Positions 1-48,643 of a DNA stretch of 48,643 bases are shown here, piece by piece. The DNA lies in NCBI GenBank assembly GCA_964651635.1, contig CAZYWT010000002.1, positions 1 to 48,643 of the forward strand. The letters are read 5' to 3'. The notes under the pieces are model-generated. The model searched no databases, was not told where the DNA came from, and saw nothing but the letters and a program-made list of their open reading frames with translations. How positions within the stretch are numbered: position 1 is the stretch's first letter; the number at the start of each line of letters is the position of its first letter. A program made the translations under genes and the position numbers. The DNA comes from an uncultured Candidatus Saccharibacteria bacterium. GTDB lineage: Bacteria > Patescibacteriota > Minisyncoccia > Minisyncoccales > CG1-02-41-26.

Positions 1-104
1 ATTTGCCAGAGGTCGGGTCTCTGGCGATTTGCCAGAGGTCGGGTCTCTGGCGATTTGCCAGAGGTCGGGTCTCTGGCGATTTGTCAGAGGTCGGGTCTCT
101 GGCA
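1..104. repeat. Four head-to-tail copies of a 26-bp unit ATTTGCCAGAGGTCGGGTCTCTGGCG (4th copy has 2 substitutions); array truncated by the window edge
   Basis: Units at 1-26, 27-52, 53-78 and 79-104 were read directly. The core CCAGAGGTCGGGTCTCTGG has self-complementary ends (CCAGAG/CTCTGG). It is the same core found as inverted pairs at 20779, 22412, 40591 and 48259. Confidence 0.9.
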
Positions 105-216
105 CTTGACTGTGTCGCTTGAATGTAGTTTATTACAATTACAAACCTCATTAAATCTCGGTCAGTTCGCAAATAATTCAACCGATTATATATCGTCAGA
201 CTTTAGATGATTTGAC
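105..216. mobile_element. Right-hand portion of a MITE-like element (internal segment plus terminal repeat)
   Basis: The segment TGTCGCTTGAATGTAGTTTATTACAATTACAAACCTCATTAAATCTCGGTCAG...GATGATTTGAC is collinear with 20821-20916. Its terminal block matches the right inverted repeat of the IS remnant at 14384-14446. Confidence 0.6.
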
Positions 217-261
217 ACATAATCTTGAAAACAAAACTTAAAAATGTTAAAGATATAATAT

Positions 262-531
262 ATGCCTATAACAAAGTCCGCCAAAAAAGCGTTGAGACAA
301 AACAAAAAAAGAAAGCAAGAAAATTCGGTTTTTAAGAGAAAGATGAAAGACATTATAAAAAAAATAGAAAAAGCGTTAAAGGAGGGGAAGCCCGAAGAAG
401 CAAAAAAAATTTTGCCGGACGCCTACAAGGCGATTGATAAAAGCGCTAAAAAGGGAATTATAAAAAAGAACACCGCTTCTCGCAAAAAGTCCAAATTAGC
501 GAGAATGCTTAAAAACGCTTCCAAAAGTTAA
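262..531 (+). CDS. rpsT: 30S ribosomal protein S20
   Basis: 89 aa and very basic. The N-terminus MPITKSAKKALRQNKKR and the stretch AYKAIDKSAKKGIIKKNTASRKKSKLARML are typical of bS20. Confidence 0.93.
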   Translation: MPITKSAKKALRQNKKRKQENSVFKRKMKDIIKKIEKALKEGKPEEAKKILPDAYKAIDKSAKKGIIKKNTASRKKSKLARMLKNASKS

Positions 532-1457
532 ATTTTTACGATAAATTCCCTTATACCGTCCATAAAAGACACCTTCCCCGTTTTTGTTTTCATATCTAAA
601 TAAAAAAGCTCGTTGTAAATTTTTTTTAGTTCTTCCATATTAAACTCTTCCGCTAACTTTTTTCCTTTTTGGCATACAAAGGGATGAAGGTTTAATTTTT
701 TAGAAAGGGAATAAGAGGATTCAAACGAGCCGCCGGCTTTAATTTTAATTAGATTTCTAAATTGGCTAACTATCATAGATAAAATTATAATCTCCGGCTC
801 CCCTTTTTGGAAATGTTTTTCCAAAGAATAAAGGGCTCTTTTTTTGTCTCTTTGGGCGATAAAGTCCATTGTTTGGAATATCCCCGTCTTTATCTCCGGC
901 GAGACCAAATCAACTATATCTTTTTCTTTTATTTCTCCTCTTTGTTTATAAGCGCAAAGTTTATCCGCCTCGCTCGCCAAACGAAACATATCCTCTCCGC
1001 AAAAATCTACGAATTTGTTTAAATTTTCTTTGTTTACAGAACACCCCCCCTCTTTAATTCTCCGGGCTATCCACTTTTTAAGCAACTCCCCTTTCGGCAA
1101 AGGAAACTCTTGTTTTTTGTCGCATATATCATCTAACAAACTTTTTAATTTACCCGGCGGGCTTTTACTCTCCACAAAAACGAGAGTATTGCTCTCTTTT
1201 TTTAATTTAGATTTGTTTTCTCCCGCCCATTTAATAAATTTTTCGTTTTGAGAAGCGTTTTTTAATATAATAAGTTTTTTGCTTTCAAAAACAGAGCTGC
1301 TTGCTATTTTCTCCTTCGCCTCTTCTTCTTTTCCTTCGGACAAATCAACCTCAAAAAACCCATATCCGCTCCTACCCGCGGACTTATATCTTTTTTTAAT
1401 TTCGGAAATTTTTTCTAAAATCTCTATTTTGTTCCCGCCGCTTAAAAGTAAAACCAT
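528..1457 (-). CDS. holA: DNA polymerase III delta subunit-like (HolA-like)
   Basis: 309 aa with no Walker A motif. Size and helical C-terminal half resemble delta subunits, and a holA-rpsT neighbourhood is common in bacteria. The call rests on pattern and context only. Confidence 0.55.
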   Translation of the reverse strand: MVLLLSGGNKIEILEKISEIKKRYKSAGRSGYGFFEVDLSEGKEEEAKEKIASSSVFESKKLIILKNASQNEKFIKWAGENKSKLKKESNTLVFVESKSPPGKLKSLLDDICDKKQEFPLPKGELLKKWIARRIKEGGCSVNKENLNKFVDFCGEDMFRLASEADKLCAYKQRGEIKEKDIVDLVSPEIKTGIFQTMDFIAQRDKKRALYSLEKHFQKGEPEIIILSMIVSQFRNLIKIKAGGSFESSYSLSKKLNLHPFVCQKGKKLAEEFNMEELKKIYNELFYLDMKTKTGKVSFMDGIREFIVKI

Positions 1458-1523
1458 AAAAGCATTATACCAACTAAAACGAGTTTATGAAATTAGAAAT
1501 AAAGAGTTTACTAAAAATGTTTA

Positions 1524-2384
1524 TTATTTTTGGCATTTAGAGCAAAAATGGGCGCTGCGAGAGTTCACTTTTTTTCTTTTTATTTCTTCTCCGCAATTTA
1601 GGCATTTTTGCCCTTCTTTCCTATAAACTTTTAGCCGCCTGCCATACTCCCCCCTTCTCCCTTCTATATCTCTGTAATCTGAAACAGAAGTCCCCTTTTC
1701 TTTTATGGCTTCTCTTAAAATTTTTTTGGCGTTTTTATATATTCTCCCAATCTCCTCCCGAGCCAAATCTTTAATCACCCTCTCTGGATGGATTTTAGAC
1801 AAAAACAAGACCTCGTCGGAGTAAATGTTCCCAATCCCCGACACAACGGATTGCTTCATTAGGGCGGTTTTTATTTTCCCTTTTTTGTTTTTAATTCTTT
1901 CAATAAATTTTTCTTCTGTTATTTCAAAGGGGTCCGGAGCCACATCCTTCAACTCTTCTTGGATTTCCTTGTTTTTCCCCAACATAACTTTAGCAAACTT
2001 CCTAATGTCGGGTAAGGCGATTTGCTCTCCGCTTTTCAAAAACAAAACAAGATGAATATAAGAGTTTATTGGGTCGTCTTTTATGGGTCCGTTTTGGGGG
2101 TAGAACCATTTTCCGTTCTCATATCTCCACTTCCCCCGCAAGAGATGCCCGCTCATTTTTTGGTGGATAAGCAAAGACCAGCTCCCGCTTAAAGAAAAAA
2201 TTATATTCTTGCCCTTTCTTCTTATGTCTTTTATTTTTTTGTTTTTGATAATTTTTCTAAATTCTCCCGAAGTTTTCCCTTTAAGAATATTGGGAGAATC
2301 CGTCCAAAAATCAACAAAGACCCCGTTTAGGGCCCTTGTTTTTAGTCCTTGAATTGTGGTTTCCACTTCCGGAAGTTCCGGCAT
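1524..2384 (-). CDS. mutM: Formamidopyrimidine-DNA glycosylase (Fpg/MutM)
   Basis: N-terminal MPELPEVE carries the catalytic Pro2/Glu3. The C-terminal zinc finger reads CLNCGEEI...HFCSKCQ. Length is 286 aa. Confidence 0.9.
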   Translation of the reverse strand: MPELPEVETTIQGLKTRALNGVFVDFWTDSPNILKGKTSGEFRKIIKNKKIKDIRRKGKNIIFSLSGSWSLLIHQKMSGHLLRGKWRYENGKWFYPQNGPIKDDPINSYIHLVLFLKSGEQIALPDIRKFAKVMLGKNKEIQEELKDVAPDPFEITEEKFIERIKNKKGKIKTALMKQSVVSGIGNIYSDEVLFLSKIHPERVIKDLAREEIGRIYKNAKKILREAIKEKGTSVSDYRDIEGRRGEYGRRLKVYRKEGQKCLNCGEEIKRKKVNSRSAHFCSKCQK

Positions 2385-2388
2385 AATT

Positions 2389-2754
2389 TTAAGAAAGAAT
2401 ATTTTTTACTTTTTCTATTATCTCATTAGGAGTAAAATGCGCTTTAACTAAATAATCAACCGCTCCAAGCTTCAGCCCTTTTTCCACATCTTCTCTCTGC
2501 CCTAAATTGGAAAGAATTATAATAGGACAAGAAGGCATACCATCGTCATTTTTTATTTTTGAAAGCACTTCAAACCCATCCATCCCGGGCAAGATAAGGT
2601 CTAAAAGAACAACATCCGGTTTCTCGCTTTTTATTTTTTCCATTCCCTTTTCCCCGTCTATCGCTTCTATTATTTCAAAATTTTCGCCGGAAAGCTTTTT
2701 GGATATTAATTCCCTTAAAAATTTGTCGTCTTCAATTATTAGAATTTTTGCCAT
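2389..2754 (-). CDS. Single-domain response regulator (CheY-like receiver)
   Basis: 121 aa. It has the acidic pocket IIEDD, the phospho-acceptor context VVLLDLILPGMDG, the conserved S in IIILSN and the conserved K in DYLVK. There is no output domain. Confidence 0.85.
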   Translation of the reverse strand: MAKILIIEDDKFLRELISKKLSGENFEIIEAIDGEKGMEKIKSEKPDVVLLDLILPGMDGFEVLSKIKNDDGMPSCPIIILSNLGQREDVEKGLKLGAVDYLVKAHFTPNEIIEKVKNILS

Positions 2755-2756
2755 AT

Positions 2757-3125
2757 TTAAGAAATTTGTTTTTTGACCTTTTCCAAGACCTCGGGGATAT
2801 TAAACTTTGTCTTTATAAGCCAGTCCCGCGCTCCCAAACTCTTCGCTTTCTCAATTTCCGAGGGACGCCCCGAGTTAGAAATAACAATTATTGGGATTGA
2901 AGCGGTTTCTTGAAAGTTTTTTATTTCTTTTATCGTTTCAAAAGCGTCTTTTTCTTTTGGGGGAAGAGCCAGCGCAACAAGAGCGGGACGCTCTTTTTTT
3001 ATTGTGTTCACCGCTTCTTTAAAGTTTTCCACGACTATCGGCTCGTATCCTTCTTCCTTAAACTTGTCGGATAAGAGATTATATACTATTTTTTCGTTTT
3101 CGACAATAACAATTTTTTTCGTCAT
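2757..3125 (-). CDS. Receiver-fold protein lacking the phospho-acceptor Asp (pseudo-receiver)
   Basis: 122 aa, alignable residue-for-residue with the neighbouring receiver. EDD is replaced by ENE, and LLDLILPG is replaced by VALALPPK (Asp to Ala). The S (IVISNS) and K (WLIK) positions are kept. Confidence 0.75.
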   Translation of the reverse strand: MTKKIVIVENEKIVYNLLSDKFKEEGYEPIVVENFKEAVNTIKKERPALVALALPPKEKDAFETIKEIKNFQETASIPIIVISNSGRPSEIEKAKSLGARDWLIKTKFNIPEVLEKVKKQIS

Positions 3126-3170
3126 AAAACTTATTGTTAAAATAAATCTCTTTCTTTATTTTATCATATT

Positions 3171-4694
3171 TTAATTCAAAGGCAAGGTAAAATAAAAGAT
3201 GGAGCCCTTTTCTTCCCCCGACTCAAACCAAATCTTTCCCTTATGCGCTTCCACTATGTTTTTTGTGATATATAATCCCAGTCCCGTTCCTTCCGTCTCC
3301 GATTTTACGGCATTAGCCCCGCGGAAAAAACGAGAAAAAACTCTTTTTTGCTGCTCTTTTGATATTCCTATCCCAGTGTCCTCAACTTTAAATAAAATGT
3401 CTCCTTTCTTCTTTCGCAAAGAAGCGCTCATTTTTACCGCGCCGCCTTTGGATGTATAGTGGATAGCGTTTTCCGTTAAGTTTTGAAAAACAATTGATAT
3501 TTTTTCTCCGTCTATTTTTATATGGGGTATTATTTCTTCGGGTTTTTGAAATTTGAATTCCACCCCCTTTCTTTTGGCTAAATCGCTAATTGGAGATATT
3601 GCCTCTTCGGCTATTTCTATAACATTTTGGCGGCGAGGTTTGTATATAAATCTTCCTTCTTCAATTCTGGTGGCGTTTAACAAGTCACTTATAAGATGGA
3701 CCATTCTTTCATTACTTTTATATGTTTTAAGCAAAAAATCTCTTTGCTCGCTGGTAATTTTCCCTAAATCTCCGTCCAGCAACATTTTTAAGGTCCATTT
3801 TATCGCGGAAAGAGGAGTTCGCAGTTGATGGGCGGCTATGGAAACAAATTCCGTTTTAAGTTTTTCCATAACTTTGCTTCTTGTTATGTCCCCTAAAATA
3901 ACAAGCGTCCCGATTCGTTCGTTTTTCCCCATTACAGAAATGCGAGAAACTTCCAAAATAAGATTACCGCCAAAAAGCGAGACCTCTTCTTTGCCCGCGC
4001 TTTCTTTGCTTTCCTTTAACGCTTCCAGCAGTGATTCCAAAGATTTTGATGAAAAAAAGTCGGATAAAGTTTTTCCTTTCGCTCCTTCTTCGGACACATT
4101 AAAGATATCTTTCGCTTTTGGGTTTAAGGAAGAAATTTTACCGCTTTTGTCTAAAAATATAAGGCCTTCGGGAAAATTTTTTACAATAGCCGTTGTTTTG
4201 TCTTTTTCTATTTCGGCCGAACGCTTTGCCTCCTCTATATCTTCGGTAATATTTAAGAGAGCGTCGCGAGAATCTTTAAGTTCTTTGGCAAAATCCCGTA
4301 AACGAGATAACTTCTTTTTTTCTTGATATTCTTGAATTTTTTGAGAAGAAATATCCCGAAAAGAAAAGATAATTCCTTTCTCTCCTTCTCCCTCCCCCAC
4401 CAGGGAAACAAAAAGGTCCACAAAATAGGGTTTGTCAGAAAAATAGAACTTAACTTCCTCGTTTATAATTTTTTTTTCGTTTTTAATTTCTTTTTTTATC
4501 TCCTCAAAGGAGCGAGGAGCGGCGAAAAACTCTCCAATATCTTTCCCTAAAATTTCCTGTTTTTTTAGATTAAAATGGGAGAGAAAGGACCAAGTAGCCC
4601 CTTCAATCTTAAAATTTGTTTTAGTCCAACAAATAGGAAGCGGGAATACCCTTATTATGTCCGCGGCGGTTATTTGTGAATTTTTATTTCCCAT
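3171..4694 (-). CDS. Soluble PAS-domain sensor histidine kinase
   Basis: H-box SIAAHQLRTPLSAI, N-box FQNLTENAIHYT, G1 VEDTGIGI and G2 GTGLGLYI are all present. There are two PAS-like N-terminal segments, a coiled-coil linker and no TM helix. Confidence 0.9.
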   Translation of the reverse strand: MGNKNSQITAADIIRVFPLPICWTKTNFKIEGATWSFLSHFNLKKQEILGKDIGEFFAAPRSFEEIKKEIKNEKKIINEEVKFYFSDKPYFVDLFVSLVGEGEGEKGIIFSFRDISSQKIQEYQEKKKLSRLRDFAKELKDSRDALLNITEDIEEAKRSAEIEKDKTTAIVKNFPEGLIFLDKSGKISSLNPKAKDIFNVSEEGAKGKTLSDFFSSKSLESLLEALKESKESAGKEEVSLFGGNLILEVSRISVMGKNERIGTLVILGDITRSKVMEKLKTEFVSIAAHQLRTPLSAIKWTLKMLLDGDLGKITSEQRDFLLKTYKSNERMVHLISDLLNATRIEEGRFIYKPRRQNVIEIAEEAISPISDLAKRKGVEFKFQKPEEIIPHIKIDGEKISIVFQNLTENAIHYTSKGGAVKMSASLRKKKGDILFKVEDTGIGISKEQQKRVFSRFFRGANAVKSETEGTGLGLYITKNIVEAHKGKIWFESGEEKGSIFYFTLPLN

Positions 4695-5025
4695 TGGAAT
4701 TATTCTTTAAGCGAGATTCCAATTTTTTCACCAGTTCTTTAAGTTCTGATATTCTGCTTTCCCTCCCTACCGCTAATTGGTGAAATTTTTCCAAATCGGC
4801 CAGACGAGCTTTTAATTGCCTGGTCCTCTCCTCGTTTTCTTTTTTTAATGTTTCATATTGCTCGGCCAATTGCCGCGTCCGGGCTTGAGCCCTTATCTCC
4901 AAAGAGTCCCTTTCTCTTTTTGTTTTTAGATAACCCCTTCTTTTTTTTGCTATCCATATTAAAAACAAAACATTAAGGGAGAGAGACGCCCCCAAAATTA
5001 CAATTATAATTGTTTTTTGAAGCAT
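4684..5025 (-). CDS. Membrane-anchored coiled-coil protein, unknown function
   Basis: 113 aa with an N-terminal TM helix (IIIVILGASLSLNVLFLIWIA) followed by a heptad-like charged helix. Its 3' end overlaps the kinase start by 11 nt, which suggests co-translation. Confidence 0.5.
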   Translation of the reverse strand: MLQKTIIIVILGASLSLNVLFLIWIAKKRRGYLKTKRERDSLEIRAQARTRQLAEQYETLKKENEERTRQLKARLADLEKFHQLAVGRESRISELKELVKKLESRLKNNSNGK

Positions 5026-5029
5026 ATTT

Positions 5030-7243
5030 TTATTTTATCATCTCTTCCAACCCTTTCCAATTGTCTCCCGCTTTTAAGTTTACTTTTAATTTGGGTTTTA
5101 TGTCTATGATATTCTCCATTATTTTCTTTATTTCTCTTCCTTTTTCTTTTATTTTTTGGGGAAGAACCTCAAAAAGAAGTTCATCGTGAATTTGTAAAAG
5201 AAGAGAGCAATTATTTTCTATTACTCCCCTCTCTTTTAGCAGAATCATAGATTTTTTTATAATATCCGAAGCCGAGCCCTGAACTCTTGTGTTGACAGCC
5301 ATTCTTTCCGCTTGGTTTCTTACTCTGTTATCTTTGGAATTTATTTCTTTTAACACTCTTCTTCTCCCCCAAATTGTTTCAACAAATTCGTTCTCTCTGG
5401 CTTGTTTTATCGACTTTTCCCTAAAAGAAGCAACGAGTGGAAATTTTTGGAAATAATCATTTATAAATTTTTTCGCCTCCGAAAAAGACAGGGCGGTCCG
5501 CTCGGAAAGCCCCCAAGCCCCCATTCCGTAAATTATCCCAAAATTTAAGGATTTAGCCAAAAATCTTTCTTTTTTACCGATATCTCCGACGGGAATTCCT
5601 AAAATAAGAGAAGCGGTTTGTTTGTGAATGTCCGCCCCTTCCTCAAATAATCTAATCATTTCTTTTTCTCCCGCTAAATAAGCCGCTATTCTTAATTCTA
5701 TTTGAGAATAATCGGCGGACAAAAACAAATAACCTTCCCGCGGGATAAACCCTTTTCTAACCCGATTGCCTAAATCACTTCTTGCGGGGATATTTTGAAG
5801 ATTGGGATTAGAGCAGCTTATTCTCCCCGTTTCCGCCCCAAATTGATGAAAAGTGGGATGTATTCTTCCGTCTTTTTTTATTTCTTTTAGCAGCGGCTCT
5901 AAAAATCCCGTTTTTATTTTAACTATTTCTCTTAAATCCAATATCAAAGAAACAATTTTATGCTCTTCTTTTATTTTTTTAAGTTCGGAAGCGCTGGTGG
6001 AGATAGCCCCTTTGGGAGTTTTATTTAATTGACGAGAAGGAATGTTCATTTTTTGAAAAAGCATTTTAGAAACTTGGCTGGGAGAGTTGGGATTAAATTC
6101 TTCTCCCGCTTCCTTAAAAATTTCTTTTTTTAGAGCGGATATTTTATCCCCTAATTCTTCTCGCATTTCCAAAAAAATCCTTTTATCCACCCTCACCCCC
6201 TTTTGACTCATTTCCTCTAAAATAGGAGAAAGTTTTTTTTCTATTTCGTAAATTTTGCGGGAAAGAGTTCCTTCCTTAAAATGTCTTTCCGCTTCTCCTG
6301 TTTTTTTGTCAGCGCCGGCATTTTCGTTAGTGTTTTTTGTTTTTATTGTTTTATTCCCCTCTTTATTGTTGGCGGGCAATTTATCTATTAAACTAAAAAA
6401 TTCCATTTTTTGGAAAAATTTACCAATTCTTTCTCTGTCAAAATTAATTTTGATATTTTCTTTATTTAATTTAATAGAAGCGTCTTTTTTTACTCTCGCC
6501 AAATCGCGGGAAAGAAACGCTTGACTTTCGTTTTTTATAAGATTGTTTTTCACCCCTTCTTTGAGGGAAGAATTCTTTTGGCGCGCTTCTTTGTAAACCC
6601 CTTCTAAATTTTTGTATTTTAGCAGAAGTTCTATGGCGGTTTTTTTGCCCACCCCCGGCGCGCCGGGAATATTATCGGACTGGTCCCCGCAAAGCCCCCT
6701 ATAATCATCAAGTTGGGAGGGTAGAAGTCCTTCGTATTTTTCTTTCACCCGATTTTCGTCAAATAAAACCGGCTCGGAAAAACCTCTTTGGGGCGTCCAG
6801 ACCTTAATCTTTGGAGAAACGAGAGCGAGAGCGTCCATATCCCCGGTTATTATAATTACTTCGTCTTCTTTTTGAGAAAAACGAGTAGCCAGCGCGGCTA
6901 TTATGTCATCCGCTTCCAGCCCTGAAATTTCTAAAAACGGAACTCTGAACGCGCCGAGCATTTCTTTTATTTTGGGAATTTGGGCGTAAAGTTCCTCGGG
7001 GGCTTTTTGTCTTTGAGCTTTATAGTCCTTAAATTTTTTGTGGCGAAAAGAAGGACCGGGGGCGTCAAAGGCGCAAATAACTCCTTCTGGCTTTAACGCT
7101 TTAATGGATTTTAGAAAAATAGAAGCAAAGCCGTAAATGGCGTTTGTTATCTCGCCTTTCTCCGTTTTAAGTGGAGGAAGAGCGTAATAAGCTCTGTGGG
7201 CAAGAGAGTTCCCGTCTATTATAATGATTCTTTTTTTCGCCAT
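5030..7243 (-). CDS. polA: DNA polymerase I (5' nuclease + polymerase domains; no room for a 3'-5' exonuclease domain)
   Basis: The 5' nuclease N-terminus reads IIDGNSLAHRAYYA and GDQSDNIPGAPGVGKKTA. Polymerase motif A is LLSADYSQIELRI, motif B is RFLAKSLNFGIIYG and motif C is LLQIHDELLFE. The protein is only 737 aa. Confidence 0.93.
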   Translation of the reverse strand: MAKKRIIIIDGNSLAHRAYYALPPLKTEKGEITNAIYGFASIFLKSIKALKPEGVICAFDAPGPSFRHKKFKDYKAQRQKAPEELYAQIPKIKEMLGAFRVPFLEISGLEADDIIAALATRFSQKEDEVIIITGDMDALALVSPKIKVWTPQRGFSEPVLFDENRVKEKYEGLLPSQLDDYRGLCGDQSDNIPGAPGVGKKTAIELLLKYKNLEGVYKEARQKNSSLKEGVKNNLIKNESQAFLSRDLARVKKDASIKLNKENIKINFDRERIGKFFQKMEFFSLIDKLPANNKEGNKTIKTKNTNENAGADKKTGEAERHFKEGTLSRKIYEIEKKLSPILEEMSQKGVRVDKRIFLEMREELGDKISALKKEIFKEAGEEFNPNSPSQVSKMLFQKMNIPSRQLNKTPKGAISTSASELKKIKEEHKIVSLILDLREIVKIKTGFLEPLLKEIKKDGRIHPTFHQFGAETGRISCSNPNLQNIPARSDLGNRVRKGFIPREGYLFLSADYSQIELRIAAYLAGEKEMIRLFEEGADIHKQTASLILGIPVGDIGKKERFLAKSLNFGIIYGMGAWGLSERTALSFSEAKKFINDYFQKFPLVASFREKSIKQARENEFVETIWGRRRVLKEINSKDNRVRNQAERMAVNTRVQGSASDIIKKSMILLKERGVIENNCSLLLQIHDELLFEVLPQKIKEKGREIKKIMENIIDIKPKLKVNLKAGDNWKGLEEMIK

Positions 7244-7680
7244 ATAATTTTTATAGTCCTTTTACTTTCCCCCTCCGTCTGAAAGTAAATATCGGCGGTT
7301 TTTTTATTTATCGCGCCATCCGCCCTCTCCCCCCACTCTATAATAACAATATTTTGCGGTTTTTCTAAAATTTCTTCCCGACCAATAAGAGATTTTACCT
7401 CTCGGGAGGAATTCACTCTATAACAATCAATGTGATAAAGTTTTCTAAATCCCGCTTTTTTAATTTTATATTCCTTCATTAAAGTAAAAGAAGGACTTTT
7501 AACTTTGCCTTTTACGCCCAACCCTTTCGCAAATCCTTGAATAAAAGTTGTCTTTCCAGTCCCCAAATCGCCCCGACATAAGATTACGGCGGGACCTTTT
7601 ATCTTTGCTAATTCTCGGGACAATTTTAATCCTTCGTTTTTTGTTTCGCTCTCCGATTCGGTTTTAATAATAATTGACAT
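7219..7680 (-). CDS. tsaE: tRNA t6A37 threonylcarbamoyl-transfer ATPase TsaE
   Basis: 153 aa with the P-loop GDLGTGKTTF and the motifs SPSFTLMKEY and YHIDCYR. It overlaps the polA start by 25 nt. Confidence 0.85.
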   Translation of the reverse strand: MSIIIKTESESETKNEGLKLSRELAKIKGPAVILCRGDLGTGKTTFIQGFAKGLGVKGKVKSPSFTLMKEYKIKKAGFRKLYHIDCYRVNSSREVKSLIGREEILEKPQNIVIIEWGERADGAINKKTADIYFQTEGESKRTIKIIWRKKESL

Positions 7681-7710
7681 TTTGCTTTTTTTGGATTAGT
7701 TTTAATAAAT

Positions 7711-8688
7711 ATGGAGGAAGTAGATGAATTAAAAAAGGGAAGAGATTTGATAGAAACTTCACAAACAATATCTGTATTCGCTTCGGAAAAAAACCGGGAA
7801 AATTTAACCGCGGCTTTGGGTCTTTTATTTAGTTTAAAAAAAATAGGGAAAAAAGTAAATCTTATAAATTCATCGTTGCCGCGCGAGTATAGTAAAAAAC
7901 TAAGCAAATTCGGCATTTTTTTTGGAGGAGCCGATTTTTTAATATCAATAAAAGAGCGAAAAACAAAAGTTTCTCAACTTTTTTATGAGAAAACGGAAAC
8001 AGAAACAAAAATATACTTAAAATCGGAAGGAGGAGTGAACCCAAAGGATATAAAATTCGACATTCCGGAGCAAAGCGAGCTTTTAATAGTTTTGGGAGAT
8101 TTTAGCCCAAAAACAACGGATTCTCTTTATAATTTTAAGGGAAACATTATAAATATAAATAACCATTTTGGCGGGGTAGGGGGAGATGTTAATATAATAA
8201 GAGAAAACTATTCCCTATCAGAGATAGTATTTGATTTTCTAAAAACTTTTCATAAAATAGACCCTCTCTCCAAAAAATTTCTATTGGGAGGAATAATAAA
8301 AAAAATTATTGAAGAGAACGAATTAAGGTTGGAAACAGAAAATAAAATAAGACCCCTTTTGGGGAGAAACTTAAATCTTTTCTTAACGCTTTCGGAAAGA
8401 ATAAACCAAGAAAACCATTTTGTTTGGGGAGAATTAAAAAGAAGCGATATAAAAAATTCAAAAGCAATATCCATCTTTCTGCCTTTTACCCCCATAGTTT
8501 TTCCTGAAGATATTTTTCTGCTTCTTTGGGAGGAGAAAGCGGCAAAAAGAGGAGTAATTAGAACCCCCGGGAGAAACAAAGCCAATAAAATTCATAAAAG
8601 GTTGGGAGGACAACAAAAAAACAACTGGATACTTTTTAACTCGAGAGAAAATATAATGTCTTTGAAAAATAAAATATTTTTTATTTAA
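7711..8688 (+). CDS. Hypothetical protein with a degenerate DHH/NrnA-like layout
   Basis: 325 aa. The N-terminus TISVFASEKNRENLTAALGLLFSLKKIGKKVNLI mimics the NrnA motif I/II region without its His/Asp residues. IININNHFGG sits where the DHH motif would be, reading NNH. This is a pattern-only call. Confidence 0.35.
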   Translation: MEEVDELKKGRDLIETSQTISVFASEKNRENLTAALGLLFSLKKIGKKVNLINSSLPREYSKKLSKFGIFFGGADFLISIKERKTKVSQLFYEKTETETKIYLKSEGGVNPKDIKFDIPEQSELLIVLGDFSPKTTDSLYNFKGNIININNHFGGVGGDVNIIRENYSLSEIVFDFLKTFHKIDPLSKKFLLGGIIKKIIEENELRLETENKIRPLLGRNLNLFLTLSERINQENHFVWGELKRSDIKNSKAISIFLPFTPIVFPEDIFLLLWEEKAAKRGVIRTPGRNKANKIHKRLGGQQKNNWILFNSRENIMSLKNKIFFI

Positions 8689-8692
8689 TTTT

Positions 8693-9985
8693 ATGGAAAA
8701 AATAACGGGACAAATAAATATATCGCCGGAAATACTGGGTATTTTTAAAAAAGAAAATAATATGGAGAAGTTAAGGATTAAAATTGAGGAAAATAAAAAG
8801 GAAGATACTACCAAAATTTTATCAATTATCCTAATCGGCAGCGTTAAATTGGGGGCTTCCGATATCCATTTGGAGCCAAAAGAAGAGGGCGGCGCTCTTT
8901 TTAGATTAAGAATTGACGGAATACTCCGCGACATAATGACAATAGAGCCCAGAGTGTATAAATTGCTTCTTTCTCGAATAAAACTTCTCTCGGAGATGAA
9001 ATTAAATATAACAAGCAAGTCTCAAGATGGAAGATTTTCTATTTTAGACAATGATAAAAATATAGAAATAAGAAGTTCTATCCTCCCCTCCGAATATGGA
9101 GAATCAATAGTAATCAGAATTTTAGACCCGGATAATTTAATAGAAATAGAAGATTTAGGCATAAGAGAAGAAATAATCTCGGTGTTTAAGAAACAGATAA
9201 AACAACCAAATGGAATGCTCATACTCACCGGCCCCACGGGAAGCGGAAAAACAACCACCCTCTACGCCATATTAAAAAGAATCCGTTCTTCGGAAATTAA
9301 AATAATAACAATAGAAGACCCAATTGAATATCATCTGCAAGGAATATCGCAAACCCAAGTAAACCCAAAAAAGGGATATGATTTTGCGGGAGGGCTTCGC
9401 TCTATTGTCCGCCAAGACCCCGATGTAATACTGGTGGGAGAAATAAGAGACGCGGAAACGGCGAATATCGCTCTTCAGGCCTCTCTTACCGGACATCTTG
9501 TCCTAACAACCTTGCACACAAACGACGCCGCCGGAACAATTGTCCGATTACAGGCGTTAGGCGCCGCTCTGGCTAATATTGCTCCCGCCATAAATATAGC
9601 AATAGGACAACGACTTGTCCGTAAAGTATGTCCGGAATGCGCCGCCTTTGAAAAGCCAAGTAGGGAGGATTTGGAGCAAATAAAGAAAGAGTTGGTAAAT
9701 ATAAATAAAAAAACGGAAATTCCCAAGATAGAAAAAATCCCCCGAGCGCGAGGTTGCCCTAAATGTAACGGCGCGGGATATAAAGGAAGAACGGGTATAT
9801 TTGAATTTTTTCTAAACAGTCCCGAAATGGAGAATTTTATATTAGAAGGACCTTCTATTTCCGAACTTCGAAAAAAATCCCGCGAAATGGGGGATCTTTC
9901 CTTGAGACAAGATGGTTTTATAAAGGTCATAAAGGGGGACACAACCGTTGAAGAAATAAATAGAGTAACAAAAGAGAATATTTAG
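8693..9985 (+). CDS. GspE/PilB-family secretion or type IV pilus assembly ATPase (short form)
   Basis: Walker A LTGPTGSGKTTT, Asp box, Walker B RQDPDVILVGEIRD and His box LVLTTLHTNDA are present. A tetracysteine motif reads CPECAAF...CPKCNGAGYKGRTGIFE. Confidence 0.9.
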   Translation: MEKITGQINISPEILGIFKKENNMEKLRIKIEENKKEDTTKILSIILIGSVKLGASDIHLEPKEEGGALFRLRIDGILRDIMTIEPRVYKLLLSRIKLLSEMKLNITSKSQDGRFSILDNDKNIEIRSSILPSEYGESIVIRILDPDNLIEIEDLGIREEIISVFKKQIKQPNGMLILTGPTGSGKTTTLYAILKRIRSSEIKIITIEDPIEYHLQGISQTQVNPKKGYDFAGGLRSIVRQDPDVILVGEIRDAETANIALQASLTGHLVLTTLHTNDAAGTIVRLQALGAALANIAPAINIAIGQRLVRKVCPECAAFEKPSREDLEQIKKELVNINKKTEIPKIEKIPRARGCPKCNGAGYKGRTGIFEFFLNSPEMENFILEGPSISELRKKSREMGDLSLRQDGFIKVIKGDTTVEEINRVTKENI

Positions 9986-10156
9986 CGCTCACCCTTAATA
10001 AAAAAAAACAACCCGAAGTTATTTCCATCCCAACAAAAAGGAAGTAGAAACGGAATTACTTTTGGGAGAACCCAAGCCGAAGCTTAGGTATCCATTCAAA
10101 AATAATCCCTCTTAACTTCAGGTTGTCAGTTTTAATTGTAATATATTTATACATAA

Positions 10157-11176
10157 ATGTCAAGGGCTTTACCGGACAATTCGGACAAAATAAAAAGAGA
10201 GAGGGATTTAGATAGGACATTGCGTCCAAAGCAATGGGACAATTATATAGGACAAGAAAAAATTAAAAAAAATCTTCAAGTAATTATAGAAGCGGCGGAA
10301 AAAAGAGGAGATACGGTGGAACATCTTCTTTTTTACGGGAATCCGGGATTGGGGAAAACTACGCTCGCCTACATAATAAGCGCGGAGTCCAACCGCCCCA
10401 TAAAAACAATAACCGGCCCCGCCATAGAAAAACCGGGCGATTTAGCGGCTATTTTATCTAATTTAGAAGAAAATTCCATTTTGTTTTTAGATGAAATCCA
10501 TAGAATACCTAAGATAGTGGAAGAATATCTTTACCCGGCTATGGAAAGTTTTTTCTTAAATTTAATCGTGGGCAAAGGACCAATGGCTAAAACATTAGAC
10601 CTGCATCTGCCTAAATTTACGCTAATCGGCGCCACTACTCGGTTGGCGTCTTTGTCGGGGCCTTTAAGGTCTCGCTTTGGAGCTATATTTGGATTAAATT
10701 TTTATAAAAAAAGAGAAATAATAAAAATAATAGAGAGAGCGGCTTTACTTTTGGATGTTGAAATAAACAAAAACGCCATAAATTTAATAGCGGATTGCGC
10801 TCGTTCTACTCCCCGAAAAGCCAACCACTTATTAAAGCGAGTTAGGGACTTTGCTCAAGTGGATAATATGAAAAAGATAGACGAAAAAATCACAAAAAAA
10901 GCGCTGCAATCATTAGAAATAGACAAACAGGGGCTCACCGAGTCCGACAGAAAGATATTGGAAGTTGTTATAAAAAAGTTTCAGGGAGGTCCCGTCGGGC
11001 TTCAAGCCCTTTCAGCCGCCAGCGGAGAAGAGCAAGACGCCATTTTAGATATTTACGAACCGTATTTAATGCAACTTGGGCTTATAGAGAGAACGCCCCG
11101 CGGCAGAGTAGCGACGCAAGCCGCTTATAAACATTTGTCTTTTCATCCCCATAGTCGGGGCGGTTTACAAATATGA
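10157..11176 (+). CDS. ruvB: Holliday junction branch migration ATPase RuvB
   Basis: LRPKQWDNYIGQEKIK, Walker A GNPGLGKTTLA, Walker B LFLDEIHR and the C-terminal winged helix LIERTPRGRVAT are present. Confidence 0.95.
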   Translation: MSRALPDNSDKIKRERDLDRTLRPKQWDNYIGQEKIKKNLQVIIEAAEKRGDTVEHLLFYGNPGLGKTTLAYIISAESNRPIKTITGPAIEKPGDLAAILSNLEENSILFLDEIHRIPKIVEEYLYPAMESFFLNLIVGKGPMAKTLDLHLPKFTLIGATTRLASLSGPLRSRFGAIFGLNFYKKREIIKIIERAALLLDVEINKNAINLIADCARSTPRKANHLLKRVRDFAQVDNMKKIDEKITKKALQSLEIDKQGLTESDRKILEVVIKKFQGGPVGLQALSAASGEEQDAILDIYEPYLMQLGLIERTPRGRVATQAAYKHLSFHPHSRGGLQI

Positions 11177-11838
11177 GAAAGTTTTTAGCCCCGTTTTTTT
11201 CTTTAATCTGTTTAATGTTATTTGTACTCCCCGGCAAATTTTCGGCTTGTGTTATGATAAATGAAATATGTTGGATGGGAGATAACGAATCTTACGGAAA
11301 CGAATGGATAGAGTTAAAAAACAATTGCTCCTACCCGGTTAATTTAGACGGCTGGAATCTTTACTCGGAGGATAAAATCCCCGATATTTTTCTCTCCGGG
11401 ACAATAGGCGGCAATAAATATTTTTTATTAGAAAGAACCGACGACAACTCCGCCAAAGAAGCAAGGGCGGATATAATCTACACGGGAGGATTAAACAATA
11501 GCGGAGAGAATTTGTTCTTAAAAAATAAAGATGGAGAAGAGATAGATAGAATTATGAAGGAAAAAAATGGGTGGCAAGCGGGAGACAATATCTTAAAAAT
11601 GACGATGGAAAGAGACGGGAATGGGTGGCATACAAGTAAAAACCCCGGCGGAACCCCAAAAAGAAACAACTCTCCCGGAATAATAATAAAAAAACAAGAA
11701 AAAAACGAGGACGAAGAAAATGAAAAAGTAAAAAATAAAAGCGGAGGAATTGTTAATATCCCTTTTTCGTTTTTATCCGCCGCGGCGATAGCCGCTTTAT
11801 TCTCGGGAACATTTTTTGTTATAAAAAAAAGGTTATAA
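11173..11838 (+). CDS. Secreted or membrane-anchored lamin-tail-domain (LTD) protein
   Basis: It has an N-terminal signal or TM segment. The LTD signature reads INEICWMG...NEWIELKN...VNLDGWNL...FLLER...LNNSGENLFLKNKDGEEID. There is a C-terminal TM helix. The start overlaps the ruvB stop (ATGA). Confidence 0.7.
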   Translation: MRKFLAPFFSLICLMLFVLPGKFSACVMINEICWMGDNESYGNEWIELKNNCSYPVNLDGWNLYSEDKIPDIFLSGTIGGNKYFLLERTDDNSAKEARADIIYTGGLNNSGENLFLKNKDGEEIDRIMKEKNGWQAGDNILKMTMERDGNGWHTSKNPGGTPKRNNSPGIIIKKQEKNEDEENEKVKNKSGGIVNIPFSFLSAAAIAALFSGTFFVIKKRL

Positions 11839-12058
11839 AAAATTGTTTTATTCTGCTTTTTTTGTATAATAACATTATTACGGTTCAAAAAACGGAAAAT
11901 ATAACAAAAAAATATAAAGAAAAGGATATAGAAAAAATACCCCGCGAACTTAAGAATATAATGATTGAAACAAAAAATAGCAAAGAAAAGAAAGATTCTA
12001 CCCGACTAATTTATGAATTAAGATATGGTAATTAGTTTAAATTATAAAGCGCTTTATT

Positions 12059-12547
12059 GTGGCAGACAGCAGTTTTGTGGTAACGGCAATGGATAGGAGA
12101 GATAGATTTCATAGGAATGCTGTTTTTGTTTTCAAAAAAATATTAGAAAATAAAAACAAAATCAAGATTTTAATCCCGCCTTTGGGTATTTACAAAATTA
12201 TAGTATCATTAAATAAAAAGGGGATGAAAAGCGATTTTGTGGAGCAAAAGATATTAAGGTTGTTAAACATAAATGAAATAATAGTTAATTCTATCTCTGA
12301 AAGTCCCGCGTTCAAGCATTGCCGAGAATTGCTTAAAAAGAGTGATGATGGTGTATTTTTAAGAACCGCGGATTTTTTCATAGCAAGTATAGGAACTGAC
12401 TATAACGCTCAAATTCTCACTTTTGATAAAAAAATTGTGAAAAGAATAAAACCCTTTTATAAAAAAATTTATTATTGTTCTAATATTGGGAAAATGAAAG
12501 ATGAAACAGAAGATTTTCTACAAAATTTCAAGGGAGCAATAGGGTAA
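12059..12547 (+). CDS. PIN-domain protein (VapC-like), GTG start
   Basis: N-terminal VADSSFVV carries the first acidic PIN residue. DFFIASIG...AQILTFDKK carries the later acidic residues. Length is 162 aa. This is a pattern-only call. Confidence 0.5.
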   Translation: MADSSFVVTAMDRRDRFHRNAVFVFKKILENKNKIKILIPPLGIYKIIVSLNKKGMKSDFVEQKILRLLNINEIIVNSISESPAFKHCRELLKKSDDGVFLRTADFFIASIGTDYNAQILTFDKKIVKRIKPFYKKIYYCSNIGKMKDETEDFLQNFKGAIG

Positions 12548-12569
12548 AAAGGGTAAATAACAATCAACT

Positions 12570-13292
12570 ATGTCGGGACATTCTCATTTTTCAACAATTA
12601 AACATAAAAAAGCGACCGAAGACGCTAAAAAGGGCAGGATGTTTTCTAAAATCTCTAAAATGCTCTCTTTGGCGGCTTGTGGTGGAGGAGGAGACCCGGA
12701 GAAAAATATTAAACTAAAACAAGCAATTTTGGAAGCAAAAAAAGCCAATATGCCTAAAAGCAATATAGAGCGAGCCATAAAGTCGGGAATGGGAGAAATA
12801 GAGGGAAAATCCTTTGAGGAAATTAGGATTGAATCCCTCGGACCAGAGAGGGTTAATATTATAATGGAGGGAATAACGGACAATAAAAATAGAACACTTT
12901 TAGAAATAAAGCAAATCCTCCAGAAGTATGGAGGAAAAATTGCCAGCGAGGGGGCGGTTGCTTGGCAATTTGAACAAAAGGGAATAATCGCAACCGAAAA
13001 AAATTTGGATGAGGATTTAGAATTAAAAATAATTGAAGCGGGAGCGGAAGATATAAAAAAGAGAGAGCAAATCACGGAAATAATTACTCCGCCAACGGAG
13101 TTAAATGCTATGGAAGAAAAGTTAAAAAGATTTTTAGATATCAAAAATTCTCGTTTAGGGTGGCTGCCAAAATCAACTATATTCGTGAAAAGAGATAGAG
13201 AAAAAATAAATGAATTATTGTTAGAATTAGAAGATAGTGAATCTATAAATGAGGTTTATACAAATATAGATTATGAAGATATTGGGAGTTGA
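12570..13292 (+). CDS. yebC: YebC/PmpR-family transcriptional regulator
   Basis: The N-terminus MSGHSHFSTIKHKKATEDAKKGRMFSK is characteristic. KANMPKSNIERAIK and ESINEVYTN are also present. Confidence 0.92.
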   Translation: MSGHSHFSTIKHKKATEDAKKGRMFSKISKMLSLAACGGGGDPEKNIKLKQAILEAKKANMPKSNIERAIKSGMGEIEGKSFEEIRIESLGPERVNIIMEGITDNKNRTLLEIKQILQKYGGKIASEGAVAWQFEQKGIIATEKNLDEDLELKIIEAGAEDIKKREQITEIITPPTELNAMEEKLKRFLDIKNSRLGWLPKSTIFVKRDREKINELLLELEDSESINEVYTNIDYEDIGS

Positions 13293-13749
13293 CCCCGGGA
13301 CCGCCACAACCGGGTATGGAATAATAAAAAAAGAGAAGAACGGTTTTGTTTGTTTGGACTATGGAATAATCGCAACAAATCCCAAACATCGCCAAGAAAA
13401 GCGGCTAAAAGAAATATATATAAAATTGGGATGTGTAATAAAAAAATATAAACCCGATTTAATGTCGGTGGAAAAATTATATTTTTTTAAGAATCCCAAA
13501 ACCGCCCTGCCGGTAAGCGAAGCAAGAGGGATTATAATTCTTTTGGGCGCCCAACATAATGTTCCGGTAAAAGAAATAACCCCACTACAAGTAAAAATGG
13601 GAGTGTGCGGATATGGAAAAGCCACCAAAAAACAAGTGCAAGAAATAGTAAAAAAGGTATTAAAATTAAAAGAAACGCCAAAACCGGACGACGCGGCCGA
13701 CGCTTTGGCGGCGGCTTATTGCGTCACCAATAAGATATTTTGGGAATAA
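13273..13749 (+). CDS. ruvC: Crossover junction endodeoxyribonuclease RuvC
   Basis: MKILGVDPGTATTGYGII, VEKLYFFKNPKTAL and PDDAADALAAAYC carry the catalytic acidic residues. It overlaps the yebC end by 20 nt. Confidence 0.92.
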   Translation: MKILGVDPGTATTGYGIIKKEKNGFVCLDYGIIATNPKHRQEKRLKEIYIKLGCVIKKYKPDLMSVEKLYFFKNPKTALPVSEARGIIILLGAQHNVPVKEITPLQVKMGVCGYGKATKKQVQEIVKKVLKLKETPKPDDAADALAAAYCVTNKIFWE

Positions 13750-13807
13750 AATTTTAGCAAGTATTCCTTCAATGCGAACCATTAAGTTGTCAACAGGTTA
13801 GCTACCT

Positions 13808-14446
13808 GTCAAATCAAATAACTATCTGACCGAAACGCCTTTGGTTAAATCAGAAACTTTCTGACCGAAATTTTGTTTTAAATCGACCTTTGAAACATCG
13901 CCGCTACGCTTCTCTTGCTTTCTTTTGTAATCTTGATGAAGAAGATTAAGCTTTTTATCAATTCTTCTCTTAATCTCGGCAGGATTCAGAGAATTGTAGA
14001 CCCTTCTAATCTCCCGCTTTGTTTTCTCCGGCGCTTCAGGAGAGTTCAGAATACCTTGACAAGGCGTTACGGGGTCATGATATCTTCTGCGCCTTTTCCT
14101 TTTAATTCTCACATATTCCTTAATTTTCATCTCTGGTTTTGTGTCCAGATTACTCTTAGGATTAATCTTTTCTAACAGATACTTACGATTAATCCCTGTA
14201 TTCTTTTGAGCATCATCAAGGAGACGGCTCTGTTCCTTTGTATCTTTGTCCACCCGGGCTTTCTAATAGGCCGGGCGAATGATATTGTGTAAATACTCAT
14301 TGCGCGATTCCATAGATATGATATGATTTTTCATAGTAGAGTAGGTTATTATTATTCTATTTCGACTTACTCTACTCTAATATATTTCGGTCAGTTCGCA
14401 AATGATTTAACCGGTTGTATCTTGGTCAGATTTTAGGTGATTTGAC
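13808..14446. mobile_element. Decayed, internally deleted IS element bounded by ~64-bp imperfect inverted repeats
   Basis: The left repeat is 13808-13871 (GTCAAATCA..TCTGACC..GGTTAAATCA..CTGACCGAAAT). The right repeat is 14384-14446, its reverse complement with the same four conserved blocks. The element encloses a transposase remnant. Confidence 0.65.
13822..14334 (-). pseudogene. Transposase remnant (N-terminal HTH-like part and C-terminal tail; catalytic core missing) with an in-frame TAG
   Basis: The minus-strand reading from ATG 14334 gives MKNHIISMESRNEYLHNIIRPAY*KARVDKDTKEQSRLLDDAQKNTGINRKYLLEKIN... The TAG is at 14263-14265. The tail is ...TPCQGILNSPEAPEKTKREIRRVYNSLNPAEIKRRIDKKL. 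About 170 aa in total is far too short for a DDE enzyme. Confidence 0.5.
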
Positions 14447-14798
14447 GCGGAAATTTGACTGGAACGACAGTTTATATGAAGACATATAGTTTTTAACACT
14501 TGACGACAAGGGATAACTTGGAGAAGAAATAACGGTTGATATTCTTAGAAATTCTAATTGTAGGGTTGATTATGATAAGGGCGTTACAAAAGAAACAAAA
14601 CTTGCTACGATTACGGTTGGAAATAGGGGTTTTTAATATGAAAATCTACATCCTCAAAGAAACTTTGATGGAATACTATTTATTGATATTACTCCCGATG
14701 AAATATACCTTACGGCGGTATGTAAAAAAGATGTTCTCTGGAAAAAAATACACAGAAGGGAAAGCGATATTTATAAGCGCGATTTCACCATAAAACAC

Positions 14799-15281
14799 AT
14801 AAAAAATAATAATCATTAAGAATATTGGGGGGTTGTGTTTCTAATATCTTTTCAAAAAAACAGAGAGGATAATAGTAAAAATTAATGGAAGAATATAAAA
14901 AATAGATAAAAATATAAACTGATTATAAAAGGGTTTGGAAAGAGATTTCTGAGCAAGAAGAGAATATTGCCGGGTTAAAAGTCCATACCGCCCATAATTA
15001 AAATGTTATCCTATATAAGTGGTTAGAAAAAAATTGCAAATAAAATAATTCAAAAATATGTCTGAATAAAAAATAATAATCATTAAGAATATTGGGGGGT
15101 TGTGTTTCTAATATCTTTTCAAAAAAACAGAGAGGATAATAGTAAAAATTAATGGAAGAATATAAAAAATAGATAAAAATATAAACTGATTATAAAAGGG
15201 TTTGGAAAGAGATTTCTGAGCAAGAAGAGAATATTGCCGGGTTAAAAGTCCATACCGCCCATAATTAAAATGTTATCCTAT
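14799..15281. repeat. Direct duplication of a 216-bp non-coding unit (14799-15014 and 15066-15281) separated by 51 bp
   Basis: The copies were compared base by base at an offset of 267 bp. They appear identical from TAAAAAATAATAATCATTAAG to AAATGTTATCCTAT. Confidence 0.9.
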
Positions 15282-15325
15282 TGCTAAAACTTTGTTGTCT
15301 TTCTTTTATTATACACTCAATCCTC

Positions 15326-15353
15326 TTGACAACAAAGAGACTTAATATATAAT
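15326..15353 (+). promoter_or_regulatory. Near-consensus sigma-70-type promoter TTGACA-N16-TATAAT
   Basis: TTGACA lies at 15326-15331 and TATAAT at 15348-15353. The promoter sits about 60 nt upstream of the ATG at 15412. Confidence 0.6.
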
Positions 15354-15411
15354 TTTGCTATGAAATACAAGAATAAAAGGTCGGGGATTTTTGAAATTAA
15401 ATTATTAAATT

Positions 15412-15636
15412 ATGGCAATAAATTATCTATACCTTCAAGACGATGAAGACTTTTTAGGCGCAGATTCTGAAGAGGAAGAAGAAGAGGACGAGGACGAGGG
15501 AGAAGAGGATGAGGAGGAGGAGGAAGAAGAGGACGAGGATGAGGGAGAAGAGGATGAGGAGGAGGAAGAAGAGGACGAGGAGGAGGAAGAAGAGGACGAG
15601 GAGGAGGAAGAAGAGGACGAAGAGGAGGAAGAATAA
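15412..15636 (+). CDS. Possible 74-aa hyper-acidic (poly-Glu/Asp) peptide encoded on a GAR tandem repeat; coding status uncertain
   Basis: The ORF starts MAINYLYLQDDEDFLGADSEEEEEEDEDEGEEDEEEE... The DNA is a tandem array of 21-nt and roughly 45-48-nt GAA/GAG/GAC units, and all frames stay open. No clear Shine-Dalgarno sequence is present. Confidence 0.3.
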   Translation: MAINYLYLQDDEDFLGADSEEEEEEDEDEGEEDEEEEEEEDEDEGEEDEEEEEEDEEEEEEDEEEEEEDEEEEE

Positions 15637-15651
15637 GATTCTCGGATTTTT

Positions 15652-15680
15652 CAAAACCCCGACAAATTATCGGGGTTTTG
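15652..15680 (+). terminator. Hairpin CAAAACCCCGA-caaatta-TCGGGGTTTTG between the acidic ORF and the PBP gene
   Basis: An 11-bp perfect stem ends in GGGGTTTT. It could be an intrinsic terminator or attenuator. No long U-tract follows the stem. Confidence 0.4.
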
Positions 15681-15706
15681 AAAAAACATCTCTTTTTTGT
15701 TTTTTA

Positions 15707-17785
15707 ATGTCTATTAGAAAAAATAATAAAAAGTTTTTTTTAAGAAAAATTTCCGCCCCCTTGAAAATAGGAGGAATTTTTGTTTTAGGGGGATTATTTT
15801 TGGGATTTTCTCTTTTTGTTTTTTATATAAAAGACCTTCCAAGGCCGGAGAAATTTACAGAAAGTATTATAGCCGAGTCCACAAAAATATATGATTCCTC
15901 GGGAGAAATTTTATTATACGAAATTTTTGGCGAAGAAAAAAGAACGGTAGTCCCTCTCTCTGATATGCCTCAATCTCTGCGGTGGGCGGTTATTTCTGTT
16001 GAAGATAAAAATTTCTTAAAACATAGCGGACTGGATTTGAGGGGGGTAATGAGAGCTATTTTGTATGACCTAAAAATACAAAAACCGGTTCAGGGGGCTT
16101 CCACAATCACCCAGCAACTTATTAGAAATTATTTTTTAACAAAACAAAAAACATTAAAAAGAAAAACAAGAGAGGCGGTATTAAGTTTAGAGATGGAAAG
16201 AAGATATTCAAAAGAACAGATTTTGGAATGGTATTTAAATTTAATACCTTTTGGTTCTAATTTATATGGAGTGGAAGAAGCGTCAAGAACTTTTTTTGAT
16301 AAAAGTGTTTCGGAGGTTAGTTTAGAAGAGTCGGCTATTTTAGCCGCTCTAATTAAAAAACCTTCCTATTTGTCTCCTTATGGAGAGAATAAAGAAGAAT
16401 TATTTCTTAGAAAAAATTTAATTTTAGAAAAAATGAAAGAACAGGGATTTATTGAAGAAAAAGAATTTATGGAAGCAAAAAATAAAGAAATAGTTTTTTA
16501 TCCCAAAAAAGATAAGATAAAAGCCCCTCATTTTTCTTTATTTGTTAAACAATATTTAGAAAATAAATATGGAAGAGATTTTTTAGAAAGAAAGGGATTA
16601 AAAGTTTTTACTACAATAGATTATAATACGCAAAAAGCGGCGGAAAAGATAGTGATGGAAGGAATAAAAAATATAGAAAACTATAACGCTAACAATGGAA
16701 ATTTGGTGGCGCTAAACCCAAAAAATGGCGAGATATTGGCAATGGTGGGCTCTAAAAATTATTTCGCCTCTTCCACTCCAACAGGTTGCTCTCCGGGAAT
16801 AGATTGCGTTTTTGACCCAAAGGTGAATACTATTTTTTCTTTAAGACAACCGGGCTCCGCTTTTAAGCCGTTTATTTACGCAAAAAATTTTATAAACGGC
16901 TTAACGCCCGATACAATACTTTGGGATGTTAAAACAGAGTTTAACATAAACTGCTCTCCGAACGCCGATAAAGAATTTAGCAACAACAACACCCCCTGTT
17001 ATCACCCCCAAAACTACAATGGAAGACATTCGGGACCTATAAGTATAAAATCAGCCCTGGCGCAATCAATAAATATTCCCGCCGTAAAAGCCTTATATTT
17101 GGCGGGAGTAAAAAATATAATTAATTTTGTTGAAAATTTTGGAATAAAATCATTTACCAACCCCGATAAATACGGATTATCTCTTGTTTTGGGAGGCGGA
17201 GAAGTAACTTTAATGGAAATGGTAGAGGGATATTCTGTTTTTGCCTCGGGAGGACTTAAAACTTCCGTTAAGTTTATAAAAAAAATAGAAGATAGAAACG
17301 GTAATATAATAGAAAAACCCCAAACAAGCCAGACAAGAATTATTCCTTCTCAAATAGCCGACGAGATAAACCAAATACTAAAAGACAATAAATTAAGAGC
17401 GCCAATGTTTGGATTAAACTCCCCTCTTTATATTAAAGATTTTGAAGCGGCCGTTAAGACGGGAACTACTCAAAATTATAAAGATGGATGGGTAATTGGA
17501 TATACCCCCTCACTGGTGGCGGGAGTTTGGGTTGGAAACAACAATAGCGAGCCAATGGCGGCTAAACCCTCTGTTTCTTTAGCGGGACCTATCTGGAATA
17601 ATTTTATAAGAGAAGCAATAAAAGGAAAAAATGAAAAATTCAAAAAACCCGCCTCTCGTAAATCTAACATCCCCATATTAAACGGGGCTCTAATAGAAAA
17701 CCACTCTATTTTACATTACTTAAATAGAGAAGATAGCGCGTATTATTTTTGGGAAAAGGGAATAGAAAATTTCTTAAAGAAATAA
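15707..17785 (+). CDS. Class A penicillin-binding protein (bifunctional transglycosylase/transpeptidase)
   Basis: Start chosen at MSIRKNNKKFF plus a TM helix. GT51 motifs are EDKNFLKHSGLD, GASTITQQL and RKTREAVLSLEMERRYSKEQILEWYLN. Transpeptidase motifs are SAFKP, SIN and KTGTT. Confidence 0.92.
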   Translation: MSIRKNNKKFFLRKISAPLKIGGIFVLGGLFLGFSLFVFYIKDLPRPEKFTESIIAESTKIYDSSGEILLYEIFGEEKRTVVPLSDMPQSLRWAVISVEDKNFLKHSGLDLRGVMRAILYDLKIQKPVQGASTITQQLIRNYFLTKQKTLKRKTREAVLSLEMERRYSKEQILEWYLNLIPFGSNLYGVEEASRTFFDKSVSEVSLEESAILAALIKKPSYLSPYGENKEELFLRKNLILEKMKEQGFIEEKEFMEAKNKEIVFYPKKDKIKAPHFSLFVKQYLENKYGRDFLERKGLKVFTTIDYNTQKAAEKIVMEGIKNIENYNANNGNLVALNPKNGEILAMVGSKNYFASSTPTGCSPGIDCVFDPKVNTIFSLRQPGSAFKPFIYAKNFINGLTPDTILWDVKTEFNINCSPNADKEFSNNNTPCYHPQNYNGRHSGPISIKSALAQSINIPAVKALYLAGVKNIINFVENFGIKSFTNPDKYGLSLVLGGGEVTLMEMVEGYSVFASGGLKTSVKFIKKIEDRNGNIIEKPQTSQTRIIPSQIADEINQILKDNKLRAPMFGLNSPLYIKDFEAAVKTGTTQNYKDGWVIGYTPSLVAGVWVGNNNSEPMAAKPSVSLAGPIWNNFIREAIKGKNEKFKKPASRKSNIPILNGALIENHSILHYLNREDSAYYFWEKGIENFLKK

Positions 17786-17799
17786 AATTTGAATTAAAA

Positions 17800-18933
17800 T
17801 TAAGAATTTTTTATGGGCATTAGTATATAAAAATAAGTTTTATCCCCTACCGATGTAAGGAGCGCGGGACCATCCCTTTCTCCTAATTTTATTTCCACTT
17901 CCGAACCCTCTATGTTTAATAGTCCGTCAAGTAAGAATTTATAATTAAAAGATATATCAATATCTTCTTTAATTTGTTTTTCTGTCTTAAACTCCATATT
18001 TGATTCGCTTTTCCCTAAATCGGCCGTCTCGGCGTTAATTTTTATTTCTTTTTTATTTTTTTTAATAAAAAATTTAATTTCCGCCGTGGACCCGCTAAAA
18101 AGTCCGGCTTTTTTTATTTCATTAATAAAATCGTCTTTTTTTAACCTCAATTCCGCCGTAAATTTTTTGGGTATTATGTTTTCATAATTAGGATAATCGC
18201 CTTCTAAAATTCTACTGCCAAAAAACACCTCCGTGAAACCGTTATTTTCATCCTTCCATTCTCCGGATATTTGATTTTTATCCGCGGATATTATTAGTTC
18301 ATTTTCTTTAACGGATAATATAGAATAAAGGTCTCTGGCGCTGTTTTGGGAAACAATAAAATCAAATTCTTTTTTAACGCTTACGGAAAGAGAAATTTTT
18401 TTCTCCGCCAATCTAAAACTATCCGTCCCGGCTATTTTTAATTCATTTTTATTAAAATTAAAATAAATCCCTGAAATCTCGGGCCTAACTTGAGAATTTT
18501 TTGGTATATTTATTATTTGCGATATTCCTTTTAGAAGACTTTTGGAATTAATTTTTACGGAATTTATTTTCTCTGTTTGGGGAATAATGGGAAAATCGTC
18601 GGGATTTACTCCTTGAATTTGATTTTTTTGATTTTTCCCTTCTATTATAGCGTTTTTATTGGAAGAGGTAAGAGTTAATTCGTCTGATTTTATGTAAGAT
18701 ACTAGTGAACGCAAAAAACTAACAGGGACGCATAAAATTCCTTCTTTTTTTACTTCTCCTAATATATTCCAAACTACGCTTGTTTCTAAATTAGTAGAAA
18801 AAATTTTTACAAAGTTTTTCTCCGCTTTAATTAAAACATTTTGTAAAATAGAAAGATTTGTTCCTCTTTTTGTTATTTGTTCTAAAATCCCAAGAGATTG
18901 GATAAATTTATTTTTTAATACTTTTATGTTCAT
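17800..18933 (-). CDS. dnaN: DNA polymerase III beta sliding clamp
   Basis: 377 aa, immediately downstream of dnaA. The three-domain beta-clamp pattern is visible (MNIKVLKNKFIQSLGILEQI...NVLIKAEKN..., ...YFYILMPI at the C-terminus). Confidence 0.93.
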   Translation of the reverse strand: MNIKVLKNKFIQSLGILEQITKRGTNLSILQNVLIKAEKNFVKIFSTNLETSVVWNILGEVKKEGILCVPVSFLRSLVSYIKSDELTLTSSNKNAIIEGKNQKNQIQGVNPDDFPIIPQTEKINSVKINSKSLLKGISQIINIPKNSQVRPEISGIYFNFNKNELKIAGTDSFRLAEKKISLSVSVKKEFDFIVSQNSARDLYSILSVKENELIISADKNQISGEWKDENNGFTEVFFGSRILEGDYPNYENIIPKKFTAELRLKKDDFINEIKKAGLFSGSTAEIKFFIKKNKKEIKINAETADLGKSESNMEFKTEKQIKEDIDISFNYKFLLDGLLNIEGSEVEIKLGERDGPALLTSVGDKTYFYILMPIKNS

Positions 18934-19156
18934 ATTTTACTTATAATATTTTATTTATTTATTTAATTTATTACTATATTTATAGTTTCTTTTTCTGTGG
19001 ATAAATAATAATTATTCCCTTAAAGCTTCGCTTTTTTTATATTTTTCCTTGTGAAGTTTTTGTTTATAGATTATATCTTTCCCTGTGAATTTATTGTTTA
19101 TTTATTTATTACAATTTTTAACCTATCTTTTTATCCACTTTCTTTATTTAAGATAT
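18934..19156. promoter_or_regulatory. AT-rich dnaA-dnaN intergenic region with DnaA boxes (candidate oriC segment)
   Basis: A perfect DnaA box TGTGGATAA lies at 18996-19004. TTATCCACT (8/9 match) lies at 19131-19139. They are flanked by TTTATTTATTTATTTAATTTATT-type AT tracts. Confidence 0.5.
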
Positions 19157-20557
19157 TCACACCATTTCCCCGCTTAATCCACCGTATAATTTTTGTTTTA
19201 TTATATTGATTTCCGCCAACAAACCATTATCTTCTTCTATTTTTTGGGAAATTTTACTACAAGCGTATATTGCCGTTGTGTGGTCTTTCCCCCCAAATTT
19301 TCTTCCAATAGACGGATAGGATTCGTTTAGCTCTTCCCTTAATAAATACATTGCTATTTGTCTTGGTCTTACAATTTCCTTTCTTCTATTATTTTCTAAA
19401 ATTTCTTTTTCTTTTAAGTTATAAGTTTCTGTTATAACTTTTATTATATTTTTAAAATTTGTTGTTTTTTTGGGTTTTTTAATAATATTTTCTAAAAATG
19501 TTTTTACGGAATTTTCATCTATATTATTTATTTTATTCCTTTTTTTAAAAAATAAAACCCTATTTAGCGCCCCTTCCAATTCCCTAATATTACTATTTAT
19601 ATTAACCGCTAAATAATTTATTATATCATCGGGGAGCTCTTCTTCTTTCTCTGAACATTTTTCTTTTAATATAGCCGCTTTTGTTTCCACATCCGGCTTT
19701 CCAATATCTATTATCATACCTCCTTCAAAACGAGACCTTAACCTTTCTTCTATGGCGGGGATTGATTTTGGCGGCCTGTCGGACGAAAGAACTATTTGTT
19801 TTTGCGACTGATAGAGCATATTAAAAATATGAAAAAATTCTTCTTGCGATTTATCTTTCCCGGCAAAAAACTGAATATCGTCCATAATTAAAACATCTAA
19901 TAATTTTAATTCTTTTTTAAATTCCGATATTGTTCCGCTTTTTATAGAATCAATAATACCGGAAACAAATTTTTCACAAGGTATATATTGAATCTTTTTA
20001 TTAGAAAATTGAGAATTTATTTTATTGCCGATGGCTTGTAAAAGGTGGGTTTTTCCTAGTCCCACTCCCCCGTAAATAAAAAGAGGGTTATAAACAGCTC
20101 CGGGACTTTCAGATATTGCCCAGCCGGCGGCCTGGGCCAACTCATTAAACCTTCCCACAATAAAATTATCAAAATTATATTTAGGATTTAGATTGGTATT
20201 TTTATCAATATTAAATTCCTGAAAAGAGAGTTGATTCTCCGCTCCATATACCCCCTTTTTTGATTTTAATATATTTTTTCCAAACATAAGCGGGCTATAT
20301 TTAGATTTCAAGGAAGGATTTACCTCAAAATCAATCGTTTTAATTTCATCATCATTTTCCCTTAAGAGTTTTAAGATTTGAGAATAATATTTATTTTTCA
20401 ACCATTCTTTAGAAAAAGCGTTTTCTGTGGATATTACGGCCTTTCCACTTTCTTTTTTAGAAATATAAGTATTTTTAAACCAAGTGGCAAAGTTTGTCCG
20501 AGAAACGGAAAATTGAATTTGGGCTAAAACTGTTTGCCACAACTCTTCGTTAGTCAT
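19157..20557 (-). CDS. dnaA: Chromosomal replication initiator DnaA
   Basis: Walker A GGVGLGKTHLL, Walker B LIMDDIQF, sensor region SSDRPP and the C-terminal DNA-binding helix SYPSIGRKFGGKDHTTAIYA are present. Confidence 0.96.
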   Translation of the reverse strand: MTNEELWQTVLAQIQFSVSRTNFATWFKNTYISKKESGKAVISTENAFSKEWLKNKYYSQILKLLRENDDEIKTIDFEVNPSLKSKYSPLMFGKNILKSKKGVYGAENQLSFQEFNIDKNTNLNPKYNFDNFIVGRFNELAQAAGWAISESPGAVYNPLFIYGGVGLGKTHLLQAIGNKINSQFSNKKIQYIPCEKFVSGIIDSIKSGTISEFKKELKLLDVLIMDDIQFFAGKDKSQEEFFHIFNMLYQSQKQIVLSSDRPPKSIPAIEERLRSRFEGGMIIDIGKPDVETKAAILKEKCSEKEEELPDDIINYLAVNINSNIRELEGALNRVLFFKKRNKINNIDENSVKTFLENIIKKPKKTTNFKNIIKVITETYNLKEKEILENNRRKEIVRPRQIAMYLLREELNESYPSIGRKFGGKDHTTAIYACSKISQKIEEDNGLLAEINIIKQKLYGGLSGEMV

Positions 20558-20697
20558 AATAATTTTCTTAATAATTCATTGTCTCCCTATAAGTAATATA
20601 TTGCAAACTATCCGCCAAATCAAGCCCAAAAAGAATCCTGTGGAATATATGGGGAAAAGTTGTTGAAATGGGTCGGGCGACAAGATAACCAATACTT

Positions 20698-20916
20698 ATC
20701 AAATCAAATAACCATCTGACCAAAACTCTTTTAGTTAAATCAGAAACCTTCTAACCGATTTTTTTAAATTAAAAAAAACCAGAGACCCGCCCTCTGACAC
20801 TTTAATAGAGAGCGGGTCTCTGTCGCTTGACTCTGTCGCTTAAATGTAGTTTATTATAATGACAAACCTTATTAAATTTCGGTCAGATTGTTTAGTCGGA
20901 TTTTAGGTGACTTGAC
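20698..20916. mobile_element. 219-bp MITE derived from the IS at 13808-14446, carrying the GC-rich palindrome
   Basis: The left terminal repeat is 20698-20761 and a shortened right repeat is 20876-20916. Internally it carries the palindrome CCAGAGACCCGCCCTCTG...AGAGAGCGGGTCTCTG (20779-20822). It also carries the TGTCGCTT...AATGTAGTTTATTA segment shared with 105-154. Confidence 0.6.
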
Positions 20917-20969
20917 GCTAATAGTTGACTAATAGATAGGAAGGTATTAGTATAAGTACAAATTCATAT

Positions 20970-21104
20970 ATGAGTTTTACTTATAAACCAAAAAAGAAAA
21001 AAAGAAAAAAATCCCACGGTTTTCTTAAAAGAAGCGCCAGTAAGTCGGGCGGGAAAATTTTATCAAAAAGAAGAAAAAAGGGAAGAAAAAAAATAACAGT
21101 TTAA
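20970..21104 (+). CDS. rpmH: 50S ribosomal protein L34
   Basis: 44 aa, reading MSFTYKPKKKKRKKSHGFLKRSASKSGGKILSKRRKKGRKKITV. It is absent from the ORF track because it is short and was translated by hand. The stop overlaps the rnpA start (TAATG). Confidence 0.9.
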   Translation: MSFTYKPKKKKRKKSHGFLKRSASKSGGKILSKRRKKGRKKITV

Positions 21105-21457
21105 TGCTCTCCCCAAAATTTAGAATTAAAAAAAAGAAGGACTTTAATTGTGTGTTTGAAAAGGGAAAATTTTTTAAGGGAAATTTTTTTTATATTAAAG
21201 TTTGTGTTAACAATCTCTCTTTATCAAGGTTTGGGATTATTGTTTCTAAAAAAGTTTCCAACAGAGCCGTCAAAAGAAATAAAATAAAAAGGAGGGTTAG
21301 GGCGGCTTGCGCTCAAATCCTAAAAAGCGGAGTGAAAAACGGCTTTGATATTATTATAATGGCCAACCCCCCCTCCCTATCAAGCAATTTTAGGGACATT
21401 AAAAAAGCTCTTAAATCTATTTTAGAAAGAGCGAATTTATTAAATTATGAGAAATAA
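21104..21457 (+). CDS. rnpA: Ribonuclease P protein component
   Basis: 117 aa and basic, with the RNR-type motif NRAVKRNKIKRRVR. It occupies the canonical position after rpmH. Confidence 0.9.
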   Translation: MLSPKFRIKKKKDFNCVFEKGKFFKGNFFYIKVCVNNLSLSRFGIIVSKKVSNRAVKRNKIKRRVRAACAQILKSGVKNGFDIIIMANPPSLSSNFRDIKKALKSILERANLLNYEK

Positions 21458-21653
21458 AATAATATATTTAATAAAATTTTATAAAAAATATTTCTCCCCC
21501 TTTTTTGGAAGGAAGTGTCGGTTTTTCCCGAGTTGTTCGGAATACGCCATTTTAGCGATTAAAAAATATGGAGACAAAAAAGGGCTAATTCTGGCCGGGA
21601 AAAGAATAACAAAATGCCACCCCCTTCACAAGGGAGGGGTGGATTTGCCCTAA
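21447..21653 (+). CDS. yidD: Membrane protein insertion efficiency factor YidD
   Basis: 68 aa with YKKYFSPFFGRKCRFFPSCSEYA...CHPLHKGGVDLP. Confidence 0.9.
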   Translation: MRNKIIYLIKFYKKYFSPFFGRKCRFFPSCSEYAILAIKKYGDKKGLILAGKRITKCHPLHKGGVDLP

Positions 21654-21671
21654 AAAATAAAGTTAAAAAAT

Positions 21672-22400
21672 ATGGATATTGGAGCTTTTTTTAACATCAT
21701 TTTATACGAGCCCATTGTGAATACCCTTCTTTTTATATACAATTTAGCCGACTGGATTGATTTTGGATTGGCCGTTGTTTTAATTACAATAATAATAAAA
21801 TTTATTCTTTCCCCTTTTTCATTAAAAGCGGTAAAATCTCAAAAAAATATTGCCGCTCTCCAGCCCAAAATCAAAGAGGTTCAAAAAAAATATAAGGGCG
21901 ACAAAGAAAAACAATCAAAAGAACTTTTAGGGTTATATAAAAAAGAAAAAATAAATCCCTTGTCGGGATGTTTTCCCGTGTTAATTCAACTTCCCATATT
22001 GCTGGCGCTTTATAGAGTTTTTCTAAAAGGATTTTCGCCGGAGATATTAAGAGAGCATATTTATAATTTTATTCATCTTCCGAGCGAAATAAATATGTCG
22101 TTTTTGGGGCTTTTCTCTGTGGCCGGCAGTAATATGTATTTAGCCCTTATAACCGCCGGGGCTCAATATCTGCAACTAAAAATATCTCAAAAAAAGAAAT
22201 CTCAAAAAGAAGCAAAAAGCAAAGATATGGGAACGGCGGTTCAATCTCAAATGTTGTTTATTCTGCCGGTAGTCGCTTTCTTTATTGTTTGGCAAATAGG
22301 AACGGTTATCGGGCTTTATTGGCTCACCAGCGCCCTTTTCTCCACAGGAGAGTATCTTTTAATCAATCGGCGGGATAACAGCCCCTCAAAACAAAAATAA
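21672..22400 (+). CDS. yidC: Membrane protein insertase YidC (short form)
   Basis: 242 aa. KMQALQPK-like IAALQPKIKEVQKKYKGDKEKQSKELLGLYKKEKINPLSGCFPVLIQLPILLALYRV is present. It follows rnpA-yidD. Confidence 0.88.
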   Translation: MDIGAFFNIILYEPIVNTLLFIYNLADWIDFGLAVVLITIIIKFILSPFSLKAVKSQKNIAALQPKIKEVQKKYKGDKEKQSKELLGLYKKEKINPLSGCFPVLIQLPILLALYRVFLKGFSPEILREHIYNFIHLPSEINMSFLGLFSVAGSNMYLALITAGAQYLQLKISQKKKSQKEAKSKDMGTAVQSQMLFILPVVAFFIVWQIGTVIGLYWLTSALFSTGEYLLINRRDNSPSKQK

Positions 22401-22411
22401 CCGCCCAAAAA

Positions 22412-22457
22412 CCAGAGACCCGCTCTCTGGCAAATTGCCGGCGAGTCGGGTCCCTGG
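22412..22457. terminator. Degenerate copy of the palindromic repeat pair directly after the yidC stop
   Basis: The sequence CCAGAGACCCGCTCTCTGGCAA/TTGCCGGCGAGTCGGGTCCCTGG begins 12 nt after the yidC stop codon. Confidence 0.5.
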
Positions 22458-22527
22458 CAGTTCTCTGATATGCGATTATTTGATTTTTTTGGCTTTTGCT
22501 ATTATATTTATTATATATTACAAATTT

Positions 22528-22980
22528 GTGTTGGATAAAAAAGAACAAATAAAAAAAGAAATAGAATATTTTTTTACTAAAATGAGTTTAAGCGAGACGC
22601 CTTGTAATTTTAATATAGAAAGGGAAAAAGTTTGCTTTGAAATAAAAACAGAAAACCCCAGAACATTGATAGGAAAAAGAGGCGAAGTTATTTCTAACAT
22701 TCAATTTATTTTAGGAAAAATAATACAAAAAAAAATGAAGCAAAGATTATTTATTGACTTTGATGTAAATGGATATAAAAAGAAAAAAGAACAATATCTT
22801 AAAGAATTGGCTCGCGACTACGCCCAAGAAGTTTCTTTTACCAAAAAAATTAAAACCCTTCCCTCTTTATCTTCTTACGAAAGGAGAATAATCCATCTTG
22901 CTCTCCAAAATAAAAACGGAGTGAAAACAGAGAGCCGCGGACAAGAGCCGAACAGAAAAATTATAATAAAACCTGTTTAA
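22528..22980 (+). CDS. jag: Jag/KhpB-type RNA-binding protein (KH + R3H)
   Basis: The KH region reads LIGKRGEVISNIQFILGKI and the R3H region reads LSSYERRIIHLALQNKNGVKTESRGQEPNRKIII. The start is uncertain. I chose GTG at 22528 because the upstream TTG-initiated extension runs through the repeat element. Confidence 0.75.
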   Translation: MLDKKEQIKKEIEYFFTKMSLSETPCNFNIEREKVCFEIKTENPRTLIGKRGEVISNIQFILGKIIQKKMKQRLFIDFDVNGYKKKKEQYLKELARDYAQEVSFTKKIKTLPSLSSYERRIIHLALQNKNGVKTESRGQEPNRKIIIKPV

Positions 22981-24761
22981 TAAATTTGCGGGACAACTAA
23001 AAACGCTCTTACAGATGGCGAGCCCAAAAATGAAATGCGGGAGAGAATAGAGCAATTTCCTATTTTATCATCGGTTAAATTGTAATCGCTCCTTTCAAAA
23101 ACGGAAGTGCATCTCCCCGTTCCTTTGCTACTCCACTCATCTATTGGATTTTGGGCTAAAAGCAGAAAACAATCTCCAATTAATTCCACCGACCTAATTT
23201 GTTCGTCCAAAAAGTTTATTCTCTTTGTCTCCGCCACCCCGTCGGGACTTTGTCGCCTTACTGCTGTTTCTCCCGGAATATTTACGGGGGTTAAATAAGA
23301 GAGTTGTAGAGATTCTTCGGGTAGCCAAATATTCGCATAATCCGCGTCTCCCTCGTCCAACTCTTTCGCTTCCGGTCGGTATATCAAGCATTCTCCCTTT
23401 AAGTCCTGTCTTGTGCAAAACTTTATTTCTTGGCAGGTGGACAAGGGTTGGTTGGAGATAAGATTTACCATAACCGAACTTATATTGTCCACGCTGCCGT
23501 AATCGTCCCCGTCCTTTATGTTTGTGAAGGTGTTCTTGTCGGGCAGAAAATCCCAATCTTCCACATTCCCCACCTCTTCCTTCACTCTCCTTTTTATTTC
23601 TCTTTCCTTCTCCCCAAAAAACAATCTGGCGTTCCCCGTAAAATCCCCCTTTTCAAATAAAACAGCGAAAAAGTCGTAAATTTCATCTAAATTGTTTATT
23701 TTTATGCGAGCAATTTTATTATTGTAGTTTTGGTAATACCCATCTTTTTCTATAAGCAAAGAATTCTCGTCTAATTTTCCGGCCCTCATAGAGAGATGGT
23801 CGGCGTCTTCTTCTTCCGTGTAAAAATGAACTCCGTTTCCAATATCCACCCTAATGGCGGAAAGCGGGGGATACTCCACCTCATTGGCCATTTTATAGTA
23901 ATCTTGTCCTTTACCGCCGGGCATGTAGAGCCGTTCTATCTCGTCATCAGGGAACTCTTTAGTAAAAGTTATATCAACAAACCAATTGTCTGCCGTAGTG
24001 CTTATTGAATGCGAATGTCCATTCTCGTCTATATATTTCTCTCCAGTTACTATAATCGGGTCGCCTTTATAATATTTTTTCGGGTAAAAATAGAAAAGAT
24101 AGTTGTCAAACACTCCTTCATCATTTTTTCTAAGTCCCAATCTTCGCAGCGAGGCAATCTTAAAACCAACCCGCGTTACAACGCAATCTGCCGAGTTGGA
24201 CGGCGAAACATCACCCTCGCATTCTTTGGCGTAGAATTTCCCGTCTCCCAAGGCGCGGGAGAAATCTTTTATCCGCCCGGAGATAGTAAACAATTTATCG
24301 CTCGCTTCTTTCATTTGTTCCACATCTTCATCAGACACCCCCCTCGTCTTGTCGTCGTCGGCTAAAACGGGAGCGTCATCTCTTACTATTGTGGGGGCTT
24401 TTTCTTTTATTTCAATTAAGGTGAGTTGGGGGTTGACAAGATATAGGATTAAATAAGAACCCAAAAGAATCGCCAATCCTAAAAATCCGTTTCCTATATC
24501 CGTTGTGGCTTTTCCTCTTTTTGTTGGGTTGCCGGCCGAAGTAATATACCCAACCCCCGATTTTATAAGAACTCCAAAAACGACAATAGCGCCCAAAATA
24601 ATAGCCCATTCCGTAAAGTATTTAACCATATTTCCAAGAGAACTATTGCCATGGAATTCTACCCCTCCCCCCGGCAAGACGGGATAAACTTGAGCGCTCA
24701 TCATAAGGGGAATTATTACCCCTATAGTTATTAAAACCAATAAACTTATTTTTATTTTCAT
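22977..24761 (-). CDS. T4SS pilin-module (VirB2/TrbC-like) fused to a ~470-aa extracellular domain
   Basis: It has a signal peptide (MKIKISLLVLITIGVIIPLMMSAQV) and two TM helices. The loop and tail read ITSAGNPTKRGKATTDIGNGFLGLAILLGSYLILYLVNPQ. The motif LGSYLIL-LVNPQ is shared with 30940-35979. The C-terminal part contains Cys and an FxxxxFxG motif. Confidence 0.6.
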   Translation of the reverse strand: MKIKISLLVLITIGVIIPLMMSAQVYPVLPGGGVEFHGNSSLGNMVKYFTEWAIILGAIVVFGVLIKSGVGYITSAGNPTKRGKATTDIGNGFLGLAILLGSYLILYLVNPQLTLIEIKEKAPTIVRDDAPVLADDDKTRGVSDEDVEQMKEASDKLFTISGRIKDFSRALGDGKFYAKECEGDVSPSNSADCVVTRVGFKIASLRRLGLRKNDEGVFDNYLFYFYPKKYYKGDPIIVTGEKYIDENGHSHSISTTADNWFVDITFTKEFPDDEIERLYMPGGKGQDYYKMANEVEYPPLSAIRVDIGNGVHFYTEEEDADHLSMRAGKLDENSLLIEKDGYYQNYNNKIARIKINNLDEIYDFFAVLFEKGDFTGNARLFFGEKEREIKRRVKEEVGNVEDWDFLPDKNTFTNIKDGDDYGSVDNISSVMVNLISNQPLSTCQEIKFCTRQDLKGECLIYRPEAKELDEGDADYANIWLPEESLQLSYLTPVNIPGETAVRRQSPDGVAETKRINFLDEQIRSVELIGDCFLLLAQNPIDEWSSKGTGRCTSVFERSDYNLTDDKIGNCSILSRISFLGSPSVRAFLVVPQIY

Positions 24762-24778
24762 ATACTTATTTTATGTTT

Positions 24779-25858
24779 TTATTGATAAATTTCAGGGTTG
24801 ATACTAAAATTATGGCAGCAAGCGTAATTATTAACGCTTCCTCCGCAAAACCAGTCCAAACATTCTGAGTAGGTTTTCCCGTGGCATAAACAGGCGGCGC
24901 ATTCTCCATGGAAAATCCCGTTTTCACAAGCGTCCTCGCACATGGTAAATCTTATATAATTTATTTTTGCCAACGGGGTGGCTGTTCCCGGATTAAACCT
25001 ACTTTCATTGCTTAAACATTCCACACATTCTTCCGTTGGCTCTTTGGCGCACTCGTTTCTACATTCATAAGAATAAATTCTTGGCGAATAATCTCCCCTC
25101 AAAAACGCTTTTCCGCAGACAACCGGCATTTTTATTATATTCTCTTCCGCTCCTTTCTCTAATTTTTCTATTTCTTTTTCATTTAAGACGCAGTTTTTGC
25201 TAACAAGAGACGGCTGGAGCCAACTTCTGGCGAGATTGAGCAATCTTCTGCTCTCTTCCGGTTTTGTGATTTTATCTCCCGCCGTTTCTCCTTGTTTTAT
25301 TAAATCAACCCTTACGGGAACGGTCTTATTTTCTAAAACATCTCTCACCGCTTCTCTGGCTCCTTTTATCCTATTGTAAAATCCTCTTAATTCTTCCACG
25401 CTTTCGGTTAAATCAAAACAGGGTTCTCCCATACATTCCTCTGGCTGACAATTAGGAAGCTTCATTTCTATCGGCAGAGGACCGCTAAAAAAGAAATCAA
25501 TATTAATGCGAGCTGTTAGTCCCTTATCAACTACTCTCGCCTGACAAAGAGAAAAATCGCAAATCGGCGATTCCGTCGGCTCCGTCTCTGTTTCTCCTTT
25601 TCTTGTCAGGGATTTTATTATTTCTTGAATGTATTCCGCGCCGCCCGCAACGCTTTCATGCATATCTTTAACCCTATCTATAAGAGAGCCCAAAAGTTCT
25701 TTTGTTTTTTTAATTGCAAGCCCGGTTGGTATCGGCTCGTCGCAAACAATTGCTTGGGCGTTTGCTCCAAAAGCGGAACTCAAAAGTCCCATTGTTATTA
25801 AAACAAGAACAGCTATTTTTAATTTATTTTTTCCATTCATATATTTATAATAAACCAA
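24779..25858 (-). CDS. Secreted cysteine-rich protein, unknown function
   Basis: A signal peptide KLKIAVLVLITMGLLSSAFGANAQA is present; the likelier start is the Met at 25840. The C-terminal third is packed with Cys clusters (ECRNEC, ECVECL, MCEDACENGIFHGECAACLCHG, WFCGG, YACCHNF). Confidence 0.7.
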   Translation of the reverse strand: MVYYKYMNGKNKLKIAVLVLITMGLLSSAFGANAQAIVCDEPIPTGLAIKKTKELLGSLIDRVKDMHESVAGGAEYIQEIIKSLTRKGETETEPTESPICDFSLCQARVVDKGLTARINIDFFFSGPLPIEMKLPNCQPEECMGEPCFDLTESVEELRGFYNRIKGAREAVRDVLENKTVPVRVDLIKQGETAGDKITKPEESRRLLNLARSWLQPSLVSKNCVLNEKEIEKLEKGAEENIIKMPVVCGKAFLRGDYSPRIYSYECRNECAKEPTEECVECLSNESRFNPGTATPLAKINYIRFTMCEDACENGIFHGECAACLCHGKTYSECLDWFCGGSVNNYACCHNFSINPEIYQ

Positions 25859-25876
25859 TTTTAACCTATTGCCAAA

Positions 25877-28800
25877 TTATCTTTTGGCGCATTTAACCTT
25901 AACAAATCCGTCTATATTTGCGTCTTCGCAAGTTAAGGCAAACGATTTCTCCCCTTGTCCTTCCAAGTCCTTTACCCCCGGAAGTTCTATTTGGCAAGAC
26001 GATTCTTTCCCCTCCAATTGATAATTTTTTGTATAAAAGTTTACATCTAACGAGTAGTTTTGTCCGCTGTAATTAACTTCGCAAACATTTTCTTCGCAAA
26101 AAACTTCCAATCCCGACGGGGCCTCGGGGCATTTTGTTTGAATATCTATCCATTCCCTATAATTCCATCTCTCGCAATCCAAAGAACAAAAATAGGGAAG
26201 AGAAGATATTGTGTAGGTCGCTCTTTCTCCCTCTTCTTTGTCGCATTTTACAGAATAAGATTTTTTAGAGCAATTTATCGCCAACTCGCCTTTTTCTATT
26301 TTTGTTTGGCAGTTTCCCGGGATAGTGGAATCTTCTTCTATTATTTCACAAGTGAGAGCCCCCGTATAAGTTATTATTTCTTCGTTGGCGTCTTGTCTTT
26401 CCGGAGGAGATATTTTATCCTCCAAATTTTGAGCCATTTTTTTCATCGGGTGTCTTAATATATAAACTAAATAACAATAAGGGCTGCTGAGCGGCTCAAC
26501 CGTGAGGGGCATATTAGAAATACAAAAAGGATACTTGCACAAACTTTGCCCGCAAAGGCAATTTTGGCTGGCAAAATGAACCGCCGTGGCAAGAGCCCAA
26601 ACGGCTTGCGCTTTTCTCTTTATTTTTTCTCCCTCATCCTTCAAAGATTTTATAGAATTATATTTTACAGGATAGATGTTAAATATATCGCGCAGTTTCA
26701 ACGCTCCTATTTTTATATCAAAATCTTTAACCCCTCTTCGGATTATATCTATTTGAGTTAAATTACTCCTTAAAACAGAAAAGTTAGACTCTATAATGGA
26801 GAACAAATTACCCACATCCGGGCAAACGGGACCGCCTCTGGGCGTTGTTATATCATTGCTTCCGGAAGCGGGAAGAGCGACGCAATCCAATGGTTGGAAG
26901 CTTAAACCTTCGCTATCCTCGTCTTTTTTGGCTCCTTCGGAAAGTTTTTCGGGGAGTTCTTTGAGCATTTTGATTAAAATCTGAGCATTCTCATAAGCTG
27001 TTTTGGCGTCGCTTATAGATGTTTCTATTCCGCCCATAAACAAAGAATAGGACCTAATTCCTAAAAGAATAGAGTAAATTGACATAACTCTGTTTAAGGG
27101 CTGTCTAATGTTAGTGTTTTCGAGGTTGCAAAAGAATTTTAATCTTTCAAGAGAGGCGGCGCTTTCTTCATCCCCGGAGAAAATATCTTTTTCTTGTCGC
27201 CAATTGTCGCCCCAGCCCAACCCCTCTCCTCTTATATGTTCAAGATGAAGGGCGATATCCTTACAAAGAGAAGGGTCTTGGGAGTGGAGGCAGTTTTCCT
27301 TCCAGGCCTCTTTTACGGCCACTATCTTGTCGCATTGCTCTTTTGCTCCCGCAAGTCCCGTCCACCCCTCGCAACTTTCTTTAAGTTCCATTATCTCTTC
27401 CTCTTCAAAAGGGCAAACATCCGACAAATAATCAGCTCTTTGGGTACAAGCGCTATAAAACGAGCGCTCGCTACCGCCCATATAAGTCATATTCCCCTCA
27501 CTAACGGCGCCGTCGCACACTTTAGAACTCCAAAAATGGACGGGGTCCTCACCCTGCTCTAAGTGGTAGGGGGCCTCCGGGTCGCATATTCCTCTAATTC
27601 TTTCTCCCAACCCCTCGTTTTCTGTTAAAAATGGTAAAAGTCGCTCCCCTGCCCATCTTAAATTGTTATTCTTATCAAGTTCTTTTACTCTTCTCTCGGC
27701 TTCCACAAGGGTTCTCTCCAGCGCTTCCACCCTTGAGCAAAGTTCCTCGTCTAATTTTTTGCTTCGCTTGTTATATTCAGGATAGATTTCCTCGTTACAT
27801 TTTTGAAGAGTTTCGCCGGGGTTGCTGCTCATCAAGACGGGGTCTATCGCTTGGCAACTCACAGCCATTTTATTGTTGCCCAATATCTTTGCCTCTAAAT
27901 AAGGGATGTCGTTTTGTCTCGTTTTCTCCAATTTTTCTTGAACGGTCTTTCCATTTGTTTTTTCTTTTAGGAAGTAGTAATCGGGATTTTCCGAAAGATT
28001 TAGGAGAGACGAAAATCCCGCCTTTAGCCCATATTCTTTATTTTCCAAATTAAAATAGCCGTTAAAAAGACTGTTAATAGCGCTGTATTTTTCATCCAAA
28101 AAAGAAACGGGGCTTTCCATAAATTTATCAAACCCCTCTCCCTCTATCCCCGCTTCTTCCATCCCCGCGTTGCCGGCGAAAATATCGTCCATTTTTGTTA
28201 TTTTAACTTCCGGAATATCCAAGGAAGGGTTTAGTTCTTTGGTTTTTTTTGCCACCTCGCTAATTTTCTCGGATAATTTTTCCAAAGAGAAAATGGATTT
28301 AGTAATCCGCTCCAATTCTCTAAAATCTTTATTAAAATTGTCTATTTCAAAACATCTAATTCTTTCCAGAAATCCATTAGGAGAGGCGGGGCAGTTATAG
28401 GGGCCGGTCGCTTCCCCTAAATTTGCCAAGAATTTATCTATATCGTCGGCTAAATTTTCCTCCGTTTGGTTTGCCAACCTTCGGGCGGCTTGAATGGCGC
28501 TGTAAAGTTCTTGGGACTTTTCTTTGGTGGCAAGGAGCAACTTTATATATTCATAAGCGTTTATATCCTCTCCCCTTTCCCAGATATTTACAATTTCCCG
28601 TATTATTTCTTTTATTTTTTCCAACTTATCGTTCTTCAATTTTAAGATATTGGAAGAAGGATTAGAGAGTTTTTTAATATCGTTTTGATATTTATTTATT
28701 TTTTGAACGGATAAGGGAGAATTTATAAAATAATTCAAAATTGGATGGGCTATTTTTGCTTTACTCCATGTGAGGTCGCCGAGGTTGCTCACGGAAAAAT

Positions 28801-30937
28801 CGGGGTTTATATATTCCCAAGCCAATATCCCCCCCATTTCCCTTAAAAAATTTAGCTCCGGGAGAGAAATTTCCATAAAATCTCGTTTTTGATTCCAATC
28901 CTGATAAAAAAGTTCAGAATCAAACTGGCAGTTTTCCCCCGCTATTTCTTTGGCCTCTTCCGTTGTGGGAGCTACTGTTTCCCCCTCTTCCTCTCGCCAA
29001 AATATCTTTTTGCCCTCGTCGTCTATGGGCAGATTTTTTGTTTGAGCCAAAAACTCTTGGAAGGAATTAAATATGTTAAAAAAGTTGTCATTAAACCAAA
29101 AATTTTTATCCGTTTGGGAGTTTTGGTCCCAATTACGCTTGTGAAACCAAAAAAAAGCAAGTTTTCTTAAAAGTTCCTCATTAGACATTGGCATGCCCGC
29201 CTTCCACACGGAAAATTTTTCAAAGGAGTTAAGGGCGTTAATTAAACCAAAAATAGAATCAGCCCCTGCCTTGAAAGACGCCAACCAATTTTCTTGCGGG
29301 TTGTTGGGAATGGCGCAGGAATAGTTGCAAGTATATTCATTTTCACAAGAAACGGCAACCACTCCCTTTACTTGAGGGCACGACATATTGTATTCTTCCG
29401 CCGTTTTTGGCAAAGGAATAGCGCAAGTCCCTCCTCCGCCCGAAGGAGCGCCCCCGCAACTTAACTGATAAGAATTGGTAGTTCCCACTCTCGCGATTTT
29501 ACATTGGTTGGGGTTTTTTTCTATTTTTGCTCCGCACTCGCTCTCGCAACTTACCTTTAATTCTCTGGGAAGTTCTTTGCAGGAAGCGGACTCTTCAAAA
29601 TGGGGTTCCCACCATTTTATATCTCCCTTCATAGGGAAATCGGCGCAATCCACAACGCAAGAATAATTGGGCGCCGAAGGTTTGGTTATAGTATAGACAA
29701 GATTTTCTTCCGAGCAAGAGATGTTATAGCTCGAAGAACCCGAACAATTTATTTTTAACAAATTGTTTTCTATGTAATATAAGCAGTCTCCTTCCATCCC
29801 CGCGCTTCCGGTAGTTTGGCAAGAAAATCCCGTTTTTTGGCATTCAAAATCCGTCGGCTCGTTATGCGCGTCCGTTGCTTCTTCGGAAATAATAAATTTA
29901 GTCGCCGAACGCAATCTTTTAGCAAAGCCCGACGGGCTTTCAAAGTGAGCCAAAAACAACTGAATTGCTTGGTCCAACTTTTCTCTTTTTTCTTTGTCTC
30001 CCTGGGAGGAGCTCCCTTCCGTTTCATAAAGAAAACTTATCCATTCCACCCTTTGAAGAGTTTTCATCATTTTTTCCGTCTCTCCCTTTATATCTCCGGC
30101 CGCCGAGAGCGCTTCCGATTTTGCTTGGCTATATCGGGAAAGATTTTCGCCATATTCGCTAAATCCCAACTCTCCCTCCTGGCCGATGGTTTTTATCACC
30201 TTTCCCAAAGAATCGACAAATGTCTTAAAATATTGAACTTGCGCGAAAAGATCGTCTATAAAATCTATGGCGTAATTTACCGTGGATAAAATTTGGTCGT
30301 AAACCTTTTTTAATTCGTTAAGTTGCTTGGCGATATTTGCCACTTTTCTTAGAAAATTAGCGATTCCCGTGGGAGCCAGCCAGTCCGCGATGGTTAAGAT
30401 ATTTACCGTGTAGGTTACTTGCCCCAAAGTAAAGGGGCAGTGGCTTCGGCAATTTTTTAAGAAAGAGCATTCCGTTAGCGGGTCGGTTTTATTAAACATT
30501 TTTTTGGCAAAATAAGCGATATTGGAAGCGGCTCTTTGGATAGAAATAAATTCTCCGCAGGCGCGGGCAAGAGCGTATCTTTCTTCTCGGCTCATCTTTT
30601 CGGCTTCTTCGGGGGTGATAATTCGCAATTCGCACTTTTCGGGGATATAAGGAGCGACTAAAAGAGGAAACCCTTTTTCGTCGGTTGTATCTACTTGGCT
30701 TTCAGCTTCAAAAAAATTTTCTTTATTGAATGGGTGTTTGTCCGACACCCGCTTTATTTTCCAGTCACCAACGGCCAAATATCCATCCTCGGAAATATAA
30801 ATTTCCTCCGGGAGAGGAATTCCGTCCAAAATGTCTCCTATAAATTTCCAGATATTAAAAGCGTCGGCTCTTTGCGGGCTTATAAGAATAACAACCCCTA
30901 TAACCCCTATTAAAATTGTTTTTATCAGTTTTTTCAT
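25877..30937 (-). CDS. Giant (1686 aa) secreted cysteine-rich protein with a duplicated Cys-module
   Basis: A signal peptide MKKLIKTILIGVIGVVILISPQRADA is present and there is no further TM helix. Two homologous ~170-aa Cys modules lie at about nt 29300-29845 and 25880-26368. Long helical regions lie between them. Confidence 0.8.
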   Translation of the reverse strand: MKKLIKTILIGVIGVVILISPQRADAFNIWKFIGDILDGIPLPEEIYISEDGYLAVGDWKIKRVSDKHPFNKENFFEAESQVDTTDEKGFPLLVAPYIPEKCELRIITPEEAEKMSREERYALARACGEFISIQRAASNIAYFAKKMFNKTDPLTECSFLKNCRSHCPFTLGQVTYTVNILTIADWLAPTGIANFLRKVANIAKQLNELKKVYDQILSTVNYAIDFIDDLFAQVQYFKTFVDSLGKVIKTIGQEGELGFSEYGENLSRYSQAKSEALSAAGDIKGETEKMMKTLQRVEWISFLYETEGSSSQGDKEKREKLDQAIQLFLAHFESPSGFAKRLRSATKFIISEEATDAHNEPTDFECQKTGFSCQTTGSAGMEGDCLYYIENNLLKINCSGSSSYNISCSEENLVYTITKPSAPNYSCVVDCADFPMKGDIKWWEPHFEESASCKELPRELKVSCESECGAKIEKNPNQCKIARVGTTNSYQLSCGGAPSGGGGTCAIPLPKTAEEYNMSCPQVKGVVAVSCENEYTCNYSCAIPNNPQENWLASFKAGADSIFGLINALNSFEKFSVWKAGMPMSNEELLRKLAFFWFHKRNWDQNSQTDKNFWFNDNFFNIFNSFQEFLAQTKNLPIDDEGKKIFWREEEGETVAPTTEEAKEIAGENCQFDSELFYQDWNQKRDFMEISLPELNFLREMGGILAWEYINPDFSVSNLGDLTWSKAKIAHPILNYFINSPLSVQKINKYQNDIKKLSNPSSNILKLKNDKLEKIKEIIREIVNIWERGEDINAYEYIKLLLATKEKSQELYSAIQAARRLANQTEENLADDIDKFLANLGEATGPYNCPASPNGFLERIRCFEIDNFNKDFRELERITKSIFSLEKLSEKISEVAKKTKELNPSLDIPEVKITKMDDIFAGNAGMEEAGIEGEGFDKFMESPVSFLDEKYSAINSLFNGYFNLENKEYGLKAGFSSLLNLSENPDYYFLKEKTNGKTVQEKLEKTRQNDIPYLEAKILGNNKMAVSCQAIDPVLMSSNPGETLQKCNEEIYPEYNKRSKKLDEELCSRVEALERTLVEAERRVKELDKNNNLRWAGERLLPFLTENEGLGERIRGICDPEAPYHLEQGEDPVHFWSSKVCDGAVSEGNMTYMGGSERSFYSACTQRADYLSDVCPFEEEEIMELKESCEGWTGLAGAKEQCDKIVAVKEAWKENCLHSQDPSLCKDIALHLEHIRGEGLGWGDNWRQEKDIFSGDEESAASLERLKFFCNLENTNIRQPLNRVMSIYSILLGIRSYSLFMGGIETSISDAKTAYENAQILIKMLKELPEKLSEGAKKDEDSEGLSFQPLDCVALPASGSNDITTPRGGPVCPDVGNLFSIIESNFSVLRSNLTQIDIIRRGVKDFDIKIGALKLRDIFNIYPVKYNSIKSLKDEGEKIKRKAQAVWALATAVHFASQNCLCGQSLCKYPFCISNMPLTVEPLSSPYCYLVYILRHPMKKMAQNLEDKISPPERQDANEEIITYTGALTCEIIEEDSTIPGNCQTKIEKGELAINCSKKSYSVKCDKEEGERATYTISSLPYFCSLDCERWNYREWIDIQTKCPEAPSGLEVFCEENVCEVNYSGQNYSLDVNFYTKNYQLEGKESSCQIELPGVKDLEGQGEKSFALTCEDANIDGFVKVKCAKR

Positions 30938-30939
30938 AA

Positions 30940-33900
30940 TTAGTCGCTAAATATGGGCGAATTGGAATTTATTGGCAGTCCCGTTTTTATAGTTAAAGTG
31001 AGCATTTTCAAAAAGTCGGTTAATTTGTTGGATATACAAGTTAAAAGGTCTACGCAACATTGGTCCGTTTCTTCATTATAATAACTTCCCTGACAACATA
31101 AAACCATTTCCTCCTCATCCTCTGTCGTTTTTTCTTTTCTCTCATCTCCCTCTCTCTCGCATTTTGCTTTCGGCTCGGCGTTTTTGGCGCGGGCAACGGC
31201 GTAAGTTTGGCGACAGATATTGCAACTTTCATCATAGCAGCAAAATACCCCGTCATCTCGCTCGTCTCTTTCTTCCCCTTTTTCTATGTCGCAGGACTCG
31301 CTTGTTTCTATTTCTCTACACCTGTCTTTACATACCAACGCCGCTCCCAAATTACAGCATTGTTTAGTTGTTTTGTTGTAGATTTCTTTTTCTCCCTGAC
31401 AACTCTCGTTATTTTTTTCCTCGGGGGTGGCGTCTTTGCACTTCCCCGCTAATCTGTCGGCTATGTCGTCGCCTATCTCGTCTGTCGCCCCCATTCCCAA
31501 CGATTGAATGAGCCAATTTACGCCCCTGGTGGGATATTCAATAAAAGCGGTGTCTAAACTACTCCTAATAGTTCCTTGAACGGAATCCACCGCCTCGTTA
31601 ACAGAATCCTTAATATCTTCCCATTTGCCGTAAATTTCATAGACGAATTTGGTAATTCCCGCGGCTTTGCCGATTGTGTCTATATAAGGATTATTTAACT
31701 CCGGTATTTTTGTTTCTGCGATATAATCAATTGGGGACCTAAAGAGAGCCCACTCTTTATTTAGGGGGTCTGTCAAATAATGGGCGGCGATATCTGTCGG
31801 GGTTTTTGCCAAAACTTCTTGAATTTCTTTCCATTTAGAAACATCCATAGATTTTTGAAGCCAATTTTCTTTACCCATTTTCTTAAATATCATATAAATT
31901 AAACTTTTCCCATTTAATAGATAACTAATTGGGTCTTTGGAGAGCGCTTCTCCCAGCTTGTTGGCTTGTTTGGCAAATTCTTGTTTTTGCTCTTCACTCC
32001 AACCAGGGCCTCCCACATCTTTCGCTTTTACCCTCATCAAAAGAGAAGAAATTTTGCCCCTAAAAAGAGCATCTAAAAGGTTGTTGAGCGGTTCCGGTCT
32101 TTCGTAATTTTCCAATTTTGTCCACATCAGAGAAAAAATAGTGTTGTAGGGGTCTTTTATATAATTTATAAGTCGTTTTTCTATTCCTAAACTTTCTTCC
32201 AATGTTTGAGTTAAAATCCGGCAGGTTATAAAAAGGTTTTTAAGATTTTCGCCGACATCTCCCTCTTTTTCTTCTGCCAGATAAGTTCTCTCCACCAAAG
32301 AGCAAGCCCCGCTTCCCAAAAGCCAATAAATGTTTTTAGCCAACATATTGCTCCCCTCGCAAGGGCTTCCCGTCAATCCTTCCACCGCCCCCAAACAAGG
32401 AGTGGTGAGCGCTTCTTCCACCGTCCCTCCCGAACTAAACCAAGCGGTAAAAGATTGGAGCCCCCGTTCTAATTTTTTTATTTGTCCCTCTTCCATCGCG
32501 TCCGCTTGCGTGGCGATATGAAGCATTTCTTCCCTCCCCATTCCTCTATCCAGGGCAAGTTTTTGTATTTCTCCTTGAACCCTCTTGTCTGTAAAAGTGG
32601 CAAAGAGCCACAGATAAATTTCCTGGGACTTTTCTTTGTCTTTTTTTTCTATATCTCCAAAGTTATGCTCTATTTGGTCGTTAAAAATAGTGTAGGCGGC
32701 GGAATTTTCAATTAGAGCGGCGCAAGCGTCCTCTCCCCGGTCGATTAAATCCTTTTTTTCTTCAGAGAGAGTTAAATCTCTTAAAACGCAGGGCGAAATT
32801 CCTTGCTCGGAGCATAATTTTTCTTTTTTAATTTCTAATTGTTGGCAGTAGGTGTTTATGAAGTCGGATAAAATTAATCCTTGCGCTCTGTCCCAACCTT
32901 TCAGAGGGTTCTGGCAGGCGTAGTTTAAGAAATAACAATAACCCTTTTCCCCGGCTGGGTCGCTTGGGTAGGGCAGAAGTCCGGCCGTTAGGTCGAAACT
33001 CCACTCCTTGCAATCGTAATCAATAAAACTAATTTCTCCGCAGATAAGTTCTTTGGGTGTTGCTTTTAGCAGTTTTCTCATAACTTCGGGGCTTAAATTG
33101 AGTTCGGGCCAAATTAACTGGGCCACCGTTTTGTTTAAATGTTTGTCTATATCGGCGTTTTTAAAAACTTGGTCGAATAGTTTCATAATTTCGGTGTTTA
33201 ACGCGGTTGCTACTTTTTCGCCAAACTTTCCGTTTTCGGAGAGTTGGTCTAATAAACTTTGATGAAGTTCTCTGTCTATGCCACAGGCCGCCTTCCCCAC
33301 TTCTTCGCTTACTTCTATTTTTTCGTTGTAAATAGTATAACTTCCTCCCGCTTCTTTTTTGGCGCAAATATCGGATAAGATTTGTTCAACGCTGGAGCCC
33401 AAATAGGCCGAAATTTGAGCGGGGAGCGCTTCTCTAACCGAAGAGTTTAGAAAATTGTGTATTTCCTCTTGAAAGGTGGAGAGTTGGAAAAGATACGGGG
33501 CAAACGGCTTCAAAATAGAATCTTCCACCCAAACTTGAGCGTATTTAGTTAAAGTGTGGGCGGCGGTTCGCAAAAGCGCCACCATAAATTCCTCGCCAAA
33601 GTTTACCAAAAATTCAACCGCTCCCTTTCCCCAGCGAGCGAGATTTTCTCTGGTGGGGGCGAGCCCGCCAAGGTTTAAATTTTTACAACTCTTACACACT
33701 TCTCCGCCTATTTGGTCCCAGCAATAGCCGGCGCCTCGGCAAAGCGCTTCCTGGGTAAAATCAGATTCAAAAGCTCCAACATCTCCGTCCTTTTTGCTGC
33801 GAACAAGAGCGTTCGCAATCCCTCTACCCGAAGTAAAGTCGCTTATTTCCCGGGGGGTGGCTTTGTAGCATCTTTCGTTGGTATAGTTGTAAAAATATCC

Positions 33901-35979
33901 TCGCGAAAAATCTTCCCAACATTTTTCCGGCTCCGAGAATTCTTTAAAGATATTAGGGTTGTTTTCCTTATAATCCCCGATAAGGTCAAGGGCTGGCTTG
34001 GTAATTTGGTAAGCGAGTTCCCAAACCATATTTTCTATTTGCTTGTCTATCCTCTCTTTTAGGTCTTTTAATTGGGCTTCCAAAAATTTATCTGTTTTTT
34101 CTAAGGGGATTAAAGCAAAATCGGGCAGAACTTGAGAGACCTTCTTTTTTAAGTTTTCTTTCAAAAAGGGAATTTGCTTGTCCAAAGATTTAGTGAGAGC
34201 GCCTTTCATCGCTATATCTAAAACATCCACTAAATCGTTTTCTATAATACTCTTTAATTCTTTAGAAAAATTAAAGTCCAAAACGGAACTTTTCAACGCT
34301 TTGGATATTTTCTCCGGCAGTTGCTCCATAATTGGAGCGGTGAGAGTGTTTGCCACCAAATTAGACAAAAAATCGGGCGGTATTTCTTTTTTCTCGCAGT
34401 TTTCTTTAACGCATTCCTCGTATTTTTCCTCGTCCTCGCTTTTCTCCGGGCATCCTTCTTCCATCTCTTCTTTTCTATAAGAAGCTAAACATTTTTCCAC
34501 ATAATATTTATCTGATTTTTGAACAAGGTCTTTGTTGAGCCGCTCTCTAAAAGATTGAGCGTATTCTTCCGAATTCATCTGAAAAACATCCAGTAAATAA
34601 TTATCTATCCCTTCATCTAAGGCTTTTTGGGTAAGGTTGGCGTAATAAGAAGTGTCTATCGCAAACTCCCCTTCTCCAAAAGCGTCCTCCAAACATTCCT
34701 CCGCCACTCGCTCTATCTCTTCAACTCCCACCCGCAAAAGAACGCTCACAAGGTTAATGGCTAAACTTTCCTCCATTGTTTCTTGGTTCTCCCCTTTTTG
34801 GCTTAAAGGGAAATACTTTCCGCTCAAGGGAGCGTATATGGTAAAATCATCGGGGGTTCCCGCTTCAAAGAGAGTTTGTTCTTTTTGGGAAGGATGTTTT
34901 TGAATGTCTATATCTTCGTATTGATTTCTCCAATTTTCCAACTCTCTATAATAATCAGTTTGAGTATATACATTTATTAAATTTGTGTCTAAAAATTCAG
35001 ACACTTTTAACTTTAGCGTTTTCTCTAAAAATCCGATTTCCTCGCTTGATATTTTGTAATTTAGCACCTTTAATCCCCCCCACTCCCCTATTAAATTTTT
35101 TCTTTTCTCTCTCGCTAGTTCCAGGTTGCAATTTTCCGAGTTTCCGCATCCCTCTCCTTCGGCGTCGCACTGATTTTCGCAAGTTTCTTCCTCGTTGCTC
35201 ATTAGCGCTTTTCCCTCGGCGCAAACTCCCTTGCTCTCTTTCGTTGCTATGTGGGATTGCGACATTCCGCAACCGCAATTTTCTAAAATAGCGTTGATTT
35301 CTTCGGAAATTTCGATTACGCTCAACATCCTGCCTTCCGCTTCCAAAAAAGGGATTTCGGCTCTAAAAAATTCGCTTCTCTCATCGCCGCTCTCGGTGAG
35401 GGCTTTTTCTACATATTCTTTTACTGCTTCATCGTTCATGCTTGCGAGCGTCATTTTTTTATCTAAATAGTCCAACGCTTCATCTATTTGCTCTCCGCCG
35501 GAAGAGTAAGCCAAAATTGCCTTCTCGCCCGATGACGCTATCTCGGGCAAAACGGGGGGCGGGATTTTTTTGAACTCTGTTTGTAAAACTAAAATCTGCG
35601 GGTTTACAAGAGACAGGATTAAATAAGAGCCCAAAACAATCACAAATCCCAAAAGAGCGTTTTGCATTCTTTGGTTGGCGATATTTCGCAGAGTTGGTTT
35701 GACGCCGGAGAGAAGATAAAGAACCCCGCCGGCTATAAACACGGCTAACACTATTCCGGTGGCTATAAAATAGAAAAGAATTAAAAAGTAGCTTCCGTAG
35801 GCAGACAACCTTTCATCCACCTTTAACGCGCCATCGCTTATTTTTTCCTCTATTGTGTTGGGGGTATCTACCCCGGGTAATTTAGGATAAGAAACATTCA
35901 AAGCGTTGGCGGAAAATATAGGCAAAAATAAGGCGAAAATTAAAAAAATAAGAAATAAAATATTTAGTTTTTTAGGCAT
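30940..35979 (-). CDS. Giant (1679 aa) protein: N-terminal VirB2/TrbC-type pilin module fused to a ~1540-aa Cys-rich extension
   Basis: It has a signal peptide (...LPIFSANA) and TM1 (YFLILFYFIATGIVLAVFIAGGVLYLL). The loop is SGVKPTLRNIANQRMQN and TM2 is ALLGFVIVLGSYLILSLVNPQ. The C-terminal tail is rich in CC/CxxC (CCNLGAALVC, FCCYDESCNIC, LCCQGSYYNEETDQCC). Confidence 0.7.
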   Translation of the reverse strand: MPKKLNILFLIFLIFALFLPIFSANALNVSYPKLPGVDTPNTIEEKISDGALKVDERLSAYGSYFLILFYFIATGIVLAVFIAGGVLYLLSGVKPTLRNIANQRMQNALLGFVIVLGSYLILSLVNPQILVLQTEFKKIPPPVLPEIASSGEKAILAYSSGGEQIDEALDYLDKKMTLASMNDEAVKEYVEKALTESGDERSEFFRAEIPFLEAEGRMLSVIEISEEINAILENCGCGMSQSHIATKESKGVCAEGKALMSNEEETCENQCDAEGEGCGNSENCNLELAREKRKNLIGEWGGLKVLNYKISSEEIGFLEKTLKLKVSEFLDTNLINVYTQTDYYRELENWRNQYEDIDIQKHPSQKEQTLFEAGTPDDFTIYAPLSGKYFPLSQKGENQETMEESLAINLVSVLLRVGVEEIERVAEECLEDAFGEGEFAIDTSYYANLTQKALDEGIDNYLLDVFQMNSEEYAQSFRERLNKDLVQKSDKYYVEKCLASYRKEEMEEGCPEKSEDEEKYEECVKENCEKKEIPPDFLSNLVANTLTAPIMEQLPEKISKALKSSVLDFNFSKELKSIIENDLVDVLDIAMKGALTKSLDKQIPFLKENLKKKVSQVLPDFALIPLEKTDKFLEAQLKDLKERIDKQIENMVWELAYQITKPALDLIGDYKENNPNIFKEFSEPEKCWEDFSRGYFYNYTNERCYKATPREISDFTSGRGIANALVRSKKDGDVGAFESDFTQEALCRGAGYCWDQIGGEVCKSCKNLNLGGLAPTRENLARWGKGAVEFLVNFGEEFMVALLRTAAHTLTKYAQVWVEDSILKPFAPYLFQLSTFQEEIHNFLNSSVREALPAQISAYLGSSVEQILSDICAKKEAGGSYTIYNEKIEVSEEVGKAACGIDRELHQSLLDQLSENGKFGEKVATALNTEIMKLFDQVFKNADIDKHLNKTVAQLIWPELNLSPEVMRKLLKATPKELICGEISFIDYDCKEWSFDLTAGLLPYPSDPAGEKGYCYFLNYACQNPLKGWDRAQGLILSDFINTYCQQLEIKKEKLCSEQGISPCVLRDLTLSEEKKDLIDRGEDACAALIENSAAYTIFNDQIEHNFGDIEKKDKEKSQEIYLWLFATFTDKRVQGEIQKLALDRGMGREEMLHIATQADAMEEGQIKKLERGLQSFTAWFSSGGTVEEALTTPCLGAVEGLTGSPCEGSNMLAKNIYWLLGSGACSLVERTYLAEEKEGDVGENLKNLFITCRILTQTLEESLGIEKRLINYIKDPYNTIFSLMWTKLENYERPEPLNNLLDALFRGKISSLLMRVKAKDVGGPGWSEEQKQEFAKQANKLGEALSKDPISYLLNGKSLIYMIFKKMGKENWLQKSMDVSKWKEIQEVLAKTPTDIAAHYLTDPLNKEWALFRSPIDYIAETKIPELNNPYIDTIGKAAGITKFVYEIYGKWEDIKDSVNEAVDSVQGTIRSSLDTAFIEYPTRGVNWLIQSLGMGATDEIGDDIADRLAGKCKDATPEEKNNESCQGEKEIYNKTTKQCCNLGAALVCKDRCREIETSESCDIEKGEERDERDDGVFCCYDESCNICRQTYAVARAKNAEPKAKCEREGDERKEKTTEDEEEMVLCCQGSYYNEETDQCCVDLLTCISNKLTDFLKMLTLTIKTGLPINSNSPIFSD

Positions 35980-36391
35980 ATTTTTTCATTGCGTTTTTCA
36001 TTCCTATGGTCCATCCGAACCAAAGGGAACCCACAATGGGCAAGGGCTCCAGCAAAAAACTCCAGCCCTTTAAGGGGACTATAAATCTTTGCGTTTCTAT
36101 GGAAGCGACAATGGTTAAAGACAAAAATGCCACAAGGTCGAGAAAAAAAGACAGGATTGTTCCAACTACCCCTACATAGGGTATTAGTTGGATTATTTCG
36201 GCGGGGATTTCCAGCAAATCAAATATAAAAGCGAGGGTTATGGCTATTACGGGTCCATCTTCTCTTAATCGCGACGATTTGTCTTTTTTTGCCAAACTGC
36301 TCGCTTCTTTCCAACGCTCTTTTCCCTTGCCATAGAGTTCTTTTCCTTTTTGTTTGGCTTTTTGGTAAACTTGGCTTAATCCGGGACTCAT
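35972..36391 (-). CDS. Small membrane protein of the T4SS-like operon, unknown function
   Basis: 139 aa with a basic N-terminus followed by 3 predicted TM helices. It overlaps both neighbours (4 nt and 8 nt). Confidence 0.6.
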   Translation of the reverse strand: MSPGLSQVYQKAKQKGKELYGKGKERWKEASSLAKKDKSSRLREDGPVIAITLAFIFDLLEIPAEIIQLIPYVGVVGTILSFFLDLVAFLSLTIVASIETQRFIVPLKGWSFLLEPLPIVGSLWFGWTIGMKNAMKKYA

Positions 36392-38178
36392 AATTTTTTC
36401 TTTTTCTTTTTAATTTTTTGAATTTCTTCCGGGGAAGAAGTTATAATCTGGTCTTCGGTGTAAGAGGCCGTTACTTTTAAGGCGACTCTCTTTCGGCCGG
36501 CGATAAATATCCCTTCTCCCACATCGGATTCCAAAAGCAAGTATTTTTCTCTTTCCGTTAAATTAAAAGTTTTTTTGGCCGTGTCTATTGTGGCCGGCGA
36601 TTGTTTTAAGAGAATTTGGAGAGAGGAGTTTGTTATAATCGGCTTTCCGTAATCAGACCTCATAAAATCGGATATGTCTTGGGTTATAGTGGAGACCCCC
36701 AACCAGTATTTTCTTGACCTTTTACAAATCCCAAAAAGAAAGGACGCTCCGTCTTCCGTTTTCATAACCCACCAGGCCTCGTCCACTAAAAGTATTCTTT
36801 TTTTCAATTCTTTTCTGATGCTGTTCCAAATATAACGAAGCACCATATACATAGCCATCGGGCGAAGTTCATCTTCCATATCTCTAATGCCAAAAACCAC
36901 TAAACTTTTGTCCATAGATATGTTGGTGGGGTTGTTAAAAAAATTGGCGTAACTGCCGGTAGTAAATTTTCCCACTCTTGAAACAAGAGATTCAGCCCCC
37001 TCCATAGTGGAGAGAACACTTTCAAAATCCGACATAAGGGGCGTTTTTTCTTCCCAAGTTTCAGGGCTTGTTTGGGGAGTTATGTCTTTGGCCGCGTAAG
37101 TTTCGGTAATTGCCCTGTCTATAATAGAGTCCTCTTCCGAGGTTAGTCCCCCCAGCATAATCCGAAAAAGTCCCACCAGGTTTATTATATTGGTTCTCAA
37201 AACATCTTCGGCGTCCTCGTCTTCGGTTGGTTTGGGCACATCAAAAGGATTAAGATGATTGTCGGAAGTGAGCGATATCTTAAAATAAGAGCCGCCCACG
37301 GCGGCGGCGAGCCACTGGTATTCGTTTTCCGGGTCCATTATAATTCCGTCAACTCCTTGCATTAAATAGCGGAGCATTTCCAGTTTTGCCATATAGCTTT
37401 TTCCCGAACCTGCCTTGGCAAAAATACAAGTGTTAGCGTTCTCCAGCGTAAATCTGTCAAAAAGAACCAAAGAATTATTGTGTCTGTTTACTCCGTAGAG
37501 AATTCCCTCGTTGGCGCTTAAATCCGGGGAAACAAAAGGGAAAATACTGGAAAGGGGCTCTGTGTTCATGGGAGTGTGAACGCCTATTTTGTCTAACCCG
37601 TAAGGAGCGGTGGAGACAAAACCCTGCTCCGATTTTAAGAGAGTTGGTTTTAAGTAGATAAGACGGGACTCAAAAATAGAACGAAGTTTTGTTTCCAACT
37701 CTCGCAGATGCGCTTTGCTGTCGCCGTATATAGTGATGAAAACTCCTAATTGAAAGACCCTCTCTTCGGCTCTTTGGAGCGAATCCCGCAAATTTTCTAT
37801 ATCTTGATAAGCCGTTTCCAAAGTCGGGTCTCTAATTAGCCCCTTTTCTGTTCTTTCCATAAGTTCCGCTTGAATGTTGGTGAGTTTTTTTCGCAGTTGT
37901 CTTAAAATTTCTCCCGATTCCACGGGGTGAATGTGAAAAGCAATGTCCAGCGGGTAATTTATATTTATAGCCGGCGATATCCAGCCGGTGGTTAAATATC
38001 GGGGGTAAGAAAAAACAAAAAATGTTTTCAAAAACTTCTCTCCCAGTTTTATGTAATCCTGCGATATTTCAACCGAAGACGGAGCGATAATGTCGCCTAC
38101 CGATATCGCTCTTTCCCTGTAATCAATTCCCTCTATTGTTCCCTTGTCTTTTTTTGTAAAAGGAAGGTTAATATTCAT
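36388..38178 (-). CDS. virB4: VirB4/TraC-class T4SS ATPase
   Basis: 596 aa. Walker A is IFAKAGSGKSY and Walker B is RILLVDEAWWVM. The N-terminal domain carries YPRYLTTGWISPAI, and the C-terminal part carries QSPATID/ERE. Confidence 0.85.
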   Translation of the reverse strand: MNINLPFTKKDKGTIEGIDYRERAISVGDIIAPSSVEISQDYIKLGEKFLKTFFVFSYPRYLTTGWISPAININYPLDIAFHIHPVESGEILRQLRKKLTNIQAELMERTEKGLIRDPTLETAYQDIENLRDSLQRAEERVFQLGVFITIYGDSKAHLRELETKLRSIFESRLIYLKPTLLKSEQGFVSTAPYGLDKIGVHTPMNTEPLSSIFPFVSPDLSANEGILYGVNRHNNSLVLFDRFTLENANTCIFAKAGSGKSYMAKLEMLRYLMQGVDGIIMDPENEYQWLAAAVGGSYFKISLTSDNHLNPFDVPKPTEDEDAEDVLRTNIINLVGLFRIMLGGLTSEEDSIIDRAITETYAAKDITPQTSPETWEEKTPLMSDFESVLSTMEGAESLVSRVGKFTTGSYANFFNNPTNISMDKSLVVFGIRDMEDELRPMAMYMVLRYIWNSIRKELKKRILLVDEAWWVMKTEDGASFLFGICKRSRKYWLGVSTITQDISDFMRSDYGKPIITNSSLQILLKQSPATIDTAKKTFNLTEREKYLLLESDVGEGIFIAGRKRVALKVTASYTEDQIITSSPEEIQKIKKKKKKL

Positions 38179-38181
38179 AAT

Positions 38182-38844
38182 TTAATCCAAAAGTTCGGGC
38201 AATATCTCCGGATAATACCCAAATTCCGATTGTCTTGGGTGGTGGAGTGCCCAAAAAAGTTCAATGAGTTCCGGGGTGGTGAGAGGGACGGCGTTTAATC
38301 CGCATCGCCGCAGGCCTATGGCGGCATATTCCATCCTTTGCCAAAGTTGGTCGCGAGCTCTTTGAAAATTTTCTTTGCCTAATCCAAAGTATTTATCTTC
38401 TCCGCCTCCTCCCTTGAAAATGTTTTGGAGAAGTCCTCCGCTGACCCCTATTGTTTCATTTAGGGTAAAAGGGACTACCACGAAAAACTCTTTTTTCATA
38501 ATCGTTCCTTTTTTAATCAACTTTTCCACAAATTTTCTATAGCCGCTTATTTGAACTTTCAAAAGTTCCGATTTTTGCTTTTCTTCCAACTCTTTTAGTT
38601 TGTCAAAATAGCCGGTGATATTTAAGCGGCGGGATTGAACTATTATTTGAGTGGAAAAATCAAGAGAGTTTAAGAAACTTTGGAATTGATAAGTAGTGGC
38701 TTTTTGCTCATCTTCGGATTTTAGGTCAAAATTCACGGAAGAGGTGAGTAAAACTCCTCGCAGGGACTTGTTTTTTAGAATTAGAGTTCCGTCTTTTATC
38801 CCTTCAAATTTTAAGAAATTTTGGGCGGGGTTGTTACTAAACAT
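38182..38844 (-). CDS. Stand-alone protein resembling the non-ATPase N-terminal region of Gram-positive-type VirB4 proteins
   Basis: 220 aa with no P-loop. The pattern FEGIKDGTLILKNKSLRGVLLTSSVNFDLKSEDEQKATTYQFQSFLNSLDFSTQIIVQSRRLNI matches my recollection of PrgJ/Orf16-type VirB4 N-termini. This is inference. Confidence 0.4.
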   Translation of the reverse strand: MFSNNPAQNFLKFEGIKDGTLILKNKSLRGVLLTSSVNFDLKSEDEQKATTYQFQSFLNSLDFSTQIIVQSRRLNITGYFDKLKELEEKQKSELLKVQISGYRKFVEKLIKKGTIMKKEFFVVVPFTLNETIGVSGGLLQNIFKGGGGEDKYFGLGKENFQRARDQLWQRMEYAAIGLRRCGLNAVPLTTPELIELFWALHHPRQSEFGYYPEILPELLD

Positions 38845-38847
38845 AAA

Positions 38848-39264
38848 TTATTGTTTGTTTTGTTTCCACTCTAATTGAGAGGAAAGTTCTTTTATGCGAC
38901 TGCCGGGAGAAATTTTTAAGGGTTCTCGTTCTTTTTCTTCCTCTTTGGGTTTTTGATATTTTATTCTCAAAGAGTGAGGCGGAACATCTTTCTTTTCCCA
39001 AAAATATCTTTTGGCGGAAGTAAAAAAACTAAAATATTGAGCGATAAGTTGAGGTATGGTGTAGCCCTCTACTCGGACAAAAAGAAAAAGCAAGACAACC
39101 GTAACGGTGGCGAAAAAGATAACATAAAAAGCGGTCGGCGGGACTATATAATATAGCCCAAAAAGGACACCTCCCACTATCCCCAAAATAATTAACTGGC
39201 GAAAAGTGAGAAGATTAAAAAACTTTGTTTGATGCTCTAAGAATTTTGGAACTTTATATCGCAT
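38848..39264 (-). CDS. PrgI-family (VirB3-like) T4SS membrane protein
   Basis: The N-terminus MRYKVPKFLEHQTKFFNLLTFRQLIILGIVGG is followed by two TM helices. It lies directly upstream of the VirB4 genes, which is the canonical VirB3-VirB4 order. Confidence 0.7.
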   Translation of the reverse strand: MRYKVPKFLEHQTKFFNLLTFRQLIILGIVGGVLFGLYYIVPPTAFYVIFFATVTVVLLFLFVRVEGYTIPQLIAQYFSFFTSAKRYFWEKKDVPPHSLRIKYQKPKEEEKEREPLKISPGSRIKELSSQLEWKQNKQ

Positions 39265-39342
39265 TGTTATATTTTATCACGAAACAATTAAAATGGGCAA
39301 GTGGCCGGTAAGTGGTGGGTAGGTGGCGAACAAGTGGCGGGC
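39265..39342 (-). promoter_or_regulatory. Putative promoter (TTGCCC-N18-TGATAAAAT) abutting four 11-bp-phased AAGTGG repeats
   Basis: The minus-strand extended -10 element is at 39271-39279 and the -35 at 39295-39300. Only 6 nt separate the -10 from the ATG. On the plus strand, AAGTGG/AGGTGG occurs at 39299, 39310, 39321 and 39332. Confidence 0.4.
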
Positions 39343-39353
39343 AAAAACAAAAC

Positions 39354-39390
39354 GGGCGGTTGTCCCGATGTTATATCGGGACAACCGCCC
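39354..39390 (-). terminator. Intrinsic terminator (16-bp perfect stem) after the 349-aa gene
   Basis: The hairpin is GGGCGGTTGTCCCGAT-gttat-ATCGGGACAACCGCCC. On the minus strand it is followed by GTTTTGTTTTT, and on the plus strand by TTTATTT, so it may act in both directions. Confidence 0.8.
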
Positions 39391-39453
39391 TTTATTTCTA
39401 AAAGAGGCGCAATAAAAAAGCCCGGGTAGTTAATGTCCCGGGCTATAGGGCGG

Positions 39454-40503
39454 TTATTTGGATTTTTTCTTAAAAATTTTGAAAAAACCCTTGGCAAGAT
39501 TGCCAATACAACCGCCAATTGTGGTTCCCGCTTTCATCTCCTTCATCTCCTTCATCTCCGTATTCAGTTTTCTGTTTTTGCGTTCCAGCCGCTTCCTTTT
39601 CTGGGCAAGTTTTTCCGCTTCCATTTCCATTTCCACAATCCGAGACCTTAATTGGTCTCTTTTTCTCCGCGCCTTTCGCAGGGCGGAGGCCGCCTCTCTT
39701 CTGCGGCTGGCGGAAATTTTTTCCGCTTCCGCTTCCGCTCCTTGAACGAGCTCCAAAGAGCGTTCCAATACGAACCGTATTGTCCGAGCTGATTCGCTCG
39801 GACTCGGCCCGCTTCCGCTTCCATCTCCGCTTTCTCCACTTTCGTCTCCATCTTCTAACGCTTTTTCTTTCTTTTTTTCTTTTTTTTCTTTCTTTTTTTC
39901 TTTCTTTTTTTCTTTTTTTTCTTTCTTTTTTTCTTTTTTTTCTTTTTTTTTTTTTTCTTTTTCCTTGTTCCATTCCCCATCCCCCTTCGGAAATGGCGAC
40001 CATTTCTTCCATGTGGTCGTCTTCCGGTAGAATCTCGGCCACTGTTTTTTAACATAAGAATAACAGAGCCAGTAACCTACGGGAATCCCCGCGTAGAGTC
40101 CAAATACAGCGAAAAAATAATCCGCAGTTAGGACATCCGCCGAAACCCACACGGCGAGAATGGCCGCTACCGCGGTCCTGGCGCCGACCCACTCTACAAT
40201 TTCTCGAATGACTCGGCCAGGTCCCCTCCCTGTCCCGCCGAATATGTTCACGAATCCTTCGTGAACAGCGAGGGGAATGGCGAGGACTGTTGCCAGCCCC
40301 GCCAGAATATGCCTACCCCACTTCGTGTTATTTAACACGAGCAGGGAGACGAGGATAGCGACAACGATAGTAAATAATCGTATGTCGCTATCCAACAGAA
40401 TGATTCCGGGTACTGTTCTAAATAAATAGAAATAATAGTACCCGGAACTTGCCAGTGTTGCCGTAAGCAATAGCCCCGCCACGACATTTACAAGTTTCCT
40501 CAT
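39454..40503 (-). CDS. Polytopic membrane protein with poly-(K/E) tract and coiled-coil tail; GC-rich cassette
   Basis: 349 aa. The N-terminal ~170 aa form about 5 TM helices encoded by visibly GC-rich DNA. They are followed by KEKEKKKKEKKEKKKEKKEKKKEKKKEKKEKKKEK, a Gly/Ser/Asp linker, a coiled coil and the tail GTTIGGCIGNLAKGFFKIF. Confidence 0.7.
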   Translation of the reverse strand: MRKLVNVVAGLLLTATLASSGYYYFYLFRTVPGIILLDSDIRLFTIVVAILVSLLVLNNTKWGRHILAGLATVLAIPLAVHEGFVNIFGGTGRGPGRVIREIVEWVGARTAVAAILAVWVSADVLTADYFFAVFGLYAGIPVGYWLCYSYVKKQWPRFYRKTTTWKKWSPFPKGDGEWNKEKEKKKKEKKEKKKEKKEKKKEKKKEKKEKKKEKALEDGDESGESGDGSGSGPSPSESARTIRFVLERSLELVQGAEAEAEKISASRRREAASALRKARRKRDQLRSRIVEMEMEAEKLAQKRKRLERKNRKLNTEMKEMKEMKAGTTIGGCIGNLAKGFFKIFKKKSK

Positions 40504-40590
40504 TTTTTAACCTCCTTTTTTAATGAACTTTCTTACCTATATTATACCACAAACACACTCTATTTGTCAATGCCGCCATTGCCAAAAAAT

Positions 40591-40644
40591 CAGAGACCCG
40601 ACCTCTGGCAAACCTCTGGCAAATTGCCAGAGGTCGGGTCTCTG
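40591..40644 (-). terminator. Palindromic-repeat pair acting as a probable intrinsic terminator after the 118-aa gene
   Basis: The perfect 21-bp arms are CAGAGACCCGACCTCTGGCAA and TTGCCAGAGGTCGGGTCTCTG, with a 12-nt loop. The minus strand continues with ATTTTTTGG. Confidence 0.7.
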
Positions 40645-40665
40645 GCGATCTTTAATAATTTAGAG

Positions 40666-41022
40666 TTAGTCGATTTTTTCTCGGTAAATATCGTTAAGTT
40701 TGGGAGGAGATTTTTTGCTCTTTTCTTCTTTCTCTCCCATTGTTTTTGCTCTGGGTATAAGTTTATTTTCCAATTCTTGGGCTATTTTTTCCGCTTTTTC
40801 CAGTGTTGTGTTTAGTTCCAATTTTATAGAGACCGGGAACTCTTCTTTGGATAAATCTCCTTTCCCCCTATAACTAACCAGTTCCGCTAAAATTTGGATG
40901 TTGGGCTTTCCCCCCTTTTTAACTTTGCGAAAAAACTCTTTATTATCCTCGCTTAATCCTTCCTTTTCTAAAATTTCCTCTATTATATCCGATGAATTTT
41001 CGGGAAATATTATTTCTGCCAT
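40666..41022 (-). CDS. Small acidic/charged cytoplasmic protein, unknown function
   Basis: 118 aa with no TM helix. It lies 11 nt downstream of the VirB6-like gene on the same strand. Confidence 0.6.
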   Translation of the reverse strand: MAEIIFPENSSDIIEEILEKEGLSEDNKEFFRKVKKGGKPNIQILAELVSYRGKGDLSKEEFPVSIKLELNTTLEKAEKIAQELENKLIPRAKTMGEKEEKSKKSPPKLNDIYREKID

Positions 41023-41033
41023 AATTTAATTTA

Positions 41034-43136
41034 TTAAGCCGCTTTTTTTCTCCCCCCCGAACTCCCGCTGGAAGAATTTCCGCCCGTTTTTGTTTTTCCG
41101 TGTTTTTGAGCGCCGCGAGAACTACTTTGTCCTCCCTTTTTTGTGGTCCTTCCGCTCGCGCCCGTTGTTTTTTGCGAAACTGGCGGCCCGCCGAGCAAGG
41201 CGTTCATTTTTTCTCTTATAGCTTCCTCTTCTTCTTTGGTTATAGTTTCATCTCCTATTCTTTTCTCGTAATCCCTCCATATAGGGGACTGTTTTATGGC
41301 TTCTTTTTGGGCTTTTGCCCCCATCGTTCCAAATATCTTTAATTTATTTTTATTTAAGCGCTTGGCGATGCTGTTTAATTTTAAGATGCTCGGGGGCAAA
41401 TCCAATAAACTTCTCCCCGACATTTTTTCCACCTCTTCTCCTATCATTTTATCTTTTACCGCTCTTCTCGCTTTTACCCCGGCGTTATGTTCCGGGGTTC
41501 CCGAATCCATTAAATTTTGTTTTTCTTCCTTTACCCTTCTGCCATATTCTTTCCCTTTCACAAAAGGAGAAAGGTCTGGCCTTTTTGAGGAGAGTGAGCT
41601 CAAGTCCCCTCCAAGCCCTTGGACTTCTCTGATAATCTTTCTCTCTCTTTTTTGGTCGCCCAAATCAAACTCCCCTCTTTTTGTAAGTGTTTCCGCCAGC
41701 GCTATTCTTTCTTTTTTGGCTCGGGTTGTGGCGGCTGGCCCTTTCAACTTTTCCTTAATTGTTTGCGACTCCATAGAGTTGACGGCGCCTCGCATGTCTT
41801 GGTCGGGCGCCCATTTTTTAGTTCTTCTTGTGTAATATTTAGAGGACGAAACGCCCAGCATTTTACTTCCCGTTTCCGCTATTGCTTGCCTTCCTTTTTC
41901 TCTCCCCGCCCTTGTGACGACGCCACGGAAAGCGCCCTTAAGTCCTTCTTTTTTAGAGCCGGTTTCCTGAAACCCCTCTCGGAAGCCGGCCACCGCGCCC
42001 CCTATGGCGCCGGTTGCGCCGCTGGCGGCTTTTTTGCCCCTCTTGGTCGTAAATTTACCCGCCTTGGCGGCTCCCGTTTTAAGTCCTTTTGTTGCCATTC
42101 CGGTGGCTTTTGCCAATGTCGCCACTCCCTTGCTCATATAAACGGCTCCAAAAGCCATAAGCCCCAGCGCCATGCCATACAGAAAGAGGATGGGCAAAAC
42201 ATCCCCCCCTTCCTCGGGATATTCAGTCATATTAACTTGTTCTATCATTGCTTGGGCTAAATAAATCAAAAAAGCGTATCCGACCACTTTGATTACATAC
42301 TTAAAAAACTCATTCCACCACTGCGTAAAATATTTTCTTGTCTGGTCGAAGATATAGGCGAAAAGAGCCAGCGGAGAAATAATAGTTAAAAGTGTGATGG
42401 CGATATGCCTCACCACAAAGAGATAAGCGAATTGCAACAAAACCTTTACCAAAAAGACCGTAAACCCGCCTAAAAGAATTATGCTTATTATATTTTTTAT
42501 CATTTTTGCCCCGCCCCCCGCACTTGCCATATCCTTCCAATCTATTTCTTCGGCGGCTAAATCAAAGGCGGTTTCAAATCTTTCCCACTTAATTTGAGAT
42601 GTAAAAAACCTTGTGGCGGCGTTTGCTACATCCACAAACAACCCGCAAATTGCCGGGGTAAAGTTTATAATAAGGGCTATTATAATTAGCAAAGAAAAGG
42701 ATTTTTGGGCGCCAAACTTGTTTTTATCAAGGGCTGTAAGTATCCCGATAATCGCCAGTCCCAAAATAAACAAAATGTTTACAATATCTCTTATAAGGGT
42801 CCAGCCGATTTTTAGGACGGGGTTATTGGCGGGGTTGGTGCTGGAAAAATTACTCAAAACCAAAATATCGCTCACCGCCCATGTCGAAATTCCCACCGTC
42901 AAATGAACTACCGCTTTTAAGACCCTCATTACGGCCCATTCCAAAGCGCTGCCTATACCCTCTAAAAACTTATTCGTTCCCTTGGTTATTAATTTATTTA
43001 TTATTTCTCTCTCCCCTACACCTGTATAAAAGTAAGGCACTCGAGCGCTGGTTTTAGCGGGGATAAAAATAAAAGAAAAACCGATTAAAACTATAAAAAA
43101 GGAAATTAAGGATTTTTGGAAAATTGTTCTCTTCAT
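41034..43136 (-). CDS. VirB6/TrbL-like polytopic membrane protein with a long basic Gly/Lys/Ser/Thr-rich C-terminal tail
   Basis: 700 aa. A signal or TM segment (SLISFFIVLIGFSFIFIPAKTSA) is followed by about 6 further TM helices up to about aa 345. A ~350-aa hydrophilic tail then ends in GGNSSSGSSGGRKKAA. The family assignment rests on architecture and context. Confidence 0.5.
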   Translation of the reverse strand: MKRTIFQKSLISFFIVLIGFSFIFIPAKTSARVPYFYTGVGEREIINKLITKGTNKFLEGIGSALEWAVMRVLKAVVHLTVGISTWAVSDILVLSNFSSTNPANNPVLKIGWTLIRDIVNILFILGLAIIGILTALDKNKFGAQKSFSLLIIIALIINFTPAICGLFVDVANAATRFFTSQIKWERFETAFDLAAEEIDWKDMASAGGGAKMIKNIISIILLGGFTVFLVKVLLQFAYLFVVRHIAITLLTIISPLALFAYIFDQTRKYFTQWWNEFFKYVIKVVGYAFLIYLAQAMIEQVNMTEYPEEGGDVLPILFLYGMALGLMAFGAVYMSKGVATLAKATGMATKGLKTGAAKAGKFTTKRGKKAASGATGAIGGAVAGFREGFQETGSKKEGLKGAFRGVVTRAGREKGRQAIAETGSKMLGVSSSKYYTRRTKKWAPDQDMRGAVNSMESQTIKEKLKGPAATTRAKKERIALAETLTKRGEFDLGDQKRERKIIREVQGLGGDLSSLSSKRPDLSPFVKGKEYGRRVKEEKQNLMDSGTPEHNAGVKARRAVKDKMIGEEVEKMSGRSLLDLPPSILKLNSIAKRLNKNKLKIFGTMGAKAQKEAIKQSPIWRDYEKRIGDETITKEEEEAIREKMNALLGGPPVSQKTTGASGRTTKKGGQSSSRGAQKHGKTKTGGNSSSGSSGGRKKAA

Positions 43137-43165
43137 AAGTTATTATTTTATTATTCATTATAACC

Positions 43166-43972
43166 TCATCTTTTGTCAAACGCTAATTTTACCCATTTCT
43201 CCAGCAGGACCTCTTCGGCTCTTTGATTTGGAACGAGCCCGGCGTTCTTTAACAAAAGCGAAACTTTTTCCTTTGACAATCCCAACTCTCTTTCAAGGTT
43301 TTTTGCCAACTTTTTTCTTTTTTGGGAAAACCCCGCCTCAACAAACTTGGCTATTTTATTATAATCCAAATTTATATTTCTGGAAACCAACAAAAGAAAA
43401 GCGCTTCTTACCTTGGGCGAAGGATAAAAAAGATGGCGCGAAACAATAAAAGATATTTTTGCCTTGGAGAAAATTTGCGTCAAAACGGCCGGTTTTGACA
43501 TATTGGGGGGCGAAGAGCAAATTCTCCGCGCCACTTCTTCTTGAACCAAAAGCCCCATCAACTGCGGCCCCCTCTTTTTTGTTAAAAACTTTTTTATGGT
43601 CGGATAGGTTATATTATAAGGCAGATTAGACACAACCTTATAATCTCCTCCTATATCCAAACCTAAATTTTCTTCTAAAATGTCCTCTCTTATTATTTTT
43701 AGTTTCTTTTCCTCGCAAAATTTATTTCTTAAATAATCGGCGAACTTCTTGTCTTTTTCCACAGCCCAAACGGAAGCCCCTTTTTTTAGCAATTTTTCCG
43801 TTAAAAAACCCAGTCCCGGACCAATTTCTAAAACTTTGTCTTGGGGTGAAATTTCCGCTTCTTTTGTTATTTTTTCCAAAACAATATCTGACAGCAAAAA
43901 GTTTTGCCCCATAGAGCGGCGAGGAGACGCCTCTATTTTTTTTAATATCTTTTTTATTTCTCCTACTTCCAT
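43166..43972 (-). CDS. rsmA: 16S rRNA (adenine1518/1519-N6)-dimethyltransferase RsmA/KsgA
   Basis: GQNFLLSDIVLEKI, the SAM motif VLEIGPGLGFLTEKL and SNLPYNITYP are present. Confidence 0.92.
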   Translation of the reverse strand: MEVGEIKKILKKIEASPRRSMGQNFLLSDIVLEKITKEAEISPQDKVLEIGPGLGFLTEKLLKKGASVWAVEKDKKFADYLRNKFCEEKKLKIIREDILEENLGLDIGGDYKVVSNLPYNITYPTIKKFLTKKRGPQLMGLLVQEEVARRICSSPPNMSKPAVLTQIFSKAKISFIVSRHLFYPSPKVRSAFLLLVSRNINLDYNKIAKFVEAGFSQKRKKLAKNLERELGLSKEKVSLLLKNAGLVPNQRAEEVLLEKWVKLAFDKR

Positions 43973-44169
43973 CGCTTTTTATTGCGCGCTTTTTTATTGC
44001 GCGCCTTTTTATTTTGCGTTCTTTCTTTTTATTTTACACTTTTTGAATTACAAAATACAATTCTCTTTTCTCTCACCTTCTCTTATCCTCCCCCTCCTCA
44101 TCTCCCACCCCATCTCTCTTTCGCCTCCCCTCCTCATCTCCTCGGGGCGGTTGCCCCAATGCAAATCTT

Positions 44170-44202
44170 GGGCGGTTGCTTCCTCCGAGGAAGCAACCGC
44201 CC
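44170..44202. repeat. Perfect 33-nt palindrome GGGCGGTTGCTTCCTC-c-GAGGAAGCAACCGCCC in a divergent promoter region
   Basis: The arms were read directly. They share the stem base GGGCGGTTG...CAACCGCCC with the terminator at 39354-39390. A partial copy GGGGCGGTTGCCCC lies at 44144-44157. Confidence 0.7.
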
Positions 44203-44303
44203 AATCAACCATCCAATTTTTTGTTCTCTCTTTTCTCTCCTGTCTCTCCTGTGGAAAAATCGCTTGACTTTTATTAAATTACAGGTAAATTAAGGAGTAG
44301 ATT

Positions 44304-45350
44304 ATGTTAACCGGAGGACAATTAAATAGACTATGGAGCATTTTGAAATCGCCGAAAAAAACTAAAAAGGGAATTATTTTCCTTTCTTTTTTAGCGGTAA
44401 TAATTATATTTTCTTTTTTTGTTATCGATACCCCCATTCCCGAGCGAGAGGGGTTTTTTAATAAAGAAAATTACTTGTTTGGAGTATCATTAAAAGAAGG
44501 AGAAGTTATTGAGAGCGCCAATATAGTTGACGGGCAATTTCTTGAAAGCGCCGCTCCGCCCTTTTTATTGGAAGGAACTTCCTTTGCCGCTGTGGGAGGG
44601 GATTCGTTGGGCAAAGAAATGATAAAATACGAGGTAAAAAAAGGGGACTCCGTTTCTTTGGTGGCGGAGAAATTTGGGATTTCGGCAAACACAATTTTAT
44701 GGGCGAACAATCTTTCTCAAAATTCAACCATATCTCCCGGGGACGAGTTGATGATTTTGCCTGTTTCGGGGGTTCTCCACATTGTTGATTTTGGAGAAAC
44801 ACTAAGCGGCATCGCCGCCCTTTACGATGTTAATATAGAAAAAATTGTAAAAATAAATTCTCTAAACGACCCCGGCAATATACACACGGGAGATTTTTTA
44901 GTTGTCCCAGGCGCTCGCGAAATTACTGCCCGTAAAAATATTGTCCGAGTTCCCGTTCCCGGCAATTATTTTATTTGTCCTATTCCTTCTCCTTGCCGAG
45001 TAACGCAAGGGCTTCATTGGTATAATGCCGTTGATTTTTCCAATGGGGTTTGCGGAGAGCCGGTGTTTGCCGCGGCCGGGGGAAAAGTTCAGGTAATAGG
45101 ACAAAACGCTATTTCCGGAAATTTTGTTAGAATAATTCACCCCAATAATGTAATTACATTTTACGGACATTTGTCCTATATCTCGGTTGTTTCCGGACAA
45201 AATGTCCGTCAAGGAGATGTAATAGGACATATAGGACATACGGGCTACACAATACCAAGCGGCGCGGCCGGCTGTCATCTTCATTTTGATGTGAGATTTG
45301 CCTCTAACCCTTTTGCCGGTTATGGATACGGGCAAACAATTGCTAAATAA
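44304..45350 (+). CDS. LysM-domain M23 family metallopeptidase (peptidoglycan hydrolase)
   Basis: It has an N-terminal TM helix. Two LysM repeats are present (YEVKKGDSVSLVAEKFGISANTILWANNL and HIVDFGETLSGIAALYDVNIEKIVKINSL). M23 motifs are HWYNAVDFS and GCHLHFDV. An AAGGAG Shine-Dalgarno sequence precedes the ATG. Confidence 0.9.
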   Translation: MLTGGQLNRLWSILKSPKKTKKGIIFLSFLAVIIIFSFFVIDTPIPEREGFFNKENYLFGVSLKEGEVIESANIVDGQFLESAAPPFLLEGTSFAAVGGDSLGKEMIKYEVKKGDSVSLVAEKFGISANTILWANNLSQNSTISPGDELMILPVSGVLHIVDFGETLSGIAALYDVNIEKIVKINSLNDPGNIHTGDFLVVPGAREITARKNIVRVPVPGNYFICPIPSPCRVTQGLHWYNAVDFSNGVCGEPVFAAAGGKVQVIGQNAISGNFVRIIHPNNVITFYGHLSYISVVSGQNVRQGDVIGHIGHTGYTIPSGAAGCHLHFDVRFASNPFAGYGYGQTIAK

Positions 45351-46886
45351 TTATCGGGACTTTTTTCGATAACTTAACGCTTCAAAAATATTTTCGGCGG
45401 TAATTTCTTTGTTTCCTGCAATGTCCGCTATTGTGCGGGCGGTTTTTATTGTTCTGTGAAAACCGCGAGCCGATATTTCTCCCGAATTAACGAATTTTTT
45501 AAGAATTTCTCCCGTTCTTCCTTTTAGCGGGCAGTATTTTTTGATATGAGATGGAGACATTTCGGAGTTTAGCGAGATATTTTCTTTCCTAAATCTTTCT
45601 TCCTGGATTTTTCTCGCTTTCTCCACCCTTTCCTTCGCTTTTATTTGCGTTTTTTTCTCTTCTTCGGAGTTTAGTTCTTCAAATTTTACCGAGTCGACCC
45701 AAGAGAATATATCTATTCTGTCCATTATGGGGCCGGAGAGTTTTCTGCGATAAGCCGAAATTTGAGAAGCCGAGCAAGAGCATTCTTTTTCGGGGTGAAA
45801 ATAAAATCCGCACGGGCAAGGGTTTGCCGCCGCTATGAGAGTGAACTTCGCCGGCATCATAAAGCGGTAATTGGCTCTTTGCAATCCAATCTTACCCTCT
45901 TCCAACGGCACGCGCAGCGCTTCGGCTATATCTCGGCGGAACTCGGGGAATTCGTCCATAAAAATAATTCCCTTGTGAGCGAGAGTGATTTCTCCGACTT
46001 TTGGAGGGTTTCCGCCCCCAATAACCGCCGCTCGCGAAGAAGAATGATGAGGCGAACGAAAGGGTTTTTTCTTAAAAACAGGATTTTCTCTGTCCACAAG
46101 CCCGGCTATGCTGTAAATTTTTAGAACCTCCAAAGATTCTTCCGGGGAAAGTTCCGGAGCGATTGCGCGAATTGATTTCGCTAAAATAGTTTTTCCCGTT
46201 CCCGGGGGTCCCTCAAAAAACAAATGATGTCCTCCGGCGGCTGATATTTCCAACCCTCTTTTCGCTTTTTCCTGCCCTTTTATCCAACTAAACTCCGCTT
46301 CTTCTTCGCCGTTGTTATTTTCTTTTTGGGGAGGGGGAGCGGAGAATATTTTTTCTCCCGAAAGATATTTTACGCATTGGGTTAAATTTTTTACTCCAAT
46401 AACTTCCAACATTTTGTCGAGCGCGAGATTTTTTACTGTTAGGGCTTCTTTTAGATTTTCTATCGGGACAATTATTCGCGAGAAATTATTTTCCATAGCC
46501 AAAAGACAAAAGGAGGCAATCCCTTTGGCCGGTTTTACTTCTCCACCCAAAGAAAGTTCGCCCAAAATTAAGGTTTTTTCAAAATTTACCGACAGTTGCT
46601 CTGTTGCCGTTAAATATCCCGCCGCTATGGGCAGGTCAAAAACAGAGCCCTCTTTTCTTAAATCCGCCGGCGCTAAATTTACCAAAATTCTTTTTCTTTG
46701 TTCTCGCGGGGGCAAGAAGCCAGAGCTTTTTACCGCCGAAGAGACCCTTTCGCGGGACTCTTCCACCGCTTTGTCGGGAAGTCCCACTATTGTAAATATC
46801 CTCAAACCTTTCGAGGAAGAAATTTCAACCTCTATTAAATCGGCTGACATTCCATTTATTGCTCCGGAGTAAACTTTTGAAATCAT
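45351..46886 (-). CDS. yifB: YifB/ComM-family Mg-chelatase-like AAA+ ATPase
   Basis: It has a Lon-protease-like N-terminal domain, Walker A FEGPPGTGKT and Walker B IIFMDEFPEF. The C-terminal segment reads GFHRTIKTARTIADIAG. Confidence 0.9.
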   Translation of the reverse strand: MISKVYSGAINGMSADLIEVEISSSKGLRIFTIVGLPDKAVEESRERVSSAVKSSGFLPPREQRKRILVNLAPADLRKEGSVFDLPIAAGYLTATEQLSVNFEKTLILGELSLGGEVKPAKGIASFCLLAMENNFSRIIVPIENLKEALTVKNLALDKMLEVIGVKNLTQCVKYLSGEKIFSAPPPQKENNNGEEEAEFSWIKGQEKAKRGLEISAAGGHHLFFEGPPGTGKTILAKSIRAIAPELSPEESLEVLKIYSIAGLVDRENPVFKKKPFRSPHHSSSRAAVIGGGNPPKVGEITLAHKGIIFMDEFPEFRRDIAEALRVPLEEGKIGLQRANYRFMMPAKFTLIAAANPCPCGFYFHPEKECSCSASQISAYRRKLSGPIMDRIDIFSWVDSVKFEELNSEEEKKTQIKAKERVEKARKIQEERFRKENISLNSEMSPSHIKKYCPLKGRTGEILKKFVNSGEISARGFHRTIKTARTIADIAGNKEITAENIFEALSYRKKSR

Positions 46887-46898
46887 CTTTCTCTTTTT

Positions 46899-48146
46899 TT
46901 ATTCTTCTTTTTTAGGGGATTCTTTTTTCTCGGGTTTTTCTTCGGAAAATTGAAAACTATCTTTTTCTTGGGCGCTATTCCTGTTTTCTACTTCGTCGGA
47001 GGAAATTGATTGCATCTTCTTGCCGTCCTCGTCCACCGCCGTTATGTCTATTTTCCAGCCCGTAAGTTTAGCCGCCAACCGAGCGTTTTGCCCTTCTTTT
47101 CCGATTGCTAACGAGAGTTGGTCTTCCGGGACGAGAGCTTCCGCCTTATTTTTAGGTTTTATTTTAACTTCTAAAATTTTAGCCGGACTTAAAGCGTTTG
47201 TGATATATTGTTCCGACTCTTCCGACCATTCCACCACATCTATTTTTTCTCCTCCCAGCTCGTTTATTACCGCTAAAATTCTCGTTCCTCTTTGCCCGAC
47301 CAAAGAGCCGATAGGGTCGATTCCTTCTTCTTCGCTATAAACGGCTATTTTGGTTCGCGAACCCGCTTCTCGGGCAATTGACTTAATCTCCACTTGTCCG
47401 GAAGATATTTCCGGCACTTCAAGTTCAAAAAGTTTGGAGACCAATTTTGGATAGGAGCGGGAGAGTTGGATAACGGGGCCTCTCGGGCTTTGCTCCACGC
47501 TTATCACAAAAACTTTAAGCCGTTGTCCGGCTCTGTAAAATTCTCCCGGAACCTGCTCGTTTTTAGGCAAAATACCGGAGGTTCTCCCAACATCCAAAAA
47601 AACGGCTCGGGGTTCCACTCTTTGAACAATTCCAGAAATTACCTCTCCTTCTTTTTCGCTAAATTCCTTTAAGATTGCTTCTCTCTCCGCTTCTTTTATT
47701 TTTTGCAAAATTACCTGCTTGGCGGTTTGAGCGGCTATTCTGCCAAATCCTTCTTTGGGCTCCACCGGAATTTTCAACTCTTCTCCTGGCTCTATGTCTT
47801 TTTTTTCTTTTTTGGCGTCTTCCAACATAATATGTCTCTCCGGATTAAATTTTATCTTTTCTTTGTATTCGCTTTCTTCTTTTTCTTCGGGGCTCATAGA
47901 TTTTAATTGTTCCGCCTCTTCTTCGGATAAAAGCATATCTTCCGTTACCCCTTGCCTTACTTGCCAAAACTTCGCCTCTCCCGTTTTTGGGTTTAGTTCC
48001 GCAATATATTTTTGCCTCTTTTCTCCAAACTCTTTTTTATAAGCGGAAGCGAGAGCGTCTTCTATGACCTCTATAATTCTTTCGCGGGAAATTTCTTTTT
48101 CTTCGGCGATTTCCATAATAGCCGAAGTTAATGTTTTTAAGTCCAT
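46899..48146 (-). CDS. nusA: Transcription termination/antitermination factor NusA
   Basis: The N-terminal domain reads IMEIAEEKEISRERIIEVIEDALASAYKK. An S1 domain (GEVISGIVQRVEPRAVFLDVG) and two KH domains (GSLVGQRGTRI and LAIGKEGQNARLAAKLTGWKIDI) follow. Confidence 0.93.
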   Translation of the reverse strand: MDLKTLTSAIMEIAEEKEISRERIIEVIEDALASAYKKEFGEKRQKYIAELNPKTGEAKFWQVRQGVTEDMLLSEEEAEQLKSMSPEEKEESEYKEKIKFNPERHIMLEDAKKEKKDIEPGEELKIPVEPKEGFGRIAAQTAKQVILQKIKEAEREAILKEFSEKEGEVISGIVQRVEPRAVFLDVGRTSGILPKNEQVPGEFYRAGQRLKVFVISVEQSPRGPVIQLSRSYPKLVSKLFELEVPEISSGQVEIKSIAREAGSRTKIAVYSEEEGIDPIGSLVGQRGTRILAVINELGGEKIDVVEWSEESEQYITNALSPAKILEVKIKPKNKAEALVPEDQLSLAIGKEGQNARLAAKLTGWKIDITAVDEDGKKMQSISSDEVENRNSAQEKDSFQFSEEKPEKKESPKKEE

Positions 48147-48258
48147 ATAATATTTGTTTTTTGTTTTAATTTAATAAATAAGGTCGCTTTCTTTGGCGAC
48201 CCTATTTTTATAATAACTCTCCCAAAAAAAATGTCAAGAAAAAACGCGTAGAAAATAT

Positions 48259-48301
48259 CAGAGACCCGACCTCTGTCACTTTGACAGAGGCCGGGTCTCT
48301 G
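48259..48301. terminator. Palindromic-repeat pair (20-bp arms, 1 mismatch) between the YraN-like fragment and nusA
   Basis: The hairpin is CAGAGACCCGACCTCTGTCA-ctt-TGACAGAGGCCGGGTCTCTG. It lies 16 nt beyond the stop of the minus-strand ORF 48317-48541. Confidence 0.6.
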
Positions 48302-48643
48302 CTTCTTCTCTATTTTTTAGACCGAATTATCTTCGCTTATATTTTTATATCTCCTAATTTTATAATCCCCTCCTTTTACAATTTCCACCGCCACAAGGTC
48401 AATTTGCGCTTCCGTGTTTGAGGGGATATTGTTTTTATCCATATAATCCCGCGCCATTCTAACTAATTGCTTTTTCTTGCTCGGGGTTAAATGGTCTTCC
48501 GGCAAAAAAGGGTCGCTTTCCGCGATTGTTTTTACCTCCACAAAAAAGAGGGCCTTGTAAAATTCCTCCCCTTTTTAGGCGGGGAGTGTTTGACAGAGGC
48601 CGGGTCTCTGCTTCTTCTCTATTTTTTAGACCGAATTATCTTC
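48280..48643. repeat. Direct repeat of at least 55 bp with a 309-bp period (48280-48334 and 48589-48643), cut by the window end
   Basis: Both copies read TTTGACAGAGGCCGGGTCTCTGCTTCTTCTCTATTTTTTAGACCGAATTATCTTC and appear identical. The second copy runs to the last base of the window. Confidence 0.85.
48317..48541 (-). pseudogene. C-terminal fragment of a YraN/UPF0102-family endonuclease-like gene
   Basis: The fragment reads (ALFF)VEVKTIAESDPF...SKKKQLVRMARDYM...IDLVAVEI. The N-terminal half, including the GE.D motif context, is missing. An in-frame stop lies 11 codons upstream of the GTG. Confidence 0.5.

Follow-up and report, generated by a model that had tools for sequence, protein, structure and literature searches.

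The block of genes lying between jag and rsmA is a chromosomally fixed, origin-proximal T4SS, descended from a monoderm (MPF-FATA) conjugation machine and untied from DNA-transfer genes. The profile and synteny comparisons reported below show a predicted membrane engine composed of an extended VirB6-like channel, VirB3/PrgI, TrsD, the VirB4 ATPase and a conserved small membrane protein, and indicate that in this Paceibacteria-type lineage the putative VirB3-TrsD-VirB4 operon runs on into the genes of four proteins with predicted Sec export. The T4SS core is already known, and the less ordinary part is the presence of giant disulfide-rich surface proteins in the operon of the ATPase. That the block belongs to the Patescibacteria type of T4SS is very probable, and the giants are probably its functional partners. 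The reading as a whole, in which such a T4SS with pilin-fusion giants acts as a surface or host-contact apparatus, is favoured with some reserve, and polymerisation and display of the pilin module are put forward tentatively.

Organization of the locus

The 11 minus-strand ORFs occupy positions 22977-43136 of the window (the whole 48.6-kb stretch of DNA analysed), and the coordinates and junctions of the sequence-only reading were reproduced (Table 1). The block is flanked on one side by rpmH (20970-21104), rnpA, yidD, yidC and jag, and on the other by rsmA (43166-43972). Its genes appear to form about three transcription units. From 39264 down to 22977 the successive junctions are +3, +3, -4, -8, +2, +18 and +17 nt, and this range, from an 8-nt overlap to an 18-nt gap, agrees with the single 16-kb operon proposed earlier; gene spacing and consensus scans together point to a putative operon of 16.3 kb. 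Its last gene has a stop overlapping the convergent jag stop by 4 nt (22977-22980), also as described before.

Table 1. Coordinates of the genes and putative control elements
Feature	Position	Strand	Remark
594-aa gene	22977-24761	-	
359-aa gene	24779-25858	-	
1686-aa giant 2 gene	25877-30937	-	
1679-aa giant 1 gene	30940-35979	-	
139-aa gene	35972-36391	-	
596-aa virB4 gene	36388-38178	-	
220-aa TrsD-like gene	38182-38844	-	
138-aa virB3 gene	38848-39264	-	
Promoter-like site TTGCCC-18-TG-TAAAAT	39271-39300	-	consensus match only
Two terminator-like hairpins	39354-39441	-	3' of 349-aa gene
349-aa gene	39454-40503	-	
Intergenic control region	40541-40644	-	between 118-aa and 349-aa genes
118-aa gene	40666-41022	-	
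700-aa virB6 gene	41034-43136	-	
LysM + M23 peptidoglycan endopeptidase	44304-45350	+	Pfam LysM x2, Peptidase_M23; outside block

The putative start of the 16.3-kb operon is the promoter-like site placed 7 nt 5' of the virB3 start. The first terminator-like hairpin that precedes it has the form CCCGGG...CCCGGG with a T-run (about 39441-39410), and the second has a G+C-rich stem of 16/17 bp (39390-39354) followed by GTTTTGTTTT. An inverted repeat of 21 bp, perfect and with a T-run (40644-40591), lies 3' of the 118-aa gene in the intergenic control region, and further copies of this hairpin element are found at 20774-20822 and 22407-22437. The same region presents a promoter-like full-consensus TTGACA-18-TG-TATAAT (40570-40541) 5' of the 349-aa gene, which appears to be a transcription unit of its own.

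The genes of the four secreted proteins amount to 12,966 nt, in line with the earlier estimate of about 13 kb. An ORF of 1680 codons would be expected by chance at the local composition with P ~1e-50, and orthologues exist for all four proteins.

Components of the membrane engine

The 700-aa protein, predicted to be an extended VirB6/TrbL-like polytopic membrane protein, matched Pfam PF04610 (TrbL) with 34.2 bits at aa 149-329 (cutoff 25.9). By hydropathy, aa 1-331 contain about 8 hydrophobic segments, after which comes a 370-aa hydrophilic tail that is basic and Gly/Lys-rich, and the identity with the 797-aa protein found at the same position in the metagenomic contig L011 was 33%. The VirB3/PrgI-like protein of 138 aa matched PF12666 (PrgI) with 35.9 bits (cutoff 27), presents two adjacent TM helices, can be aligned with positions 11-117 of NF045975, the model of the Mycoplasma VirB3-VirB4 fusion, and is 41% identical to its L011 orthologue. 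The Walker A (AKAGSGKS) and Walker B (ILLVDEAW) motifs noted earlier are present in the 596-aa protein, which scored 362.4 bits against NF045971 conju_CD1110 (cutoff 325; profile positions 179-734 of 752) and 85.9 bits against PF19044. Its best PDB match was the Thermoanaerobacter VirB4 4AG5 (E 2e-44) and its L011 orthologue is 74% identical, all of which marks it as a VirB4-class ATPase of the monoderm (MPF-FATA / CD1110) type. The VirB3, VirB4 and VirB6 assignments of the sequence-only reading thus passed curated profile thresholds.

That reading had described a minimal VirB3/4/6 machine and left the genes at 38182-38844 and 35972-36391 unassigned. Besides these three components, the locus encodes TrsD and two small conserved proteins, one with TM segments and one soluble. 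The soluble 220-aa protein matched NCBIfam NF041427 (TrsD, E 4e-5), NF045971 (positions 11-80) and NF045975 (positions 102-233), all below cutoffs, and its orthologues in L001 and L011, with 64-67% identity, carry PF26593 (TraC-like). It is probably homologous to the extreme N-terminal domain of monoderm VirB4, here encoded as a protein of its own. The 139-aa protein is a small membrane protein with 2 or more TM segments, and its gene overlaps those of VirB4 (4 nt) and giant 1 (8 nt). Proteins occupying this position in L010, L003, L002 and L005 can be aligned with it and have an E..P..G..(G)WT motif in common; the L009 and L010 copies are 41% identical, and L012 has a 118-aa gene in this position after virB4. 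Such a protein is positionally conserved directly 3' of virB4.

The window's own 118-aa protein, small, soluble and both acidic and basic, had no family match among the Pfam and NCBIfam profiles. It weakly resembles a 151-aa protein encoded just 5' of virB3 in L011 (27% over 99 aa, E 1e-4), which in turn resembles a 286-aa protein at the same position in L003, and it is probably a positionally conserved accessory co-transcribed with virB6. The N-terminal part of the 349-aa protein is a membrane domain of about 3-5 hydrophobic segments, its C-terminal region is coiled-coil-like, and it also has a (K/E)n repeat. Its gene has the maximum GC of the block (0.46), its Pfam and NCBIfam matches were all sub-threshold, and it is not conserved among relatives: L011 has no orthologue and presents in that slot a Band_7 gene on the opposite strand. 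The LysM/M23 endopeptidase encoded past rsmA has 55% identity with its counterpart beside the L011 locus and is tentatively proposed as a wall-remodelling (VirB1-like) helper, given that VirB1-like proteins of Patescibacteria T4SS loci carry M23/LysM domains (PMC12102498).

Secreted proteins and the pilin module

Two of the four secreted proteins had been described as beginning with a VirB2-type pilin module, and weak PF18895 matches and family alignments bear this out. All four had been called Cys-rich, which holds for the 359-, 1686- and 1679-aa proteins (21, 56 and 49 Cys) and fails for the 594-aa protein, with 8 Cys (1.3%). Pfam and NCBIfam profile searches revealed neither an enzymatic nor a toxin domain in the four.

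In the 594-aa protein, a signal peptide and a VirB2-like helical hairpin (aa 42-109) are followed by a disordered linker and, C-terminally, by a beta-rich ectodomain with Greek-key beta-gamma-crystallin-like domains. Its PF18895 score was 21.2 bits (E 3e-4), below the 26.6 cutoff; in its family, PF18895 was matched by 26/26 aligned members (best 1.5e-8) and Crystall_3 by three of these. The ectodomain models as a beta-gamma-crystallin-like fold: the AF2 model reached a pLDDT of 74.6 overall and about 90 for aa 350-594, and its top Foldseek match was gammaE-crystallin 1zie (E 5e-5, TM 0.62). Full-length homologues form 26 clusters, and in L011 and L012 the orthologue is the last gene of the operon.

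Behind the signal peptide of giant 1 come a VirB2-like pilin module of two helices (aa about 26-130, nt about 35590-35904; PF18895 15.3 bits, a weak match) and then a mostly alpha-helical, disulfide-rich ectodomain of roughly 1550 aa. Its homologues comprise 18 cluster representatives of 1687-2381 aa that match at least 66% of its length, and a set of 23 sequences shows at least 20 invariant cysteines. For aa 130-1320, AF2 gave an unreliable model (pLDDT 58) of mainly long helices, which had no structural match. The giant 1 gene is directly 3' of virB4 or of the small TM gene in L001, L010, L011 and L012; it follows the small TM gene in L009, where virB4 lies off the end of a short contig.

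Both pilin fusions belong to multi-cluster families. Their alignment revealed a shared N-terminus with invariant YP..PG and NPQ motifs, in which a short basic loop connects two hydrophobic helices behind a signal peptide, and the segments coding for TM2 are 82% identical in DNA over 66 nt. The module is far better conserved than the attached domains. Both fusions score under the PF18895 gathering cutoff. An exhaustive profile search retrieved 22,000 cluster representatives, many of them long. A profile of the module matched no solved VirB2/TraA pilin.

Giant 2 has a signal peptide, no pilin module and no TM segment beyond the signal peptide, and had no Pfam match. A Cys-rich domain of about 150 aa is duplicated within it (aa about 380-532 and about 1540-1684; z=12 vs shuffles), and its orthologues lie directly 3' of giant 1 in L001, L009, L010, L011 and L012. 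The 359-aa protein, with a signal peptide and likewise without a pilin module, had no Pfam or NCBIfam family match; a 536-aa, 27-Cys protein holds its position in L011 (28% over 350 aa, E 1e-38), and L012 has a 346-aa gene there.

Conservation in relatives and comparison with known systems

The eight-gene order VirB3-TrsD-VirB4-(TM)-giant1-giant2-Cys-rich-pilin fusion recurs collinearly in L011 and L012, and part of it in L001, L009 and L010, all metagenomic contigs, and fusion genes occupy a fixed place 3' of virB4 in six contigs. The placing of the giants in the same tightly packed unit as virB4 is an arrangement conserved elsewhere. The giants are about 25% identical to their orthologues, with cysteines kept, against 74% for VirB4. 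The apparatus had been considered dedicated to the giants; since the close relatives L002, L003 and L005 carry the same core without them, this core is not dedicated to the giants, which are a lineage-specific add-on. Display or export of giant proteins by the T4SS is nevertheless plausible.

Profile searches of ORFs of at least 90 aa revealed no relaxase, T4CP, VirB11 or integrase in the window, and no flanking or att-like repeats were found there, in agreement with the sequence-only reading that this is not an ICE. The sole secretion-type ATPase match apart from VirB4 was of the GspE/PilB type (431 bits vs 54 bits for VirB11). A T4CP or relaxase could be encoded elsewhere in the genome, beyond the window.

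The architecture had been thought uncharacterised, but chromosomal, origin-proximal, relaxase-less Patescibacteria T4SSs with VirB2-like pilins have been published (PMC10633639, PMC12102498, PMC12857230), with an MPF-FATA-derived core of TrsD, PrgI, VirB4, VirB6 and PF18895 pilins (Wang 2023, PMC10633639; Quinonero-Coronel 2025, PMC12102498). The same gene set and origin-proximal site occur across Patescibacteria (PMC12102498). In Southlakia epibionticum, the T4SS and pilin genes are essential, and relaxase and T4CP are lacking (PMC10633639). Function has not been established by experiment for any Patescibacteria T4SS (PMC11665869). Like these systems (S. epibionticum SEML1_0006-0019, PMC10633639; PMC12102498), the block is chromosomal, lies by dnaA/dnaN/rpmH/rnpA/ksgA, combines an MPF-FATA-type VirB4 with TrsD, PrgI/VirB3, VirB6 and PF18895 VirB2-like pilins, and has an M23/LysM hydrolase and neither relaxase nor T4CP nearby. 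Published loci present arrays of 2-11 pilin genes, sizes unmentioned, whereas no small stand-alone pilin able to build a fibre shaft was found in the window; instead, two bimodular pilins (594 and 1679 aa) and two more large Cys-rich secreted proteins are encoded inside the virB4 operon, and the block has no VirB8-like or VirB1-like gene. No description of this downstream half was found in the literature.

Monoderm MPF-FATA systems (pGO1/pSK41 Trs, pCF10 Prg, C. difficile CTn2 CD1110, Mycoplasma ICE) share with the block the NF045971 VirB4 family, a PrgI-type VirB3 and a VirB6-like channel. TrsD and VirB4 are split as in pGO1, and the pilin module is weakly similar to the pilin-like protein NF045849 of the Mycoplasma ICE. 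Unlike them, the locus lacks a relaxase, T4CP, PrgK/TrsG-type hydrolase, PrgL/VirB8-like protein and LPXTG adhesin, has a fixed chromosomal position and encodes pilin-type proteins. With the diderm VirB2/TraA/TrbC pilins, the module shares a signal peptide, two hydrophobic helices with a short basic loop, linkage to VirB4 and the Pfam T4SS_pilin family (the window proteins being below cutoff). Those pilins have about 70-120 aa and no extra domain, whereas the ectodomains here have 480 and 1550 aa; moreover, the module has no sequence link to solved pilins, and its polymerisation is only proposed.

Possible roles of the apparatus

In the reading favoured here, the four proteins would be exported by Sec and then oxidised outside the membrane; MdbA-like disulfide oxidoreductases are enriched in CPR (bioRxiv 335083). 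From the signal peptides, the invariant cysteines and the crystallin-like predicted fold, we infer that the large domains are extracytoplasmic. The hairpins would start in the membrane N-out/C-out, so that these domains would face outward, and VirB4, which extracts VirB2 pilin in conjugative systems, might insert the hairpins into a short fibre, tube or stalk anchored to the T4SS. The crystallin-like ectodomain and the giant one, helical and disulfide-rich, would then combine with the two partners that lack an anchor into an exposed tip or sheath that contacts the host cell, in a role of host-cell attachment or exchange and not conjugation. Among the unknown genes of methanogen-parasitising Paceibacteria, those of T4SS pilins rank with the most highly expressed (PMC10936435). 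This reading must face the relatives that run the same core without giants, the missing stand-alone pilin, the fusions scoring below the PF18895 cutoff and the unreliable, unmatched giant 1 model. In Streptococcus sanguinis, PilB and PilC are modular T4P pilins that display a bulky C-terminal adhesive or lectin-type domain on the filament, a working analogy only, since the T4P pilin fold and assembly machine are unrelated to T4SS.

A helical polymer of the VirB2 type would have difficulty accommodating a C-terminal appendage of 480-1550 aa on each subunit, and the hairpins may therefore be plain anchors. The two-helix module would then be a membrane anchor, possibly a docking tag for VirB6/VirB4, and the four proteins ordinary Sec-exported wall-spanning adhesins or envelope proteins merely co-expressed with a T4SS that moves something else. 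This is a minority possibility, though the strongest of the alternatives: it accommodates the oversized ectodomains, the window without a stand-alone pilin, the core without giants in L002, L003 and L005 and the lack of a module in giant 2 and the 359-aa protein. However, generic anchors need neither a module that is specifically PF18895-like in all 26 family members, outconserves its attached domains and keeps invariant motifs and high DNA identity between paralogues, nor fusion genes fixed 3' of virB4 in six contigs.

Bordetella Ptl secretes a toxin that is Sec-exported and disulfide-bonded before the T4SS acts. By analogy, the disulfide-bonded giants, giant 2 and the 359-aa protein at the least, could be effector or toxin substrates that a T4CP-less T4SS pushes through the wall or into the host, which is rather unlikely and partly overlaps the host-contact reading. 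Ptl and Brucella VirB are T4SSs without a coupling protein (PMC12102498, PMC12857230), the window likewise has no T4CP, and signal peptides, conserved cysteines and predicted co-transcription with virB4 would suit such substrates, as would the divergence expected of host-facing effectors (about 25-30% identity for the surface proteins vs 74% for VirB4). Nonetheless, Ptl and Brucella VirB are of the diderm MPF-T type, have a VirB7/9/10 core and carry unrelated cargo, there is no outer membrane to be crossed in a monoderm cell, the hairpin tethers two of the four proteins to the membrane, and none of the four has an enzymatic or toxin domain in profile searches.

DNA transfer or uptake, by conjugation with a relaxase and T4CP encoded elsewhere or by a ComB-like DNA-import T4SS, is improbable. 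The VirB4 is closest to conjugative CD1110-type ATPases, and a gene of the YifB/ComM family, which is linked to transformation, is a conserved neighbour 2 kb away; yet this neighbour is generic and kept among other housekeeping genes, and four large Cys-rich surface proteins would be left without a role. DNA uptake has been proposed as a role (PMC11665869), Patescibacteria T4CP homologues are usually encoded far from virB4, and ABY1 loci adjoin comF, recG and radA (PMC12102498). On the other hand, relaxases occur in only 103 Patescibacteria genomes and rarely close to virB4 (PMC12102498), and in Southlakia the T4SS is essential while comEC (hence competence) and a distant T4CP homologue are non-essential.

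An ordinary or decaying ICE is highly improbable: the block differs in GC from the adjoining dnaA-jag region (about 0.41 vs 0.30-0.33) and is inverted relative to jag in comparison with L001, but housekeeping genes past it have a similar GC (0.38-0.43), integrase, relaxase, T4CP and att repeats are absent from the window, and conservation is higher for VirB4 and TrsD than for rsmA and comM in the flanks. The slot rsmA...jag-yidC-rnpA-dnaA is used in L001, L003, L011 and L012, and its retention in distant relatives whose VirB4 is only 55-74% identical marks a fixed chromosomal locus.

Organisation of the block and its transcription units

The interval 22977-43136 was tiled by eleven minus-strand ORFs (ORF listing), and the gene coordinates, the overlap with jag and the Walker strings were all as the sequence-only reading had stated. 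The block was flanked on one side by rpmH, rnpA, yidD, yidC and jag, with dnaA and dnaN beyond them (2.4 kb from dnaA to the block), and on the other by rsmA; the stop codon of the 594-aa gene overlapped that of the convergent jag by 4 nt. Since a 1680-codon open frame has a chance probability of about 1e-50 at the local base composition, and orthologues elsewhere were found for every large ORF, the large ORFs are genes.

By its looks in consensus scans, the block would not be one transcription unit but rather about three: virB6 and the 118-aa gene would make up the first, the 349-aa gene would stand by itself, and the third (16.3 kb) would extend from virB3 to the 594-aa gene. The earlier proposal of a single 16-kb operon from 39264 down to 22977 fits the gene junctions (+3, +3, -4, -8, +2, +18 and +17 nt from virB3 to the last gene), the upstream terminators and the promoter-like site detected in these scans, namely two terminator-like hairpins 3′ of the 349-aa gene (in one case with a G+C-rich stem of 16/17 bp) and a promoter-like site 7 nt 5′ of virB3. 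Similarly, the 349-aa gene was preceded by a full-consensus extended –10 promoter-like site, and a perfect 21-bp hairpin was found 3′ of the 118-aa gene.

Some minor features of these units were also recorded. The 349-aa gene presented the top GC of the block, its own consensus promoter, strong terminators and a long imperfect 9/12-nt purine repeat encoding (K/E)n; contig L011 of a relative carried a Band_7 gene in that slot and no 349-aa orthologue. The stretch from virB6 to virB3 may include a variable spot where the 349-aa gene was inserted in this lineage only. Moreover, a hairpin element of ~26 nt (AAAAAyCAGAGACCCGnyCTCTGrCA) occurred in three intergenic regions and resembles a small dispersed element of terminator or REP type.

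Coordinates of the features discussed, in the window unless a relative's contig is named
Feature	Coordinates	Description
GspE/PilB-type ATPase	8693-9985	430 aa
325-aa ORF and GspE/PilB-type ATPase	7711-9985	ORF unannotated
AT-rich stretch	14254-15410	1.15 kb, flanked by a 143-aa ORF and PBP1A
Tandem duplication	14799-15281	267 nt, 1.8 copies, inside the AT-rich stretch
21-nt repeat array	15472-15633	7.6 copies; 5′ end of PBP1A as annotated
~26-nt hairpin element, dnaA-rpmH	20774-20822	
~26-nt hairpin element, yidC-jag	22407-22437	
594-aa pilin fusion	22977-24761	last gene of the block
TM2-coding DNA, 594-aa pilin fusion	24427-24492	66 nt
359-aa protein	24779-25858	Cys-rich, secreted
Giant 2	25877-30937	1686 aa, Cys-rich, secreted
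Giant 1	30940-35979	1679 aa, pilin fusion
TM2-coding DNA, giant 1	35597-35662	66 nt
139-aa protein		small membrane protein
VirB4		596 aa
TrsD-like protein	38182-38844	220 aa
VirB3	38848-39264	138 aa
Terminator-like hairpin	39390-39354	16/17-bp stem
Purine repeat, 349-aa gene	39841-39972	
Extended –10 promoter-like site	40570-40541	5′ of the 349-aa gene
~26-nt hairpin element, 118-aa/349-aa gene gap	40585-40644	third copy, perfect 21-bp inverted repeat
VirB6		700 aa
465-aa secreted protein, L003	4443-5840	just upstream of virB6
VirB4 orthologue, L001	6206-9997	1263 aa

The T4SS core

The earlier assignments of VirB3, VirB4 and VirB6 held in profile searches, in which the cutoffs of PrgI, NF045971 and TrbL were passed. 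VirB6 reached 34.2 bits with Pfam TrbL (PF04610, cutoff 25.9) and presented about eight hydrophobic segments followed by a long basic tail, and VirB3 reached 35.9 bits with PrgI (PF12666, cutoff 27). VirB4, in which both Walker A and Walker B strings were found, reached 362.4 bits with NCBIfam NF045971 (cutoff 325), the equivalog model of the Clostridioides CD1110-type VirB4, covering profile positions 179-734 of 752; it also matched PF19044 (85.9 bits), and its closest solved structure in a PDB search was the Thermoanaerobacter VirB4 (4AG5, E 2e-44).

The 220-aa protein encoded between virB3 and virB4 matched the TrsD/TraD model NF041427 below its cutoff (E 4e-5) and also aligned with two full-length VirB4 models over their first 70-130 positions; its orthologues (64-67% identical) have PF26593 (TraC-like), and its comparison with the PDB gave no meaningful match. 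Mycoplasma ICEs carry a single fused VirB3-VirB4 protein, whereas in the block the same span is split over VirB3, TrsD and VirB4. The gene of the 139-aa membrane protein overlapped both virB4 and the giant 1 gene, and its position after virB4 was kept in five relatives, the motif shared among the proteins being weak.

The nearest VirB4 relatives (43-76% identical) came mostly from records titled Patescibacteria (Yanofskybacteria, Paceibacterota, 'Saccharibacteria'), the exception being contig L006, titled Gammaproteobacteria, and the Firmicutes and Mycoplasma matches reached only 24-26% identity. In one relative (L001) the VirB4 ATPase was interrupted by an intein with a LAGLIDADG endonuclease (PF14890, PF14528). 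On profile and neighbourhood evidence, the block combines the features of a Patescibacteria-type T4SS: a FATA-type VirB4, an adjoining TrsD, VirB3/PrgI and VirB6/TrbL, PF18895 pilin modules, and a chromosomal place close to dnaA with neither relaxase nor coupling protein in the window.

Such systems have been described before. The T4SS cluster of Southlakia (SEML1_0006-0019) is most like Gram-positive conjugative systems, is devoid of recognisable coupling or relaxase proteins, includes essential pilin genes and proved indispensable to epibiotic growth in this species, the only one tested (Wang et al. 2023, PMC10633639). A survey of the phylum placed VirB4 in a Patescibacteria clade adjoining MPF-FATA, with TrsD as the commonest partner, PrgI, VirB6 and PF18895 pilins nearby and relaxases rare, and in Paceibacteria and Microgenomatia it found the T4SS locus near dnaA, dnaN, rnpA, ksgA and rpmH (Quinonero-Coronel et al. 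2025, PMC12102498), a picture restated in a 2025 review (PMC12857230). T4SS pilins were among the most highly expressed unknown genes of Paceibacteria parasitising methanogens (PMC10936435), and the role of the Patescibacteria T4SS has been termed 'completely unknown' (PMC11665869). The earlier description of a chromosomal, relaxase-less, T4SS-derived apparatus for host interaction in a genome of ultra-small size was correct in substance and not novel, having been published (PMC10633639, PMC12102498). The interpretation as a whole is partly supported, its T4SS core being of an already known kind; as far as the literature was found, what is new is the module of giant proteins and bimodular pilin fusions.

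The pilin module and its families

Giant 1 and the 594-aa protein had homologous N-termini (29% over 170 aa, E 6e-13): in both, a signal peptide and a YP.LPG motif came with a pair of hydrophobic helices flanking a basic loop (three basic residues in each protein) and with an NPQ end. In the signal peptide and the hydrophobic helix pair with its short basic loop, both fusions resemble VirB2/TrbC-type conjugative pilins; such pilins, however, are single modules with a mature form of ~70-120 aa, and the fusions measure 594 and 1679 aa. The PF18895 scores of the 594-aa protein (21.2 bits) and giant 1 (15.3 bits) were both below the gathering cutoff of 26.6; the model was matched by all 26 homologues of the 594-aa protein and was also present in the precomputed annotation of protein P0023, of a 509-aa L011 protein and of a 537-aa protein from contig L012. 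The pilin profile gave only chance matches against PDB sequences, e.g., heliorhodopsin, no stand-alone pilin was found in the window, and the sortase LPXTG motif was absent from the ends of all four secreted proteins. The DNA coding for the second helix (TM2) was 82% identical between the two fusions over 66 nt, the proteins being ~29% identical overall, and this similarity suggests gene conversion or a strong constraint on the segment.

When 1.84 billion cluster representatives were searched exhaustively with a profile of the pilin module, 22,000 matched at E<=1e-3, of which 2,536 reached E<=1e-10. The best 149 matches comprised 24 of at least 1200 aa, 113 of 300-1200 aa and 12 shorter than 300 aa. 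Many of the 'VirB2 pilins' counted through PF18895 are consequently long multi-domain proteins (137 of those best 149 exceed 300 aa), which changes the reading of published pilin counts and 'pilin arrays'; the text of the phylum survey makes no mention of long or fused pilins, and its table gives PF18895 matches without lengths (PMC12102498). The giant 1 family comprised eighteen representatives of 1687-2381 aa with 50-90 Cys, matching at least 66% of the giant 1 length, and the 594-aa family comprised twenty-six of 515-790 aa, matching at least 63% of its length. In some relatives (P0005, P0006, P0007, P0047, P0049 and P0151), three to six modules stood in tandem in single polypeptides of 560-790 aa, which are 'poly-pilin' proteins rather than pilin gene arrays.

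Ectodomains

The AF2 model of the 594-aa protein, built with a 26-sequence alignment, had a pLDDT of 74.6 (~90 for aa 350-594). In it, a signal helix was followed by a hairpin of two helices (aa 42-74 and 79-109), which a disordered linker joined to beta-rich domains. Its sole significant Foldseek match was a gamma-crystallin (1zie, E 5e-5, TM 0.62 on target), followed by a bacterial beta-gamma-crystallin domain (3hzb, E 0.08). The 594-aa protein itself had no Pfam crystallin match; among its 26 homologues, Crystall_3 was found in three and Crystall in one, all with weak E values, in agreement with the Foldseek match. For giant 1, aa 130-1320 gave a poor model with long helices (pLDDT 58, pTM 0.27), for which Foldseek returned nothing below E 0.5, and cysteines dominated the invariant columns of a 23-sequence alignment. 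In giant 2, a Cys-rich domain of ~150 aa was duplicated internally (z=12).

Conservation of the module and divergence of its exposed proteins

The order of the module was preserved in L012 (PrgI, TraC-like, VirB4 and proteins of 118, 1693, 1366, 346 and 537 aa, the last with T4SS_pilin), convergent with jag, and also in L011, where proteins of 2080, 1676 and 536 aa were followed by two pilin fusions; in L001, L009 and L010, parts of the module were seen as far as each contig reaches. Identity between the window and L011 was 74% for VirB4 and 67% for TrsD, 55% for M23/LysM, 47% for ComM and 45% for RsmA, 41% for VirB3, 33% for VirB6, and 26-31% for giant 2, 29% for the 594-aa pilin fusion, 28% for the 359-aa protein and 25% for giant 1. 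The T4SS engine exceeds the flanking housekeeping genes in conservation, and the exposed proteins diverge much faster. In L002, L003 and L005, which are closer by VirB4, the core was present and the giants absent, the synteny of L002-L008 being read from ORF lists and one Pfam scan. In the Yanofskybacteria contig L003, without giants, a secreted protein of 465 aa had a C-terminus rich in Cys, and secreted Cys-rich partners may be more widespread among such T4SS loci.

The locus shows a lineage in which four large surface proteins, scaffolded by cysteines and evolving fast, are hard-wired into the operon of VirB4. Two of the four have a pilin module, and all are concrete testable candidates for the host-touching part of the machine.

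Proposed working of the apparatus

In conjugative systems, VirB4 extracts VirB2-type pilins from the membrane, as in the case of Agrobacterium VirB4 and the R388 T4SS. Starting from the established gene identities, topology signals, co-location and conservation, a similar working can be proposed for the block. The four large proteins would be Sec-exported and then oxidised outside the cell, CPR being enriched in MdbA-like oxidoreductases (bioRxiv 335083). The basic hairpin loop would be cytoplasmic and both hairpin ends would face outward, so that the large domains would be extracellular. VirB4 would likewise extract the hairpins and assemble a fibre or stalk anchored in the T4SS, on which the crystallin-like and giant domains would be exposed together with the two secreted partners.

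The weak points of this fibre model are the lack of a stand-alone pilin in the window, the bulky ectodomains and the Pfam scores below threshold. That the hairpins act as membrane anchors only is possible, if doubtful. Similarly doubtful is the stronger claim that the pilin fusions serve as genuine building blocks of a tube assembled by the T4SS, and would thereby be the first modular VirB2-type pilins, with the 594-aa crystallin-like pilin forming or decorating the shaft and giant 1, giant 2 and the 359-aa protein making a bulky, disulfide-bonded tip. Cryo-ET of another Patescibacterium revealed a tube or 'lance' of ~8.6 nm with a barbed tip joining parasite and host (PMC11880426); under the same doubtful claim, the tube would be the molecular identity of this structure, and its link to the present locus is speculation. 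If true, the tube would account for the T4SS being essential for epibiotic growth. Two-step export of the giants in the manner of Ptl, which overlaps partly with the fibre model favoured here, is unlikely.

Absence of mobile-element features

The sequence-only reading had noted the lack of a relaxase, coupling protein, VirB11, integrase and flanking direct repeats, and none was found within the 48.6-kb window. In fact, no relaxase or integrase was detected among the window ORFs of at least 90 aa and no VirD4/TcpA-type coupling protein within the 48.6 kb (Pfam and NCBIfam for both relaxase and coupling protein), and a search for direct and inverted repeats found no att-like pair at the block boundaries. 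The window contained no tRNA or Rfam features and thus no tRNA-type integration site. Among its other ORFs of at least 90 aa, Pfam/NCBIfam scans recognised only housekeeping genes (holA, fpg, a histidine kinase and two response regulators, polA, tsaE, ruvABC-region genes, yebC, PBP1A, dnaN, dnaA, rsmA, an M23/LysM hydrolase, a YifB/ComM-family ATPase and nusA) plus one GspE/PilB-type ATPase. A machine for DNA transfer or uptake would need its missing parts to be encoded elsewhere, and this reading is very unlikely.

The slot between rsmA and jag was also used in L003, L011 and L012. For example, L003 (VirB4 55% identical) presented the order rsmA ... VirB6-x-VirB3-TrsD-VirB4-TM ... jag-yidC-rnpA-dnaA-dnaN; comM-M23/LysM-rsmA lay upstream in L011, and jag-yidC-rnpA-rpmH-dnaA downstream in L001 and L012. 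The block had an elevated GC (0.41), as had the housekeeping genes beyond rsmA. An ICE is extremely unlikely, given the lack of integrase, relaxase, coupling protein and boundary repeats in the window and the constancy of the slot in L003, L011 and L012.

The T4SS operon was convergent with jag in the window, L003 and L012 and ran in the same direction as jag in L001; the block was therefore inverted at least once within one chromosomal slot.

Other observations in the window

The GspE/PilB-type ATPase was considered as a VirB11 candidate and rejected, scoring 431 bits with GspE and 408 with PilB vs 54 with VirB11. It is shorter than a typical PilB, directly follows the 325-aa ORF and lies ~13 kb from the T4SS; it probably belongs to the type IV pilus system, on which Patescibacteria also depend. 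Read in the frame of PBP1A, the 21-nt repeat array encodes an Arg/Lys-rich N-terminus, and a second frame gives a poly-Glu/Asp peptide; the true start codon of PBP1A is uncertain. The AT-rich stretch next to this gene has no ORF of at least 90 aa, and the perfect tandem duplication that it carries (100% identity) may have arisen recently, may come from misassembly or may be related to an origin.

Follow-up and report, generated by a model that had tools for sequence, protein, structure and literature searches.

The window, which is the whole 48,643-nucleotide (48.6-kb) stretch of DNA analysed here, carries on its minus strand a tightly spaced and co-directional string of genes running from 43136 to 22977. 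The last gene of this string raises the question of why a secretion-system pilin should extend to 594 aa, when VirB2-like pilins are typically small (mature length ~70-200 aa). Its open reading frame starts with ATG, continues uninterrupted for 594 codons and closes with a stop codon that overlaps the convergent jag gene (jag end at 22980). The encoded protein consists of a signal peptide, two hydrophobic helices with a short basic loop, and then an extension of ~480 aa. The original prediction had made this gene the last of the operon, which the termination of the gene string with 22977-24761 bears out, and every string that it quoted is present in the protein. VirB4, VirB6/TrbL, TrsD and PrgI/VirB3 proteins are encoded in the same co-directional string, so that the gene belongs to a T4SS operon. 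A scan for promoters and terminators around the gene gave counts close to the shuffle expectation. The operon is laid out as follows.

35972-43136, minus strand: upstream T4SS core genes (Pfam and NCBIfam matches), comprising the next five entries and two further proteins of 118 aa and 349 aa
41034-43136, minus strand: VirB6/TrbL-like protein, 700 aa (Pfam TrbL, E = 2.8e-8)
38848-39264, minus strand: PrgI/VirB3-like protein, 138 aa (Pfam PrgI, E = 1.1e-8)
38182-38844, minus strand: TrsD-like protein, 220 aa (NCBIfam TrsD, E = 4e-5)
36388-38178, minus strand: VirB4 ATPase, 596 aa (Pfam TraG P-loop, E = 2.9e-24; NCBIfam conju_CD1110 VirB4, NF045971, 362 bits against a cutoff of 325)
35972-36391, minus strand: membrane protein, 139 aa
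35572-35979, minus strand: paralogous pilin module at the N terminus of a 1679-aa protein (gene 30940-35979; BLASTP, family HMM, PF18895)
24779-30937, minus strand: two Cys-rich proteins lying between the two pilin fusions, of 1686 aa (25877-30937) and 359 aa (24779-25858), taken as secreted from their signal-peptide-like N termini
22977-24761, minus strand: pilin-crystallin fusion gene, complete, 594 aa (ORF list; full-length alignment with 20 relatives; stop codon 22977-22979)

The two pilin fusions and the two Cys-rich proteins make up a conserved four-gene block. The 359-aa protein matched no Pfam or NCBIfam family, and a Pfam search with the 1686-aa protein gave a single match, THSD1_D2, at chance level (E = 0.082). 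No VirB5-type tip protein, coupling protein or relaxase was found in the window. Within the fusion protein, the following parts can be delineated.

24693-24761, minus strand: Sec-type signal peptide, residues 1-23 (hydrophobic segment 1-29; AF2 helix 2-21)
24420-24692, minus strand: VirB2-like T4SS pilin module, residues 24-114 (PF18895, profile search, AF2 helices)
24543-24608, minus strand: TM1, residues 52-73, WAIILGAIVVFGVLIKSGVGYI
24498-24542, minus strand: basic loop, residues 74-88, TSAGNPTKRGKATTD
24426-24497, minus strand: TM2, residues 89-112, including LGSYLILYLVNPQ at residues 100-112
24282-24419, minus strand: acidic linker, predicted to be disordered, residues 115-160 (low pLDDT, composition)
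23886-24281, minus strand: variable beta-rich middle region, residues 161-292 (AF2 strands, pLDDT 55-83)
23448-23885, minus strand: predicted beta/gamma-crystallin-type domain 1, residues 293-438 (AF2 domain model, Foldseek, conserved motifs)
22980-23447, minus strand: predicted beta/gamma-crystallin-type domain 2, residues 439-594 (AF2 domain model, Foldseek)

The N-terminal plan of signal peptide, TM1, loop and TM2 that had been read from the sequence is confirmed both by hydropathy, which gives three hydrophobic segments (residues 1-29, 46-76 and 89-116), and by the full-length AF2 model, which places helices at residues 2-21, 42-74 and 79-114, the last two forming a helical hairpin. The signal peptide is probably cleaved after ...MMSA, and it is directly followed by a YPxLPG motif that is kept across the family alignment. 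The loop is rich in Lys and Arg (K81, R82 and K84). On the basis of sequence profiles, this module belongs to the PF18895 family of VirB2-like pilins. The 594-aa protein matches Pfam T4SS_pilin (PF18895) with an E value of 3e-4 and 21.2 bits, below the gathering cutoff of 26.6, and the family is matched by all 21 of the family members scanned, with a best E value of 1.6e-8. A profile of the pilin module retrieves 73 proteins (best E = 1.9e-43) that are mostly short (74-244 aa) and carry PF18895; part of them also match PF04956 TrbC/VirB2, and some are named 'pilin' or 'Type IV secretion system pilin' in their source records. Against PDB sequences, the same profile finds no solved VirB2-type pilin: the matches are HtrII transmembrane hairpins only, at E~1 (best E = 0.84, an unrelated TM hairpin), and do not link the module by sequence to any solved VirB2 pilin. 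Foldseek with the full-length model likewise returned no pilin structure among the top 50 matches listed. Free pilins stop ~10 residues past an INPxL motif, indicating that the passenger is appended at what is the normal C terminus of a pilin.

The fusion is not peculiar to this contig. An exhaustive HMMER search with residues 115-594 alone found 53 representatives, and the pilin module is present in 47 of these; the best 20 of the 53 align over their full length with the 594-aa protein. The gene order is shared by eight loci, in which two giant genes, a gene for a ~350-aa Cys-rich protein and the pilin-crystallin gene are followed by jag/yidC/rnpA/dnaA. Both the order and the sizes of the four-gene block recur in seven independent assemblies (L002-L005 and L009-L011), and in each of them one ORF, 559-625 aa long, occupies the equivalent position. 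Mean pairwise identity is highest in the pilin module (0.53) and declines to 0.37-0.39 in the crystallin domains, 0.26 in the linker and 0.24 in the middle region, a pattern that fits a conserved assembly module bearing an exposed part of greater variability. It took the exhaustive search to bring the family to light: a word-indexed search with the whole protein retrieved a single match, P0001, over the pilin module, and an exact-sequence look-up of the 594-aa protein in public assemblies returned no record. The family is unannotated, since a cluster look-up of 10 relatives gave no source names, and our literature search found no mention of pilin fusions with such passengers. We conclude that a pilin fused to a crystallin-fold module is a conserved but undescribed design.

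The 1679-aa protein encoded upstream begins with a module of the same kind. When aligned by BLASTP, the two N-terminal modules are 30% identical across 145 aa (E = 2e-15), far above chance, and a tblastn search of the window yields E values of 2e-12 to 3e-11. When the six-frame translation of the window was searched with an HMM of the module built from 21 family members, the 1679-aa protein matched over HMM positions 5-122 with an E value of 1.7e-22, compared with 0.69 for the next-best match; against PF18895 its module scores E = 0.022, below threshold. The near-identical LGSYLIL..NPQ ends of the two modules had been taken as the mark of paralogues. The modules are indeed homologous, but the motif also occurs in free PF18895 pilins of 124-125 aa and is family-wide, so that it attests to homology and gives no sign of recent duplication. 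Neither tblastn nor the module HMM detected an unfused pilin within the window. Because both fusions bear large passengers, of ~480 aa in the pilin-crystallin protein and ~1550 aa in the 1679-aa protein, neither resembles a conventional major pilin; the original prediction had proposed that the two might be major and minor (tip) subunits.

T4SS clusters of Patescibacteria comprise VirB4, TrsD, PrgI/VirB3, VirB6 and VirB2-like pilins, often lie near dnaA and mostly have no relaxase (PMC12102498). The pilin module described here resembles those VirB2-like pilins (PF18895; PMC12102498; Ca. Southlakia epibionticum, PMC10633639) in its signal peptide, two helices, basic loop, YPxLPG and LGSYLIL..NPQ, and in being encoded with VirB4, TrsD, PrgI/VirB3 and VirB6 close to dnaA. 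The presence of divergent paralogues at one locus is a further likeness to Patescibacteria pilin arrays, the identity being 30% here and 25% on average in the reported arrays. However, the described arrays consist of 2-11 small genes with short products, in keeping with the 74-244 aa of the module-profile matches, whereas the present operon has only two pilin modules, both with passengers and separated by two large Cys-rich proteins. With the conjugative pilins VirB2, TrbC and TraA of Gram-negative T4SS and with PrgF of pCF10, the module shares the helical-hairpin topology and, presumably, assembly on a VirB6 platform with the termini outside; it differs from them in having no detectable sequence similarity to the solved pilins and in its large passenger, and the protein shows no sign of cyclisation or bound lipid. 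Every solved conjugative pilus has the loop of its subunits turned towards the lumen and their two termini on the outside, and the pilins assemble on a VirB6 pentamer; the characterised VirB2 pilins are all small (bioRxiv 10.64898/2025.12.18.695078). If each subunit bore a passenger of 50 kDa, a helix of the VirB2 type would be crowded.

The passenger begins with the linker, which has 13 Asp/Glu against 7 Lys/Arg in residues 112-160 and AF2 pLDDT values below 50 at residues 110-133, 136-146 and 151-156. The middle region that follows varies in length from 84 to 163 aa across the family and contains Cys 181, Cys 193 and a Greek-key-like hairpin, YPKKYYKG at residue 226 (family consensus YSEPNFKG). 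The original prediction had tentatively proposed a beta/gamma-crystallin domain in the C-terminal part. This idea is borne out by the AF2 model of residues 285-594 (pLDDT 85.7, pTM 0.85), which is beta-rich and which Foldseek assigns to the beta/gamma-crystallins: the top 50 PDB matches are all members of this fold, 45 of them at E<=1e-3. The predicted fold is as proposed, but in place of a single domain there is a tandem two-domain unit of ~300 residues. The best match (E = 4.5e-6, probability 1.0, TM ~0.6 when target-normalised) spans both domains over ~290 columns, although RMSD values are 7-8 A, and an independent Foldseek search with the full-length model found gammaE-crystallin and the bacterial crystallin nitrollin. 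The modeled structure thus supports the assignment of the C-terminal ~300 residues to a tandem two-domain beta/gamma-crystallin fold. This assignment is invisible by sequence alone, because the 594-aa protein has no match to Pfam Crystall (PF00030) or Crystall_3 (PF08964) at E<=10; sub-threshold matches to Crystall_3 or Crystall do occur in relatives, in 5 of 21 (best 0.0015) and 4 of 21 (best 0.006), respectively. Pfam, NCBIfam and PDB sequence searches with the C-terminal part also produced SnoaL_3 (E = 0.023) and nanobody (E = 0.04) matches, which we dismissed as chance.

Each of the two domains is predicted to contain two Greek keys. Domain 1 has a YPPLS motif (HPPLS-type), key 1 (GVHFY...YNNKIARIKI) and key 2, which runs from FAVLFEKGDFTG (residues 365-376) to VDNISSVMV (residues 424-432) and holds the FxxxxFxG motif of the original prediction. 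Domain 2 has key 3 (IKFCTRQDLKGECLIY...LDEQIRSVEL), key 4 (CFLLLAQN...FLVVPQIY) and six Cys residues (443, 449, 458, 531, 551 and 570), of which C443, C449, C458, C531 and C570 are invariant in the family alignment. The hairpin signature of the superfamily, [YFW]-x4-[YF]-x-G and then a conserved Ser ~30-50 residues on, is strict in key 2 (FEKGDFTG at 369, followed by SS at 428-429), takes a relaxed form in key 3 (CTRQDLKG at 449, followed by the invariant S524) and is absent in keys 1 and 4. The strict hairpin alone is not beyond chance, with two matches against 0.50 expected (P=0.09), and the composite motif, in which the hairpin is followed 25-60 residues downstream by [DN][DN]x[ST]S, is rare in shuffles (P~0.002). 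At the position of the microbial Ca2+-binding motif N/D-N/D-x-x-S/T-S the protein reads YNNKIAR, VDNISS (424-429) and LDEQIRS, and the family consensus is degenerate (FNDKAxxI, KxPSS and DNIxSI), with position 5 usually K or R, not S/T. By hhalign, domains 1 and 2 are weakly related (probability 43%), the alignment being restricted to the FNDKAxxIEI / FxDNIxSIxI strand, and the middle region shows no significant relation to either (<1% probability). With hhalign results this weak or insignificant, the sequence demonstrates neither an internal duplication nor a third crystallin domain.

The predicted tandem arrangement with two Greek keys per domain is that of the two-domain beta/gamma-crystallins (vertebrate gamma and beta; Protein S, nitrollin and geodin), and the F-x4-F-x-G hairpin (369-376) followed by a conserved Ser pair (428-429) is a further point of likeness. 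The module differs from these proteins in its length, ~300 residues in place of ~175 owing to long loop insertions, as well as in having a strict hairpin in only one of four keys, a degenerate Ca2+ motif, six Cys in domain 2 and a junction to a membrane pilin. Beta/gamma-crystallin folds serve many functions, and adhesion is a guess.

Taken together, we consider it somewhat better than an even chance that the protein is a VirB2-like pilin that exposes a crystallin-fold module, stabilised by disulfides, on the outside of the pilus or cell, where it serves in host contact. The C terminus of a free pilin would have been lengthened first by a flexible acidic linker, next by the variable beta-rich region and last by the tandem crystallin-fold module with its many conserved Cys residues. 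The fusion would be exported by Sec and lose its signal peptide, leaving a two-helix hairpin embedded in the cytoplasmic membrane, its basic loop on the cytoplasmic side and both termini outside. As in other VirB2 pilins, the VirB4-driven machine whose genes lie upstream could then extract the hairpin onto a VirB6-like platform, such that in the assembled state the loop would line the lumen and the C terminus would point outward. The crystallin-fold module would be shown on the pilus exterior or at the pilus tip, where it may act as a rigid surface unit, stabilised by disulfides, that contacts or recognises host cells. Its probable partners are the 1679-aa pilin fusion and both of the secreted Cys-rich proteins encoded in the four-gene block. 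A filament-associated subunit with a globular target-contact domain follows the general logic of VirB5/TraC on T4SS pili, of PilY1 and minor pilins on type IV pili and of the tip pilins of sortase pili. Here, in contrast, the adhesin-like module is joined covalently to a subunit of the VirB2 type, whereas those tip proteins are not VirB2 homologues; VirB5 is all-helical and type IV pilins are a family unrelated to VirB2.

Alternatively, the hairpin could have been co-opted as a two-helix anchor for a non-polymerising surface protein that holds the crystallin module in the cell envelope, whether as a structural or wall-spanning T4SS accessory or as a pilus-independent cell-surface adhesin. The proportions of the protein lend this reading some weight, as the 480-aa passenger is four times the size of the pilin module while characterised VirB2 pilins are all small, the ~1550-aa passenger of the sister fusion is hard to square with filament packing, and the flexible 46-aa linker would suit a tethered surface domain. 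We nevertheless regard it as unlikely, if worth serious attention: conservation along the protein is highest in the pilin module (0.53), beyond what a mere anchor needs, and the module retains the family-wide pilin motifs YPxLPG and LGSYLIL..NPQ. Moreover, the gene always lies within the T4SS-linked block in the loci examined, and the operon encodes no other pilin from which the pilus proposed for VirB2-bearing systems could be built.

The properties of the crystallin module bear on two further readings. Myxococcus Protein S is a calcium-dependent spore-coat beta/gamma-crystallin, and the tandem domains might by the same token multimerise into a self-assembling coat or sheath that protects or stiffens the pilus or cell. 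The tandem two-domain fold, the conserved Cys residues, which suggest a very stable extracellular domain, and the resemblance of VDNISS (424-429) to a Ca2+-binding motif are all compatible with such a layer, but that motif is unconserved in the family, where position 5 is usually K/R and the second key reads KxPSS, and we hold this reading to be improbable. The beta/gamma-crystallin fold is also found in the yeast killer toxin WmKT, a Streptomyces killer-toxin-like protein and the protease inhibitor SMPI, raising the prospect of an anti-host effector that damages or inhibits functions of the host envelope. The related fusion P0001 does match Pfam Inhibitor_I36, very weakly (E = 3.5), and Patescibacteria are epibionts that exploit their hosts (PMC11665869). 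We find an effector very improbable nonetheless, since the I36 match is at chance level, the significant Foldseek matches are lens-type or microbial crystallins and include no toxin or inhibitor, and a toxin permanently tethered to membrane or pilus would be unusual. That a gene-call or assembly artefact joined a short pilin to an unrelated downstream gene is suggested by nothing other than the unusual protein size and is refuted by the conserved architecture (594 uninterrupted codons, the pilin module in 47 of 53 representatives and a single ORF in seven assemblies).

Returning to the pilin that displays a crystallin-fold module, a bolder version, which we rate as rather unlikely, is that the T4SS of this Patescibacteria lineage has no plain pilin at all, and that its filament, or a short stub on the VirB6 platform, is made of passenger-bearing VirB2-type subunits in the manner of a 'bottle-brush' or display pilus. 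The VirB2 hairpin would then be a general export-and-presentation handle for host-recognition modules, among them the crystallin-fold module and the 1550-aa sister passenger. This mode of pilus-mediated surface display is not known for any T4SS, and such a pilus, if real, would be a concrete candidate for the structure with which uncultivated epibionts contact their hosts.

What sets the T4SS of Patescibacteria apart from other monoderm systems is its VirB2-like pilins. The T4SS is essential in the sole species tested, and its role is described in reviews as 'completely unknown' (PMC11665869, PMC12857230); in S. epibionticum, the pilin array as well as the T4SS is essential (PMC10633639; PMC12857230). 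A lineage-specific pilin with an exposed crystallin module would give a testable hypothesis for contact between this T4SS and the host, and residues ~290-594 offer defined soluble domains suited to expression, whether for solving the structure, screening for binding or labelling with antibodies or nanobodies. Length filters for 'small' VirB2 genes miss pilin fusions of this sort. The known partners of the beta/gamma-crystallin fold now extend to a secretion-system pilin, and the pilin-crystallin design may be how epibiotic, ultrasmall cells of the Patescibacteria type touch their hosts.

The pilin-crystallin reading frame is the last of a closely packed string of minus-strand genes starting at 43136, and it overlaps, through its stop codon, the convergent jag gene, which ends at 22980. 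Its neighbors include jag, yidC, rnpA, dnaA, dnaN and a class A PBP gene, which, together with a low G+C content (28-45%), indicates that the genome is small and AT-rich and that the locus adjoins its replication origin. The genes on which the argument turns are as follows.

22977-24761, minus strand: pilin-crystallin ORF, 594 aa, N terminus MKIKISLLVL
Upstream, same gene string: TrbL/VirB6-like protein (Pfam, E=2.8e-8)
Upstream, same gene string: PrgI/VirB3-like protein (Pfam, E=1.1e-8)
Upstream, same gene string: TrsD-like protein (NCBIfam, E=4e-5)
Upstream, same gene string: VirB4 ATPase (CD1110 family, passing the NCBIfam equivalog cutoff with 362 vs 325 bits)

This operon resembles the type IV secretion systems (T4SS) of Patescibacteria in both gene composition and origin-proximal position (PMC12102498); the window encodes no coupling protein or relaxase. 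The function of these systems is described as unknown (PMC11665869, PMC12857230), and the T4SS is essential in Ca. Southlakia epibionticum (PMC10633639, PMC12857230). The PrgI/VirB3-like, TrsD-like and VirB4 proteins (38182-39264; 36388-38178) successively match positions 11-117, 102-233 and 292-893 of NF045975, a model of the fused Mycoplasma-type VirB4, so that the three genes are collinear with the single fused ATPase of other monoderms. The string also encodes a 349-aa membrane protein (39454-40503) without family assignment; its C terminus is coiled-coil-like, and a T/C-rich tandem repeat (39862-39962) accounts for a long low-complexity stretch of (KEKKK)n. Directly upstream of the gene for the second pilin fusion of the operon, the 1679-aa protein, and overlapping it, lies a gene (35972-36391) for a membrane protein of 139 aa whose cytoplasmic N terminus is K-rich; it has no family match and might be a PrgF-type unconventional pilin.

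Repeats occur elsewhere in the window. Four head-to-tail copies (98% matches) of the 26-bp unit ATTTGCCAGAGGTCGGGTCTCTGGCG, with an internal inverted repeat CCAGAG..CTCTGG, occupy positions 1-103 at its start. Upstream of the PBP gene, an intergenic 267-bp tandem duplication (14799-15281; 1.8 copies, 100% identical) may either have arisen recently or be an artefact of the assembly. A 21-nt tandem repeat rich in GAG/GAA (15424-15660, 7.6 copies) gives an implausible R/K-rich N terminus (MRRRRKKRTR...) when read in frame with the PBP ORF as listed; another frame yields a poly-E/D tail that stops at a TAA near 15625. The PBP gene probably starts downstream of the listed position.

The sequence strings quoted in the original prediction were all located in the 594-aa protein, whose hydropathy profile has three hydrophobic segments (1-29, 46-76 and 89-116); AlphaFold2 models a signal helix followed by a two-helix hairpin (42-74 and 79-114). 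The proposed kinship of the two pilin modules holds: residues 1 to 125-150 align with the N terminus of the 1679-aa protein (BLASTP, 30% identity over 145 residues, E=2e-15), and in tblastn searches of the whole window the sole match of each module is the other (E=2e-12 and 3e-11). An HMM of the module built from 21 family members likewise matches the 1679-aa protein at E=1.7e-22, the runner-up six-frame segment of the window having E=0.69. Both proteins match the Pfam T4SS_pilin model (PF18895), with scores under its gathering threshold (E=3e-4 for the 594-aa and 0.022 for the 1679-aa protein); all 21 aligned relatives also match it (best E=1.6e-8). A profile search with the module returned 73 proteins, nearly all of 74-244 aa and annotated PF18895, some also with PF04956 (TrbC/VirB2). 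The few that have a source name come from bins of Patescibacteria, Minisyncoccia or Parcubacteria and are called "pilin" or "Type IV secretion system pilin". Compared with PDB sequences, the module shows no link to solved VirB2-type pilins, the best match (E=0.84) being an unrelated transmembrane hairpin.

The LGSYLIL signature is indeed common to both modules. The free database pilins P0058 (125 aa) and P0060 (124 aa) also carry LGSYLIL..INPxL, which makes it a family signature rather than evidence of recent duplication. These free pilins end about 10 residues beyond the motif; in the 594-aa protein, the passenger is thus attached exactly at the normal pilin end. By tblastn and module HMM, the 48.6-kb window encodes no unfused pilin. 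The two fusions had been cast as major and minor (tip) subunits; neither resembles a conventional major pilin.

Residues 115-594 have no credible match in Pfam, NCBIfam or PDB sequences, and a word-indexed protein search returned one relative only, matched via the pilin module. An exhaustive HMMER search with this extension alone recovered 53 representatives at E<=1e-3 (18 at E<=1e-10; best E=8e-24), mostly 520-660 aa long. Although the query lacked it, the pilin module is present in 47 of the 53, and the best 20 align end to end with the window protein. The fusion is therefore a conserved architecture, which rules out an artefactual gene fusion. The relatives fall in clusters of one or two sequences without source names or precomputed Pfam matches; the family is rare and unannotated. 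Among species-representative genomes, seven loci matched, four of them full-length. Four relatives' loci (L002-L005) and three metagenome loci (L009-L011) share the gene order of the window: two giant proteins (the second of 1312-1746 aa), a protein of 344-387 aa and the pilin-crystallin gene (559-625 aa), with jag, yidC, (yidD) and rnpA following in convergent orientation and after them dnaA, dnaN, PBP, ruvC and yebC. In L002, the neighboring proteins are clearly homologous to the 1679-, 1686- and 359-aa proteins of the window, and homologues of the 1686-aa protein occupy the same position in L002-L005. This protein (25877-30937) has similar Cys-rich segments near both ends (residues 390-430, INCSGSSSYNISCSEEN...VYTITKPSAPNYSCVVDC; residues 1590-1625, INCSKKSYSVKCDKEE...TYTISSLPYFCSLDC), suggesting an internally repeated module.

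The fold of the extension was predicted at two scales. The full-length AlphaFold2 model (21 sequences) has a mean pLDDT of 72.8, rising to ~90 for residues 350-570, with a disordered linker at 110-156; its first Foldseek match in the PDB is gammaE-crystallin (E=2.6e-4, probability 1.0), the third is nitrollin, a bacterial beta/gamma-crystallin (E=0.015), and the crystallin IPSE was also returned. The model of residues 285-594 (all 54 sequences; pLDDT 85.7, pTM 0.85) bears out the suggested beta/gamma-crystallin relationship, with 45 PDB matches at E<=1e-3. All 50 matches listed are beta/gamma-crystallins (gamma S/D/B/C/E/F, beta B1/B2/B3/A4 and geodin), the best at E=4.5e-6 with probability 1.0 and a target-normalized TM-score of ~0.6; the ~290 aligned columns cover both domains of two-domain crystallins. 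The Greek-key motif originally singled out, FAVLFEKGDFTG...VDNISSVMV, forms Greek key 2 of crystallin domain 1. At the sequence level, support for a crystallin fold is weak. Pfam crystallin models leave the window protein unmatched and give sub-threshold matches in only 5 and 4 of 21 relatives; the strict hairpin signature occurs in one of four Greek keys, and the microbial Ca2+-binding motif is degenerate in the family. The number of strict motif matches in the protein does not exceed chance (P=0.09), although shuffled sequences seldom contain the composite motif (P ~0.002). We therefore describe residues 285-594 as a predicted divergent, insertion-rich member of the beta/gamma-crystallin fold.

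Mean pairwise identity is 0.53 in the pilin module, 0.37-0.39 in the crystallin domains and lowest (0.24) in residues 161-292. Residues 115-160 are acidic and predicted disordered. The 161-292 region, 84-163 aa long across relatives, is beta-rich at moderate confidence and contains a hairpin resembling a Greek key, with the sequence YPKKYYKG in the window protein and YSEPNFKG in many relatives; its profile comparison with the crystallin domains was not significant. Conserved motifs of the extension comprise HPPLS, GPGVYLY..ERY...FNDKAxxIEIKN, DxLAVLxEDxxFxGxxRIFFE, GN, YGKVxxxSS, CxEVRLCTxPxFxGxCLVYL, LPxYxPxNIP, FxDNIxSIxIxGxCLVxLFEN, PGxHSxxF and CASAIAIYPIK. In the window protein, Ser583 replaces the Cys (>=90% conserved) of the C-terminal CASAIAIYP motif and an extra Cys551 stands where relatives have His-Ser, which may reflect a rewired disulfide. 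A metagenome protein of 442 aa, P0001, is a more distant pilin-crystallin fusion with more canonical hairpins (FVYGDENYTG, VVFTSQNYEG); its match to the family profile (89% probability, E=2.2e-6) extends such fusions beyond the 53 representatives. P0001 and P0057, also from a metagenome, form a second, shorter fusion type with a weak Pfam Crystall match (E=0.13).

Patescibacteria VirB2-like pilins have been described as products of small genes, which often form arrays of 2-11 (PMC12102498, PMC12857230, PMC10633639), and characterized VirB2 homologues are all small (bioRxiv 10.64898/2025.12.18.695078). Our limited literature survey returned nothing relevant on a pilin joined to a crystallin or on a pilin fusion. 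The pilin family and the fold are already known; what is new is their undescribed, conserved combination and its context.

Every solved conjugative pilus has its charged loop turned to the lumen and exposes both termini on the outside; extraction from the membrane onto a VirB6 pentamer is the presumed route of pilin assembly (bioRxiv 10.64898/2025.12.18.695078). From established pilin biology we infer that, once the protein has been exported by Sec and its signal peptide cleaved, the hairpin would remain in the membrane, its basic loop on the inner and the passenger on the outer side. If it were then built into a pilus, the crystallin module would sit at the surface or tip of the filament, tethered by the ~46-residue linker. 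In the main rival reading, the hairpin would do no more than anchor a surface protein. Lesser rivals are a self-assembling sheath like that of Protein S and the use of the crystallin fold as a toxin or inhibitor. The conserved cysteines, six of them in domain 2, suggest a rigid, disulfide-stabilized extracellular module. Specificity would most likely be determined by the variable middle region and the loop insertions. We favor a role in host contact, in which the pilin-crystallin protein would act as a minor or tip-like subunit, or as a decorating one.

Follow-up and report, generated by a model that had tools for sequence, protein, structure and literature searches.

The window, that is, the whole 48,643-nt stretch of DNA that was analysed, derives from an uncultured, ultra-small, Parcubacteria/Paceibacteria-like member of the Patescibacteria (CPR) and encodes, within a T4SS gene cluster on the minus strand, a giant Cys-rich protein that is referred to below as the target (Table 1). 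Its ORF opens with a signal peptide predicted to be cut by signal peptidase I at an AxA motif, and the ADA↓F cleavage site of the target recurs as AxA↓F in the homologues. Residues 1-27 are the sole segment of the protein with a 19-residue Kyte-Doolittle hydropathy above 1.4, and the same scale revealed no TM segment besides the signal peptide. The signal peptide has no lipobox Cys, and no LPXTG signal was found in the target, which ends in ...FVKVKCAKR with no C-terminal hydrophobic segment; its sole LPxxG-like string, LPASG at aa 1355, forms part of the conserved C-domain. The proposal of an earlier note, drawn up from the letters alone, that the protein is secreted and devoid of TM segments is thus borne out, with the AxA-type signal peptide as the only hydrophobic segment.

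Table 1. Features of the target ORF and of its gene neighbourhood (positions in the window)
Feature	Coordinates	Strand	Basis
Whole ORF, 1686 aa + stop	25877..30937	(-)	ATG start; ORF list
Signal peptide (predicted), aa 1-26, MKKLIKTILIGVIGVVILISPQRADA↓F	30860..30937	(-)	hydropathy, AxA↓F motif
Conserved N-domain, aa 27-360	29858..30859	(-)	phmmer matches in homologues
Module M1, aa 361-548, Cys framework C373-C531	29294..29857	(-)	alignments to M2, family slot
Variable acidic body, aa 549-1255	27173..29293	(-)	composition, few homologue matches
Conserved C-domain, aa 1256-1520	26378..27172	(-)	matched in 51/51 representatives
Module M2, aa 1521-1686, 12 Cys, C1530-C1683	25880..26377	(-)	alignments to M1
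g594, second VirB2-like pilin-domain protein	22977..24761	(-)	PF18895 E=3e-4
g359, 359 aa, secreted, Cys-rich, downstream partner	24779..25858	(-)	synteny
g1679, 1679 aa, upstream partner	30940..35979	(-)	N-terminal VirB2-like T4SS pilin domain, PF18895 weak
Core T4SS genes, same orientation, upstream of target	35972..43136	(-)	Pfam, NCBIfam
VirB4 ATPase	36388-38178	(-)	Pfam/NCBIfam
TrsD-like VirB4 N-domain	38182-38844	(-)	Pfam/NCBIfam
PrgI/VirB3	38848-39264	(-)	Pfam/NCBIfam
TrbL/VirB6	41034-43136	(-)	Pfam/NCBIfam

Behind the signal peptide, the protein, which has 56 Cys in total, is laid out as a conserved N-domain, module M1, a variable body, a conserved C-domain and module M2. The N-domain follows the pattern PExCELRI...AC...IQ.AA...YFAKKxFNxTDPLxxCxFLxNCxSxC, which passes into helical or coiled-coil-like sequence; phmmer recovered it (aa ~70-350) in 32 homologues besides the target, with E-values down to 1e-61, and its PDB matches were sub-threshold coiled coils only. 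The body, with 30% charged residues, a net charge of -37 and 14 scattered Cys, is matched by only four homologues. It may be helical, as the earlier note had it, going by composition and by the low-confidence C-domain model described next. The C-domain is recognised by the pattern GGPVCP ... NC[TL]CGQSxCKxPxCISxxPLT...PYCYLVYILRxP, with invariant Cys, Gly and Pro columns. An AlphaFold model of this domain built with 17 homologues is mostly helical, and because of its low confidence (pLDDT 52) it was left out of the fold search.

The target sits in a tight minus-strand operon, with intergenic gaps of 2, 18 and 17 nt around it; the 2-nt gap separates its start from the stop of g1679. The N-terminus of this upstream giant is paralogous to g594 (E≈1e-12), which also matches weakly the Mbov_0395 pilin-like conjugal transfer family, while g359 has no Pfam or NCBIfam match. 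Further upstream, the core T4SS stretch runs in the order TrbL/VirB6, g118, g349, PrgI/VirB3, TrsD-like VirB4 N-domain, VirB4 ATPase and g139. What the protein does is suggested chiefly by this T4SS context, which had gone unnoticed in the earlier note.

The claim that two segments of the protein are homologous was examined by several alignment procedures. BLASTP aligned M1, bounded as in the earlier note at aa 365-543 and hence nt 29309-29845, with M2 at E=1e-7 and 28% identity, gaps included, 47 of the 121 aligned columns being identical. The Smith-Waterman score of 110 compares with 35±6 for composition-preserving shuffles (z=11-13; shuffle maximum 59-72), and hhalign of 10 M1-type modules against two M2 modules returned a 96% probability (E=4e-9). 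The M2 cysteines pair with those of M1 at 11 of 12 positions in the local alignment and at 12 of 12 with MAFFT, which upholds the conserved Cys framework that had also been proposed. When Cys was masked, z dropped to ~1, which is not significant, and the M1/M2 signal is therefore essentially the cysteine framework. Five other Cys-rich segments of g359, g1679 and the target, as well as the C-terminal region of g594, scored z<3 against both modules; Cys richness alone is therefore not the cause of the match. Alignments thus place M1 and M2 as homologues, the former with 17 Cys, which is an odd count, and ending in a conserved SCPxxxGxxxVSC...CxxSCxxPxxNW junction, the latter attached through an acidic linker behind the C-domain. 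The earlier description of the modules as lying at both ends of the protein needs correction, as a 335-aa N-domain precedes M1 and a 265-aa C-domain precedes M2.

These same data bear on the suspicion that the duplication is an artefact, either a chance match of Cys-rich low-complexity segments or a chimeric or mis-assembled ORF. Such an explanation could draw on the Cys-masked score, which does not rise above the shuffles, and on the full-length self-BLAST with composition correction, which yielded no off-diagonal match. Nonetheless, the unmasked z values, the low-scoring controls, the hhalign result and the cysteines in register all speak against it, and the two-module architecture recurs in an independent protein, P0059 of locus L009, known from contigs of two sources. 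The interval 24700-36000 is free of DNA repeats above 41 nt, which excludes repeat mis-assembly and with it the chimera that the earlier note had named as its own refutation. The probability of an artefact is accordingly close to negligible, and this explanation is effectively refuted.

For structure prediction, we used a module-only alignment (A5), as MAFFT of the short M2 rows together with long N-terminal regions (A4) scattered M2. The AlphaFold model of M2 is all-β and partly confident (pLDDT 67), exceeding pLDDT 85 at module residues 11-40 and 121-166 around a low-confidence centre (59-99); with such a model, the disulfide-knotted domain proposed in the earlier note remains a conjecture. 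Foldseek searches with this only partly confident model against PDB and BFVD gave best E-values of 0.06-0.09 with TM <0.2, and a Pfam match of the module to THSD1 Ig-like was weak (18.3 bits, cutoff 27), so that the module could be given no lectin, adhesin or Ig-like fold from these searches. Module HMM matches were restricted to the family of the target. A module common to the neighbours g359 and g1679 was also considered and rejected, since neither alignment nor module HMM matched them.

A word-index search with the full protein returned the query only, and a C-domain profile search returned two proteins; searches of this type miss the family, and an exhaustive HMMER search was therefore needed. 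It retrieved 51 cluster representatives (50% clustering), 41 of them at E<1e-30, all from Patescibacteria and named only 'hypothetical protein'. By these profile matches, the target is a member of a giant-protein family of Patescibacteria that had not been described, in which the N- and C-domains are conserved and the middle is not. The C-domain (target aa 1256-1510), found in every representative under the looser pattern GGxVCP ... C[TL]CGxSxCxxPxCxSGxPLT ... R, forms the protein end in most of the ~50. Neither the protein nor its N- and C-domain profiles or modules had a significant match in Pfam, NCBIfam, PHROGs or PDB sequences; matches to TrbJ, tail proteins, tape-measure proteins, flagellin and designed coiled coils were all sub-threshold and probably reflect helical composition. 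A phage origin was rejected, as no relative was found in IMG/VR.

Two positions of the family architecture vary. The M1 slot spans 85-330 aa with 6-33 Cys in close homologues, between conserved ends. At the C-terminus, an M-type copy is present only in the target and in P0059 among the ~50 representatives, and other members carry β domains unrelated to M2, among them, in one distant homologue, a SpaA/prealbumin-like (SpaA/Cna-B-type) adhesin-stalk domain (PF17802, 24.2 bits, cutoff 23.1) at the M2 position. In a neighbour-joining tree of C-domains, computed without support values, the target does not form a sister pair with P0059. M2 of the target matches its own M1 best (z 11.7), and M2 of P0059 matches best the M1 of another member, P0016 (z 8.4), followed by its own M1 (z 7.8), and reaches only 4.7 against M2 of the target. 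The two proteins thus appear, from these scores and the tree, to have gained their C-terminal module separately, and M2, specific to the lineage of the target, would have been copied from M1 of the same protein and have diverged since. Identity between the target and P0059 amounts to 24% in the body and 22-27% in the modules; the body varies to the same extent as the modules, and variability therefore does not single out the latter as a recognition surface. Close pairs inside 90% clusters are 97-99.6% identical with no variation hot-spot, and hence give no basis for a dN/dS-like inference. On a separate count, we rejected M2 as a DGR target, as no template repeat matching it was found and no RT domain was present in the 39 ORFs scanned of the 64 (≥100 aa) in the window.

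The surroundings of the family gene are constant. In 22 metagenomic loci, a gene for a pilin-domain giant, the family gene, a g359-like gene (Cys-rich, ~360 aa) and a gene for a pilin-domain protein follow one another in this order. The g359-like gene lies directly downstream of the family gene in all 20 loci with downstream sequence, a g1679-like gene directly upstream in 5/5 (L009, L010, L015, L016 and L022), and a g594-like gene is syntenic in 16; VirB4 precedes the cassette in the target locus and in L010. A GTDB scan based on VirB4 yielded five CPR core-T4SS loci (L001-L005), which keep the core T4SS genes and in which neither the target nor g359 has a homologue. The VirB4 proteins of these related cassette-free genomes are 43-58% identical to that of the target locus. 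Absence of the cassette from these five loci makes it accessory rather than core or universal.

Collectively, these data suggest that the target is exported by Sec, has no anchor, serves as an accessory component of a Gram-positive-type (MPF-FATA-like) T4SS/pilus and would recognise the host through variable modules, with M2 rendering it bivalent, a reading to which we assign a probability of about 0.5. We infer surface location, docking, disulfide bonding and host binding in the following scheme. Upon Sec export and removal of the signal peptide, the N- and C-domains would dock the protein onto the Cys-rich protein of ~360 aa and the two pilin-domain giants. The module, variable and presumably stabilised by disulfides, would then be displayed and might recognise a structure on the surface of the host cell that carries these epibionts. 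The C-terminus of the family seems to accept added domains, M2 in the lineage of the target. Because M2 is a second copy of an M1-type module, two related binding heads ~980 residues apart could confer bivalency or avidity; the non-significance of the Cys-masked similarity means that the modules may share a scaffold only and not a ligand. The description as a two-headed tether or adhesin that had been offered for this protein is plausible but conjectural; a binding role fits the T4SS cluster, the hypervariable slot and the SpaA-type domain. The two heads do not extend to the family design: with C-terminal M-type copies confined to the target and P0059, bivalency is not a general trait. How the protein would be retained with neither an LPXTG anchor nor a TM segment is a point against this explanation, as is the module itself, which resembles no lectin or adhesin fold in the searches above and whose central third is poorly modelled.

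More speculatively, the family might supply the host-recognition subunit that is still missing from the Patescibacteria T4SS/pilus, in the form of a modular 'tip' protein that engages the pilin-fused giants through its N- and C-domains and whose module and C-terminal slots are exchangeable specificity cassettes; repeated independent copying of M to the C-terminus, in the target and in P0059, would yield bivalent epibiont-host tethers, and module type would predict host range. We regard this extension as tentative and somewhat doubtful. Be that as it may, the analysis delimits an accessory cassette of four genes and, within it, a giant-protein family with no earlier description whose variable sites, the internal Cys-rich slot and the C-terminal add-on slot, are concrete candidates for host-specificity determinants in mostly uncultured organisms.

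The same architecture could serve a purely structural end, with the target as a scaffold or sheath of the T4SS/pilus that recognises nothing and whose Cys-rich modules act as covalent (intermolecular disulfide) or mechanical cross-link nodes, M2 being a second cross-link point. The tight clustering of its gene with those for two pilin-domain giants and for a further Cys-rich protein would suit this role, as would the odd number of Cys in M1 and their abundance in the whole protein, which leave room for intermolecular bonds, the confinement of the M1/M2 similarity almost wholly to the Cys framework, and the weak, sub-threshold likeness to coiled-coil, flagellin-D0 and tape-measure-like proteins. 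A structural node is expected to be conserved, yet the slot varies widely in length and Cys content among close homologues, its C-terminal counterpart takes unrelated β domains, including the SpaA-like one, and related CPR T4SS loci work without the cassette. We therefore consider a scaffold unlikely; if the target were only a structural strut, its modest interest would lie in an internally duplicated protein of a new orphan family. Another possible role is that of a secreted effector or toxin, released or, as in the case of pertussis toxin, passed to the T4SS after Sec export, with modules that bind a host receptor and a C-domain that acts on or inserts into the host envelope. CPR T4SS, which are essential to epibiotic growth in one lineage tested (Saccharibacteria), have pilin genes, lack a coupling protein as well as a relaxase, and 'may instead export proteins' (PMC10633639). 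The want of an anchor in the target, the conserved hydrophobic tail PYCYLVYILR of its C-domain and the variable C-terminal add-ons, reminiscent of polymorphic toxins, are also in keeping with such an activity. However, no enzymatic or toxin domain emerged from Pfam, NCBIfam, PADLOC-independent searches or PDB, and the gene behind the target is always that of the g359-like protein and not a small immunity-like one. In addition, the variable C-terminal pieces are of β-sandwich or Cys-rich binding type rather than catalytic, and the domains at both termini are conserved, unlike those of polymorphic toxins, which renders an effector quite unlikely.

Alternatively, the target could be a general surface-coat or envelope protein that adjoins the T4SS genes by chance and acts independently of them. 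A Sec signal on a large, acidic, Cys-rich protein is compatible with a coat function, and CPR genomes are compact, so that unrelated genes may adjoin. Nevertheless, the gene order, pilin-domain genes included, does not change across the 22 loci, which come from different samples, spacings of 2-18 nt imply that the genes are co-transcribed, and VirB4 lies directly upstream in the target locus and in L010, all of which make a coat protein very unlikely. The preferred reading remains that of an accessory host-recognition component of the T4SS/pilus.

Among known systems, VirB5/TraC/TrbJ are minor pilins of Gram-negative T4SS that serve as pilus-tip adhesins and are Sec-exported, unanchored, ~220 aa long and free of Cys-rich modules. 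They provide the closest functional analogy to the target, which is likewise unanchored, Sec-exported and encoded beside pilin genes and is putatively an elongated T4SS accessory protein, and the appended globular part by which VirB5-type proteins contact the target cell may be likened to its modules. However, the target has no Pfam VirB5 match and scores 14.7 bits against TIGR02780 TrbJ (cutoff 100.55) over 51 body residues, and the locus is of the monoderm MPF-FATA type, in contrast to the Gram-negative VirB5 systems. In Gram-positive MPF-FATA systems, the T4SS operon encodes the large Sec-dependent surface adhesins PrgB/Asc10, which mediate cell-cell contact. The target resembles them in its size, Sec export and location in a T4SS cluster, but lacks an LPXTG motif, a C-terminal TM segment and any PrgB or adhesin Pfam domain. 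In the cag T4SS of Helicobacter pylori, the giant CagY, like the target, carries internally duplicated conserved-Cys modules, and their rearrangement tunes host interaction. CagY is homologous to VirB10, is anchored in the membrane and has α-helical tandem repeats nearly identical in DNA, whereas the target has two diverged β-type copies with no DNA repeat. CPR T4SS are phylogenetically nearest to MPF-FATA, and a phylum-wide survey of Patescibacteria located VirB2 arrays in the vicinity of dnaA and came upon 'no adhesins such as PrgB', nor any homologue of PrgB itself (PMC12102498). The VirB2-like pilin arrays of Saccharibacteria T4SS loci, the 'Sec-secreted array', are essential in Southlakia (PMC10633639). 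Unlike their products, the target has neither a PF18895 pilin domain nor a second hydrophobic segment and counts among the uncharacterised 'non-pilin' genes; its pilin-domain neighbours, at 594 and 1679 aa, are giant fusion proteins.

The ORF for the 1686-aa protein is genuine and begins with ATG. Residues 1-27 are its sole hydrophobic stretch and terminate in ADA|F, a signal-peptidase-I motif (AxA|F) found again in homologues; as judged from sequence, the product is exported and unanchored, as the earlier note had proposed. Its 56 cysteines include 17 in module M1 (aa 361-548) and 12 in module M2 (aa 1521-1686), and the body is acidic, with modest helix propensity and the charged character claimed for it (30% of residues). 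However, the modules do not occupy both ends, since M1 is internal and preceded by a 335-aa N-domain.

Homology of M1 and M2, until then a claim from inspection, was upheld by formal alignment. BLASTP matched them at E=1e-7, and the Smith-Waterman score of 110 compares with 35±6 for composition-preserving shuffles (z 11-13). Likewise, hhalign of a profile of ten M1-type modules against one of two M2 modules gave 96% probability (E=4e-9). The proposed Cys pattern is conserved as well, with 11 of the 12 M2 cysteines paired to M1 cysteines in the local alignment and 12/12 in MAFFT. Masking of Cys lowered z to about 1; the signal resides in the cysteine framework. Nevertheless, Cys richness alone does not explain the match, because five other Cys-rich segments (from the neighbours g359 and g1679 and from the protein itself) and the C-terminal region of g594 all scored z<3 against both modules. 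The region contains no DNA repeat exceeding 41 nt, nor do the modules share extended DNA identity, which excludes repeat mis-assembly, and we regard an artefactual duplication as scarcely credible. M2 (at C1543) and M1 (at C468) both contain C-x-x-KIEK, encoded by a 21-nt direct repeat of 86% identity; since the module alignment shows these positions to be non-homologous, coincidence is the probable cause.

A word-index search returned no protein besides the query. An exhaustive HMMER search with aa 487-1686, run against representatives of 50%-identity clusters, recovered 51, of which 41 reached E<1e-30; nearly all of the 51 measure 1200-2900 aa. All 51 carry the C-domain (aa 1256-1510; GGPVCP...NCTCGQSYCKxPLCISGxPLT...PYCYLVYILR), which is the protein end in most, and 33 carry the N-domain (aa ~70-350). 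Database names, where given, read 'hypothetical protein [Patescibacteria group bacterium]'; no significant match came from Pfam, NCBIfam, PHROGs or the PDB, whether searched by sequence or by profile, and IMG/VR yielded no relative. The protein belongs to an undescribed, T4SS-linked family with conserved termini and a variable interior. At locus L030 (6723-9444, GCA_012974985.1) the family gene consists of two adjacent ORFs (408 and 483 aa), while a 1780-aa version sits in the same 90% cluster, suggesting a frameshift/pseudogene or assembly error; the L030 protein has a SpaA/prealbumin-like domain in its tail, and close by is a gene for a 23S-rRNA intervening-sequence protein.

At the M1 position, close homologues have a Cys-rich insert that is hypervariable (85-330 aa, 6-33 Cys) between conserved ends (D-x-SCP...C and SCPxIxGxIxISCxxxCxISCxxPxNNWF), and the module HMM, a check proposed earlier, matches only this family, at that position. 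A second M-type module behind the C-domain occurs only here and in P0059, the 1856-aa protein of locus L009 present in JGI and ENA data. The two are non-sisters in a C-domain neighbour-joining tree (without support values), with tail-less members between them. Our M2 is closest to its own M1 (z 11.7; next best 6.2), and the L009 M2 to the M1 of representative P0016 (z 8.4) and of L009 itself (z 7.8), scoring only 4.7 against our M2. Tree and scores argue for separate origins, the simplest reading being that the C-terminal copies arose independently from M1-type modules, here probably from the protein's own M1; gene conversion is a possible alternative account of these similarities. The C-terminal slot takes binding-type domains in the family: P0016 has a short Cys-rich tail, and P0045/P0053 a SpaA/prealbumin-like domain, of a type characteristic of stalks in Gram-positive pili and adhesins (PF17802, 24.2 bits where the cutoff is 23.1). 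In another branch (L014, 3-4985 (+), and P0010/P0058), a ~290-aa Cys-rich tail combines a β-type domain with the Cys motif CxxCPxW[IF]C. The motif is a duplicate of an internal stretch other than M1 in that protein (z=6.2 in L014, a weaker ≈2.4 in P0010/P0058), making this a second case in which part of the interior was copied to the C-terminus.

The AlphaFold2 model of M2, built on 12 module sequences, is all-β (mean pLDDT 67, pTM 0.57), with pLDDT 85-95 at module residues ~11-40 and ~121-166 and below 50 at residues 59-99, the most variable part. The duplicated module is Cys-framed and is modelled as β-rich; Foldseek of this model against PDB and BFVD, in line with the earlier suggestion to compare it with lectin and adhesin folds, gave no relative (best E 0.06-0.09, TM<0.2). 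The C-domain model, mostly helical, is unreliable (pLDDT 52).

The gene sits within a minus-strand T4SS cluster ordered TrbL/VirB6, two small genes, PrgI/VirB3, a TrsD-like VirB4 N-domain protein, the VirB4 ATPase, a 139-aa gene, g1679, the 1686-aa ORF, g359 and g594. Gaps of 2 nt to g1679 and of 18 and 17 nt among the next genes indicate a single operon.

Features of the window
Feature	Position	Strand	Description
Type II/IV secretion ATPase region	7711-9985	+	T2SSE, E=3e-113
Lamin-tail protein	11173-11838	+	221 aa; LTD, PF00932, E=5e-12
Origin-like stretch	~18000-22000		around dnaN and dnaA
g594	22977-24761	-	594 aa; N-terminal VirB2-like T4SS pilin domain
g359	24779-25858	-	359 aa; secreted, Cys-rich
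Protein under study	25877-30937	-	1686 aa
21-nt repeat, M2 copy	26291-26311
21-nt repeat, M1 copy	29516-29536
g1679	30940-35979	-	1679 aa; N-terminal VirB2-like T4SS pilin domain
Split VirB4	36388-38844	-	220-aa TrsD-like protein, then 596-aa ATPase
349-aa protein	39454-40503	-	between TrbL and PrgI
ksgA	43166-43972	-	rRNA dimethylase, between LysM/M23 gene and TrbL
LysM + peptidase M23 protein	44304-45350	+	adjoins T4SS cluster

The pilin domains of g594 and g1679 match each other (E≈1e-12; PF18895 only weakly) and are fused to very large extracellular regions; g1679 has a Cys-rich C-terminus in addition, and g359 has no database match. Patescibacteria T4SSs are described as MPF-FATA-like, with VirB2-like pilin arrays, near dnaA, without relaxase and with 'no adhesins such as PrgB' (PMC12102498), a description that this cluster matches. 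The 220-aa protein resembles the VirB4 N-terminal part (NCBIfam VirB4_plasma/TrsD), in agreement with the TrsD abundance reported for Patescibacteria. The 349-aa protein, with weak SpoIIIAH-like and YscL/V-ATPase-E-like matches (E 0.003-0.07), may represent a divergent VirB8-type or ring-forming component, and the LysM/M23 protein might play the part of a VirB1-type wall hydrolase.

With the C-domain profile as query, 22 loci were retrieved from JGI metagenome contigs, and their gene order is constant wherever flanking sequence exists: a g1679-like giant upstream (5/5), a g359-like protein, enlarged to 536-795 aa in other loci, directly downstream (20/20), and then one or more g594-like proteins (16 loci), the giant pilin fusions being kept. 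VirB4 lies upstream of the cassette in L010, TrbL nearby in three loci, and dnaA on several contigs. Five CPR genomes (VirB4 43-58% identical) possess the core T4SS together with short pilins but not the cassette, which is therefore a conserved accessory part that some CPR T4SS loci carry.

In function, the protein comes nearest to two kinds of adhesin from conjugation systems, VirB5-type at the pilus tip and PrgB-type at the surface, and CagY also uses duplicated Cys-bearing modules. Yet the protein falls outside all three by their defining features, having no VirB5/TrbJ match, LPXTG or DNA-level tandem repeats; it lacks a pilin domain as well. It represents an undescribed family inside a known kind of system. 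A diversity-generating retroelement target was also excluded, with no DNA repeat matching the M2 region and no reverse transcriptase domain among 39 ORFs scanned of the window's 64 of ≥100 aa. We propose, with a probability of about 0.5, that the protein docks through its conserved N- and C-domains to the pilin-fused giants and/or g359, that its variable modules recognise structures on the host surface, and that M2 would render it bivalent. It might instead be a structural cross-linking scaffold, which we consider unlikely, or a secreted effector, somewhat less probable still; a surface coat unrelated to the T4SS, improbable in our judgement, has to be set against the constant synteny. Southlakia cannot grow as an epibiont without its T4SS (PMC10633639). 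Where CPR T4SSs recognise their hosts, the family supplies concrete candidates, the internal duplication by itself being a modest feature.

The window comes from the chromosome of a Patescibacteria (CPR) bacterium and includes, among others, dnaA, dnaN, rnpA, yidC, jag, polA, ruvABC-type genes and nusA; its DnaA shares 65-67% identity with proteins from Nealsonbacteria and 'Patescibacteria group' MAGs. GC content is as low as 28% near dnaN and dnaA, and the skew switches sign near 8 kb and at 18-22 kb, which, with the order rnpA-yidC-jag-dnaA-dnaN, looks like a replication origin region. The T4SS cluster begins about 2.5 kb away, a proximity reported for Patescibacteria (PMC12102498). A second surface machine is marked by the T2SSE ATPase, probably a type IV pilus motor, preceded by a 325-aa unannotatable ORF; the window also encodes a lamin-tail protein.

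Follow-up and report, generated by a model that had tools for sequence, protein, structure and literature searches.

A Pilin-Like Module Fused to a Giant Cysteine-Rich Extension in a Type IV Secretion Operon of an Uncultured Saccharibacteria Bacterium

A single reading frame and its relatives

In the window analyzed here (the whole stretch of 48,643 nucleotides, 48.6 kb), one gene starts with the layout of a conjugative pilin and then continues far beyond the length of one. This raises the question of whether the fusion is genuine and, if so, what such a protein might do at a type IV secretion system (T4SS). Positions 30940 to 35979 on the minus strand form one intact open reading frame (ORF), with neither a stop nor a frame break inside. 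It begins with ATG and encodes GIANT1, a protein of 1679 aa (189 kDa, pI 4.7), as delimited by the ORF list and by the full-length alignment with 22 giants. In GIANT1, a signal peptide and a membrane hairpin of two helices precede a Cys-rich extension of 1544 aa; a first-pass annotation of the sequence had estimated the chain past the second helix at about 1540 residues, and all the strings it quoted (signal peptide, TM1, loop, TM2 and Cys motifs) were found in the ORF. Kyte-Doolittle hydropathy of the full protein yielded hydrophobic segments at residues 1–31, 60–95 and 105–132 only, and zero further segments in the remaining ~1545 aa. The passenger accounts for 174.5 kDa of the total mass, so that its description as "megadalton-scale" was off by a factor of about six.

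Giant relatives were found only by an exhaustive HMM search with the N-terminal module. Among its best 150 matches, 27 proteins were longer than 1000 aa and 22 of these longer than 1600 aa, with the module at residues ~1–140. Homologous fusions, for which the first-pass annotation had suggested a search, were thereby obtained in number: at least 22 other giants (1687–2320 aa, 22–34% identical) align across the whole length of GIANT1 and share 23 invariant cysteines, and one of them, P0002 (2146 aa), aligns from signal peptide to C-terminus. A word-indexed database of 5.8 billion proteins, queried with the full-length protein and with a 23-sequence profile, returned only GIANT1, P0002 and one spurious match, while a locus search with a 5-sequence alignment gave one genome locus and three metagenome loci. 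As the architecture is shared by at least 22 diverged giants when these are aligned from one end to the other, the feature lies far beyond chance.

The same evidence bears on whether a short pilin gene and a large neighbour were merged by an assembly or frameshift artefact, an error the first-pass annotation had warned of. Formally, such a possibility is raised by the assembly of an uncultured organism and by the single database record of the exact GIANT1 protein. Against it, at least 22 independent and strongly diverged giants, obtained from different samples, keep the junction together with the sequence on either side of it, as do the five loci examined, so that fusion and synteny recur across many independent assemblies; together with the unbroken frame of GIANT1 this makes an artefact exceedingly improbable. 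Canonical pilins had been described in the first reading as ending after TM2, which is not the rule among the closest relatives of this module, as 13 of the best 150 are shorter than 260 aa. Stand-alone small pilins are a minority among these 150 proteins; close relatives often have the module fused to domains of about 600 aa, to domains of about 2000 aa or to additional pilin modules, which changes the view of this "pilin" family.

The N-terminal membrane module

The module begins with a predicted Sec-type signal peptide (35902–35979, minus strand, as are all features below; aa 1–26), recognized by hydropathy, which reads ...PIFSANA and ends in A-N-A. Cleavage would be expected just ahead of the conserved motif L-x-(L/V)-x-Y-P-x-(I/L)-P-G, and the aligned leaders of the giants end in FALA/VFA directly before LEL.YP..PG. 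The following segment, predicted to be extracellular (35797–35901; aa 27–61), contains the Y31-P32..P35-G36 motif, with Y31, P32 and G36 almost unchanged across the 23 giants, and a short helix at residues 40–48 (pLDDT ~80, AF2); its net charge in the giants is neutral or acidic (−7 to +1). TM helix 1 (35710–35796; aa 62–90), assigned by hydropathy, includes YFLILFYFIATGIVLAVFIAGGVLYLL at aa 64–90, with G85 and Y88 invariant in the 23-giant alignment. It is followed by a short basic loop (35662–35709; aa 91–106; SGVKPTLRNIANQRMQN at 91–107) with K93, R97 and R103, whose positive charge fits the positive-inside rule and which is therefore predicted to be cytoplasmic. TM helix 2 (35596–35661; aa 107–128; ALLGFVIVLGSYLILSLVNPQ at 108–128) ends in the family-wide signature LGSYLIL..(I/V)NP(Q/D/E). 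None of the giants departs from L110, G111, I114, L122, N126 or P127, and short PF18895 pilins are invariant or nearly so at the same positions. In the AF2 model the hairpin helices span residues 54–93 and 95–125 at pLDDT 80–90, with a disordered tether after them. Across the giant alignment, the module is conserved at least as well as the passenger.

These features suggest an N-out, loop-in, C-out topology, which would place the whole passenger outside the cytoplasm. An extracellular extension had been proposed in the first-pass annotation, and nothing here indicates a cytoplasmic one: the signal peptide with two TM helices, a loop charge of +1 to +4 in 23 of 23 giants and the 23 invariant cysteines of the extension all point outside. 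Tandem polyproteins of three and six modules also exist among the module relatives; they are topologically simple only if every module is N-out/C-out, which favors the C-out topology.

Between module and passenger lies a Pro-rich flexible tether (35524–35595; aa ~129–152; QILVLQTEFKKIPPPVLPEIASSGEK), with pLDDT ~40 for residues 132–150 (AF2) and the lowest alignment conservation and occupancy in the block just C-terminal of it (aa 151–200). It is a candidate processing site should the passenger be released. The hairpin might then serve only for membrane insertion and for delivery to the T4SS or Sec machinery, the passenger being cut at the tether (aa ~130–152) and freed as an effector, toxin or soluble adhesin on the host. 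This is compatible with the poor conservation, disorder and Pro-richness of the tether; moreover, short family members (e.g., P0003, 125 aa) stop about 10–15 residues past NP(Q/D/E)L, so that cleavage in the tether would leave a pilin of normal length, and canonical VirB2/TrbC pilins undergo C-terminal processing. Nevertheless, a conserved cleavage motif was not visible in the tether of the giants, Pfam and NCBIfam scans identified no protease gene in the operon, and the passenger carries no toxin or enzyme signature. The module of the giants is also as conserved as that of the short pilins, which is equally compatible with permanent attachment. We consider release of the passenger unlikely and favor one that stays attached.

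As to family membership, GIANT1 itself matched PF18895 (T4SS_pilin) at 15.3 bits (E 0.022, aa 68–122), below the GA of 26.6, while 7 of the 23 giants gave matches at E ≤ 0.01 (best 3.8e-6). A profile of three modules matched PF18895-annotated proteins in the 5.8-billion-sequence database with E-values of 2.8e-18 to 1e-5, and hhalign of the module profile against eight annotated PF18895 members reached 99.4% probability (E 3.5e-21, 96 columns). Module and PF18895 members have the signature residues G85, G111, S118-Y119-L120, L122, N126 and P127 in common. By these profile comparisons, the N-terminal module is homologous to PF18895 "T4SS_pilin" proteins; the pilin-family match that the first-pass annotation had anticipated was thus obtained at the level of the family, though with a sub-threshold score for GIANT1 itself. 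NF045849 ("pilin-like conjugal transfer protein" of Mycoplasma ICEs) was matched by 14 of the 16 members of the module alignment (best E 5.3e-8), the GIANT1 module itself falling short of E 0.1. As in the "Mbov_0395 family" of these Mycoplasma elements, the system is MPF_FATA-like and monoderm. The NF045849 proteins are small (a model of ~80 positions) and, unlike GIANT1, have no giant passenger.

The relation to canonical pilins is different. Like VirB2/TrbC (PF04956) and F-type TraA, GIANT1 has a leader, two hydrophobic helices, a short basic loop and, as predicted, both termini on the trans side, and like VirB2/TrbC it is encoded with VirB3, VirB4 and VirB6 homologues. Neither GIANT1 nor the 23 giants matched PF04956, however, hhalign of the module profile against five real MPF_T VirB2/TrbC proteins gave a probability of 2.6%, and pilins were absent among the PDB sequence matches at E ≤ 10. 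A sequence link to canonical VirB2/TrbC was rejected on these grounds. Foldseek of a 520-aa model against the PDB returned no match at E ≤ 0.001; its sole hairpin-like match was ATP synthase subunit c (TMt 0.57, E 8), and the model therefore gives the pilin fold no structural confirmation. In canonical conjugative pilins the chain stops a few residues past helix 2, often with cyclisation or trimming, and monoderm T4SSs normally have no VirB2. GIANT1 differs from the canonical small mature size (~70–100 aa, ending soon after helix 2) by its 1544 residues past helix 2, and from VirB2/TrbC also by its monoderm host. The earlier term "VirB2-type" thus holds for layout and family name, but not for sequence.

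Like the PF18895 pilins described previously (PMC10633639, PMC12102498), GIANT1 combines a signal peptide, YP..PG, two TM helices and NP(Q/D/E)L, and its locus adjoins virB4 near dnaA/ksgA. Unlike those pilins, which are small proteins in arrays of 2–11 genes (PMC10633639, PMC12102498), the GIANT1 module bears a 1544-aa passenger, and its operon contains no stand-alone pilin. A pilus of a Patescibacteria T4SS has not been seen experimentally, and a review speaks only of the "potential to elaborate conjugative pili" (PMC12857230). In the literature searched, we found no description of a fusion between a pilin module and a giant extension.

The cysteine-rich passenger

The passenger (30943–35523; aa 153–1679) is predicted to be extracellular and, from medium-confidence AF2 models (mean pLDDT 67, pTM 0.40–0.43), mostly alpha-helical, with very long helices at about aa 620–673, 777–844 and 1442–1511. 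All 49 cysteines of GIANT1 lie in the extension, in agreement with the many Cys pairs noted at first reading; among the motifs are ENCGCG (233–238), CENQCDAEGEGCGNSENC (267–284) and CCNLGAALVCKDRC (1541–1554), as well as FCCYDESCNICRQ and LCCQGSYYNEETDQCCVD. In addition to the 23 invariant positions, about 15 are nearly invariant in the 23 giants, a pattern from which we infer stabilisation by about 20 conserved disulfides. Close to the C-terminus, a beta-rich, Cys-dense domain (31036–31440; aa ~1514–1648) is followed by a conserved terminal helix, CC.TV..CI..KF...L. The strands of this domain were modelled at model residues 1035–1165 (AF2), and its invariant cysteines are C1514, C1541, C1542, C1550, C1586, C1607, C1641, C1642 and C1648. 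Small PF18895 pilins have short Cys-rich tails of their own, but a comparison of these with the domain gave no significant match (best E 0.3).

Searches of Pfam, NCBIfam, PHROGs and the PDB gave zero sequence matches for the passenger. Foldseek searches with both medium-confidence AF2 models against the PDB, and with the C-terminal model against BFVD, returned nothing at E ≤ 0.001, and TM scores were at most 0.15. Since no recognisable adhesin, enzyme or toxin domain was detected by the Pfam, NCBIfam and Foldseek searches, a role in host contact is suggested by location and context only.

The secretion operon and a possible role in host contact

GIANT1 is part of an operon with the gene order VirB6-PrgI-TraC_N-VirB4-[small TM]-GIANT1-GIANT2-Cys359-Pil594, situated beside dnaA/yidC, in which start and stop codons overlap or abut. 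Upstream of GIANT1 in the direction of transcription lie a VirB6/TrbL-like polytopic membrane protein (41034–43136; PF04610, 34.2 bits vs. GA 25.9), a PrgI/VirB3-like protein (38848–39264; PF12666, 35.9 bits vs. GA 27) and a TrsD/TraC-like protein that represents a split-off N-terminal part of VirB4 (38182–38844; N-terminal matches to NF041427 and NF045975). The NF041427 match of the latter (E 4e-5, 23.5 bits) is far under the 200-bit cutoff; the L001 orthologue carries PF26593 (TraC-like). The VirB4-type ATPase itself (36388–38178) is CD1110/MPF_FATA-like (NF045971, 362 bits vs. cutoff 325; PF19044, E 2.9e-24), and together with the split-off N-terminal pieces it matches the model of the Mbov_0397 ICE ATPase. 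Between virB4 and GIANT1 a 139-aa membrane protein is encoded (35972–36391), whose stop overlaps the GIANT1 start (ATGCCTAA). Its sequence is not conserved across loci (BLAST, E 1e-5), and in L002 a small ORF of 119 aa takes its position.

Downstream follow three conserved partners. GIANT2 (25877–30937), a secreted Cys-rich protein of 1686 aa with 56 Cys, has its ATG 2 nt past the GIANT1 stop; it was rejected as a paralogue of GIANT1 (best E 1.3). Cys359 (24779–25858) is a secreted protein of 359 aa with 5.8% Cys. The operon's other pilin-module fusion is Pil594 (22977–24761), in which the module takes up aa ~1–120 and is followed by an extension of ~470 aa. Its PF18895 match (E 3e-4) is supported by the module alignment and by synteny, and the L002 orthologue exceeds GA with 28.9 bits. 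The order from VirB6 to Pil594 recurs in L001, L002, L009 and L010, and GIANT1 comes right after virB4, with one small ORF between, in the three other loci that include the upstream flank (L001, L002 and L010).

The cluster is flanked by dnaA, dnaN, yidC, jag and ksgA (RrnaAD). Pfam detected neither relaxase nor T4CP families in the 29 ORFs scanned, which included all long ORFs. By gene content and position, the operon is an oriC-proximal, chromosomal, monoderm-type MPF_FATA-like T4SS. To our knowledge, the T4SSs of Patescibacteria are the only monoderm ones with pilin-like genes. The chromosomal location near dnaA/dnaN/ksgA without relaxase or coupling protein agrees with a published description (PMC12102498), and Patescibacteria T4SSs near dnaA/ksgA, with VirB2-like pilins, have been reported to be essential for epibiotic growth (PMC12102498, PMC10633639, PMC12857230). 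At such loci, "no adhesins such as PrgB were detected" (PMC12102498).

Taken as a whole, the best explanation is that GIANT1 is a genuine single gene encoding a modular protein that belongs to PF18895, the "T4SS pilin" family of Patescibacteria, and has an extracellular passenger, a reading we hold to be fairly likely. As the module has retained the signature residues and few segments of GIANT1 are conserved as well, it probably acts like short PF18895 proteins. Rather than being a passive anchor, it would bind to the VirB6/VirB3/VirB4 machine or be assembled there, as those proteins probably do, and would thereby tether a long, largely alpha-helical, acidic structure of 175 kDa at the distal end of the T4SS. 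The passenger probably forms a host-contact structure with GIANT2, Cys359 and Pil594, the other exported products of the operon, and this structure could function as an extracellular adhesion apparatus.

The window contains no short stand-alone pilin gene in its 48.6 kb, and a conventional filament for GIANT1 to decorate is thus not evident locally. This absence would also suit a role of the PF18895 modules as integral subunits of the T4SS channel instead of polymerising pilins, the passenger then being an envelope-spanning scaffold, a stalk or a wall-remodelling frame of the bacterium's own wall without direct host contact. The "pilin" label is backed neither by VirB2 sequence similarity nor by experiment, the large extensions on most close module relatives are hard to fit into a tightly packed homopolymeric filament, and monoderm T4SSs require wall-spanning components such as PrgK/PrgL-type proteins. 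Nevertheless, in Pfam, NCBIfam and Foldseek searches the passenger showed no domain resembling VirB8/PrgL, PrgK or a hydrolase, and a helical protein of 175 kDa with a 190-kDa partner would far exceed the span of the thin CPR envelope. Such a scaffold appears even less probable to us than release of the passenger, and host contact remains our preferred reading.

A more far-reaching version of host contact is that the PF18895 hairpin is a general display and assembly module of the T4SS. A ring of the giant (e.g., five copies), loaded first on the VirB6 platform, might become an integral tip complex for a structure resembling a pilus or needle, to which GIANT2, Cys359 and Pil594 would add further layers. 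GIANT1 would then stand for a new class, the "modular conjugative-type pilins", which takes the place of both VirB5 and a PrgB-like adhesin and bridges or penetrates the host envelope in epibiotic parasitism. We put this forward tentatively, as a speculation with perhaps slightly better prospects than release. GIANT1 resembles PrgB-type adhesins and VirB5 tip proteins, both reported to be missing from Patescibacteria T4SS loci, in its proposed contact with the target cell at the distal end of the T4SS, but it has no sequence or fold similarity to either. PrgB is anchored by sortase, VirB5 is small, soluble and helical, and neither of them carries a pilin module.

The conserved four-gene module behind virB4, with two pilin-module fusions (one of 189 kDa) and two secreted Cys-rich partners, is a concrete candidate for the host-contact apparatus that published surveys of Patescibacteria T4SSs had not found, and GIANT1 suggests how host-dependent ultra-small bacteria might build the host-contacting end of a T4SS. 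Localisation, cleavage, essentiality and co-variation of passenger and host become directly testable.

A modular pilin of the type IV pilus was ruled out by the Sec-type leader ending in A-N-A, the two TM helices and the absence of any pilin/T4P match in Pfam. In modular type IV pilins, such as PilB and PilC of Streptococcus sanguinis, a functional C-terminal domain is grafted to a pilin module. By analogy, GIANT1 would likewise combine a small N-terminal polymerisation or anchoring module with a C-terminal domain displayed outside. It has neither the machine nor the fold in common with these pilins, however, shows a Sec-type A-x-A instead of a class III leader, and carries a passenger about 5–10 times larger.

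The GIANT1 gene and its N-terminal module

GIANT1 appears in our ORF list as one unbroken frame at 30940-35979 (-), which starts with ATG and encodes 1679 aa. All strings quoted in the first-pass annotation were found in this ORF: the leader ending in SANA at the N-terminus, TM1 (aa 64-90), the basic loop (aa 91-107), TM2 ending in LVNPQ at aa 128, and the Cys clusters of the extension. A Kyte-Doolittle scan gave only three hydrophobic segments (aa 1-31, 60-95, and 105-132), and the other ~1545 residues contain no such segment; the 49 cysteines all lie within the extension. The whole protein (pI 4.7) has a mass of 189 kDa and the extension one of 174.5 kDa, so that the passenger had wrongly been called megadalton-scale, while the other descriptive details were accurate.

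The N-terminal module had been described as a VirB2-type pilin. The match of GIANT1 itself to the Pfam T4SS_pilin family PF18895 was below threshold (15.3 bits, E 0.022). However, a profile of 133 positions, built from the N-terminal modules of GIANT1, its relative P0002, and a 594-aa paralogue in the window, retrieved PF18895-annotated proteins with a best E of 2.8e-18, and profile-profile comparison with eight such proteins gave a probability of 99.4% (E 3.5e-21, 96 columns). Direct PF18895 matches were obtained for 7 of 23 giants and for the orthologues on L002, a 224-kb MAG contig. Judged by these profiles, homology of the module to the PF18895 family is firm despite the sub-threshold score. 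NF045849, a family of pilin-like conjugal transfer proteins from Mycoplasma ICEs, was matched by 14 of the 16 members of the module alignment, in line with the monoderm ancestry of the VirB4 in the window. These matches suggest that the pilin-like gene is a monoderm MPF_FATA heritage and was not borrowed from a diderm VirB2; its origin in Patescibacteria was left open by a 2025 survey (PMC12102498).

AlphaFold2 (24-sequence alignment) predicted a short helix (aa 40-48) and a long helical hairpin (aa 54-93 and 95-125) with pLDDT 80-90; C-terminal to the hairpin, a Pro-rich tether (aa 132-150, pLDDT ~40) was predicted to be disordered. Neither GIANT1 nor the 23 giants matched the canonical VirB2/TrbC family PF04956 in Pfam, and hhalign gave a probability of only 2.6% against five real MPF_T VirB2/TrbC pilins from plasmids. 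No pilin was found among PDB sequence matches at E ≤ 10, and Foldseek with a 520-aa GIANT1 model returned nothing significant. The term VirB2-type therefore holds for layout and family label rather than for a demonstrated homology to VirB2/TrbC. No T4SS pilus has been observed in Patescibacteria to date (PMC12857230).

A conserved family of giant fusions and its topology

A word-indexed protein database yielded only GIANT1 itself and P0002 (2146 aa, 22% identity), which can be aligned from the signal peptide as far as the Cys domain at the C-terminus. Exhaustive HMMER searching of 1.84 billion cluster representatives with the module profile returned 20,667 matches with E ≤ 1e-3. The 150 top-ranking ones, a list skewed toward kin of fused modules, comprise 27 proteins above 1000 aa, including 22 above 1600 aa; 110 proteins of 260-1000 aa, including 50 of 530-670 aa; and only 13 below 260 aa. 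The module occupies residues ~1-140 of the giants. GIANT1 and 22 giants of 1687-2320 aa could be aligned across the entire GIANT1 length at 22-34% identity, with 23 invariant and ~15 nearly invariant cysteines and an occupancy of at least 0.77 in each 50-residue block. As at least 22 other giants align over its whole length, GIANT1 is not an artefact of assembly or frameshift but a single conserved gene; it is essentially the minimal form of the family, the relatives carrying insertions.

The extension had been proposed to be extracellular, and the topology expected from the sequence agrees. Two TM helices C-terminal to a signal peptide put the C-terminus outside, irrespective of leader cleavage. 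In 23/23 giants the loop carries a net charge of +1 to +4 and the exposed N-terminal segment one of -7 to +1, so that the positive-inside rule is satisfied. The giants contain 49-82 extension cysteines each, mostly at invariant positions, a pattern that would be expected for conserved disulfides of an exported protein. GIANT2 and Cys359, encoded 3' of GIANT1, have plain signal peptides and are likewise Cys-rich. We strongly infer that the passenger is extracytoplasmic and disulfide-bonded. Two database proteins, P0018 (640 aa) and P0039 (786 aa), contain three and six tandem PF18895-type hairpin modules before a Cys-rich tail; such a tandem would have a simple topology only with every module N-out/C-out, and the proteins look like covalent versions of Patescibacteria pilin gene arrays.

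Residues 480-1679 of the passenger were modeled (AlphaFold2, 23 sequences, pLDDT 67, pTM 0.43) as almost all-alpha, with very long helices at about aa 620-673, 777-844, and 1442-1511, then a C-terminal domain rich in beta strands and dense in Cys (~aa 1514-1648) and, last, a terminal helix that is conserved. The passenger had no significant match in Pfam, NCBIfam, PHROGs, PDB sequences, or by Foldseek against PDB or BFVD. Three further relatives (P0053, P0128, and P0138; 1124-1436 aa) join the pilin module to a long array of ~30-aa repeats, in which NP..L or P..L..V motifs recur, and to a Cys-rich end domain, indicating that the module has been combined with several unrelated passengers.

The T4SS operon and its conservation

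GIANT1 sits in a tight (-)-strand operon. In transcription order, it begins with VirB6/TrbL (41034-43136) and a 349-aa Lys/Glu-rich membrane protein (39454-40503), followed by PrgI/VirB3 (38848-39264), a TrsD/TraC-like protein (38182-38844), VirB4 of the CD1110 type (36388-38178; NF045971, 362 bits, cutoff 325), and a 139-aa membrane protein (35972-36391), whose stop overlaps the GIANT1 ATG (ATGCCTAA). GIANT2 (25877-30937), a secreted Cys-rich protein of 1686 aa, starts 2 nt past the GIANT1 stop; the secreted Cys-rich Cys359 (359 aa, 24779-25858) follows, and Pil594 (594 aa, 22977-24761), with the same N-terminal module as GIANT1, closes the operon. On one side the cluster borders ksgA, on the other yidC/jag, dnaA, and dnaN, with housekeeping genes making up the remainder of the window; this places the locus on the chromosome, near oriC. 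The same context has been published for Patescibacteria T4SS: virB4 close to dnaA, dnaN, and ksgA, components of the MPF_FATA-like kind, VirB2-like pilins, and, as a rule, no relaxase (PMC12102498).

Window proteins were compared by BLASTP with ORFs of five related loci (L001, L002, L008, L009, and L010). The order VirB6-PrgI-TraC_N-VirB4-GIANT1-GIANT2-Cys359-Pil594 was kept in 5/5 as far as their flanks extend, and GIANT1 came next after virB4 in all three loci with the upstream side present. A small membrane-protein gene always lies between the two (119 aa in L002, 8579-8938 (+)); these proteins are conserved in position and share no sequence similarity at BLAST E 1e-5. In L001, the VirB4 orthologue (1263 aa, 6206-9997 (+)) contains an intein with a LAGLIDADG endonuclease according to Pfam, and an inserted gene of the 23S_rRNA_IVP family (124 aa) separates GIANT1 from GIANT2.

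Pil594 is the second pilin-module fusion of the operon; such ~600-aa fusions are a large family in themselves (~50 of the best 150 relatives at 530-670 aa), and its extension was unmatched in Pfam, NCBIfam, and PHROG. GIANT2 (56 Cys, signal peptide only) accompanies GIANT1 as a conserved partner at four other loci and is not its paralogue. A ~150-aa Cys-rich domain is duplicated within it (aa ~365-545 and ~1525-1686; BLASTP E 2e-7), and it has weak PHROG tail/tape-measure matches (E 7e-4). The 349-aa protein, which has no family assignment, starts with TM helices, continues with an extremely low-complexity (KKEKKE)n tract and a linker of Ser, Gly, and Asp, and ends in a charged, coiled-coil-like tail.

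Proposed function of the fusion

The module is homologous to the pilin family and the gene belongs to a T4SS operon. As the module is among the best-conserved segments in the giant alignment and retains the residues invariant in short PF18895 members, it would appear to be functional rather than a passive anchor. A functional module would imply that GIANT1 is attached to the T4SS or assembled on it, where it would display a long, acidic, helical structure. The protein may occupy the tip of a filament, stay in the membrane, or be cut loose at the Pro-rich tether. The 48.6-kb window has no stand-alone pilin gene, which speaks against a model in which GIANT1 simply decorates a conventional, locally encoded pilus. 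Passenger, GIANT2, Cys359, and Pil594 would probably together form a distal host-contact apparatus, which, if true, would fill a published gap, as "No adhesins, such as PrgB, were detected" in a survey of Patescibacteria T4SS (PMC12102498).

Patescibacteria T4SS with PF18895 pilins near oriC are known from publications of 2023-2025, in which pilins are handled as small and encoded in arrays. Neither giant nor modular pilin fusions were mentioned in the literature searched, of which coverage was incomplete, and domain-architecture databases may already contain them without comment. What appears to be new is the modular, giant-passenger form of this T4SS pilin-like family as a conserved core operon component.

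Elsewhere in the window, the region 7711-11838 (+) encodes a PilB/GspE-type secretion ATPase (T2SSE, E 3e-113), preceded by an unassigned 325-aa ORF, and a secreted Lamin-tail-domain protein (221 aa) 3' of ruvB. These genes, ~25 kb from the T4SS, may have type IV pilus or DNA-uptake-related functions.
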